A stretch of 64,000 nucleotides of DNA from Magallana gigas (GCF_963853765.1 NC_088862.1:9486001-9550000), one strand, 5' to 3'; shown: positions 1 to 64,000, counted from the first letter of the stretch. Numbers and translations are program-made. Notes: generated by a model from the sequence alone, not told the origin.

Positions 1-998
1 AATGACGCATGGTTTCATCAGGCTCATAACTTATTAATACTCTCCTAATTATTGTATTAAGGGCCATTAGGTGTAAAATTTCTCTCTGAAAAATGATGAA
101 GTGATCTCCTGAAAATTAGACAAGGTAATCAAAGGCATATATTGTGTAATTCAAAGCAACTGTTATAATTCCTTTCTTTTTTTCCTAAGTGATCAATTAT
201 AAATCGATTGCCTTTTATTGTAATTGAGCCCATGCCTGATAAACTTTCTATTTAAATTAATATGTTTTAAAAACGAATGCATCTAGCCCTCCTGTTCAGT
301 TAACAAACACGTATATTTTCATAACTTACGTGCAATTTATAATTTAAAAATTATTGAGGTACCATAAATAAGATAAAAATAAGAACCAGCTTTGCTATAA
401 ATAATGTCCTCTATAATGCTTAAAAATAGCTAAACCTTCCAACGTTTTTCCAACTTGAATGGTAAACATAATGCATACAAGTAAAAATATTCACGCAAGC
501 ATGGCGGCAAACTATTTTTCTGAAATAAAATATCGATACATAAGAAATCCACCCATAGACATGTATAAAGTTGTGAACATCCGCCTATTGTTGAAAATGA
601 ATGAAATGAAAGAAAAACACAACATTTGTTTCATTTAGACAGCTTACTTTTTTTTCTTCTTTTTTCATGACTGGTATTATTTAACTACATACTCTACCTG
701 ACGAAAACTATGTTGCATAGACAAAGTGTTTTGTTGATGTACACGTTCATTATATACTTTTTTTTCATTTCAAGACATATAAATCACCGCCTTCTTCTGG
801 CCAGTGATAAACCTCTTTACGGGCAAGATTACGTCATAGCCCGGTCGACCTCTCGCCAGTCCGGTATATTAACCAATATAACGTCAAAAGAGATCAAACG
901 AACTGACAGTGGTTGTAAAGAATTATTGGGAATGTGGCCTGTAATAAACCTCCATATAGGCAAGATTACGTCATAGCCCGATCGACCTTCTGTTTTAC

Positions 999-2312
999 CT
1001 AAATTTCAAACAAATTCCTAAATTATAACATTTTATAACAATCATCCAGGCAAAAATACACAATCATAAATAAGGTTAAAATATAAGTACTTTAAGGAGG
1101 CTGGATGGATAGTAAATTACTCATCAGATCTAATTTTTAGATGTTTGTATGATTGTGGGGTTTTTTTTTGGGGGGGGGGGTTTCGTTCTTTTTTCTTTTT
1201 TTTTGGTTTTTTGGTTTCTTTTGCTATAAACTGAGATAATGTACGAAGAAAATTTCCAAGTATGAATATTCTCCTATATCCTTATACAAAACTCTTTATC
1301 GCAAGGAGATGAATATAACAGTCTAAAAATGCCCATCACCATCCAACCCTCCTAAAGTCATTCTTTTTCTAAAGTTTGATCTTTGAGTTAACTTTGTTGA
1401 ACATCAATTTTTGTGGATTTTGATGGCAGAAATTCAGATTTTTGTAACTTAAACACCTCAAATGCAAAGCCTACTATTTAGAAAAATATATTTTTATATT
1501 TAAGATAAAGTTTATAATATATATTATTGACAAATAATTATTATTTGTATATTGTATGACTTTAACCAAGAAATGTTAAACTAACGCTTTGTACATAAAC
1601 ATTGTACAAAAATAGTTGTTTTAAATGGTTGTACGACACAGACAAAATGCACAACGTAATAAATCCAAGGACATTGGTCCATTAAAGTTATTAAGCGTTG
1701 CTAGAATGACCAGTGGGTGACTTTTTCTTAATATACATTGAATTATACTGAGTCATGAATACCAAACTGCAGGATATGACCTCGGCAGGATTTTGCATTT
1801 TGCATTAAGACAATTTTGTACAAGTATGGAAATAACATCTAGAGCATGCTTGTCCCATAAATTGCAAATAGTGCATTGTAGGCTCTCTGCATGTAATGAT
1901 TTACGCAACTATAGAACCACTACCTAATGCAAAAGCATACTGTTTTATGATTTCCAAATTTTTAATTCATCATGAACTGTTTTGTATTTGAAAAATAAGG
2001 TTATTCTTATTATGCGCGCGTTTTTCTATAGTCATATAGATTATAATTCTTATTGTCAGAAAAATAACATCAACAATGCAAAACTTTGCATCGATATAGC
2101 AATTTTAAGTTCATGTAATATTGCTTCTACGTTACATAAACTCTCAAATACTACTAACCAGCTTCATTATCTTATCTCTTTTGTAATTTTCTTCTCTATA
2201 TCCAAAGTAGATTATTCTTTACTATAAGATATATTATATGACTACATTCAGTATTTCTCAAAGAACATCAGTGACTCTCCTCGCGACTTCAAACCGGATT
2301 ACGACCTGATAT
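999..2312 (+). repeat. Copy 1 of a ~1.3-kb locally duplicated segment
   Basis: Runs ctaaatttcaaacaaattcctaaa ... ggattacgacctgatat and recurs near-identically at 5174-6493; the 81-aa ORFs at 1982 and 6163 are near-identical translations. Confidence 0.9.
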
Positions 2313-5173
2313 TATACTTACGCTGATTAATATTTCATTGTTGTGAATATTTTCTAACAGTTAAATGACTTCAGTTGATTATTTTTTTAGTAAATGTATA
2401 CCAAAAGTAAATTCATCAAATTACAGAATGAAAAGTAAAATAGTGTGACAATGCTTTAAACGCTATGGGATATTTTTGTCAGCATAATTCCACTGTTCCA
2501 TTGGCTTTTCCGTTCATTGCACATTACTCGTTGAATAAGGCAGATATTTTTTAAAAATAAACTATATTTGCGGAAAGGGAAAAATATTAAAAAACGTGAA
2601 TATAAGCATTGAATCATTATTTTTCGAAAGATGTGGTATCATGCAACGGTGTGTGCAAACAAATTTTCATAACGCACTAGCGCGCGTTATTCAATTTGTA
2701 TGCGCATTATGAAAATTTGTATGCACACATCGCTGCAGTTATGAGACTGAATACTTCAAAAAATCATGATTTAATGCTTATATTTACATTTGTTTAACTT
2801 CACGCCTAGTCTGAAAATGTGATTTATACCAAAACATTCCTATCTTATCCTAAGGGTAAGTTCATATTAATTTTATGGAAGAGCCACAGTAACAGCCACA
2901 AGCGTGAACTTTTGATTTTCGCTTGTGACGTTGCAGTTTACGGCGTTCAGCGTTTGTGACGTCATTTTAACCTTTGAGTACCCTTTGTGCATTACAGTGT
3001 TATAACTGCCGCAGCTTTCAACAAGCTTCGCAAGCAAAAAATATGTAAATATTAGCCCATAAAACATGTCGTTACGTGGATTCTCTGACTTTGACTTTCT
3101 TTTTTCAAGAAACGATTACATTTTATTAAACTTTAGTAGGATAATGTTGACGTCTTTTCTTGTAAAAATTTCAAAATTTATAGCAGCAAAAAAATAGTAA
3201 CGAAAATCCCATATCTTTTAACGAAAACCTGTGATAATTTCACTTCACAAGTATTTGTTTTAGAAGCAGTAACGCTTGGTAGTTTTTTTATTTAACAAAT
3301 TCAGTATAGCTTCATGTAACTGAACTTTTTTTAAATCAGTTACTGGTATATCAGTGATTTAACGGACTTTACATTATATTTCAAATATTTCCGTGAGATA
3401 ATGCATTGACCTTCATTTCAACAATAAAATACAGCTCTGTAAAGTGTGACTACCTATAAATAGATAAAAATCACTTACGTATAAACCCCCGCTGCGCATG
3501 CCCCAGGTAAACCCTATCCGTAAATAAAACAACAAGCATGTGCGTGTATCTATACATTCTGGATAATATCATGTTTGTACATGTATATAGCCACTGAAAT
3601 TCAATTGGTTTCAAACAAAGGCTGTTCCTTGTCGTCTTGTTATGCAACAGAGCAAATGATGATATAATGGGGTAGAAAGGATCAAAATGGATCGGGCCTA
3701 AACTATGATTATTTATATGTCAACATTTTTGACATCAATGGAAAAATATTGCTCTCTGCTATTGTAAAATTAGATATCAAAGACAAATCTGTGTTTTGTA
3801 AACTTTCAGCTGAAAAAAGTAAATAAAGTATATTTGTAATATGCAATAAAATCATCATTCTCCAAATATTACTTCGCCAATAACATAGCAAATAATTAGA
3901 CCACATTGGTGACATTTTTGCACTTATATGAAGTTCATATTACATAAAAATGGCGAAGTTACAACAATAGAATAAATGCACATAAATTCTGCTTTCGTTT
4001 TTTAGTGTTGGGCTATGACGCAATTAAATGAAAATTAATTGATCAAAATTGGAATAAATAAATAATGATTTTTTTTCTCATTTCATCCTAGCTACATTTA
4101 AAACATTTTTACTGGTTGAAATTTTGTATTTATAAATCATGTTTCACCAGTGTATGGTTACAAATATTAAATTAACCTTTTTAAAATATTTTATTTTCAA
4201 AACAAATTTGTCAAATCCTACATTTTGAATAACATTTATTCAGAACTTTATGTATTTTATACCTTTTTGTGTGATTTTTATTGCTAATCAGTAAGAAAGA
4301 CAAAAAAAATGTGAATGTCTTATTATTGAATTGTTAGTTCAAAAATAGAAAATACGTGCCATAAATTTCAACAGATGATTTCTTTTTTTTTAATTGGTCT
4401 TGTATTTAAAAAAAATCATATTTTTGAAGCGACAAAACTTTAAAAATTTGTTGATTGGTAATCACTGCGAATGGCATTTCAGAGGGGTAAATGGTCGTTA
4501 ACAATTTTTAGACTATATTAATCTTCTTTTAAAGAATGCTCTTTATAAAGATAAAAGAAAATGTTTAAATTTTAAAACTTAAATATTTGCAATGATTATT
4601 CACAGAATGATAGTTTATAGCTAAGAGAATCATATCTAAAAATTTAAAATAGATCTTATTGGTAATTTGTTGACAACCCAGTTTCCAATGTAAGTTTATC
4701 CTGTTGATGTGAAGTGGACATTTTATACTCCGGTTATTAATTATTAAAACATATTTGCAGGTGTCTTATATTTTTTTATTAGTATGCTGTCTTATTATGT
4801 TTCTAATGTATTATGTGATTAAGAAAAATAACAATCTTTAAAAGCTTGATGAAGTAAAACTTCAAATTCGTAATTTAGTAAGATTTTATTCTTCAGCTCG
4901 TATTTGTGAAACAATAAAAAAGACATTGTTTCTCTTTATATACTACACGAAGATCTTACTAATAAAAGTTTCTTGTGTAACAATTGATTTTTAATGATAT
5001 CTGATGACCATACATAATTTTAATAAAATACCACTATTCAATGTAATATAAGTCCAAAAACATGTTATAATAGATATTTATCTACAATCACGACAACTTA
5101 TTTGCAAGTATAAGTTTTATAGATCCCGACCTTAATGCGATTACAAAAAAAGGAATTTTAATTTCTGTCTTTA

Positions 5174-6493
5174 CTAAATTTCAAACAAATTCCTAAATTT
5201 TAGCATGTTATAACAGTCATCCAGGCAAAAATACACAATCGTAGATAAGGTTAAAATATAAGTACTTTAGGGAAGCTGGGTGGACAGTAAATTACTCATC
5301 AGATCTAATTTTTAGATGTTTGTTTGATTGTTGTTTTTTTTTTGGGGGGGGGGGGTATGGGGTTTTTTTGTTTGTTTGTTTGGATTTTTTTTTTTTTTTG
5401 CTATAAACTGAAATAAAGTACGAAGAAAATTTCCAAGTATGAATATTCTCCAATATCCTTATACAAAACTCTTAATCGCAAGGAGATGAATGTAACAGTC
5501 TAAAAATGGCCACCACCATCCAACTCTCCTAAAGTTATTCTTTTTCTAAAGTTTGATCTTTGAGTTAACTTTGTTGAACATCAATTTTTGTGAATTTTGA
5601 TGGCAGAAAATCAGATTTTTTTTTGTAACTTAAACACCTCAAATGCAAAGCCTACAATTTAGAAAAATATATTTTGATATTTTAGATAAAGTTTATGATA
5701 TATATTATTGACAAATAATTATTAATTGTATATTGTACGACTTTAACCAAGAAATGTTAAACTAACGCTTTGTACATAAACATTGTACTAAAATAGTTGT
5801 TTTAAATGGTTGTACGACACAGTCAAAATGCACAACGTAATAAATCCAAGGACATTGATCCATCAAAATTATCAAGCGTTGCTAGAATGACCAGTAGATG
5901 ACTTTTTCTTAATATACCTTGAATTATACTGTGTCATGAATACTAAACTGCAGGATATGACCTCGGCAGGATTTTGCATTTTGCATTAAGACAATTTTGT
6001 ACAAGTATGGAAATAACATCTAGAGCATGCTTGTCCCATAAATTGCAAATAGTGCATTGTAGGCTCTCTGCATGTAATGATTTACGCAACTATAGAACCA
6101 CTACCTAATGCAAAAGCATACTGTTTTATGATGTCCAAATTTTTAATTCATCATGAACTGTTTTGTATTTGAAAAATAAGGTTATTCTTATTATGCGCGC
6201 GTTTTTCTATAATCACATAGATTATAATTCTTATTGTCAGAAAAATAACATCAACAATGCAAAACTTTGCAACGATATAGCAATTTTAAGTTCATGTAAT
6301 ATTGCTTCTACGTTACATAAACTCTCAAATATTACATACCAGCTTCATTATCTAATCTTTTTTGTAATTTTCTTCTCTATATCCAAAGTAGATTATTCTT
6401 TTCGATAAGATATATTATATGAATACATTCAGTATTTCTCAAAGAACATCAGTGACTCTCCTCGCGACTTCAAGCCGGATTACGACCTGATAT
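5174..6493 (+). repeat. Copy 2 of the ~1.3-kb duplicated segment
   Basis: Colinear direct repeat of 999-2312 with scattered substitutions and small indels; offset ~4.18 kb. Confidence 0.9.
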
Positions 6494-6535
6494 AATAGGA
6501 AATGACCTCGGCAGGATTTTGCATTAAGACATTAA

Positions 6536-7018
6536 AGGGGCATAGTCACGATTTTGGTCAATTTTTTTTCTGCTTTTATTATTTACAATGTTTTGGAAAT
6601 GCATTCCTAATGATCAAATGAAATGTGGGTGCCAGTCGATGAGTTTTAAGCAAGATACAGGGCTCACAATTCTTCGTCATGTAAGCAAGGCTCCTGCCCT
6701 GTTTTTGTTTACATAGGTTCAATATACCAGTAAAAATTCTTTTTCAAGCTGATTTGTCCATTTTCTTATTCATTTTAAGCATAAATAAACAGTTCCTTAC
6801 GATTAACACATTCATTGTAGGTCTTAAACGGGAATTTTCACTTCAACTTTCAAAATGTTAACAAAAGCATTGTTTACATAGCGAAAAATTGTAAGCTCTG
6901 TAACTCGCTTATAACTCAAGAAATGATACTCAAATTTTGGTTGCCTATTGAAAATGCCTTACTGAAGCACCGTGCACATTAAAATCGGAAAAATATTTTT
7001 TGACCAAAATCGTGACCT
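6536..7018. mobile_element. Non-autonomous DNA transposon (Kolobok-like MITE, TTAA target)
   Basis: TTAA at 6532-6535 and 7019-7022 flanks the inverted ends aggggcatagtcacgattttggtcaa / ttgaccaaaatcgtgac(ct); the right end lacks ~7 bp. It is absent from the homologous position of copies 1 and 2. Confidence 0.65.
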
Positions 7019-7293
7019 TTAAGACAATTTTGTACAAGTATGGAAATAACATCTAGAGCATGCTTGTCCCATAAATTGCAAATAGTGCATTGTACGCTCT
7101 CTGCATGTAATGATTTACGCAACTATAGAACAACTACCTAATGCAAAAAACATACTGTTTTATAAGGGCTCGAACAGCGTATTATAATTTCTGTAAGAAA
7201 GAAAACTCTGTGAAAGTATATAGGGAAACGATCACATTTCAAAGTTTAAATGTTTGGATTTCTTTCTTACTAAATGGTGCTAAACAGTTGTTA

Positions 7294-7295
<2 letters not shown>

Positions 7296-7374
<79 letters not shown>
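7296..7374. repeat. (TA)n microsatellite
   Basis: Uninterrupted AT dinucleotide run. Confidence 0.98.
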
Positions 7375-7376
<2 letters not shown>

Positions 7377-9402
7377 GCTGCATCAAAATTTAATTTAAAA
7401 AATGATGTCCAAAATTTTAAATCATCATGAACTGTTTTGTATTAAAAAAAAATTATTCTTAGTATGCCCGCGTTTTTCTAAAGCCATAGAGATTATGATT
7501 CTTAGATTATGAAAAAAAATTGTTAGAAAAATAACATCAACAATGCAAAACTTTGCATAGATATAGCAATTTACGGTTCATGTAATATTGCATCTACGTT
7601 ACATAAACTCTCAAATACTACATACCAGCTTCATTATCTTATCTCTTTGTAATTTTCCCCTCTGTATCCAAAGAAGATTTTTTTAAAAGATCTATTTTTT
7701 TTTAAAAGGATACATAGTTGTGTTTAAAACTTTTAAGTCATCATATGTTTTTAGTTTAAACAAGCGATGATAGTTATGAAATAGAAATTAAAAAAATTCA
7801 AAATCAAATCATTTTATGTTTTGTTTTAAATAATGATATCTCAGATGTTTTAACGTTAAATCTCATCTCTAACATGATTTACAATTTAAAATTTAAAGCT
7901 TCATAACTAACCAAAATGACCATAATAGTGCATCAATCAAATGAAAATTTGCAATGCAGCAGGAATCATTTTATGACACTGTAAAACATTATTAAAGAAC
8001 GTGGCATAAAAAATATTGAACAGTTATATGTACTTATGTGTGAACCTCATGTGACGATATGCATATATTTGAAGGTTATATTATTTACTTAAAATCCATA
8101 TTAACTTGGTTATAAAATAATTTCAATACCATGCAAAATAAGCTCTTTCAATATGATAATTTCCTTGCTCTCTGCATGATTAATTGCAATCAACGACCAA
8201 ACGTCACTCCACTTCTGAATTCATGTTCTTTTTAATTGTTTGGTACGAGAATCACGTAAACAAACATAAAATGCAAACACCTTGAAATAAGGTGTTTAAC
8301 ATAATTATATTTTTTATATTTTTTAAAAATCATTTTAATGTCAATGATGATTTTGCATGGATACATGTAAACATATCAGAAGCTACAATAAGAATACAAT
8401 GATCGAGCGAAAATTTAATCCATCAAAGTATTTATAAACTAAGATAATTTGATTCTAATAAGGTAATTTTTCAAAATTTGGTCAAATGTAATCTTTTTCT
8501 GGTATCACATGAATGAAAAAAAAAATAACTAATGTTGGCATGTTAACGTACATGTATCACAAAGTTAATGAATAAATTCATTTTCTTAGAGTTTTAGAAT
8601 TGATAAAAAGTTGATAAATTAATACATTTTTATAATGTTCAGAGATCTCTTTAAAGAATTGATCTAAACTAGTGTTTAAATGTACTAGTACCTTTGAAAA
8701 AGTTAATAATCCATTTTATTCTGAATTTTGACAAAATGCACTTCCTTGAAAGGAATATTAGAATCTAAATACCAAATGATAAAAAAAGTTTCATCTAATA
8801 ACATGCCACTGCAAATTTACCTAAGCCATTTACGTAAACCATTGTATAAATATATCTTAAAAGAGTTCAGTTACGAAACAGATATTTTGAATTCGGTCGT
8901 ATAACAAAACGTATTCTAAGTAAACTGATTACCCCAAAAAATATGTAACATCCAGTCAAACTGAAAATATAGCAATTGTTTAAAAAAAAAAAAAAACCTT
9001 AAATTACTGAGGTTGCTTATATATATTATAGTTTGATGAAGAAATCAAATTCCTGATTTTTTAAATGTTGGTGTGGTTGCCACACACCTGAACCACGTAC
9101 ACGTGCGCTAGATACACGTGGCTTAGTATGAGGTCGATGACAACTCAAACGTAAATGAATGACACATGTACAAACGATTTCCAACTTTTTCTAAGGTCAG
9201 AATAAAAGGAGAGCTAAAAATGCAGTAGGGCATTTTCTCGTATGTCTATATTTTCTCTAATTTAATACTGCCATTTTTAGTTGCTTAATTTATTATAAGA
9301 GGAGCGTATTTTTCACGGACTAATTTTATGGGGGATAATTAAGGAACAATAATTTTTATAGGTTTTTAACAAATCCTTGGATGTAAATTTTACTATTTTT
9401 TT

Positions 9403-9990
9403 AGGGTCTTCCGTTTCCGACGGAAGACCCTTTTGTAATTCTATCGTTTTTTGTTTTTTTATTATTATTATTTTCAATTTTTTTTTCTGATTTTTCCGAA
9501 CGCTATTTCAAGGGAAATACTTGACCGATTTGCATGAAATTAACAGAACGTATAGAACATCAATCTTACTTGATTTTGTAAAAAATTTTGGTGGATTACG
9601 TCACTTCCAGTTTGATATTTTGAGGATTAAGTGAATTTTTAAGGGCCGCTTTGTCCACACTTCTTCTCAAAACTTATTGTAATAGAAACGTGAAACTTTC
9701 AGGGATAGTAGATGAATGTCTGAAGATGATCTTATTAATTGATATAATTTTGAAAATGTGCAAGGCGCCGAAGACTGAGCTAAAAAATTTGCGCAATTTT
9801 TTTTCACGAAATTTTCGCACATTTTCTACATTAGCTTTAAATATTTATAACATACAATGCAAAAGTTGTTCAGATTTAATAGGACTTTGATATAAAGAAA
9901 AAGGGACTGGCCCCTAAAAATAAGGGCTTAGAGAGCTTCAAATAATTAGGAATAATTTGCTATGAGTAATAGAGACAAAAATGTTCAATG
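9403..9990 (+). mobile_element. Probable Helitron/Helentron-derived non-autonomous element (5' part)
   Basis: T-run followed by the subterminal hairpin agggtcttccg-tttccga-cggaagaccct (9403-9431), then a short TTA repeat. This architecture is recalled for mollusc HINE elements. The right boundary is uncertain. Confidence 0.4.
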
Positions 9991-10298
9991 TACAGCTTTT
10001 TATCCATACAATACCATATTTAAACCATATGTTGCGTAATAGGGTACGTCACGTGACACAGATACGGGTGGATGTGCCTGTTCGACGCTCTGTGTTTTTG
10101 ACCTTTGTTTCCCTGAAACAAAGTTCATTTTTCGAAATTTTGCTTTTGGGATCTTTACACTGTTATGTACAATCATAACATGAAGTTTTGTGACCGTATA
10201 TTTTGTGTAAATAAGTTTGGTTTTGTGTGTATATATGTTGTGATTTCATTTGTGCTGTGATTTCTGTTCACTCCTTTACCCTTGGATTTATTTACCTG

Positions 10299-12503
10299 GG
10301 GCCCGTTTCACAAAGATTTCCTCAGATGTTTCCTAAGATAGAACTTAAGATATGCCCAAGTTATAGCTCAGGAAGTTCCTAAGATTTGTCATAACTGTTT
10401 CACAAAACTTTCTTAGCGTATCGCAGTTGACTTATCTGAAGATACAATGTAAGCCACTTTCATATCATATTGGTAATTCTAAATTGATACCATTTATTTA
10501 AATTCTTTAAATTTCAATATGACACGAATGTAAACTTTTTTAATGAATGTAAAAAAAAAATCTTAGTAAAAAAGTAAAACGTGTAAATAGAATGTTAACA
10601 AAGTACATGTCTATGTCTATGTCTATGTACATGTACTAAAATTTTGTATGATATTTTTACATTCACATGCATACAAGAGTAGATCAAAATTACGTAATGA
10701 ATTCGTATAGTTATTTTTTTTTAATTTGAAAGAATGGATAGATCATACTATATTTTTTTTAGCTATATATATTTCGTTATTTATATTTTAATATTATTTT
10801 TTGGACAGCATACATTAATGGAAAACATTGGTCACTGCTATAATTTCTGGGTTTTTTTTTAATAAATGTTCGAGTGTGGTTTTCTTTTGTCTAGTTGGTC
10901 TTTTTTAAATAGCATGGCATGTGTCAACGTATACTAGCTGATATGCTAATTCCTAAATCTAAAAACGATCGTTGAAATATCCAGATGATTTTACTGTTTC
11001 ATACGGTATGTTCAAAATGGAATACAATAATTAAATGCAGTGACAAGTAGGATTTGGAATGGACAGATGTGGAACTTTTAAACTAAGTTTTTTATAACGC
11101 TAGTTTTCTTGTAATGATTTATACAAAATGGTGTGTTTTGTTTTGTTTTTACAAAAAGAAAAAATCGAATTTCGCAAATAAATGCATCTCGGCTGATAGA
11201 AGAAACGAGGATATAAGGCAAGATTTTCAATTACTGTATAAAACAGCATTCCTATGGAGGATTTAGCGTCGACATTCCTAAAACACTTCCCGGTCATTCC
11301 TACCCCCATCCCCCAACAAAAAAATCAATTAACACCCCCCCCCCCAAAAAAAATAGATCAGTGATTCCAGGGCGTGAATAATTTAATTAACATCAGGGCA
11401 CTAGCTATAACTGTACCCGCTATCAATCTGCGTGTGTGATCAGATAATCTATAAAAAAATGTAAAAATTAGAAGTCTACACCAAAAAATTAACTGATCAT
11501 GAAGGAATATAGGTATATTTTGAAAGAAATATATATGATAAGAGTTAAATTTGGCCCCCATAATTCGCCATTTTTTAAGTGTTTCGGGTACAATAAAATG
11601 TTAACTAATTTTTTAGAAGAGTTGATATAAAACATATTTTTCATCTATTTATTTGATTTATTTGCACTCACTGGCAGTATTTGACGTCAGAAGTGACGCC
11701 ATTTCTATAATTTAATCAAAATCAGCCAAAAATTGACATTTTTCTTATCTATTTACGAATGGGAAATATAGAGCGCATGCTTGAACAGAGAAATTTTTTT
11801 TGTCACTTATTAGTCTTGGCCAGATACATCTCTGATTAAAATATTTTATTTGTTCAAGAATGCGCTCTATGTTTTCGGAAGGAAAAACTGCTTGAAAACC
11901 AGCTGTTTTATGCTAAAAATGCAAAAATGGCGGGAAAAGGTTGTCTTTACAATGTCATATATCTAAATTGTGGGCACTTGAACCAAAATGAATTTTATGT
12001 AAACACATCACATACATATTTGTACTAAGAAAACAAAGAATGATAGTAAAATGATGATGTTCATTTTAGGGGGCCATTTTAGGCCCTTATCATATATAGT
12101 CATTTTTAAGTTTTCAGTTTAGAGTAATGTATCTCTATCGCTGGAGCTTTGAAATGAATAATTTGGACCATATAAATCTTGCATTTTAGGGCCAGTCATT
12201 AATTTTTACATTATAAGAAACATATATTGAATCTTTTTGAAAAGATTAAAAATCTTGATAAACGCCCTTTAATGATACGTGTATTCTAGTATTTTTGTTC
12301 AACTTTAATATGCATATAATTCATTAAGATAGCCATGTTTAGTTTGTTCCTAAGACATCCATATACCTGTCTTAAAGTTAAGACATAACTTAGGAAATTC
12401 ATAAGATAAGATTGGAATGGTGAAACGGATAAGTAATGAACTTAGGAAAAATTTCTTTCCTAAGATACAACTTAGTCCTTAGTATGCTTTGTGAAACGGG
12501 CCC
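10299..12503. mobile_element. Non-autonomous PIF/Harbinger-type DNA transposon, 2.2 kb
   Basis: Perfect 17-bp TIR gggcccgtttcacaaag (10299-10315) / ctttgtgaaacgggccc (12487-12503); 3-bp TSD CTG (10296-10298 and 12504-12506), matching the CWG target of Harbinger elements; subterminal cctaaga/cttagg repeats; no transposase ORF. Confidence 0.8.
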
Positions 12504-12509
12504 CTGGAG

Positions 12510-13423
12510 ATGGCGGACGGTTGATACGGTTGACAGAACATCCAAGCCGTTATACTTAAAGAATAATGATCTCCGCGGCTCCAGTGATAAACAAATCACT
12601 GATTTTGATCTAATAGACCAAATCAAACTGGTTATTGGTAATGATCTTATGTGTGTTCAACTGGACAGTAACCTATGGAGAATTTATCTGAAAAGTCCAA
12701 CAAAAAGTAGGCTTCAGCTTCTTACACAGGGTATTGACATCAATAATGGGTCTCACCAGTTCTATGACACCAACCCGTACACTTCTGGCGCTACATCGAC
12801 ATCTCAGAAAACCCTCAAATTACGGATTTGTGGTCTCCCCCTTTTCGTGGCTGATTCCGCCGTACATGAATTACTTGGCAAATTAGACGTTAATTTAACA
12901 AGTAAAATTCTATACGAAAAAATCCGCCACCCCGATACAAAGCGCATGACAAGCATCCTAAACGGGGCTAGGTTCATGTACATAGAACCGCTTCCTACAG
13001 GAAAGCATCTTCCCAGAGTTAATTACTGCTGCGGTATTCAGTGCAAACTGTTTCACTATGGTCAACCACAACAAAATATCAACTTGCTATGTACAAATTG
13101 CTGTAAAACCGATCATAATAGGTCTGCATGTACAAATGATGCTTGTTGTAAGGTGTGTAAGACCCTTGGCCATTCACCCGGAGATGAGACCTGCCCGCAT
13201 TATCAACCACAAAAACATCTTACCACGTCCTGCGGTGCCCAAGATGTCCTCTCCAACTTCTACCCATGTGAGCTAGAAATTTTTGGTGTAAAACATAAAT
13301 CGGCAGAACATTCCTTTTAGTATACCAAAGCAGTTCGGTGCGGAGATCTAGATTCTGCTAACGGAATTGCAAAAGCCTGCCGCCCTGCGCCTGGGTAAGA
13401 AGGTCAAATCCAATGACCAATGG
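12510..13423 (+). pseudogene. Tx1/L1-like retrotransposon ORF1 pseudogene: RRM-like region, CCHC knuckles and C-terminal NADAR (YbiA-like) domain
   Basis: LRICGLPL RRM-like motif; NGARFMY...LP...G.QC.LFHYGQP typical of Tx1 ORF1; knuckles CTNCCKTDHNRSAC and CKVCKTLGHSPGDETC. NADAR-like LSNFYPC...G...SAEHSF*YTKA..CGD...A..I continues after an in-frame TAG (13318-13320) and a frameshift to ALRLGKKVKSNDQW. The probable ATG at 12510 is out of frame by 1 nt. Confidence 0.7.
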
Positions 13424-15545
13424 GTGTAGAATTTTATTATTTTTTATTTTTATTGTGTCGGTAAAGTCCATAAAAGGCTCGGCTCTCCCTCGCCTTCCAT
13501 AGGCTTTACCGACCCCACACATTTCTGTAACCAGTCAGTAACAAACCTAATAAGTAATAATATAAGTATCGTCGTTCAGGTGGCTACGCATTTTGGATAA
13601 ACATATATTTAAGACGACTACATATGTCGGACCCCTGTATTAAGATAAAAAAAATAATCGAATTCTACAGCTGAAATATTTGTAGTGTTTTCTTAACTAA
13701 ACCACAGTGACCTAAAATATCATATTTATAATTTTAAGTTTAATTTGATTGGTTGTTTGTTAATCACCGAGCCTTCTTTACTAAAAACTCAATTTTCCCC
13801 CGCGTTTAACTAAATTTAAAGCTCGGACAACCAAGCAATTGTTATCAAACACCAATAAACTTGAAGGTTCCTCTCATTTCAAGATCTAGATCTTTAAAAA
13901 TATTGGTGTATTTGTGATACCATAATGATGCCTCTTGTGGTCTTCTGTCTTACAAACCGATTCCTCTCGTGGATTCCTGACTTTTACTTTCCTTTTTTCA
14001 AGATACGAATAGTGAACCCTTATCTCTAAAAACAAATATATATTCTCCCGTTACATGTAGTTGTAATAAAAACAATAAAAGTTCGTGATTTTAATAAAAT
14101 TGTGTTACATGTACATGCACTGTGTAACGACATCTGTTTGTGTCAATTACAAGTGCAAAATATAAGTAGACAGACTTTACTTTGAATTTTTTAAATATAT
14201 TTCACATACCATCAAATATGCATGCAACGACCATATGCAAGTAACATTATGAATATTTTTATTGTAAAGGAGCGATCAGAATTCGATTGGTTAAGAGCAA
14301 ATGCTGATTTTGTTGGTCTTGCTATACAAAAGAAGAAATAATGTAATTGGATAGAAATGAACAAAATGAAAATTGCCCAAACTTTAGACTCAGTCTTTAT
14401 CTTTGTAAACAATTAACAAAGAAAATCAGTGTTTTGTTAATTTCCAGATTGAAAAATTGCAATAAAAGATATCTGTTACAAATACGCATAGAATACATCT
14501 CTAAATATTTTACTAAACACAAAGCAAATATGAATTAATCAATTGGTAACATCTGTGCATCAATATGAGTCCATAAAGCATAAAAACGGTGAAGTTGCAA
14601 CAATAATATTAATGCGCAAACTCCTATTAATATTCCTTCGTGATAGGCATTGACACCAACACATGAAAATGACTTAATCAAAATCTGAATGTATTAATAA
14701 AGAGCTGTGTTTTCTTATTTCCTACTACCTTTATAACATTTGTTACTTGCTTAGGTTTGATATTTATAATATTAACAGTGTATGGTTACATGTCCGAAAC
14801 AAAAATTTCAAATCAAGTTTTTATATCAATTTCAAATCACGGCTCTTTATTAACATTTTTTCTTAACAAATTTGTCAAATCCTACATTTTGAAAAACGTT
14901 CAGGCTTTATTCAGTACGTTATGTTTTTTAATAATTTTGATGATTTTATTGCCAATCAGTGCGAAACACAAAAATATTAAGGTCTAATTATACGAACAAA
15001 TTCGTGCCTTAAATTACAACATGATTTTTTTCTTATTTTTCTCAGTTTGAAATAGAATCGGCATTGTTAGAGAAAAAAATGTTTCTAAAATAATCTAACG
15101 TTTAACTTTTATTTATTAGAATAAAGGCGAATGGCAATTGATAGGACTGGATGGTCTTGGAGAAGAAGAATTTGATATGAAGATATAAAAAAATGTTTGA
15201 ATCTTAAAGCTACTATATTTTGAATGTTTCTTTATTTAATATGAGTATATATTTAAGAAAATTATAATTCATTGATCAAAGAACTTAAAACATCATATTC
15301 AGATTTATAAATTAAATATTCTTATACTGTGGTTTCATACATATTCATTTTTGTAGGCATCAATTTTTGTGGACTAAATTAAAATGAATGTTTTGAGCAT
15401 AATATTATGTAATTTTGTACGCAAATGACTTTATTATGATCACAATGGATCACCTCTAGACGGAAATCACCGCTAATTGGTATTCAACGTAAATTGAATA
15501 AACCACAGTATAAATAAGCATTTACGATCAATATCTTGTGAAATA

Positions 15546-15753
15546 CTGTGGTTTTATTAATATTCAAGGTCATCAATTTTCGTGGGTAAAGTGAAAATCA
15601 CAGTTTCAAGGATACGTAAATTCGTGGCCAATGACCCTATCAATACAAAATGTTAATAAAAATTGCACTTCAATGAACATTTAATTTCGTGGATCAACTC
15701 AACAACGAAATCCACGAAAATTGGTATTTCCGCGAATATTGATGAAACCACAG
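15546..15753. mobile_element. Tc1/mariner-type MITE (TA TSD)
   Basis: TA|ctgtggttttattaatattc ... gaatattgatgaaaccacag|TA imperfect terminal inverted repeats. Confidence 0.6.
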
Positions 15754-17165
15754 TAACACAACCATTTATGAGAAGATTAAAGCGACTGTTTTAAAACGTA
15801 TCTCAATATAGTGATATTGATTAGATACTTGTTTTAAAAAAAAAACAGTTGTTACAATAATCTAAATTTGAATGTGACTCGGACACATGTCAATTTTTGT
15901 CCCATTTTTAAAGTGCGGTAATAAATGATTATCATTTTGCAAAGCCTATTTATCAACATGTAAATAACGAAAAGATATTCTTGTAAGAATAATTATAATT
16001 TAGCTGTTTGTACATGTATTTAAAATTGTAATTGAAGAATATAAAAATTGCATATTATCTGTTTTACTCCTGTTTAAAAACTTGAAAAATACTAAGCATG
16101 GTTTTCCGAGCATTTGAACCTATAATCAGTCAATTTAAAAGAAACAAGGAAAAAAGTAAAGTTTCTTTTCAATGCATGCTCTAAAATTAAATGTTGTTTA
16201 AATCTGATGAAAATACACATATTGCATCTTAAACAAGTGTGTGTAAAAGTATACAATTATTTTATTTTAATTTAAAAAGGAAATAATGACTTCAATAATA
16301 TGTCATGTTCTTAAGATGTAGTCAAAAATGAGGAAAATTTGCACATTTTCTCATAGTTTTTCGAACAGGAAAATGTGCCCGCAGCCAGTTGTCATGTTGT
16401 AAATTTTGTATCAACTGGTTGTCATGTAGTAAATTTTATATCCACCCAGTAATTTAAAAATTTACAACATGTCACATTTCTCACAAAGAAATGGGTTGCA
16501 GACACAGTTTTCTATTAGAAAAACTCATGAAAAAATTGATATTGTCGCTTCATTTCAGAAAAAATCCGGAAAATTTTACTTTGTATGACGTCACAATTAC
16601 CCTTGTTAAAATCTAACAGGGTTATTATTTATAGAATCTCTATCTAAATGTATTTCTACTTATCTTATACAAGAATATCATACTTTGGGTTAGTTAATAG
16701 CTTTTTATAAATCGCGAATTGAATTTTCTATTTCTGAGTATTAAAATTAAGATTATATTAATGCTTCTTACTGTTTCCAGAATCATGAATAATGTTAGAT
16801 AAGTACAATCATATGATTATGTTAGCTGTACATCAGAGATAATCATAGATTAAAGTCAAAGGGGAATTAATCTTATGCAGGCCCCTCTTTGGCACCTGAA
16901 AGAACTTTCTTAGATTTACATATTAAAAATGAATTAACATGGAATCCCCCCTCCCTCTCCCACTTTTATGGGACCACGTTAAAACTTGAGTTGAAAACAA
17001 GAAAATAAACAGTGAAATTGAAGTTAAAGGTATACTTCGTTTGCCCCCCCCCCCTTCCCGGAGAATTTTGGAAGCAGCCTTTTGGTTGAGTTTGCCCCCT
17101 CCCTACACACACACACACACACACACACAACGATGCTACGTTCCTGTTCTTTTATATAATTTTGT

Positions 17166-17524
17166 CAGGCACAGTAGACTGGTGTCATAGATTTAATAAT
17201 GAAGAAAATTCCCGTGGTTATAGTGCTAACATTTGATTATTGTAAATTTTGTGTTTTAAGATCTCCTCAGCTGAGTTACCTAAGATAGCTGTAAATTAGC
17301 TGTTCATCAAAGACTTGCTAATAGATCATAGATCATAGAAAATCATATATTAAAGTCAAAGGGAAATAAATCTTATGGTCTTTATTAAATTTTGCTAGGC
17401 ACAGTAGACTGGTGTCATAGATTTAATAATGAAGAAAATTCCCGTGGTTTTGGTGCTTACGTTTGATTATTGTAAATTTTGTGTTTTTAGATCTCCTCAG
17501 TTGAGCTACCTAAGATAGCTGTAA
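17166..17524 (+). repeat. Local direct duplication (~130-bp unit, ~230-bp period)
   Basis: aggcacagtagactggtgtcatagatttaataatgaagaaaattcccgtgg ... cctaagatagctgtaa occurs at ~17166 and ~17396. Confidence 0.85.
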
Positions 17525-20500
17525 TGGTATTAAGTGATTCTCATAACATACACTTTTTTATTCATATCAATTATGAGTTCTAAAAGAAACACATCCTAAT
17601 GGCAATCAGAGTATATTGTTACATGTAACAACTTATATTGAAGTAATTCTCATAAGAATGATTAGCCTTTAATTCTTTGATGATTACATTTTAATAATAG
17701 AAACACCATGAGAGTGCTACACATTTTTTTGGATAAATACTGCAATGTATGATATACAAAATTACTTACGCGATGAAAGAGATGAGAAGCGGACAAGAAC
17801 ACATTTTATCAATATAAAACAATATAAAAAATGGGAACACTGCGTTTTCTTTTATATTAAAGTAATTGGAAATAAAAGCAATACAAACTAAAGCTTTGGA
17901 CATTATTTATTAACAAATAAAAGACTACAGAAGAGATCACTGAAGAAATCTGAGGAAACAACTGAAATCTAGTGAGAGTTGCAGGGTGTTTACATACATG
18001 TACAAGCCAGGGAATACTGAAACAACGCAACGTACGCGTGAGGTGGCGAAGTTGTCTTACCCAATCTCACTATCTGAAAGATAATTTTAAAGTACCTTAA
18101 TGAACTGTTTAGTATCAGCTTTTATTTGAGCAGAAAGTATGGCTACACATACATCACCACGGGTGAAGGGTCATGTATTACGGACTTTATTGCGTCATAT
18201 TGCACAGTGATTTATAAGGACAGCCCCATTTGAAACGCAAACCATTTTGACGGCTTGATGAAGAGCGCCTCTCAAACTACTTAACAGACAACAAAAACAA
18301 ATTATTATATTATTCAATTTGGTACATAAATATAGGGAGATTTAGAGTTTTCTTCTTCGTTGATAACAAACCACTAATTTTTTTTAAAGTTTAACTTGGG
18401 AAATATTCTAGTACGTTTCACGCAAAATTCATCGATATATATGCAATTGTTTACATGCTACTTATTATCACTTTGTTTCGATTAAATCAATAAATTTTGA
18501 AATAATAGTCCCCTGTAAAAATTGTTGTGTTCTATTCCTGACATGTTTAATTTCCTGACATATTGTTCCGCGTGGTTTTATCACAGAACCAGGGATGGGG
18601 TAATAAAAAAAAAAGCAAATGTAATTAAGCATAAATAATTACTTTTTGCAAAGAAATTGGAAGTTACTTGTTATTGAGCCCGTCTTCAAGTACAACTAAT
18701 TAAATATATCAATAACAAATGCATTCCAAAAGGTTCCATGTATTTTCAATTTCTTTTAATTACATTTTAATTACCTTCTTTTTCAAGTCAAAGGTTAAAA
18801 GGGTGTGTGATAATGATGTATATTTTGCTTTTCTGATTGACATGGTCTTGTGTTAGTGCCATAATTTAAATGTCTCATGATGTTTGTAGTTTGTTTATGC
18901 AGTAAAACACACTGTCCCGGGCAATATGTAAAGATACAATTTTGTTCAGCTGTGAACCTCTCTCATACAGAAAAACAAAACGAATTAAGTTCAGTTTAGA
19001 AAAGGTTTTAAATATTTAAAAAAAAAACAATAAGGTAATTGAGATGTATTTGATTTGGCAAAGTAATTGAGAGTAATTATTACAATTGAAAAAATAACGT
19101 TATTGTATTTGCAAATAATTGACAAAATTATAGACCTATGAGCTTATTGCTACACTTCTATAAAATGACCTTACTGAAGCAAAGTACGTTTTAGTAAGCA
19201 ATACAAATATATTTATATAATATATAATGCCAGTTCATTTTTATCCAAACACACACACTTTTATTTCAAAGAAATATCAGTGAAACATATGCTTTTTCAT
19301 CTATTCTACTTAGTTATTAGAGAAAGAATACATCTGTAATACTTGTGTTTGTATCAATGTTTTTCTACACTAAGGAAAGAAATATCATAAATTCTATGTC
19401 CATGTCTTGCATCAGTAACTATATGAACTATATTTCAGCTAATGAATGGAGGACAATATCACGATATTTATCACTGCAGACTTAAATTTGTCTAATTGCT
19501 ATTTGTGAACCCCATACAGAGAACTTTGCTGTTATTTAGATAAGGGTACAGTCATTGAACCTTTTTCATGCAGAATATTGTTGACATTTCGTAGTAAATG
19601 TGTTTTGCGGCTCACGACGATAATTTATGGTATGGAAAAATTCGAATTTTACTTTAAAGACTGGGTACAACGTGATAGAAAGAATATCTCATGATTTGCA
19701 ATGGTATATGATTTACATCTAATTCGTTGTGTTTTCAATCCCCAGGTCAAAGGCTTGGGAATGAAAAACAGAAAAATCCCAAATCATCAGAGATTTTAAA
19801 TTTATTCGCAACGACTTTATTTGGTAATGTACCAGAAACAAACTGGTTATCGGCGATTAATTTTTGCAATAAAGTGGTTAATAATCTGAAATATAAATAC
19901 CAAAGATATTTAAGGACTGGTTTCCGGCGAAAAGTATTTGCGACGCCGATGCTCTCGTGAAAAAAATCGTACACGAATAAAAATATAGCTTAGAGTAAAT
20001 CAGTAAGCATTTGATTAACAAACCAAATGATCCATTGAGGTGGGTTTCTATCATCTTTTGGCGATGGTTTAGGTGCATGTCACCCTTCAAGTAAGGTTAT
20101 GTTTGCATGATTTTGACCATTGAGTACATTTTGACCTATGGGGTGTTTTTTTTTTTTTTACATTTGTGAAGAAGAAATGTTTTGTTAAATAAAATGTTAT
20201 ATGAATACGTAAGTAAACTTTTATTCTGGGTGATCTTTAAATGCCAAAACAAAATTTTTACAATACCAAGGACGAAGGGTCATGTATATGTCGTATTGCT
20301 TCATATTGATTTATGAGAGCAAGTACTTACTGTCCCTTTTGACACACAAACCGTTTCGGTGATTTTAGTTACACAAGTATAACGGATTGATGGAGAGAAC
20401 CATGGTTATTACGGGTAACATAGACAGAGATAGGCGGTTCAGTGAAGTAAAACAATTTGGTAGCACTTGATTGGCTAGATTAAGTTCGTTTTAGCCTGTT

Positions 20501-20587
20501 TTTCGTTGATGATTCATTCATATTCTTTTATTTGTCAAATTTAATGGTGACAGAAATTATTGTAGTTTGTGTAGCTGTAAACATGTA

Positions 20588-20704
20588 AGTAGTATAAGGC
20601 GCCTAGATAGGGGGGTCAAGTGAGGTCAAATCCAAAATGGCGTCGAATATTATTTAGGTCAAATCCAAAATGGCGTCTGAATAAAGGTAAACAAAGGCAG
20701 TATA
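20588..20704 (+). repeat. Left terminal inverted repeat of the Maverick (117 bp)
   Basis: Exact reverse complement of 41609-41725; contains an internal 22-bp direct repeat aggtcaaatccaaaatggcgtc twice. Confidence 0.97.
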
Positions 20705-20842
20705 GACAGAACAAAGTCAAATTTTATTGAATTCAAAGCAAATAAGTGAACAAATGAACATATATACAGTGTTTAAAGGAGAAAAATGTTAATAAAGAAC
20801 AAATTTTTTCACTCGGAAACGAATTTTTTCACTCGGAAACGT

Positions 20843-22567
20843 TTATTTCCTGATTTCACATGTTGTGTCTCCGCCTTTGAGGGTTTGATCCGTGAAGAAG
20901 ATCGAGAAATAATCATTGTCGTTGAACTTCGCGGCCATGGACCATTTTTCAGTGGCTTGTTCCTTCGGTCCTCCGTTCAGATAGATGTTTGGTCCCAGGA
21001 GTTTGTTGAGTTCTTTGATGTTGAGTGGTTTTTTCAGCTGAATTTCCCCGCTGATATTGTGGGTTCTTCCGTTTCTGACGAAGCAGAATTTTTTGCAATG
21101 TTCGGTGAAGAGTTCCTTGAGACTTTTGAATTTTTCTTCCGTGGCGATTTTGGGTTCGACATAGATGCTCCATGCTTCTCTTGCTTCTCCTGTGGCTGCT
21201 GCTTTCACCCATTCGTCGGCTTCGTTGAAAGTTTCTGTCATATCCTTGATGTGGGGGAGGATTTGGTCCAGTATTTCTGCGAATATTTTGACGTTTTCTT
21301 TGTTGTCCATCTTGAGTGCGTCGACTTCTCTTTCCATGAGGGCTAATTTTTCTTTAGCTTTTTGGATTTGTTCATCAGCTTTCCGTTGAATTTCTCGGAT
21401 GAAAGTTGCGGCTTCTGAGGTATCGTATAAGGGAGTGGCTTGTACTTCATCTTTCATTTTCTGGTTGATATTTTCCATTTCTTTGACATGTTCTTTGTAT
21501 TCTTGGAGCTCTTTTTCTTTTTCTGTCATTTTTTTATCCAGGACTGTTTCTTTATCTTGGAATTTTTTAGCATTGCCGTCCATATAAGTGAACAAATTGG
21601 CTTCCATGCGAGTTATCATGTCATCCTTTTGTTCGAGTTCTTTTTCTTTTTCAGCCAGTTTTTTCTCCAATTCCTTGGATTTTTGTACGTAATCGAAGTC
21701 GATCCAAGTTTCCATTTCGCATTCCATTCGTTTCATTATTTCTCTGTTTTCTTGGAGATTGTCCTTCAATTCCTGCAGTTCGTTTTCTTTTTCGGTCAGT
21801 TTTTCTTCCAGTTCAGCTTTTTTCATTTCTGCTCTCTCTAGTTCGTTTTCTATTATCCAATTGAAGGTTTTTAGTTTTTTGTACTCTTCCTCGGAGAAGA
21901 ATAGGGGAGGAGCTTTTTCTAGTTTGTGGATTTTTTCTTGCAGGTTTTCGACTTCTTCTTCCAGTTTGTCTATTTCTTTATCCTGTTCGTCATTTTCTTT
22001 TTCTTGTTCTTCAATTTCTTTTTCTTGCTCTGCGATTTCTTCTTTCAAATCCTGAATTTTCTTAGTGGCTTTTTGATTTTCTTTGATGACCTTTTGTAGT
22101 TCTTCTTTGGTGATCTGCAGTTCCGTTTCCACGTCTATTTTCTGTTGTAGTTCTGCTTCAGCCTCTTCCTTCATTTTTTCTGCTAGAATGACGTCCAATT
22201 TCAGCCTGTTGAACTCGTTTTCTGGGTAATAGTAATCCTTGAGCAGGTCTTGTATTTTGTCATAGAGGGATTTTGTGCCTGTTCCGGGTCCAAAGGTTCC
22301 TGTCACTAAGTGAGGGTTCTTAGCCAGTCTTCTTTTTTCCTGGATGACAATCATTTTGTAGAATTCCTTGTCTTCCTGCTTTTCTCTTTTCAGTATGTCT
22401 AAGTAAGTTTCTCCGCCATCATTTCTGGGAGGCTTTAGAAGAAAATCTGGTTTTTCTTCTTCTTTTTCTTTTTTCCCGGCGAATGAGAATCCCAAAAACT
22501 GCCTGTCTGGTTCAATCTGAACCACTTCTCTGATTTTTTCTACGATAAGGTTCTGAAGGATGTCCAT
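20843..22567 (-). CDS. Maverick 574-aa long coiled-coil protein, function unknown
   Basis: Open 574-codon frame with ATG; E/K-rich heptad-like helices over ~aa 120-430; TATATAA box 35-41 nt upstream; AATAAA downstream. Confidence 0.88.
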   Translation of the reverse strand: MDILQNLIVEKIREVVQIEPDRQFLGFSFAGKKEKEEEKPDFLLKPPRNDGGETYLDILKREKQEDKEFYKMIVIQEKRRLAKNPHLVTGTFGPGTGTKSLYDKIQDLLKDYYYPENEFNRLKLDVILAEKMKEEAEAELQQKIDVETELQITKEELQKVIKENQKATKKIQDLKEEIAEQEKEIEEQEKENDEQDKEIDKLEEEVENLQEKIHKLEKAPPLFFSEEEYKKLKTFNWIIENELERAEMKKAELEEKLTEKENELQELKDNLQENREIMKRMECEMETWIDFDYVQKSKELEKKLAEKEKELEQKDDMITRMEANLFTYMDGNAKKFQDKETVLDKKMTEKEKELQEYKEHVKEMENINQKMKDEVQATPLYDTSEAATFIREIQRKADEQIQKAKEKLALMEREVDALKMDNKENVKIFAEILDQILPHIKDMTETFNEADEWVKAAATGEAREAWSIYVEPKIATEEKFKSLKELFTEHCKKFCFVRNGRTHNISGEIQLKKPLNIKELNKLLGPNIYLNGGPKEQATEKWSMAAKFNDNDYFSIFFTDQTLKGGDTTCEIRK

Positions 22568-22811
22568 TCAATGGTGTGAGGAACTGAAGAGAAACGCTGT
22601 GTTATATACCCTCCGTGTACGTGACTTGAGTCAATGCAGCTGCGACGTAAACAACACCTGTGTGACCTCGCTAGCTCTGTGTACGTGTTTGGAGTCAATG
22701 TAGCTGCGACGTAAACAACAGCTGTGTGACCTAGACAGCTGTGTGACCTAGATTATAATACTCTGACGTAGCTGTCTAGCGACCTTGATATGAGTTCGTA
22801 AACATGTTTTG
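22568..22811. promoter_or_regulatory. Divergent promoter between the coiled-coil gene and pPolB
   Basis: GAGGGTATATAA on the minus strand (22602-22613); a ~45-bp unit gagtcaatgYagctgcgacgtaaacaacaSctgtgtgacct repeated at a 64-bp period; forkhead-like GTAAACA, E-boxes CAGCTG/CACCTG and TGACCT half-sites. Confidence 0.6.
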
Positions 22812-25800
22812 ATGAATATAACTATAGCATTATTAAATATTTTTTCATTTTGGATCCATCCCTTGAAAGCGAGAGAGATGAATGTAGACGAAAGCATTTT
22901 GTTGAATAAATCTCGTTTGTTGAGATATAAGAGAAAGCGATTGATTGATGAAAATTTAAAACTTTTAAAGAAAAAAAAAGCGGTCAGAAAAGCTGTTAAG
23001 AAAAAAGTGGTTTCTGACTTTTACAACGTTAGATTAGACAGGGGGCGACAATCTCGCAAATTTAAAGTGAAACAAAATGTATATACGGTCAGCTTTCGAC
23101 CTTTCCCTCAGAAATCAGATAGCGGTTTTGTGAAACGTTTATTGAGCGACATGTTGAAAGAAGTGAAAGAGCGCATGCAATGTAATCCTAACGATTATTT
23201 GAGATTGAATTTGCGCCATCCCTCTTTAGATTCTGAGATTTGGTATGAATTTACTCAATCAAAGAATTTGAACGAAGCTACTATTTTGAATAAAGTTCAG
23301 GCAGTGCAGCAATCGAAAAAAGATTTTACTATTACGGACGGATCTGCTGAATTTGAATTGTTTCACGTCAAATATCCTCAGGGAAGCGGAGGTCAAAAAG
23401 TCAGACATCTACATGCTAATAAAGAGAAGTTTAAAAAAGGAAAAAGATCTGTATTGAAAATTAAAAATGTAGGTGATCATCTCTGTCTCCCTCGAGCTAT
23501 TGTTGTAGCTCGGTTACACAGCCAGCGCCCCTCGGATCCCTTGGAATTGCCCCGTTGGAAAAAACAGTGGGATCGTATTAAAAGGAATGATATTCTTTCC
23601 CCCCAGCAGAAAAAAGAAGCTTTAGAGTTGATGAAAAAAGCTCATTGTGATGCTAATTTGCCCTGCGGTCCCTTGGAATGGAACAAGTTACAAGAAGTAT
23701 TGCTTCCTGAATATCGATTGAAAATATTTCAATTTAAAACGGTCTCTTCTCGACTGAAATTAGAGGCTATTTACAAAGGAAAAGGAAATGGAAAATGTTT
23801 GAATGTTTTGTTGAATGATGAACACTATGATACTATTTTGTCTATGCCTGGATTGACCGAAAAGCAATATTACTGCGATTATTGCGATGTAGGATATAGT
23901 CACATTGAAGATCATAGAGTCAAATGTCCTTACCTTTGTTCTTTTTGTTTGGGGGACACCCCATGTATTTCCGATGGGAGTAGCATTGTTTGTTCTGATT
24001 GTAAGGGGTATTTTAAAAGCAAGATTTGTTATCAGAGACATTTAGAGTCTTACAGTAAAAACTCTGAAACTAGTGTATGCAGTTTAATGGATCGATGTTC
24101 TCACTGTCAAAAATGGATGAGTAAAAAGTTACTCCCTTATCACAAATGTGGGGACGGAAAATGGTGTAAGATTTGTAGAGAAACGGTCGAGAAAGATCAC
24201 CAATGTTTTGTTCAAGTCAAACCTACTCTGAAAGAGAGAGGGAAAAAACTTCAAATGTACATTTATTTTGATTTTGAATGTACTCAAGAAAATGGAACTC
24301 ACGTCCCTAATTTATGTGTAGCTCATCGTGTGTGTCAGTATTGTGATCATTTAAAGGTAGATCAGCCCTGTTCTCACTGTGAACATTTAGGCCCTCGACG
24401 CCATTTGTTTCGTGGTTCTGAAACTTTGAAACAATTCATGGAATGGCTTTTTCAGGCCCAGCCTCACGCTACACAAAAAAGTCAATCTCAGCTTTTGCAC
24501 GAAGGGGCCATTGTCATAGCTCACAATTTCAAGGGATACGATGGGCAATTTATTTTGAATTATTTGGTGCATACTGCATGCATAACTCCCTCGGTGATCA
24601 TGAACGGAACTAAGATTTTATCGATGGAAGTTCTTGGTTTGAAATTTATAGATTCTTATAATTATTTGCCTTTTGCTTTATCAAAAATGCCTTCGGCTTT
24701 TGGATTTGAGGAAATGAAGAAAGGATATTTTCCCCATTTTTTTAATACGGAGCAAAATCAGAATTATGTGGGTCCCTATCCCCCCGCTTCTTATTACAAT
24801 CCTGACGACATGACTTGTTCTGGACGAAAAGCGTTTTATGATTGGTATCGGCAACAAGAAGGCAAATTGTTTGATTTTCAAAAAGAATTCGTAGATAACT
24901 GTATCTCTGACGTAGACATTTTACAACGATGTTGCGCTCAATTTAGAAAGACCATACAGAGTTTGGTACAAGTCAATCCTTTTCAAGAAGCCATTACTTT
25001 TGCCAGTACTGCTAATTTAGCCTATCGAAGAGGATTCATGCCGGAAGACAGTATTGCCATCATACCGAATTTGGGATACGACCCAGCCCGACAATTTTCA
25101 ATGAAAGCTTGTCGATGGTTAGCTTGGATGAGTCGAGACGGGCGGAGGATTTATCATGCTAAAAATGGGGGAGAAATAAATTTAGGGCCCTATACCGTAG
25201 ACGGGTACGATCCAGAATCGAATACCGTGTACGAATTTCATGGATGTTACTGGCACGGTTGCCCTCAATGTCATTCTGATTTACAGAATGAAAATCATCC
25301 TCATCGAGTCGATTGTACTTACGGGACGTTGTACGAACAGACTTTAATTAGAGAACATCATTTGAGAGAACAGGGGTATAAAGTAGTTTCTATTTGGGAA
25401 CACGATTTTGATTTGGAAATGAAAAATAATTTTGAATTGCAAGAGTTTGTGGGCAATTTAAATTTTCAAGATCCTTTGAATCCTAGGGAAGCTTTGTATG
25501 GGGGGCGCACCAATGCCACGCGTTTATTTTGTACCGAGGGAGACATGAGATATGTAGACGTTTGTTCTTTATATCCTTTTGTTTTGAAACATAGACCTTT
25601 TCCCATGGGTCATCCAGAAATCATCACGGAGAATTTTGAGGAGATTTCTAATTATTTCGGGTTGATTCAATGTCAGGTTTTACCCCCTCGGGGTCTCTAT
25701 CATCCCGTTTTACCCTATCGTACCGGAGGAAAATTATTGTTTCCCTTATGTCGTACTTGTGCCCAAAAACTTTGTCAAGATCCTCAGTATCGCTGTCAGC

Positions 25801-26813
25801 ATACAGATTCTGAACGCTGTATCACCGGAACTTGGGTGACTAGCGAACTTCAAAAAGCCTTAGAATGCGGATACCAGTTAAAGAAAATTTACGAAGTGTG
25901 GCATTTTCCAGAAAAAAGTCAGGATCTCTTTCGCAGTTACATTGACACGTTTTTGAAAATCAAACAGGAAGCCTCTGGATATCCCCCCGATTGCGAGACC
26001 GAGGAACAACGGGTAGCTTACATCCGCGACATATTTGATCGAGAGAAATTGATGTTGAACCCTATAGAAATCGAGAAAAATCCCGTGAAACGAACTATTG
26101 CCAAGTTATTTTTGAATTGCTTGTGGGGAAAATTTGCTCAGCGCCTTCAATTACCTAAAATTGAATATTTGAAAGAAGAAGAACAATTGACGAGAATGTT
26201 ACAGGACAGCACTCTTGAAATCAAAGGAGTTGAGTTATTAAACAACTTAGAACAACCCGAACGAGATTTGATTTTGATTAATTATCTGGAAAAACAAGAT
26301 TTCATCGAAGACTGCCCCTTTGGAAACGTGGTGTTAGCTGCTTTTACTACTGCTCATGCTCGTTTACATTTATACGACACCTTAGAAAAATTAGGAGATC
26401 GGGTTCTTTATTTCGATACCGACAGTATTATTTATCAACACGTAGAAGGGTTGTATAATCCTACTATAGTCAATAGTTTAGGAGGATGGACCGACGAATT
26501 GGAGGGAGGTCATATTACCAAATTCATGTCTGGTGGCCCTAAGAATTATGCGTTTGAAACAGATACTGGAAAAAGCGTGCAAAAAGTCAAAGGCCTTACT
26601 TTGAATCATCGAGCTTCTCAAATCGTAACCATGAAGGCTTTAGAGAAAATGATTTTTAAAGAATTGGATGAAGTGACGGTCACTTATCCTCATAAAATCC
26701 AGAGAACCAAGAGACATGAATTATTGACCAAACATTTTACTAAGAAATATCAAATTGTATATGATAAACGGCAGATCATTGATGATTTTAAGACTCTTCC
26801 TTTTGGTTATTAA
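22812..26813 (+). CDS. POLB: Protein-primed family B DNA polymerase with N-terminal OTU-like/terminal-protein region and a Vsr-like nuclease insertion
   Basis: ExoI YFDFE, ExoII HNFKGYDG, ExoIII (N)CISD; Pol motifs YVDVCSLYP, KLFLNCLWGKF, YFDTDS and GPKNY. First ATG at 22812; an alternative start is at 22878. Confidence 0.97.
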   Translation: MNITIALLNIFSFWIHPLKAREMNVDESILLNKSRLLRYKRKRLIDENLKLLKKKKAVRKAVKKKVVSDFYNVRLDRGRQSRKFKVKQNVYTVSFRPFPQKSDSGFVKRLLSDMLKEVKERMQCNPNDYLRLNLRHPSLDSEIWYEFTQSKNLNEATILNKVQAVQQSKKDFTITDGSAEFELFHVKYPQGSGGQKVRHLHANKEKFKKGKRSVLKIKNVGDHLCLPRAIVVARLHSQRPSDPLELPRWKKQWDRIKRNDILSPQQKKEALELMKKAHCDANLPCGPLEWNKLQEVLLPEYRLKIFQFKTVSSRLKLEAIYKGKGNGKCLNVLLNDEHYDTILSMPGLTEKQYYCDYCDVGYSHIEDHRVKCPYLCSFCLGDTPCISDGSSIVCSDCKGYFKSKICYQRHLESYSKNSETSVCSLMDRCSHCQKWMSKKLLPYHKCGDGKWCKICRETVEKDHQCFVQVKPTLKERGKKLQMYIYFDFECTQENGTHVPNLCVAHRVCQYCDHLKVDQPCSHCEHLGPRRHLFRGSETLKQFMEWLFQAQPHATQKSQSQLLHEGAIVIAHNFKGYDGQFILNYLVHTACITPSVIMNGTKILSMEVLGLKFIDSYNYLPFALSKMPSAFGFEEMKKGYFPHFFNTEQNQNYVGPYPPASYYNPDDMTCSGRKAFYDWYRQQEGKLFDFQKEFVDNCISDVDILQRCCAQFRKTIQSLVQVNPFQEAITFASTANLAYRRGFMPEDSIAIIPNLGYDPARQFSMKACRWLAWMSRDGRRIYHAKNGGEINLGPYTVDGYDPESNTVYEFHGCYWHGCPQCHSDLQNENHPHRVDCTYGTLYEQTLIREHHLREQGYKVVSIWEHDFDLEMKNNFELQEFVGNLNFQDPLNPREALYGGRTNATRLFCTEGDMRYVDVCSLYPFVLKHRPFPMGHPEIITENFEEISNYFGLIQCQVLPPRGLYHPVLPYRTGGKLLFPLCRTCAQKLCQDPQYRCQHTDSERCITGTWVTSELQKALECGYQLKKIYEVWHFPEKSQDLFRSYIDTFLKIKQEASGYPPDCETEEQRVAYIRDIFDREKLMLNPIEIEKNPVKRTIAKLFLNCLWGKFAQRLQLPKIEYLKEEEQLTRMLQDSTLEIKGVELLNNLEQPERDLILINYLEKQDFIEDCPFGNVVLAAFTTAHARLHLYDTLEKLGDRVLYFDTDSIIYQHVEGLYNPTIVNSLGGWTDELEGGHITKFMSGGPKNYAFETDTGKSVQKVKGLTLNHRASQIVTMKALEKMIFKELDEVTVTYPHKIQRTKRHELLTKHFTKKYQIVYDKRQIIDDFKTLPFGY

Positions 26814-27101
26814 ACTTGTTTGTTCGAATAAAATATATGAAAAAATATCACCTCTTGTTTTTTTCTTAGGACCAGAGTCCTCTTTATATATGATAAAATA
26901 ATAAACAATGGATTTCAAATGCAAAAAAACTTTTAATTGGAAAACTCAGCAAACAAACATACAACATATTTACATGATTTTTTTGAAAGACATTTAGTAA
27001 TGAGAAAAAAACATATTTACCATTAATGATTAAAGAATCCAAAAAAACTTCACATATATACACAGATTGATTTTTTTTCTCACACGGATTTCACACGGAT
27101 T

Positions 27102-27986
27102 TCACATATTTTTAATTCTTTCCATGACTCTGCAGACTTGGAGCAGTTTCAGGAGTTCTTTGTTGTTCCCAAGCATTTTCATTTTCAGGTAAGACTGGTA
27201 GAGTAATTGTTTTTTAGCAATTCGTAGTTTTTTCCTACTTCTTTCTTCTTCTTCAATTTCCTCTTCTCTTTTTCTTTTCTCTCCTGCCAAACGGTTGACC
27301 ATTTTGCTGTATGTTTCGCAATTCAGCCATAATCCCGTCAATTCTTCTTTGGCTTTCCCGTAATCCGTACAAATTTTGTAAACCCCGCTTACTTTGTCTG
27401 CTTTGGCTCCCTCGATTTCCTCCAGCTCCTGTTGACTCATGTTCTCTACCAATTTGTCCGTGTCGATTTCTTCTCCCATCCATTGCATCTCGTTCCAGTC
27501 ACCGTCCTCTTCAGTACCAGTGAGATCATTTAATATTTCTTGGAAATCGGATGCGACCACTTCTAAGGGGGTTTGATCAGTTCCCTCCTCCATTTTACTG
27601 CTCACCAGGAAAATTTCTGTCTCCGCCTCTTTTCCTTCTTCTTCTATTTCCTCCTCATCTGTTTCTTCTTCTTTCTCTGTTTCTTCTTCTTCTTTCTCTC
27701 TTTCTTCTCCTTCTTTCTTTTCTTCTTCTTCTTCTTCTTTCTCTCTTTCTTCCTCCTTCTCTTCTTCCTTCTCTCCTTCTTTCTCTTTTTCTTCCTCCTT
27801 TTTTATCAAATAAAGTTTCTCTGGTTCCATCTTCTCTACTTCCATCGGTTCAAATATTGAGGGAGGACATTCGACTTTTGGCATCATGTATCCAACACCG
27901 CCGTCCGCTAAGGGTACCGCGATTATAGCTCTTATCTCTCCTTCCATTTTATTGTTGCGTTTTACTTTACTGTGGCACTTCCCCAT
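27102..27986 (-). CDS. Maverick 294-aa Glu-rich acidic protein with possible N-myristoylation signal
   Basis: Starts MGKCHS (MGxxxS); poly-E/K low-complexity middle; basic NLS-like C-terminal region; TATAAAAA ~35 nt upstream. Confidence 0.8.
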   Translation of the reverse strand: MGKCHSKVKRNNKMEGEIRAIIAVPLADGGVGYMMPKVECPPSIFEPMEVEKMEPEKLYLIKKEEEKEKEGEKEEEKEEEREKEEEEEEKKEGEEREKEEEETEKEEETDEEEIEEEGKEAETEIFLVSSKMEEGTDQTPLEVVASDFQEILNDLTGTEEDGDWNEMQWMGEEIDTDKLVENMSQQELEEIEGAKADKVSGVYKICTDYGKAKEELTGLWLNCETYSKMVNRLAGEKRKREEEIEEEERSRKKLRIAKKQLLYQSYLKMKMLGNNKELLKLLQVCRVMERIKNM

Positions 27987-28093
27987 GAAAATTGTGACGA
28001 ATAATGATTTGAGCTGTCTTTTTATATCCTCTCAATAACGAAAGTAGTTTGTTTCTCGGTACTGGACTACGTGACGTGTCACAGCCAGGTGTT

Positions 28094-28621
28094 TCATTCA
28101 CGAGCTGAACTAGGTGCCCTCTCTTGCCAAGTCTGATCGTAACTCTTACAGCATTGACCTTTGTGCGTTTTAGGCTTTTTATAGTTTTCATTGAACCATT
28201 GTCTCACGTAGCGATCTGTTTGTTTTGGTGTCCAGTGTTTAGGAAATAATTGTTTTAATACTTTACGGCCTCTTCTATGACGATGATGTAAAAAATAGAC
28301 ACAATATTCCCCGCACACTTTACTTGTAAAATCTTGATAACGCCTTCCATTATATATCATGTGATGACTGTTTCTTTCAATAAATTCTTGAATTTCCTTA
28401 TACAAGGGGGGAAATCCATAAGAATCGAAATATTCGATCGTATCTCCGTCTAAATATAAACACACCCAATGAGCTCCCGGTTGATCTTGAGGATCTGTGT
28501 TTATGACCATGGCTTTTTCTTTAAAATTTAAATGTTTAGGAATGATATCAAGAGCATAGACACCTGCAAAAGAAGATCCTAAATCTGCCTTTAAGACTTT
28601 TTTCAATTGATAGGTATCCAT
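28094..28621 (-). CDS. PRO: Adenain-like cysteine maturation protease
   Basis: INTD....PGAHWV (catalytic H), EYFDSYG (D), YQDFTSKVCGEYC (Q and catalytic C). Confidence 0.95.
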   Translation of the reverse strand: MDTYQLKKVLKADLGSSFAGVYALDIIPKHLNFKEKAMVINTDPQDQPGAHWVCLYLDGDTIEYFDSYGFPPLYKEIQEFIERNSHHMIYNGRRYQDFTSKVCGEYCVYFLHHRHRRGRKVLKQLFPKHWTPKQTDRYVRQWFNENYKKPKTHKGQCCKSYDQTWQERAPSSARE

Positions 28622-30024
28622 TAATAATCAGTGCTGACTTCTCTTTGTTTGTTGATTTCTAGCACGTTATCAAATTCAGCGTAGACTAAACAATTCAGAG
28701 TTTCTGTCGTGTTTTCTGCAAATTGAATTTCGATTCTCAAATTTCCTGTTTCAATCAGATGAAACTTGTCTAGCTGTGCCTCCTGATCTTTGGTGAAATC
28801 TATACACCACAAGGTGTAGCCGTCTTTATACTCGTCGAAACTAATTCCTGGGGCCCAATCGGCACCGAATTTTCCCAGTCCTTGATACAGACTCAAGTAA
28901 GATCTGAGATACAAGTCGTTAGCGAAATCCGGCTCATAGGGTCGGGTACTGATGGTTTCTCCGTTGATGGTGACATCTAATCTTTTGACTTTGGCGTTTT
29001 TGAAATTGAACGGGTTTTTAGTACTAGTGCCATTGAAAGCGTCATTAGCTACCAGACCCAAAACGATTCGTTTTGGCATTTGCCCTTGAAACAGATGATC
29101 GCTGATTTTGGATTGGGTTCCTGTAGGAATGGTGAACGTTTTAACGTCTACCCGTCTTAGGGGATACTTGGCCGTTTCTACGTTCAACCTCTCGTTGATA
29201 GTATTCAACACGGCTGCAGTAGGTCTGACTTTTCTGACCCACAGTAACACGTTCAGAAGTTTTATTTTTCCTGTACTCCCTGCCTTAGTCATCATGTAAA
29301 AATCAGACTTTGTTCGGTTAAATCTCAAACGAATATCTACTCCGTTGGGAATGAATTTGTCCTGTTGAAAGAGATCTAGATACAGACGATCGATTAAAGT
29401 AATCTTTTTGCCGTCGTTGATGACATTGTGGCGCTTTCTCAACCCGTCGTTTTCAGAACCGGCTGGATAGGTCAGTGCCATATTTGCAGCAGTTATGGTG
29501 ATTTTGTCACCAGCCACAGTATATTCATTTTTACCTAGACCTGCATTCGCTATATCTAAATCATCCATTTTTCCTGCCGTGTCTTTTTCCCACAGACTGC
29601 AAGCAGACATTTGAGAGTCTAAGGTTTCGGGTCTGTAAGAAAGTAATTTCTCTAAATAGGCTTTGTAAGGATAGGTATCTGTTCCTGGGGTAACGATTTT
29701 ACCATTCAGAGTGAGATCGATTTCTGAGAACAAAGAATGTATGATGTTATTCACGGGAGTGGATATTCCATTTACTCCCGTTAAATTACCGCCATCGGCT
29801 TTCGTGAATTTACAAACTATTTGTAAATAAGTCTGTGAGAGATCTATGTATTCGTCTCCCTGTCCCTGAATATCGAATTCAATGGGAGCTGTATCGGAAT
29901 CGAGGGTACTGGAAATGGGATAATATTCCATCCATTTCGATTCTTCCAAGGCTATGTTGGTGGGGGGAACCTGGAACAATTCTAAATTGTCCATCCCACA
30001 CATGCATGACTCTCTGTGCATCAT
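28621..30024 (-). CDS. MCP: Major capsid protein (double jelly-roll, Polinton PY-type)
   Basis: N-terminal [31 protein letters not shown] signature; [17 protein letters not shown]; [17 protein letters not shown]...KNPFNF; 467 aa, adjacent to the protease. Confidence 0.92.
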
Positions 30025-30122
30025 TTTTGAAGCTTAAAAAAGTGTGTGTGTGACTTTTGAATTAAGGTACTCGACTGTCTAGGGTGAGGGGTCTGACTCT
30101 CTTTTTATAGGGGGGGCATTGG

Positions 30123-31019
30123 TCAGTCAAAAATATCCATGAGTCTTGCTTTTTTACCTGTTCCCACTTTTATTGTTCTTTTTCTTTTTTTAGTAGGTCC
30201 TCCCTTCGCTAGAATTGTTTTCTCTAAATTTTTTTCTGCTTTTTGAATGCCTTCTATGGCTCGGGCAACACCCGCTTCTTTGATATTTTTTCCTTTCAGG
30301 ACATCTATGCCTGTTTTAGCAGCAGTCTGTATCGCTTGTTTAGTTCCTTCTTTAATGATTTTTTGAGCGCCTCTTTGAATTCCTTTTTTTATTCCTTTTT
30401 TAATTCCTCTTTTCAATAGGGCTTGAGTCCCCTTTTTTAATAATTTAGGGAGTTGTTTAATTCCTCCTTTGACTAGGTCACTGACTACTCCTTCGCCTCT
30501 TTGTTTTCTTCTTCTTCTTCTTCTTCTTGTTCCACTACCCCATTGATTTGGCATTAAGAGATTAACTCTTCGCTCAATAGCTGAGTCTAGCTTATTTTTT
30601 ATCATTGGTATCACTTTACTACTAAGCAATGAACCTATGATAGGAGATCCCATAAGGGGAAGTTTTTGTCTTAGAAGACTATCGGCTAAAGGAATAGCAA
30701 TATTTTTAAGTCTATTACTACTCCTGACTCTTAAATTATGTAAAATGGTATTTTTACTGGTGTTCAGGCCTTGAGCTATGGCATCTCTGACTCCTACCCC
30801 ACGTAAAAAAGCATTTTTACTGACGTTAAAACCTTGTTTTAGGGCATCAGTCACGAAACCTTGGCCCGTTTGTTTGTTTTTTTTCTTTCTTATCAAACCT
30901 CCAACAAAATCTCCGACGAGAGGTGCTAAGGCACTGGCCGCTACGGACCCTCCTAATTTAAGGAGAGTACCTAAGCCTCCGTGACCTCTTTGGTGTAATA
31001 AGCCGCTATAAACATCCAT
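30123..31019 (-). CDS. Basic Lys/Arg/Gly-rich core protein (298 aa) with repeated QxGxG motifs
   Basis: QRGHG, QTGQG, QWGSG and QRGEG motifs; RRRRRRRK tract; ATG at 31019 preceded by TATAAAAAGAG. Confidence 0.82.
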   Translation of the reverse strand: MDVYSGLLHQRGHGGLGTLLKLGGSVAASALAPLVGDFVGGLIRKKKNKQTGQGFVTDALKQGFNVSKNAFLRGVGVRDAIAQGLNTSKNTILHNLRVRSSNRLKNIAIPLADSLLRQKLPLMGSPIIGSLLSSKVIPMIKNKLDSAIERRVNLLMPNQWGSGTRRRRRRRKQRGEGVVSDLVKGGIKQLPKLLKKGTQALLKRGIKKGIKKGIQRGAQKIIKEGTKQAIQTAAKTGIDVLKGKNIKEAGVARAIEGIQKAEKNLEKTILAKGGPTKKRKRTIKVGTGKKARLMDIFD

Positions 31020-31068
31020 CAAGACTGAAAAATATACTTAGTGATTTCTCTTTTTATATCATTTTGAA

Positions 31069-31263
31069 TTAGGGTCTGTTTCTATGTCTGTATCTTCTTG
31101 CTACTATTCTTCTTCCTCTCCCTCGTTGAGGGAGTAATGAAGAAATTCTAGAAAGTGCCATTCCTGCTACCGTGGGGGCAAGAGCACTCATTAGAGCTGG
31201 CATAAATTGTACAAATCCTCCTTTCTGACCCCTCCTTCTTCTTCGTCTATGTCTATAGGCCAT
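31069..31263 (-). CDS. Small Arg-rich core protein (64 aa) with adenovirus pX/Mu-like architecture
   Basis: MAYRHRRRRRRGQKGG|FVQFMPALMSALAPTVAGMAL...QRGRGRR; own TATATAAATAG box upstream. Confidence 0.72.
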   Translation of the reverse strand: MAYRHRRRRRRGQKGGFVQFMPALMSALAPTVAGMALSRISSLLPQRGRGRRIVARRYRHRNRP

Positions 31264-31402
31264 GTTGATTGATAATGAGGTCAAATCATAAATATCTCTC
31301 TATTTATATACTCTCAGTATCGTCTGATACATTCAATACACCAACTAAATATCAAAATTGTCGATACTGTTAGAGTAACAATCAGAATCCACAGCTCCAT
31401 GT

Positions 31403-32608
31403 TTAAAAGGCTTTTTTAAAATGAAGTTTTACCACCGTTCTTCCACTTAAAAAAGGAAATACGGCTCCTAAAGGAGTTCTGATCTGAATTTCAATCGTGT
31501 CAAAATGTTTCTTACTCAATTTCAAATATTCTACTCTTCTGGGTTCCCACGTAAATTGGTATTGATCCCAACTTGGGGGGTAACTTGCGTTGATGGGGAC
31601 CACTCTCAGCAATTTTAATTGATTAGATCCTACGATCTGGGGTTCTACGATGTCGCAGTAAATGAATAATTGTTTCAGGTTTACTGATAAGTCAAGGCTG
31701 TAACGAGGATGATAAGCCACGTTGATCCATTTGGTATGACCAGCCCCTAACTCTACATCTTTCTTTCCATCAGCATGATTGTACATTGTAGCTAAAGCAA
31801 TAAATTTGCCAACGTCATGGTTACTTTCAAGAAAAAGAGCAGCATCATCAAATCCAAATTTATAAGCTAAGGAGATAGGAAAACGAATGGCAAAAAGGCA
31901 TTCTTCACGTAATTTCCTTCCATTGATATGATACTCTAATCGGTCAAAAGTCTTGTCGTGAAACAACTGCAGGTTATTGTTAGATAGTATTCTCTCTTCT
32001 ATTTTTTCTGTTTGTTTAGCTAATGTTTTTCTTGCCTCGTCTGCACTTAAATTTAATAGCTGATCTTTTGTCAATCTTTGTTGTGGAACACCGCCACCAC
32101 ACTGTATCCACAGTCTTCTAAACGTTCGTTGCAGACCCAGATTGATTTCATTAATCAGTTCGTCAACATTAGCATACTCTCCACTTTTAAAAAAAATTCT
32201 ATGAATGGTCATTTTCGTATCCTCGGGTGGGATTTTTTTATTATCATCGCTTTTCTTAAAATTATTATTATAAAAAGAGTCCTTCCAGTCGGTCATAGGT
32301 AAGATATTTTTCAGATTTACAGCCGTTAATTGTTCCTCTCTAAATCGCTCAGTTTTGCCTTGGTCTGGATTATCTATCATGTTTTGATATTTGTTTTCAA
32401 AGAGTACATCTACATAGGCCTCGCTTTCTGAAATGTTTTCAATACTACTGGCATATTGAACTTCAGTGAGACCCACTTCCCATTCACCAGCCGTTAAATC
32501 TACGGTTTGAGGTAATAACGTTTTAAATTGGGCCAGAGTATTTTCTGGAAATGTTTTATGGGACCCATCACTGGGTAAAGTCATGAAAAAACCTTCTCCT
32601 GCATCCAT
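31403..32608 (-). CDS. mCP: Minor capsid (penton) protein, single jelly-roll with large insertion
   Basis: FFMTLPSDGS...FPENT...F...LP..VDL..GEWEVGLTE.QY N-terminus and LFIYCDIVEPQIVGS....LLR.VP C-terminus, as in Polinton pentons; ATG at 32608. Confidence 0.88.
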   Translation of the reverse strand: MDAGEGFFMTLPSDGSHKTFPENTLAQFKTLLPQTVDLTAGEWEVGLTEVQYASSIENISESEAYVDVLFENKYQNMIDNPDQGKTERFREEQLTAVNLKNILPMTDWKDSFYNNNFKKSDDNKKIPPEDTKMTIHRIFFKSGEYANVDELINEINLGLQRTFRRLWIQCGGGVPQQRLTKDQLLNLSADEARKTLAKQTEKIEERILSNNNLQLFHDKTFDRLEYHINGRKLREECLFAIRFPISLAYKFGFDDAALFLESNHDVGKFIALATMYNHADGKKDVELGAGHTKWINVAYHPRYSLDLSVNLKQLFIYCDIVEPQIVGSNQLKLLRVVPINASYPPSWDQYQFTWEPRRVEYLKLSKKHFDTIEIQIRTPLGAVFPFLSGRTVVKLHFKKAF

Positions 32609-32732
32609 GATCAATTCAAAATGAATAAAAAATAAAATTACAAGTTTATTTATATATGAACAAATTTTAATTCAAACATACAACACAAATTCAGAAAAAA
32701 AGTTTTTTAAACATGAGAAAGTTTTTTAACAT

Positions 32733-33281
32733 TCACTTCGTATCCATGTCTTCATTTTTCTCTTCCATGACCCTCGCCATTTTCTGGGCGGCTTTTTCAT
32801 CAATCTCGGGAAAATTCTTTTCTTCTTCTTCTTCTTTTTGGACTGCGGGTTCAAAGGGAGGAAGATTTTCAAGGGGAAAAGGTTTTCTCATATACAGGTA
32901 CTCGACAGGGTCACAACAATCCACATAAGAGTATCCAGCTCTTCTAAATTTTTTCAATTCCATTAAAGTTTTCCCCAGTCGGTTTCCCCATTTCGATTCG
33001 TACATGGTCCACATTGGGTCCTGACGGTAAAAGGCTGCTTTTATTTTGTACTTGTACTGGTTATACTGGGTTTTTCCAAAGACCAGAAAGTGTTTAGGCA
33101 ATACGACTCTCTTGTACAAATAAGCCTGATCATGCTCTTCCATTAAATCACGCCCCTTTAAAAAATCTTTGTAACAGGCCCTCTTGGAAGGTAGCCATTC
33201 TCCCTTGTGAGAAGGCTTCTTGTCTGTTCTTCCGTGGTAGGCACATTCAATTTTCCAGCGATATTGATATCTTCGACTCAT
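32733..33281 (-). CDS. Maverick hypothetical protein (182 aa, Tyr/Lys-rich, acidic tail)
   Basis: ATG in aaaATG context; upstream TATAAAG, a perfect CRE (TGACGTCA, 33345-33352) and two CACCTG E-boxes. Confidence 0.75.
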   Translation of the reverse strand: MSRRYQYRWKIECAYHGRTDKKPSHKGEWLPSKRACYKDFLKGRDLMEEHDQAYLYKRVVLPKHFLVFGKTQYNQYKYKIKAAFYRQDPMWTMYESKWGNRLGKTLMELKKFRRAGYSYVDCCDPVEYLYMRKPFPLENLPPFEPAVQKEEEEEKNFPEIDEKAAQKMARVMEEKNEDMDTK

Positions 33282-33395
33282 TTTGGTCAGTATGCCGATA
33301 ACAGCTCAGAGTGTTCTTTATATGGAGGTTTTTTCAAGGTTAAATGACGTCAATAAGGGACCCCAGGTGTCAGGTGTTGTTTGTTGTTGTTATTG

Positions 33396-33644
33396 TTATG
33401 GTAGCTCCTGTTTAGACTTGGGAGGGCTGGGACTGGGCATAATGTACCCCATGACCGAGCTAAGAATAACCATCCAGAAATCTCGATTCGTATCGTGTAA
33501 GGCTAACATTGCAATAGAGGCAATAATTAAAGTAATACAAATCAATAATTGAGCAAAAAAGATAATTTCAGCTCTAGGTATTTTTCCACAGCATAGTTTC
33601 CAATGTTCTATTTTGGAAGAATGAGATCCGATTGGGGTATCCAT
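33396..33644 (-). CDS. Small two-transmembrane-helix protein (82 aa)
   Basis: Hydrophobic segments IIFFAQLLICITLIIASIAMLAL and FWMVILSSVMGYIMPSP; overlaps the 3' end of the integrase by 37 nt. Confidence 0.75.
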   Translation of the reverse strand: MDTPIGSHSSKIEHWKLCCGKIPRAEIIFFAQLLICITLIIASIAMLALHDTNRDFWMVILSSVMGYIMPSPSPPKSKQELP

Positions 33645-34720
33645 GAATCAAAACTGGAAGGATATCCCTTCCAACTCACTTTGACAAGAGAAATGGATTT
33701 TTTTCCGACCCGTCCCTTTTTATAGCCTAAAATTTCATCCACTTCATAGACTTCGTCTTTTTTAGTCACTTTCTGTAATTCAGATTCGTAAAAAGTGCCT
33801 TCTAATTCTTCTCCGTTAAAATCTTTTACCTTATATCTATAAGGTACAGATTCCTGGATTAAACGAGATACTTTAAATATCTCTCGAGTCCAATTCGGTA
33901 AATAACCTTTTTCAAAGGTACGTTTAGCTTTACTGATTCTCACTCGATCTCCGTCTTTAAACTTAGGTTTTTTAAGACTTATTTTCTTATCGTACAATGT
34001 TTTCCACACTTCTAACACATTGGAGGAATTGACCTCAGCAGGAGCTCTCTTGATACTTCGATGGTAACTGTGATTATAAGCATATACTAAATCGGGTAAA
34101 ATATCCACATAACGTCGAGTTTTTTGACGAGTGAAATACCGCCACATTCTTCCTTTCAGAGTACGTTGAAATCGTTCTACGATACTGGCTTTAGTTTCTG
34201 CATTTCGGGTAGTAAAAAAATGAATGGATTTAAAAGCACTTATAAATTCCTTGTTGGTAAATTCCCGTCCTTGATCTGATTGAATGCGAAGAGGTTGTCT
34301 GCCGTCTTGTTTAATAATTTCCTTTAATCCCCGAATCATTTCTTTTCCCGATTTCTGTTTTATGGGTACTACCCAGGCATATTTAGATAACACATCAATA
34401 GCACACAATAAAAAAGTATAACCGTCATTGTCTTTTTTTAATTGAGAGACATCTGCTAAATCTAATTGCCATTGTTCGTCGATACCGGTCACTCTCGTTT
34501 GTCCTCTTATGAATTTTCTTTTTATGGGTTTATGCAGAGTATAAGCTTCTTGTTCTTTGAGCCATTTTCTAATTTCAGATAAAGAAATAGAATAGCCTTT
34601 GGCCCGTAATTGGCGATATAATGACTGTACTCCGCCATACCCTGTTTTAGGATCATAATAAATATCTTCTAACACAGAGTCAATATTCTCTCCTTTTTTT
34701 ATTTTCTTAAGACGTCCCAT
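33608..34720 (-). CDS. INT: Retroviral-type DDE integrase with C-terminal chromodomain
   Basis: WQLDLAD (D), IQSDQGREF (D), KASIVERFQRTLK (E); chromodomain YEVDEIL...VKVSWKGYPSSFDSWIP. Confidence 0.96.
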   Translation of the reverse strand: MGRLKKIKKGENIDSVLEDIYYDPKTGYGGVQSLYRQLRAKGYSISLSEIRKWLKEQEAYTLHKPIKRKFIRGQTRVTGIDEQWQLDLADVSQLKKDNDGYTFLLCAIDVLSKYAWVVPIKQKSGKEMIRGLKEIIKQDGRQPLRIQSDQGREFTNKEFISAFKSIHFFTTRNAETKASIVERFQRTLKGRMWRYFTRQKTRRYVDILPDLVYAYNHSYHRSIKRAPAEVNSSNVLEVWKTLYDKKISLKKPKFKDGDRVRISKAKRTFEKGYLPNWTREIFKVSRLIQESVPYRYKVKDFNGEELEGTFYESELQKVTKKDEVYEVDEILGYKKGRVGKKSISLVKVSWKGYPSSFDSWIPQSDLILPK

Positions 34721-34754
34721 CTAATACCAGAGGGTTCAGGAGAAAAACCGTAGT

Positions 34755-35582
34755 CTAAGTCGTCACTTTTTTTTTCTTTCTTTTAGGAGTCATAAAAGTA
34801 CTACTAGGGGTAATACTAGAGGCATCGTGAAATCCAGTGTCATCATCCTCATCATCATATTCTTTTAAGGGAGCAAGGGCTCTAGGTGTTCTAGGGGTAC
34901 TGATTTTTCCCGGTCTTTCCATAGCTTTTATAACGTTAGGATTTACCACATATTCTCTAGGGACTTTGGTTTCTTTCAAAGCTTGAGCAAATTCATTAGA
35001 ACCTGCCGGTGGAGGTAACCTACTACTAGATTTAATTTTCATTGTATTGGTAACTAAATCTACGATATTAGAACCAGGGATGGGTTCTCCTCGATAACTA
35101 ATTTCTCCATCGTCGTTCCATTGTATGACATTAGATTTTTTAAGGTGATCTAAAAGAAGCCCTGCTTTTCTTTGCATTTTACTAGAAACACTTCTGATTA
35201 CTTGCGAATCCATTTCCCTGGTTTTAGGAACAGCAACAGCAGGGGTAGCATCATCGGGGGCAGCAGCTCCATCAGCAGCAGCAGCAGCAGCAGGGGCACC
35301 ATCAGCAGGGGCAGCAGTAGGGGTAGGGGTAGCAGCAGCGGCAGCAGCGACAGCAGCAAGAGGATTTTGTTGAATACGAGCTTGAGCTAAATAATTTCGA
35401 TACCGGTATAATTGTTGCCCATACAGAGCTGCTTTTTCTTCAGGGGTCAAATCTGTTCTCGATTCAATCTGATCTAATTGTTGTCCTAACCCAATAGCAG
35501 CAGCAAATTCGGGAGGTTTAGGTAATTTACCTTTTAATTCCAATAACATACTCTCGGGAACCAATACCATTTTACGACTCAT
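34755..35582 (-). CDS. Conserved Maverick hypothetical protein (275 aa) with Ala-rich linker
   Basis: RKMVLVP N-terminus; IQWNDDGEISYRGEPIPGSNIVDL motif recalled from Polinton conserved ORFs; poly-Ala/Pro insert. Confidence 0.8.
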   Translation of the reverse strand: MSRKMVLVPESMLLELKGKLPKPPEFAAAIGLGQQLDQIESRTDLTPEEKAALYGQQLYRYRNYLAQARIQQNPLAAVAAAAAATPTPTAAPADGAPAAAAAADGAAAPDDATPAVAVPKTREMDSQVIRSVSSKMQRKAGLLLDHLKKSNVIQWNDDGEISYRGEPIPGSNIVDLVTNTMKIKSSSRLPPPAGSNEFAQALKETKVPREYVVNPNVIKAMERPGKISTPRTPRALAPLKEYDDEDDDTGFHDASSITPSSTFMTPKRKKKKVTT

Positions 35583-35941
35583 TTTGGTACAATTTGTAAA
35601 AGTTTCCTTAAAACTAAATTAAGAAGAGACCCTCCTTTTTGTTTCAACAACAATTGTCTTCTTTTTTTATTACTCTGAGGTTTGACTAGTTTTCTCAAGA
35701 TGTGCTTCTTAGTAGAGAGTTCTTGCTTCTGAGAAGGGGACAAAGGAATGTTACCTTTTAATAGGTTATAAACAACCTCACAAATTTTATGAATGCAATC
35801 ACCACTGCAATTTTTTAACACTTCATTTCTTAATTTCCCTGAGGTTTCAGGAGACACTAAGACTTGAAACATAGGCATGTGAGGTCTCAACCGGCATTCA
35901 CAAGACGTATTCTTCTTTTTCTTCTTCATATCTGAAGCCAT
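35579..35941 (-). CDS. Conserved small basic Maverick protein (120 aa)
   Basis: ICEVVYNLLKGNIPLS....L...K..LRKL...KKRR.LL.QKGG; TATAAAAG upstream; ATGA overlap with the next ORF. Confidence 0.82.
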   Translation of the reverse strand: MASDMKKKKKNTSCECRLRPHMPMFQVLVSPETSGKLRNEVLKNCSGDCIHKICEVVYNLLKGNIPLSPSQKQELSTKKHILRKLVKPQSNKKRRQLLLKQKGGSLLNLVLRKLLQIVPK

Positions 35942-35996
35942 GATGAAAAACTGATAAAAATCTCTTTTTTAAACGTCTTTTATAGGGAATTTTTTT

Positions 35997-37181
35997 TTAT
36001 CTATTCAAAAAGGTACTGATAGAAGGAAGATGAGCAGTAGCCATATGACGATCGTAATTTTCTTTCAATCGGAATCCAACACCATCGTGAGGGCAAACAT
36101 ATTTTAAACCTTTCAATCCTTTATTCACCGGATCAGGATCATAAACTTTCTCCCATGGTTTTTTTAACCCCGCAAAAGGATCTTTGGCTTTTTTCAATTT
36201 CAGAGAGGGTCTACGCTTAGGGCTAGAGGCAACAGGCACTTCAGGAGATACAGGTCCCGTTAAAGGGGAGAACGGAAGAATCTGATGAAATAATGAGGGT
36301 GACGGAGAAGATCTTGTGGGGGTAGACGTCAATATATTGTCACTGGTTCTAGCAGCTCCTATGGGTCCTGTCATAGCCCTATCCATTATCTGAACGGCTT
36401 TATCGTCCACGTAAGGGAGAGTAGCATCTAAATCTTCATCTTGATAAGATACATTAGGGGTTACAAGACTTGCAGGGCTTCCAGGGGTGGGGTTCTGATA
36501 AGGCAATCTAACCATCAATTGCATCTTACCCCCAGGAGTTCTAGTTATTTTATCCAAAGGAATTTTAGGCATTCTTTTCTTAAAAGGAAATTTAACAATC
36601 AATTTCTCTCTCTTTCCCCTTTTCTTTTTCTTAGGCTCAGGAGGGGCTACCTCTTGATATTCATCTATCTGATCTATCAGATCTTGATTTTGACCTGTTT
36701 GATCTTGTCGATGTAAATCTACTTGCTCCTGAATCCAATCAGGTAAGTCTTTTCTCAGAGGAGGAGTTTTTACAAAATCTTTTATATTTAATTTCTGTGT
36801 TATTTTCTTCTTTGATTTACTCTTTGCTTTACTCTTTCTAGGTTTAGCAATTCTCTCTTTACTCAGATTCCATTTCAACAAGTGACGAATGATCACCCCG
36901 CCTAAAAATCCAGCACCTCCTCGTTTCAAAATCGCTTTTAATCTATTATCATCATTGACATGTTTATTAGCAATGACGCTCAAATCTTCTCGATGTTTAT
37001 CGATAAAACGTTGAGTTTGCTTATCGATAGGAATAGTCCCTTTCAGCAAATTCTTAGCCCCAATCAAAAACCATTTCAATAAAGTCTTACGACTTAACTC
37101 GATGATCTCTTGTCTCTTTTCTGGATCTCTTTCTCCCTGCAAAAGTTTCAGGAGTCTCAAAATTTTCTTTTGTCCTGCCAT
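35997..37181 (-). CDS. 394-aa protein: N-terminal paralogue of the 120-aa ORF, Pro/Ser-rich linker and degenerate C2H2-like finger
   Basis: NLLKGTIPI versus NLLKGNIPL; C-terminal YVCPHDGVGFRLKENYDRHMATAH; ATG at 37181. Confidence 0.78.
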   Translation of the reverse strand: MAGQKKILRLLKLLQGERDPEKRQEIIELSRKTLLKWFLIGAKNLLKGTIPIDKQTQRFIDKHREDLSVIANKHVNDDNRLKAILKRGGAGFLGGVIIRHLLKWNLSKERIAKPRKSKAKSKSKKKITQKLNIKDFVKTPPLRKDLPDWIQEQVDLHRQDQTGQNQDLIDQIDEYQEVAPPEPKKKKRGKREKLIVKFPFKKRMPKIPLDKITRTPGGKMQLMVRLPYQNPTPGSPASLVTPNVSYQDEDLDATLPYVDDKAVQIMDRAMTGPIGAARTSDNILTSTPTRSSPSPSLFHQILPFSPLTGPVSPEVPVASSPKRRPSLKLKKAKDPFAGLKKPWEKVYDPDPVNKGLKGLKYVCPHDGVGFRLKENYDRHMATAHLPSISTFLNR

Positions 37182-37225
37182 GATGTTCCAAGTCAAAATG
37201 ATATAAATCGTACGTGACCTTTTAT

Positions 37226-37866
37226 TTATATTTCTCTTGGCATATACACCACTAAATTCTCAAACATTTGACTTCTCAATCTCAATTCATCGGGAGTCTG
37301 TGGACTCAAATCTACTAACAGATATCCGTGAGGCATGCGAGTAGCATCTAAATAAGCTGACATTAAATTAGGCATATCTATTTGTCGACTCAAAACCGTG
37401 ATTTGAGATTTGTCTCTGGGATTTTTAAACAACACCATGTAATGAGTATTCAAACTAATCGTCCGGTGTTGAACGGCTCGATCAAATACATTTTGAGTAA
37501 TGTAAATCACACTGGTGTTACGGTGATGAGCTTTGCGAGTAAACCAATCGACAATAGATTCGATGGCTTTCCCCCCCCCATCATATCATCAAAAATTAAA
37601 AGGTGGCGTAGGCTAAAATCACTCACTAATTCCTCGTCGTTTTCTGGTATATCGCGAATAAACTTAACTTGATCTTTTAAACTTTCATAGGCAGGTTGCC
37701 ATTCTCGATAACACCAAACTATTCTGTCTGGGGGAGGGGAGATCCAATGTTTATTTAATATTAAGTTTTTTACAAATTCTGTTTTCCCCGATTTTGAAGG
37801 ACCCGCTACCACCATAGTAAATTCGTGTTTCAATTGAAAAGGAGAGAGTGAATCGTAAGAATACAT
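37226..37866 (-). pseudogene. ATP: A32/FtsK-like genome-packaging ATPase, split by a 1-nt frameshift in a G9 run (37571-37579)
   Basis: Walker A GPSKSGKT and Walker B LLIFDD lie in ORF 37507-37866. The -1 frame continues KAIESIVDWFTRKAHHRNTSVIYITQN...RTISLN.HY.VLFKNPRD into ORF 37226-37510. Restoring one G gives 213 aa. Confidence 0.92.
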
Positions 37867-38042
37867 GATTGGGTATGAGGGAAATGTGACTGGTGTTTCA
37901 TGTTTTATTTCATATTTTGTTTCTATTGTACTGTACTAGATAGCATCTTTTCGAAAAATATGGGTGGCCCTGAAAAGGGCCGTTGGGGCTAGATGGAATT
38001 AGCCTGCCTGGAAAACTGATGGATGGTGCTGCTGCTGGGCTC

Positions 38043-39284
38043 TCAAAACTCTCCCCGGTATCTGCACATGGGGCAAGGGTTAATGGATTGGTAGACCCCT
38101 ACCACGCATATGCAACACACCCGCATCGTCCCACAGTTCTGGCAGCGAATCTGGAGATGCTCCCGCTCCCCGTAGCAGATGACACATTCTCCAGTCAGTT
38201 CTTTCTCAGCCTTGACCGCCCAGCTCGGAATGATGGTAAGGTGGCTGCGGTCATCGATGGGGTGGCGCCCGTGCTGATACAACTCCAGAAATATATCTGG
38301 AGACGGGGTCCTGGATACCGGAACGGCAAGAAGAGGCGGAGACGGGGTCCTGGGAGGCTCAGGCGGAGACGGGGTCCTGGGAGGCTCAGGCGGAGACGGG
38401 GTCCTGGGAGGCTGCACCGAAGGTCCCGGGAAGGTTCTCACCATGGGTGGCTCAATGTTCGGGATAAAATCCCGGAACAGATTCCTGGCCCGAACAAAGG
38501 CGGACTGCTGGGAAGGAGTGAGTCCACGGGGCCTCGTATCCGCCAAAGGGTTGCTGGGACGGGGTCTTCCTCGCCCAACAGGATACGGCCCTCCTCTTCC
38601 ACGTCCGATAGCTCGGGGGGGCGATGGGGGCGATGGCGCTCTCCTCCGGAATGGGGTCCTAGGCTGCGGAGCGGGCTGGAGGGGCGGATTCGCCGGGGAA
38701 AAGGGCCCCGCTGGTCTTACTGGCTGATTGTCAGGACAGGACACTGGCAAACCAAACTGGTGATCTTGGCGGGCCACAAAGTAAGACCGGTCGCAGTGGA
38801 GCCGGTTCGGAGAAAATGGCGGCGGGGAGGGAGGTATCCTTTTCGTAGGCGTATCCGTAGGAGAATAGGGCTCCGACGGATCTGGACTGGCTGGCGACTC
38901 AATCACGGCTGCCTGTCTCGCCGCTGGCTGTCTCACCGCTGGCTGGCTCACCGGAACAGGAATAATGGCGGGTCCTGCTTCTCCAAAGTTGGGTGGCGGC
39001 GGTCTGGCTGGGGGCACAATAGCTGCCGGTCTAGTAGCATCCGGCATCCTCCGCTGGACGTTCTCAGGCAGCTCACTCACCATGATGGGGTTAGGTCGAA
39101 AAAACTCTCCATCCGAGGGGTCCTGGGGATTCGCCTCATCCTCGAAAAGGTGTAGCGGCCTAAAACACACCCGTTCGTACTGCTGCCGAACCGGGTTCCA
39201 CTGGTAATCCCAGAGTTCTATCACCTGCCTGGTGAATAACCGCGGGTAGCTATGGCTAACATGTACTGTTGTGGTAGATTCCAT
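38043..39284 (-). CDS. Pro/Arg-rich protein (413 aa) with C-terminal RING-type (C4C4) zinc finger; putative E3 ubiquitin ligase
   Basis: CVIC-x10-CQNC-x5-CCIC-x10-CPMC at the C-terminus; ATG in aaagATGG context at 39284; markedly GC-rich relative to the rest of the element. Confidence 0.82.
38334..38414. repeat. 3 x 27-bp in-frame tandem repeat inside the RING gene
   Basis: aggcggagacggggtcctgggaggctc three times; encodes PRTPSPPEP-type repeats on the minus strand. Confidence 0.95.
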
Positions 39285-39615
39285 CTTTAAGCGTGATTGT
39301 TGCAAATACTAGGTAACTAGTGAAGTGCGGGGATAGAAAACGCCGCTATTTACGATAAGAAGGCGGAGCTTAACAAAAGGGGCGGAGTTTCAACCCAACT
39401 AAATGACAGTTGTCTAGGAAATCAGAGTTCACAATAGTTCAAGTACCTTGAAATCGACAGTTTCAGCACGCGCTGTGGCTATGACGTCATATCATTGGTT
39501 TTAACTCTTTTGCACTCAAGATACACCATAGAAAAAAATTTTTTTGGTAAATCAATTTTTATTAACATAATAACTCAAATAAAAAAACACATTTTAACTC
39601 AGAACACAAAACATA

Positions 39616-40326
39616 TTAAATCAACTTATACAATTTTTTAATCAAATGTCCAGGCACACTAAAAAGTTCGTAACCGTTGTAAGGAGTACGCCAAAACCAG
39701 GTATACAATTCATAGCGTTTTCTTAAAAGCGGATCAAGGAGATGGCTCATCTCTTCAATACGCCGTTCAAATCGAATCCGGTCTGCTGCAGCGGTCATCC
39801 ATTCACTCGTCCGATCCTCGTTAGGAACTTCGTAAATTTTCAATTCAGGATCAAATCTTACTTTTTTTATTGGGTTTCTTGGCTTTCTTGTTTTAACACA
39901 TCCACGTCGGGGACAATGGCTTCTTCGTCCATGGGCTGAGCGTCCTCGCTGTCGTCCTCTACAATCAAACATTGAGGCATGTCCAGATTTCTCTTTAGTT
40001 TCATGTAGGCAAACTCTAAAGCCGCAATTTTCATTTGATCGATCTGCCGAATTATGTGAGAACATTCTCGTCCTTTTCGGGTAAACATTCTCTTCATACA
40101 ATTCCATTCCTGATATTCTTTTAGAGTCACCCCGGTTAATTTCAGCAGCAACCCTGGTTTGGCTCCCTCGGCTGTCCAATAAATCGTCGGCAATCTTCCG
40201 GTATTCGCGTTTTCCGCAATCATTATCAGTACTTTCTGAAGCCATCTCAGGTTGTCGATTTGTTTGCTCATCTCCACGATCTGTTTCAATCTCTGTCGTT
40301 TCTCCCCGGTCGCCAACGCGTTCCAT
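39616..40326 (-). CDS. GADD34/PPP1R15 (ICP34.5/DP71L)-like PP1 regulatory protein; the N-terminal ~150 codons overlap another ORF
   Basis: KKVRF (RVxF PP1-docking motif, 39853-39867) followed by [19 protein letters not shown], matching the eIF2alpha-binding consensus RxGxWxxxAxDRxRFxxRI at every position except G to S. The true start codon is uncertain. Confidence 0.85.
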
Positions 40327-40373
40327 TTCGTCACCAACAAATACCCTTCAAAGGAAAAACAAGCAATATCCAT
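39867..40373 (-). CDS. Maverick hypothetical protein (168 aa, helical, acidic tail)
   Basis: Strong ATG context (aaatATGG); GAGGGTATATAA box upstream; stop codon embedded in AATAAA. Confidence 0.72.
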
Positions 40374-40617
40374 ATTTGCTCTAGTATCATACTCTTTTTG
40401 AAATGATAAAAAACCCTCTATTATATACCCTCAGACAAACATGTTTACGAACTTTTTCTCAAGGCCACTACACACCTGCAGGTGTTTACGTCAAACTCAC
40501 TTGTTTTTTTAGGTCAAACAGCTGCAGAAATTTTAACAATAACAACTTCAGTCACGTAAACAACGAGGGTATATAAGACAGGCCTTTTTATTAAATAAAA
40601 TCATTCTATAAAAAATC
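40374..40617. promoter_or_regulatory. Divergent promoter between the 168-aa/GADD34-like locus and the zinc-knuckle gene
   Basis: GAGGGTATATAA on both strands (40421-40432 minus, 40565-40576 plus); ACGTAAACAAC at 40554-40564 plus reverse copies at ~40442 and ~40483; E-boxes CACCTG/CAGGTG/CAGCTG; AGGTCA. Confidence 0.62.
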
Positions 40618-41478
40618 ATGAACTATGATCCATCTCTCTTGACCCAGTCGCAGGATCCCGTAGCCTTAGAAATGGCTGCATATGATCAAGAGGATCCCTC
40701 ATACATGAGCAAGGAAGACTTCGGAATTATAACTACCACTCAAGAAGGAATTCTGAATACCATGCAAGTCATGAGCAATGAAATTGCTAATCATACCGAC
40801 GTCATCTTGAAAAAACTTCAAAAAGGAATTCTGGATATCCTCGAAGTCATGACCAGTGAAATTAGTACTCATACCGATCTCATCTTGAAAAAAATTCAAG
40901 AAATACAGCAAAAAAAAGGAGGAATGACTACCGTTTATAAATGCTATACCTGCGGAGAGGAAGGACACTTTTCACCCGAATGCCCTCACAAAGAAGAATA
41001 CCAAAAGAAAAAGAAAAAAACTAACAGCGCCGAAGAAATCAAACCAAAATTTACCTGCTTCACTTGCGGAGAACAAGGACATTATTCTACCAACTGTCCT
41101 GAAAAAGAAAAAGGAAAACCAGCACCAACTAAATCCAACGAATGCTTCAATTGCGGGGAAGAAGGACACTGGGCTAATAAATGCCCACACGAAAAACAGA
41201 AAAAGAAAACAACAGCACAAAAAAGAAGCGCTTGCTATACTTGCGGAGAAACAGGCCATTGGACCAAGGACTGCCCAAAAATCGAAGAAGTCATTCAAAC
41301 TTCCGATATTGAAGATAATGAACCACCCAAGAAAATCAAAAAAGAGAGAAAAAAACCAACCAAAAAACCTAAAAAAGAAGACTGGGACGAGGAAATGAAA
41401 ATCGAACAAAAAATACCGGGACGAATGAAGAGAATCAACAATCAAAACATGTTCGTGGAGGAACCCGACCTCGATTAA
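40618..41478 (+). CDS. Protein with four CCHC (CX2CX4HX4C) zinc knuckles, nucleocapsid/CNBP-like
   Basis: CYTCGEEGHFSPEC, CFTCGEQGHYSTNC, CFNCGEEGHWANKC, CYTCGETGHWTKDC with Lys-rich linkers; a duplicated ~26-aa N-terminal helix. Confidence 0.9.
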   Translation: MNYDPSLLTQSQDPVALEMAAYDQEDPSYMSKEDFGIITTTQEGILNTMQVMSNEIANHTDVILKKLQKGILDILEVMTSEISTHTDLILKKIQEIQQKKGGMTTVYKCYTCGEEGHFSPECPHKEEYQKKKKKTNSAEEIKPKFTCFTCGEQGHYSTNCPEKEKGKPAPTKSNECFNCGEEGHWANKCPHEKQKKKTTAQKRSACYTCGETGHWTKDCPKIEEVIQTSDIEDNEPPKKIKKERKKPTKKPKKEDWDEEMKIEQKIPGRMKRINNQNMFVEEPDLD

Positions 41479-41608
41479 AAACCGAAATCCGTTAAAGAAA
41501 AGGATTATTTCTTCAATGTAAATACGTTTAATAACTTTAACTTTAACCGTTTATCATTATTTTCTTGTTCTAATTGCATGTTTTCATTCAATAAATTCGT
41601 TTTCACTT

Positions 41609-41725
41609 TATACTGCCTTTGTTTACCTTTATTCAGACGCCATTTTGGATTTGACCTAAATAATATTCGACGCCATTTTGGATTTGACCTCACTTGACCC
41701 CCCTATCTAGGCGCCTTATACTACT
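41609..41725 (-). repeat. Right terminal inverted repeat of the Maverick (117 bp)
   Basis: Exact reverse complement of 20588-20704; followed by CATGTA. Confidence 0.97.
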
Positions 41726-42495
41726 CATGTAACTGTAAATAAAACCAATGAAAGATGTATATTGAGAATCAATTAAAATTCCGATTAATTTCGAATAATT
41801 TGATAACCCTTGATAAAGTTATTTGTGGCTAGCAATTTGTTTGTTAAAAGCATCTACATTGAAGCTCGACTGACCAAAAGCTTAGATGACCAAAATGGCG
41901 GTGTTCTATAATGTAATTGCAGCAATGTTAAGGTAAAAATATTACAAAGAAACGGTTTATCTTTTGAATCAGCTAAACTTCTAGGACATGCAAGTGTTTC
42001 TTTAAACCTTTTAAAATTCGCAGGTTTTCCAAGCAAGATTCAAACGTGATCTTATTTATTCTAACAATTTTACGCAAAATATACTAAAATTGTCTTCTGC
42101 CTGTGCCTACATACATTAAACTCTGTTCATTCTGTTATTCACACTTAGTGGAGAGGGTCTCCAAATCATTACTTTATAAATAGTCATGGTACTTTGGTTG
42201 AAGCTTTATTAAATCAAAGTACTGAAAGTACTGAAAAATGCTAACCTAGCTTGGTTCTAAAGGAAATTTACTTTGTGCAAGCTTAGTTAGAATGAGACTT
42301 ATTGACATAATGTTAATTAATATCAATTGAAGGTATCCAATGCTAGAAGGGTCAAAATGGCGTTGAAGTTGTACTCATCCAAATTTACGTTTCCTTTTAA
42401 TATGCATGTATATTATGATTGATCATATACACTTAAGTTAATTTAAATCACAGCTGAACACGACATGTAAATTGACACTTGCCTGAATCATGATT

Positions 42496-56894: not shown

Positions 56895-57817
56895 CATTTA
56901 TCAGAAATCGATTAGAATAATAAGAAATTGATTGTCTATTAATCTGATTCTTTTACATATCGATTATTTTTCTTTTATGTCTTACGTTTATTTTTGCCAA
57001 CTAACTCCGTGGTTTTAGAAAAATATCTGCAAACTTTAAGTCGAAAAATGAAATGTAATTATATTGGTAATACCAACCCTTCCCTTTTTCCTCCCGAATC
57101 AACTTGATACCCCTTTCAGTACTGTGTTATGTAGAAACGATTCATGTTAAGCAATCGGTTATAAAAATTAATGCATTTTTTTTAAATTTTGACCTCGATG
57201 TGTAATCACTATTAAATAGATATGATAAATCCCACTTTTGTGCAAACATTACATGAAACTAGTCCTACATGTAAGTAAATTATAATAATCTTTTAAGACA
57301 GCTTTTAAATAATTATGATCCCAATGCACCCGGCAACCATAATGATTTTTTTAAATCAAAAATGAAAATTCAGATTTTTTGCTTTAACAGTGCATTTCCC
57401 CGACGTTTGCATCTATTTATTTCTAGGCCCCAACACATATACACAGGTGGTCAGTTTTCACACCTTGACACAGTCACCCGGCCGTGTGTATAGTCTGAGC
57501 CTTTCTGTTAGTTCCGGGTTTTTCGTTGTTCCCTGACAGACAAAAGATTTTTTTCTGTAGACATACACAAAGAAGGAGACAGGACACTGTCGATATAAAA
57601 TATTACTTTTTAGCTTGACTTTCAATCATTAAGAATTTTTAAGACAATCATTGAATAACGAACTTCAAATCATTTGAATCAGTGGACATTATCCCGAAGC
57701 TAAAGATAAATACATACTTTAATTTTTTTAATGCCAATATGTAGATTTAGCCGCTGTCAACATTACTACATGTTACCGGTAGTACTTTATTTAAATACTA
57801 AAATATTCGTACGTTAG

Positions 57818-57853
<36 letters not shown>

Positions 57854-58320
57854 ATAGAAGTTTTGAAATGTTTGCTATGATACAATATACGGGTTTCAGT
57901 AAATGAAGAAAAAAAAACAGAAGAAAAAATGAAAGATCGTTTTAAAGGCCGAACTTTTTTACCGGGTGGTAAATCTCAGGTGAGGGCAGGGCTTAATTTC
58001 TAGAGGTGTGAAAGCCTCCGGGGCTGGAAGTCTACCTGAGATCGTGAACGCCTGCTAATCACTATACACAGGAAGCAAATAGTACACAAGATATAAATAA
58101 TTAGTCAGAATTCGTCATAGTTTGAATATCTTTTTGTTTTAATGACCATACGAAGCGATTTTATACGGAAATGTCGTCCGAGCACGTGTGTAAAGCACAA
58201 TTAAAAAAATTCAGTAAGCTAATTCTGCTTTAAAGATTTAACTCAGTTCATTGTGTTTAGCACTTGACATTGTTTAAGACGTTAATTTTAACAAATATAA
58301 TTGTATAAGAAAACCATACG

Positions 58321-58628
58321 ATCTTTTTGCTGGTTTTGTATATATTGTATATAATTTTGAACAAAATATTGTTTTTCTGTATTTTAAGGGGATCAGCATA
58401 TTGATAAGTTATTTAACATTTTGTGTGAACAGCTTTTGGTCTGATCCCCTACTATGTTGTTTATATTTTTCTTTACTTTCGTCATTTTTAATAAATGACA
58501 TATTTCAGACCCAAAGCTGTTCACACAAATTGTTAAATAACTTATCAATATGCTGATCCCCTTAAAATACAGAAAAACAATATTTTGTTCAAAATTATAT
58601 ACAATATATACAAAACCAGCAAAAAGAT
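58321..58628. repeat. Foldback inverted repeat: 124-bp arms, 60-bp spacer
   Basis: 58321-58444 is the reverse complement of 58505-58628 with two mismatches seen. Confidence 0.92.
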
Positions 58629-58824
58629 GGCACCTCAAAAATAAAATATGCCACCAAATGTGAATTGCATAATGACAATTGGCAATTCCACTGTGCCATC
58701 CAAAACACAAAGTAAACTCCGAGTGGACCCAAATTTTCAAAAAGTTATCCAAGAGTAAACCCAAAGTAAACACAGCATGCATCTGACGTAGTTTTTTTGT
58801 TCGGGCTTTTGATCTATAACACAA

Positions 58825-59330
58825 AGATTTTCACAAGGCCCTAAGAAAATTAGATATTTGAGTACAATATCTACATCCCAAGTGTGATTGTATCTAGGCA
58901 TAGGTGGCCTGGAATTAAACACTCCAGACATAACCTCCTTTATAAGGTTGCTTTGACCTACTTTTATACCATTAATTTTAGGATGAAATGCTGAAATTGC
59001 AGATCTGTAACTGTTTATAGACTTATATTCGTACCCTTTTTGAAACAACTCTGACAAAAAAATTGCTTTATGTTCCAAAGAGGAGGAAAAGGGATCAACT
59101 TGTCTGCTACCACACCAGCTAGCCCAGTGTTTCCAGCAGCTGTTGTAAGCTGACTGAGTTCCCTTCCTCCATGATGCTGCGAGTAATTTGGAAGTGTTTG
59201 CTGATAACCCATGCATTTCTTTGTTTCGCCTGAAATTTTCCAGACCACTAATTTTAGCGTCCCATTGGTTATCAGAGGATGCCAGAAGGAGGTCCTTCTG
59301 TGGGGATAGAAGAATGGGATCTACTGATGT
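58825..59330 (-). pseudogene. DIRS-type retrotransposon tyrosine-recombinase N-terminal fragment
   Basis: ASWRKGTQSAYNSCWKHWASWC..RQVDP...FLSELFQKGYEYKSINSYRSAISAFH...G...G....GVFNSRPPMPRYNHTWDVDIVLKYL; truncated before the catalytic domain. Confidence 0.8.
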
Positions 59331-62300
59331 TTTCAAAAAAATCTATTTTGTATCCCCTCAATTCGGTCAGAATTGAACAATAATTTGTTATTTTCTCCCA
59401 GTTTGAAAATAAAAGCTTTAGTCTCCCCCCTAACGGGATTTGATTTGATCAATTTCCGACAATTTCAACTTTTCTACACTGGGATGGAGATTGCGGTGAT
59501 CCCCTAAAACTTTTGATATTTGTTCTACCACTATCGGTATATTTATCTAAAACGTCATTGACGTACCTTTGTTTCTTTGTAATGCCGCCTCTTTTTAAGG
59601 AAAAATGAAAGAAATCAGCTACAAATCTCTGAGGGTTTGGGCAAGGGGGAGGGGTATCTCCAGCGTTTTGATGAAAGGAATTAATCTAGAATGCCTAGCT
59701 TCTCTTAAACCAGCATATAAAATATATGCATGATATATTTATATTGCATTCCATATAAACTCTCAATGGTTGCTGTATATCAACATTTGAGCTTCGGCAT
59801 ACTAATACCAATTCAATTATGACGTCATAACGGATCCATGACGAAAGACTGATCCTTACAAAATCACGATTGCCTTTTTATTGTTGAAAATACAGCAGTT
59901 ACTCTTTTCTTGTTTAATATGTCATGGATGTTAAATTGACAAACAGTTTGTGTCAAAAATGATAAATGCTGTTTATTATTTTTTTTAAATGTGTTTGTAT
60001 GAATTGGGATTAAAAGGCAAGTGATCAATATTTTTAACAATCGAGATGATAAAACATGCCAATTGATGCTGGAATGTCAACTGTGTCTTTTGTTGAGTTG
60101 TTAGTGATTATAAGACGACAGTTTACTTAATCAAAGACTTATCAGATAATAATTAATTATGATGGGAGATTAATACGGGTCGGTCAAGTGATAATATTTT
60201 GTAAAACCATTCTCTGTCCTTATTGTCGTTCTTTGTACAATGTTTGAGACCAACGTATGAATAAATGTGTAAATATATTGTAAAAATATTAAAATAAAAA
60301 AGATAAACAGATGATCTCAACTTTTTGTTAAAGGAGCTTTTGTTGGTTATGATGGGTGTATGGATGCGAATTCATATTGAAATCTTGGGATTTGAATCTT
60401 TTTTTCCCGTGACGGCATTTATAATGGAACCCAATGTTTCTTGTTTATCATTGTCTATATTGACGTGTTTATATTACTTTAATTATTAAACACATAAATT
60501 TAATGAAAAGAGACGTTTGTCGATTAGATTTGGAATTTCTTATTTTCATGGAAAATCAAAGTTTAGCATGAGAGATTCCTATAGCATTTTTTTCTGATAT
60601 TCTTAAGGATGACGTTAACTAAGAATGAAAAAAAAATCCACTTAAGATAATAAAAAAAACATCTATTGTATGTTATAGACCTTTGATTGTAGTGTATGTT
60701 TTCACTTTCAATGACCTACTATTTGAGTAAATGGCCATTGAATTTTGTAAAATTAAGGAAAATCTTTTTAGAAGAAAAAAATATAAATTATTCTCTTTGG
60801 GTATTAAGTCTGTTTACTAGTTTATTAACAGTCTTATTTCTATATTTTACTTTTTTAATGAAAGACACAACTAACATTGTAACATTTTTTAAAAACTTAA
60901 TTTTAAAAGTTAAAGTTTATAAAAAGGTGATTTAAATGTAAATTTGAATATTAAGAGGTTTTTATTTTAAGGTTTGCACCACGGAAACATAAACAAATGA
61001 AAGATAAGACTTTCCTTCGCACAATCCCATTGCTTCATTTTTATAATTGGCTGTTAAACTATTCTGTACGCTCACTTAACGGCTAAAGGATTACAGAAAA
61101 CAGTTTGGTATCATTTTTCATCTGAATTATTTTTAAAAATAAGTTTTTGACTGTGGAATCATTACAATACGTGATTGCCCAATTCTGGGGGTGTTCGCGG
61201 GTAACCCTCGCCAATGAATTCACATCCTAAACGAAACCAAATTATAAAAGGTTATAAAGGAAACTGAAAACTGACTCATCCACGAAATATCATCCCCACG
61301 AATAAGCAAAAAAACCCACAATCCACGAAAACTGCCCCCCACGAAATTAAATGTTCCACAGCATACAGTAAAATGTAGGTATACAGTATCGCTTCCCTGT
61401 GTTTTACACGAAATACCATACCAATCTATTGCCTGATCAATTACATTGTACACATTCTTCTATGTTAAGGATTCCTTTTGACCGTTATTCTAATAATTAG
61501 AACCAGTTTAATAATTTGATAATGATTATGGTTTCAAGCGAAATATACACCAATTGCGTGGTCTAAACTAAAATGCAGGACAAATCTTGTTGAATTCAAA
61601 AGAGCCATGGCTGAGTGGCCAGCAATGAAATAGACAGGCCTACGTCACATTGCTGTTTGACACGAATACCGAAAGTCCAAGCTCCTGTTGAAATGGTTCT
61701 AATAAAAATGACATTGATGACAACAAAGAGATAACAAAAACATTTGTTTGTTTATTTGAAACAACATACCTTAAATGTCAGTTGATAATTTCTAAACAAA
61801 ATATTGAAAATGAAAGTGATAATGATATATTTTAAAATCCTAAACATAAGAATTTTAAAATAGTAAGTAAATTGCATTGCATCATGTAGTGGTTAAATTA
61901 GCATTAATTTAAGAAGTATTTTATTCAAGTATATAGATACATTGAAATGGATTGAACAGCAGGCATAATGTCTATTTATGTTCTCTCATGTAGTCAAGGT
62001 ATAATATGAGTAATTATATAATTTTATATAAGATATATATATACATATATATTGCAACTGAATTTTGTATTATAGATTAATATTATGAATAGCATTGGAA
62101 GGAGGTACACTGCAAATAAATAAACAAAACAAATAGCTTATGATAGGAAAATGAAAATCAAAAAAATTGAAAAATAATGGTTAATTGCTAAGGTTGAAAA
62201 TAAAAAAAAGTATATATAGTGTAGAGAAAAAAATGAGAAAGAAAAGAAAAAAACATGTAATAAAAACAAAACAAAAATTGATAACAGAGTAGGAAAAAAT

Positions 62301-62630
62301 GGAAAGTTTGGGGGGGGGGGGGTGGGAGGGGGAGGAGGAGAACAAATAAGCAATAAAAAATGAAAAGAGGTAGTGTAAGCAAAGTCAGTGGTACCCATTT
62401 TGATACATTTTTATACAATGTGTACATTTTTACCTATTGACTTACTAAAATTTGTTTGTACTTTTTATGTAAAAATGAATTTTATCAAAAAATAGTAAGT
62501 TATTTTGAAATGTTAGTTTATCACTTCCAAAAAGTAGATTCTTAATTGTGATTGGTATAAAATTGTCGTTCATATAATCAAATAGAGATTTTCTTTGGGA
62601 GGCATATAATGGACAGTGTAAGAAATAATG

Positions 62631-64000
62631 TTAAGAGTCTTCCACTTCAAGAAAGCACTTCTGACATAGTAGAGAAGCAATAAGGTGGTGTGAGTAAAGG
62701 TCAGCATTTAAGTTACTACTGTTACTTCTCAACTGACCATGCCAAATATTTTCTAATCTTTTGCCATGGTAAAATAATTTATGCATATTCAGGTTTTTTT
62801 CTATTAATATTTTGAGGCTGTTCTTAAATGCTGAAACTGTAGTTATATTTTTTTGTATTCTGAGGTAGATTGTTCCACAATATAATTGTAGATGGTATAA
62901 AACTATTGAAGTAAGATGTTGTTCTTGCAACAGGAGTACGATAGATGAAATTGTTACGAAGATTGTAGGTATTATGTGGGGGTAGACATTCACCAACAAT
63001 ATTAGATAAGTATTCAGGGGTTTAATTGTTTAATATTTTGAACAATGATATTAATTTATGGTTATTTCTACGTTTCGTAAGTGTTTCCCAGCCTAATTCC
63101 CGATATAGGTATTGTTTAGAAGAGTTTCGTCTAAGACCAGTAATTATTCGTGCAGCTTCAATCTGTATACTTTCCAATAAATTACTTTGTTCATCTGTAC
63201 AATTGTCCCAGACTACATCACCATACTCTAACACAGGGCGAATAAAGGCAAAGTAAATTTTAATCAATGATTCCCTATTTATTTTAAATTTAAAAATGTG
63301 TAGCATGTTCAATCTTTGGCATGCTTTTTCGTAGATATTTGATATATGATGTGACCATCCCCCATTTGATTGCAAAGTAAGTCCTAAGTGACAATGATTA
63401 TTTTTTTGGATTATATTGTTTAAAGTGTTACCAAAAGAGACATGGGGATGGGTTTTTTTCTTTCTAGAAAAGTTAACATTTATTGTTTTGTTTGGATTAA
63501 AATCCACCAACCATTGATTAGACAACTGTTTTTTTTTTTTCAAGATCAGCTGTTAATGATTTAGCTGAATTATTATCATTATCATCAACTACTACCAAAA
63601 GTGATGTGTCATCTGCAAAGAGTCTTATTTGGTTGCATTTATTTTCAACAATATCAATAATGTAAATAAGAAAGAGGAAGGGTCCTAACACTGACCCCTG
63701 GGGTACTCCTGCATTAGTGGTTTCAATTCCTGAGGAATAGCCCTCGATGACAACCTTTTGTGTTCTATCAGTAATATAGTTTTCTATCCATCCAAGGATT
63801 TCTCCTCTGATTCCATATTTTTGTAATTTATAGATGAGACCTTTATGCCAGACCTTATCAAATGCTTTTGATATGTCACAAAATATGAACATAATATCTT
63901 TACCTTTATCAAGGTTAGATATTATAATATTATAAATTTCAGTAAGCTGATTTATGGTGGAATAAGAGGGCTGAAATCCTGATTGGTTTTAAAATAAAAG
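62631..64000 (-). pseudogene. CR1/L2-group LINE ORF2 (reverse transcriptase) 3' portion, frameshifted; continues beyond the window
   Basis: FCDISKAFDKVWH, GVPQGSVLGPFLFLIYI, IRLFADDTSL, then WLVDFNPNKT and FIRPVLEYGDVVWDNC, spread over three ORFs separated by frameshifts. Confidence 0.92.

What the first reader, a model, noticed from the sequence alone, without database searches (positions are those of the whole stretch)
20582..41731. Very young, near-complete 21-kb endogenous Maverick virus
Seen: the two 117-bp TIRs are identical, the 6-bp TSD (CATGTA) is intact, and ~19 ORFs are open. The only obvious lesion is one frameshift in the ATPase. The full virion module (MCP, penton, protease, ATPase, core proteins) is present. 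Inference: a recent integration of a potentially virion-forming element in a mollusc-like genome, possibly with active relatives.
Basis: partly seen in the sequence, partly recalled or inferred. Interest (0 to 1): 0.7.

Follow-up and report, generated by a model that had tools for sequence, protein, structure and literature searches.

The report
Young oyster Maverick with histone-like signal
A recently inserted, almost undamaged 21-kb virus-like Maverick element in an oyster-like genome is of a well-known kind, but one of its genes ends in the RNA hairpin normally found on histone messages and another resembles the proteins that viruses use to stop cells from shutting down protein synthesis.

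Summary
Observation confirmed: perfect 117-bp TIRs, CATGTA target-site duplication, 21,138 bp, 18 open ORFs plus one split ATPase. It is an ordinary-type Maverick/Polinton (Polintoviricetes) of oysters: pPolB, rve integrase, protease, double-jelly-roll MCP by fold, core gene order shared with distant Mavericks. The ATPase frameshift lies in the element's longest G/C run (9 bases), so it may be an assembly error; an unbroken 212-aa sibling ATPase, 100%/97% identical to the two parts, is public. Intact-looking Mavericks are already well documented, so youth alone is modest news. (1) A canonical histone-mRNA 3' stem-loop (Rfam RF00032, 40 bits) follows a non-histone RING-finger gene; a distant Maverick contig has one after a C2H2 zinc-finger gene. 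(2) An overlapping reading frame, kept open in relatives, ends in a DP71L/GADD34-like PP1 adaptor (PDB E=2e-8). Function of both, insertion polymorphism, transcription and virions are untested.

The parts
20582..20587 (.). Left target-site duplication CATGTA
20588..20704 (+). Left TIR, 117 bp, begins AGTAGT; holds a 22-bp internal repeat twice (offsets 36 and 69)
20843..22567 (-). 574-aa coiled-coil accessory ORF, function not assigned
   Evidence: only generic coiled-coil matches below cut-offs; 0 of 19 distant loci
22812..26813 (+). Protein-primed DNA polymerase B, 1333 aa, with exonuclease and polymerase motifs, a VSR-like nuclease insert (about 796-871) and a candidate vOTU Cys/His pair (near 225 and 338)
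   Evidence: Pfam DNA_pol_B_2 E=2e-55; PHROG endonuclease 804-871 E=1.3e-4; motif positions (motif meaning recalled); aligns over residues 70-1333 to L001/L004
27102..27986 (-). 294-aa Glu-rich accessory ORF, function not assigned
28094..28621 (-). Ulp1/adenain-type maturation protease, 175 aa, His/Asp/Gln/Cys motifs present
   Evidence: Pfam Peptidase_C5 E=3e-4, 20.8 bits against cut-off 21.3; ASFV S273R E=0.023; 13 of 19 loci
28621..30024 (-). [quoted passage not shown]
   Evidence: Model pLDDT 84.3, pTM 0.85; Foldseek: Sputnik 3j26 E=1e-17 TM 0.60, then PBCV-1, iridovirus, mavirus
30123..31019 (-). 298-aa basic protein with four Q-x-G-x-G motifs; putative core protein (PW by position; inferred)
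   Evidence: 22% K+R, 6% D+E; position compared with PMC8097293 section 7
31069..31263 (-). 64-aa Arg-rich putative core protein
   Evidence: 28% K+R, no acidic residue
31403..32608 (-). Putative penton / minor capsid protein, 401 aa (relatives 192-292 aa)
   Evidence: 15 of 19 distant loci, upstream of MCP; no PDB or Pfam match; fold not run
32733..33281 (-). 182-aa ORF, function not assigned
33396..33644 (-). 82-aa hydrophobic ORF conserved next to the integrase
   Evidence: 10 of 19 loci
33608..34720 (-). Retroviral-type integrase with C-terminal chromodomain, 370 aa, D-D-E motifs present
   Evidence: Pfam rve E=6e-11, Chromo E=9e-6; motifs
34755..35582 (-). 275-aa conserved ORF (PZ by position; inferred)
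   Evidence: 5 of 19 loci
35579..35941 (-). 120-aa basic conserved ORF (PM-like by position; inferred)
   Evidence: 4 of 19 loci
35997..37181 (-). 394-aa ORF, N-terminal 110 aa conserved, C-terminal zinc-finger-like motif
   Evidence: 8 of 19 loci
37226..37866 (-). A32/FtsK packaging ATPase, split between two frames at a 9-base G run (37571-37579); Walker A and B are in the first part
   Evidence: sibling P0127 (212 aa, Pox_A32 E=4e-7) covers both parts at 100% and 97%
37942..37986 (-). Histone-mRNA-type 3' stem-loop with ACCCA tail and a purine-rich stretch downstream (candidate U7 site); stem starts 61 nt after the stop of the RING ORF; an AATAAA follows 133 nt after that stop
   Evidence: Rfam RF00032 40 bits, cut-off 34, E=2.8e-8, the only Rfam hit in 64 kb; hairpin in MFE and centroid
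38043..39284 (-). 413-aa Pro-rich protein with C-terminal RING-like finger; candidate E3 ligase / early regulator; GC 61%
   Evidence: Pfam zf-RING_2 E=0.003, below cut-off; Mdm2 RING E=0.024; no histone domain in 17 of 17 upstream frame segments
39616..40326 (-). 236-aa ORF overlapping the 168-aa ORF in another frame; C-terminal DP71L/GADD34/CReP-like PP1-eIF2alpha adaptor (RVxF at 154-158)
   Evidence: PDB 9nb9 DP71L E=2e-8, CReP E=0.012
39867..40373 (-). 168-aa helical protein of unknown function, conserved in oyster elements
   Evidence: 6 homologues, 51-96%; model pLDDT 46, no fold match
40618..41478 (+). 286-aa protein with CCHC zinc knuckles
   Evidence: Pfam zf-CCHC E=2e-27, 4 stretches
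41609..41725 (-). Right TIR, identical to the left
41726..41731 (.). Right target-site duplication CATGTA

Best explanation
A recently integrated provirus of a still-spreading oyster family of Maverick/Polinton viruses (class Polintoviricetes). Shown: boundaries, gene set, DJR capsid fold, catalytic motifs, close siblings with an unbroken ATPase. Inferred from family knowledge: the integrase joined the linear TIR-ended genome into host DNA making the 6-bp duplication; an excised copy is replicated by protein-primed pPolB, packaged by the A32 ATPase into MCP/penton capsids with basic core proteins, and matured by the protease. This copy, as assembled, lacks a whole ATPase and would depend on siblings for packaging, unless the break is a homopolymer read error. 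Inferred for the right-end accessory block: it tunes the host cell. The RING gene's message is probably cut and stabilised like a histone message (SLBP on the stem-loop, U7 on the purine stretch), tying this regulator to S-phase or SLBP-rich cells (about 0.5); the overlapping frame makes a PP1 adaptor that dephosphorylates eIF2alpha and keeps translation on (about 0.7).
For: Perfect TIRs and TSD, (AGT)2 termini as described for Mavericks (PMC8097293 section 7). pPolB, rve, protease, A32 matches; MCP fold. Gene order ATPase-394-120-275-INT-82-penton-MCP-protease repeated in L001/L004 and largely in other distant loci. Youth: 0 of 117 TIR mismatches bounds per-arm divergence at 1.3%; no premature stop bounds it at 0.7% (5 core genes) or 0.3% (18 ORFs) under neutral drift. 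Family still coding: 84 of the 120 listed MCP hits are 430 aa or longer; 29 of 66 ATPase hits cover both parts, the closest at 100%/97% standing for 31 member sequences; ATPase is one ORF in 11 of 11 distant loci that hold it. Stem-loop: Rfam above cut-off here and in L012, each a short distance after the stop of a non-histone zinc-finger ORF (61 and 28 nt). PP1 adaptor: DP71L match, RVxF and eIF2alpha-motif core; overlapping frame open for 153 codons in 0 of 20,000 and 17 of 20,000 synonymous shuffles and continuous from start to adaptor in P0193 (63% over 1-225) and P0194.
Against: No transcript, particle, free linear genome or empty-site allele was seen. P0127 comes from a 2-kb contig and could be an allele of this same insertion rather than another copy; a whole intact sibling was not seen. 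The closest MCP hits, P0034 (94%) and P0001 (92%), look truncated or frameshifted, so damaged copies are in the family too. Penton identity has no structural support. The stem-loop is in only 1 of 19 distant loci and the PP1 adaptor in 0 of 19 (many loci are partial), and neither could be checked at DNA level in oyster siblings. The 116-nt region does not fold better than shuffles overall (z=-0.35). The adaptor scores below the Pfam cut-off (18 against 26.1 bits) and misses the strict eIF2alpha consensus at one position. The overlap test is 1 of 75 frame tests; another frame reached 2 of 500.
Confidence: 0.8

Rival explanations
1. The copy is fully intact and the ATPase frameshift is a sequencing or assembly error in a homopolymer.
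For: The single break falls in the longest G/C run of the element (9 bases; the others are 7); nothing else is damaged; sibling P0127 is unbroken and 100% identical over the first part. Homopolymer errors in long reads are general knowledge.
Against: Long G runs also slip in vivo; P0127 differs at 3 of 112 residues in the second part, so it is not this copy; no reads were available.
Confidence: 0.45
2. The family spreads only inside the genome or only with a helper virus (virophage-like), and makes no autonomous infectious particles; the capsid module is used rarely or only during co-infection.
For: No virion reported for animal Mavericks; helper dependence on large DNA viruses is proposed for vertebrate Mavericks (PMC8097293 passage) and suggested for polinton-like elements in entomopoxvirus occlusion bodies (PMC11296320 passages).
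Against: TATA boxes 39-54 nt upstream of 9 of 19 genes fit host Pol II transcription; a PP1 adaptor and an S-phase-type RNA signal fit an agent that manages the host cell itself (inference).
Confidence: 0.3
3. The histone stem-loop is a non-functional passenger, picked up with a piece of host histone 3' UTR, or a hairpin of another kind such as a Helitron end.
For: The RING region is GC-rich (61%) and looks acquired; 18 of 19 distant loci lack the signal; a CTAG follows the hairpin; a relaxed pattern finds 0.17 chance hits per 262 kb and one weak extra hit at 33069.
Against: Full-length Rfam match above cut-off with correct strand, spacing after a stop, ACC tail and purine stretch in two distant elements, after two unrelated zinc-finger genes; no histone coding relic in 27 of 27 upstream frame segments.
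Confidence: 0.35
4. The PP1 adaptor is made as a short separate protein from an internal start, and the long overlapping frame is an accident.
For: Most of the 32 hits with both motifs are short: 27 have RVxF within the first 45 residues; an in-frame Met lies about 37 residues before RVxF; the long N-terminus is less conserved (53%) and less hydrophobic (25%) than the 168-aa frame (68%, 45%).
Against: Frame open far beyond shuffles and continuous in P0193, P0194 and weakly P0199 at 53%, 36% and 26% N-terminal identity; its AUG has a good context 101 nt below a TATA box.
Confidence: 0.3
5. An old, fixed or domesticated element whose TIRs are kept identical by gene conversion.
For: Insertion polymorphism was not testable.
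Against: All viral core genes stay open with one break; TSD unchanged; sharp GC step at both ends.
Confidence: 0.05

Closest known systems
Maverick/Polinton = adintovirus, class Polintoviricetes (PMC8097293; PMC8502044; 10.64898/2026.06.19.733378)
   Same: Size, TIRs, 6-bp TSD, (AGT)2 termini, pPolB, rve integrase, protease, A32 ATPase, DJR MCP, conserved small ORFs, accessory regions at both ends.
   Different: ATPase split as assembled; all core genes except pPolB on one strand; penton candidate about 110-150 aa longer than distant relatives; accessory block with histone-type stem-loop and PP1 adaptor not described in the passages I read.
Mollusc 'pPolB2' Polintons with a VSR insert, including Crassostrea virginica (10.1101/2023.08.22.554363)
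   Same: Oyster host group; nuclease-like insert inside pPolB.
   Different: Placement in the pPolB2 clade not tested; no reference sequences at hand.
ASFV DP71L, HSV-1 ICP34.5, host GADD34/CReP (PPP1R15A/B)
   Same: RVxF followed by W-x3-A-x-D-R-x-R-F-x2-R-I and a Leu-rich helix.
   Different: Carried by a 21-kb integrating element and encoded as the tail of a frame overlapping another gene; one departure from the strict eIF2alpha consensus; activity untested.
Replication-dependent histone mRNA 3' end (Rfam RF00032; PMC5100578)
   Same: Stem-loop, ACCCA tail, purine-rich downstream stretch, short distance after a stop, later poly(A) signal as in H2A.X.
   Different: Follows a RING-finger ORF of a mobile virus, not a histone gene; PMC5100578 calls histone mRNAs the only known cellular mRNAs ending this way.

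Membership tests
Maverick/Polinton (Polintoviricetes) | Protein-primed PolB | tested here: met
   Pfam DNA_pol_B_2 E=2e-55; motifs
Maverick/Polinton (Polintoviricetes) | Retroviral-type (rve) integrase | tested here: met
   Pfam rve 43 bits, cut-off 32.6, plus chromodomain
Maverick/Polinton (Polintoviricetes) | TIRs, 5-8 bp TSD, 13-25 kb, (AGT)2 or (AG)3 termini | tested here: met
   criteria
Maverick/Polinton (Polintoviricetes) | Double-jelly-roll MCP | tested here: met
Maverick/Polinton (Polintoviricetes) | Single-jelly-roll penton | tested here: inconclusive
   Conserved ORF upstream of MCP in 15 of 19 loci; no PDB or Pfam match; not folded
Maverick/Polinton (Polintoviricetes) | Ulp1-type protease | tested here: met
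   Weak Pfam C5 and ASFV S273R alignment with catalytic His and Cys aligned; synteny
Maverick/Polinton (Polintoviricetes) | A32/FtsK packaging ATPase gene present | tested here: met
   Present but split; sibling scores Pox_A32 above cut-off
Maverick/Polinton (Polintoviricetes) | TP-vOTU domains at the pPolB N-terminus | tested here: inconclusive
   Candidate Cys and His motifs located by pattern only; no fold; criterion
Maverick/Polinton (Polintoviricetes) | Virion formation | not testable with these tools
   Not shown for any animal Maverick
'Intact' Maverick in the sense of PMC8097293 | All conserved ORFs unbroken, plus TIRs and TSD | tested here: not met
   ATPase split as assembled; reads not available
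Mollusc pPolB2 (VSR) subgroup | VSR-like nuclease insert in pPolB | tested here: met
   PHROG endonuclease, residues 804-871, E=1.3e-4; criterion
Mollusc pPolB2 (VSR) subgroup; Alpha or Beta adintovirus; group 1 or 2 | Phylogenetic placement of pPolB and MCP | not tested
   No classified reference set was fetched
GADD34/ICP34.5/DP71L PP1 adaptors | RVxF PP1-binding motif | tested here: met
   KKVRF at 154-158, aligned to DP71L and CReP
GADD34/ICP34.5/DP71L PP1 adaptors | eIF2alpha-binding consensus quoted in PMC5346070 | tested here: inconclusive
   Core from W to I matches; strict pattern fails at one position; Pfam PP1c_bdg 18 bits, cut-off 26.1
GADD34/ICP34.5/DP71L PP1 adaptors | Binds PP1 and dephosphorylates eIF2alpha | not testable with these tools
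   No animal PP1 reference is offered for complex prediction; needs a bench assay
Histone-type mRNA 3' end | Conserved stem-loop with flanks | tested here: met
   RF00032 full length, 40 bits, cut-off 34
Histone-type mRNA 3' end | Downstream element pairing with U7 snRNA | tested here: inconclusive
   Purine-rich stretch seen at the expected place; oyster U7 not available
Histone-type mRNA 3' end | SLBP/U7-dependent cleavage, non-polyadenylated end | not testable with these tools
   Needs RNA data
Replication-dependent histone gene | Upstream ORF encodes a histone | tested here: not met
   RING-like ORF; no histone family in 17 of 17 window segments
Viral Bcl-2 (considered for the 168-aa ORF) | Bcl-2 fold | tested here: inconclusive
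   Low-confidence model; see Tried and rejected

The most novel reading that the evidence does not exclude
Mavericks of marine invertebrates have taken over the host's histone-mRNA pathway: their zinc-finger regulator genes (a RING protein here, a C2H2 protein in distant L012) make non-polyadenylated, SLBP/U7-processed messages, so that the provirus switches on only in S-phase or in SLBP-rich eggs and embryos, where new insertions are inherited; an overprinted GADD34/DP71L mimic then keeps translation running. This would be a non-histone, viral mRNA class using histone-type 3' ends, invisible to poly(A) RNA-seq.
Probability: 0.4. Interest if true: 0.85.

Novelty: new variant of a known kind. 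Interest (0 to 1): 0.6.

Why it matters
As a young Maverick it adds one more to a long list, though in a farmed animal where presence/absence, transcripts and particles can be looked for directly, and animal Maverick virions remain unobserved. The stem-loop matters more: histone messages are described as the only cellular mRNAs that end this way, so a viral non-histone gene using the signal would be new RNA biology, would suggest how a provirus times itself to dividing or germline cells, and would mean that poly(A) RNA-seq can wrongly call such genes silent. A DP71L-like adaptor would show that these elements counter the integrated stress response like lytic viruses, an argument for a real infectious cycle.

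Tried and rejected
Second frameshift at 39860-39870: rejected, homologues stop at the same place. Viral Bcl-2 for the 168-aa ORF (a BH1-like look, recalled): no support; model pLDDT 46 from 4 sequences, best Z 7.6 to a designed helical protein among 48,161 chains, 0 matches at E<=0.001 in BFVD, no PDB profile hit, Atlas leads under 0.9 for homologue P0122; the model is too poor to exclude it. Penton confirmation by sequence: none; the Atlas could not take the window's penton or 168-aa protein. PDB sequence searches for pPolB and the MCP profile found nothing useful. NCBIfam and PHROGs gave only coiled-coil or weak matches for accessory ORFs. The 378-aa antisense ORF 38019-39155 and other shadow ORFs are treated as by-products (15 of 500 shuffles reach it; no Pfam). 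P0217's long N-terminus did not align to the query; P0228 and P0234 were not in that comparison. A PP1-adaptor profile (39 rows) hit only the window, 0 of 19 loci. No second Histone3 site in the element at E<=1. Literature: PP1 adaptor in Mavericks not found in searches (0 papers; 20 of 152 listed; 1, unrelated; 40 of 59 listed, none mentioning polinton or adintovirus), nor in the stored, cut supplement of PMC8502044; the 391-protein table of 10.1101/2025.02.28.640897 was not visible and may list such proteins.

Full report
Observation. The boundaries are as reported. CATGTA flanks both ends, and 6 is the only duplication length of 1-11 tested that fits; the TIRs match at 117 of 117 bases; the element is 21,138 bp and 39.4% GC against 30-32% in the flanks. 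The flanks are repeat-rich animal DNA with remnants of a LINE reverse transcriptase and a tyrosine-recombinase element and no related sequence. Nineteen genes cover 88% of the element; 18 are open and the ATPase is split.

Identity. Pfam finds pPolB, an rve integrase with chromodomain, a weak adenain-type protease and a weak A32 ATPase. The 467-aa protein folds with pLDDT 84 and matches the double-jelly-roll capsids of Sputnik, PBCV-1, an iridovirus and mavirus. Its best hits are oyster proteins: 35 of the 36 listed hits that name an organism, up to 94% identity; 3 of 6 hits of an accessory ORF are from Magallana gigas. The host is therefore very probably an oyster. A scan of bacterial genome bins returned 19 contigs holding distant Mavericks (MCP 22-41%), evidently animal DNA in the bins (L002 carries U1, U2 and 5S genes). 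They repeat the window's order ATPase, 394, 120, 275, integrase, 82, penton, MCP, protease, fully in L004 and in part elsewhere, so no conserved gene is missing. The penton and core-protein labels rest on position, conservation (15 of 19 loci for the penton) and basic composition with Q-x-G-x-G motifs; sequence searches did not confirm them. A nuclease-like insert in pPolB fits the VSR-bearing mollusc Polintons of 10.1101/2023.08.22.554363 (passages).

Age and the lesion. Identical TIRs bound divergence at 1.3% per arm; absence of premature stops bounds it at 0.7% for five core genes, or 0.3% if all 18 ORFs are taken as full length, assuming neutral drift. No rate was measured, so no date is given. 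The ATPase break lies in a 9-base G run, the longest G/C run in the element. Of 66 hits, 29 cover both parts in one protein; P0127 (212 aa, 31 member sequences) is 100% and 97% identical to them, and the gene is one ORF in 11 of 11 distant loci that hold it. So unbroken ATPases exist in the immediate family, and the break is either a fresh slip or a read error. Against a clean family, the two closest MCP hits look damaged, and P0127 may be an allele. Intact-looking Mavericks are not rare: 134 in 17 vertebrate species (PMC8097293, passages and section 7), and Mavericks occur in all mollusc genomes surveyed in PMC10294476 (passage).

First unexpected feature: a histone-type 3' end. The only Rfam hit in the 64 kb is RF00032 at 37942-37986 on the minus strand, full length, 40 bits against a cut-off of 34. 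The stem starts 61 nt after the stop of the 413-aa Pro-rich ORF, is followed by ACCCA and a purine-rich stretch, and an AATAAA lies further on; the hairpin forms in both MFE and centroid structures, although the region as a whole is not more stable than shuffles. The ORF ends in a RING-like finger (weak Pfam and Mdm2 matches) and no histone relic lies upstream. Of the 19 distant loci, one (L012) has the same signal, 35.8 bits, 28 nt after an 89-aa C2H2 zinc-finger ORF that sits beside a TBP-like gene and the integrase; that this ORF is inside the element is inferred from its position. PMC5100578 (passages) describes histone mRNAs as the only known cellular mRNAs ending in this stem-loop, processed by SLBP and U7 and raised in S-phase, with H2A.X using both stem-loop and a later poly(A) site. 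I infer that the element expresses a regulator through this pathway. The rival is a passenger fragment of host UTR. Two cases with correct strand and spacing after unrelated non-histone genes favour function, but 18 of 19 loci lack it and oyster siblings could not be read at DNA level.

Second unexpected feature: an overlapping PP1 adaptor. The C-terminal part of ORF 39616-40326 matches ASFV DP71L (E=2e-8) and CReP, with RVxF and the core of the eIF2alpha-binding motif quoted in PMC5346070 (passages), one position off the strict consensus. Its first 153 codons overlap the 168-aa ORF in another frame. This is not a second frameshift: 6 of 6 homologues of the 168-aa protein end at the same place. 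The frame stays open in 0 of 20,000 shuffles with element-wide codon use and 17 of 20,000 within-gene permutations; among 75 frame tests it is the most extreme, though another reached 2 of 500. Of 53 library hits, 42 have the motif core; P0193 matches residues 1-225 at 63%, and P0194 and weakly P0199 also run from a related N-terminus into the adaptor. The overlapping part is less conserved and less hydrophobic than the 168-aa frame, as expected for a spacer under selection mainly to stay open. Below one TATA box lie three AUGs in three frames: a 19-codon ORF that stops 4 nt before the adaptor's AUG, the 168-aa ORF and the adaptor ORF; leaky scanning or reinitiation is a guess. A Bcl-2 reading of the 168-aa protein found no support.

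Mechanism. Integration, protein-primed replication, packaging and maturation are taken from family knowledge (10.1101/2024.03.18.585575, passages; PMC8502044, parts 1-3 of 6) and are not shown here. No virion is reported for animal Mavericks (10.64898/2026.06.19.733378, passages), and helper dependence remains possible. The accessory block reads like that of a virus that manages its host cell.

Novelty. The element is a member of a known class. The PP1 adaptor was not found linked to Mavericks in searches or in term checks of four papers, but the protein table of 10.1101/2025.02.28.640897 (passages only) was not visible. The stem-loop had no library-wide search; six papers lack the term (10.1101/2025.04.19.649669 and 10.64898/2026.10.13.758929 seen as passages or counts only). 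Verdict: new variant of a known kind, interest 0.6, carried by the stem-loop and the overlap rather than by the element's youth.

Noticed in passing
window 40326-40442 (-): TATA box at 40427 followed by three AUGs in three frames; a 19-codon upstream ORF (40390-40331) overlaps the 168-aa start and stops 4 nt before the PP1-adaptor AUG, reminiscent of uORF control of stress genes (recalled).
   Followed up: partly
window 22611-22738 and 40483-40492: The 10-mer GACGTAAACA occurs 3 times in 64 kb, all in the two divergent promoter regions of the element (twice in a 64-bp tandem duplication before pPolB); candidate early promoter motif.
   Followed up: partly
window 20623-20677 and 41636-41690: Each TIR holds two copies of a 22-bp unit with AAAATGGCG, resembling a YY1 site (label recalled); the 9-mer also occurs 7 times elsewhere in the window.
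   Followed up: no
L012 1189-1695 (+) and 573-842 (-): Distant, degraded Maverick with a TBP-like gene (Pfam E=1e-27) and a C2H2 zinc-finger gene followed by a histone stem-loop at 504-549.
   Followed up: partly
L002 14212-21287: Maverick lying directly beside a tandem U2-5S-U1 array of 1378-bp period; possible preference for multicopy RNA gene arrays.
   Followed up: no
L001-L019: Nineteen contigs in bacterial genome bins carry animal Mavericks, six of one family in one bin; likely host contamination of the bins.
   Followed up: no
window 40740-40899 (+): 78-bp in-frame duplication (82% alike) in the N-terminal part of the zinc-knuckle ORF.
   Followed up: no
window 38334-38413: Three exact 27-bp repeats inside the GC-rich RING ORF, giving Pro/Ser-rich repeats.
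   Followed up: no
window 58321-58628 and 58737-59342 (-): 124-bp inverted repeat (98%) next to a tyrosine-recombinase N-terminal fragment, probably a DIRS-type relic.
   Followed up: no
window 62631-63988 (-): Broken LINE reverse transcriptase fragments (Pfam RVT_1 E=4e-20).
   Followed up: no
window 988-2216, 5163-6397, 7019-7682: Dispersed duplication at about 4.18-kb spacing, 86-100% alike, with a third partial copy.
   Followed up: no
window 12433-13320 (+): 295-codon open frame with Cys/His motifs, possibly ORF1 of a non-LTR element; no Pfam match.
   Followed up: no
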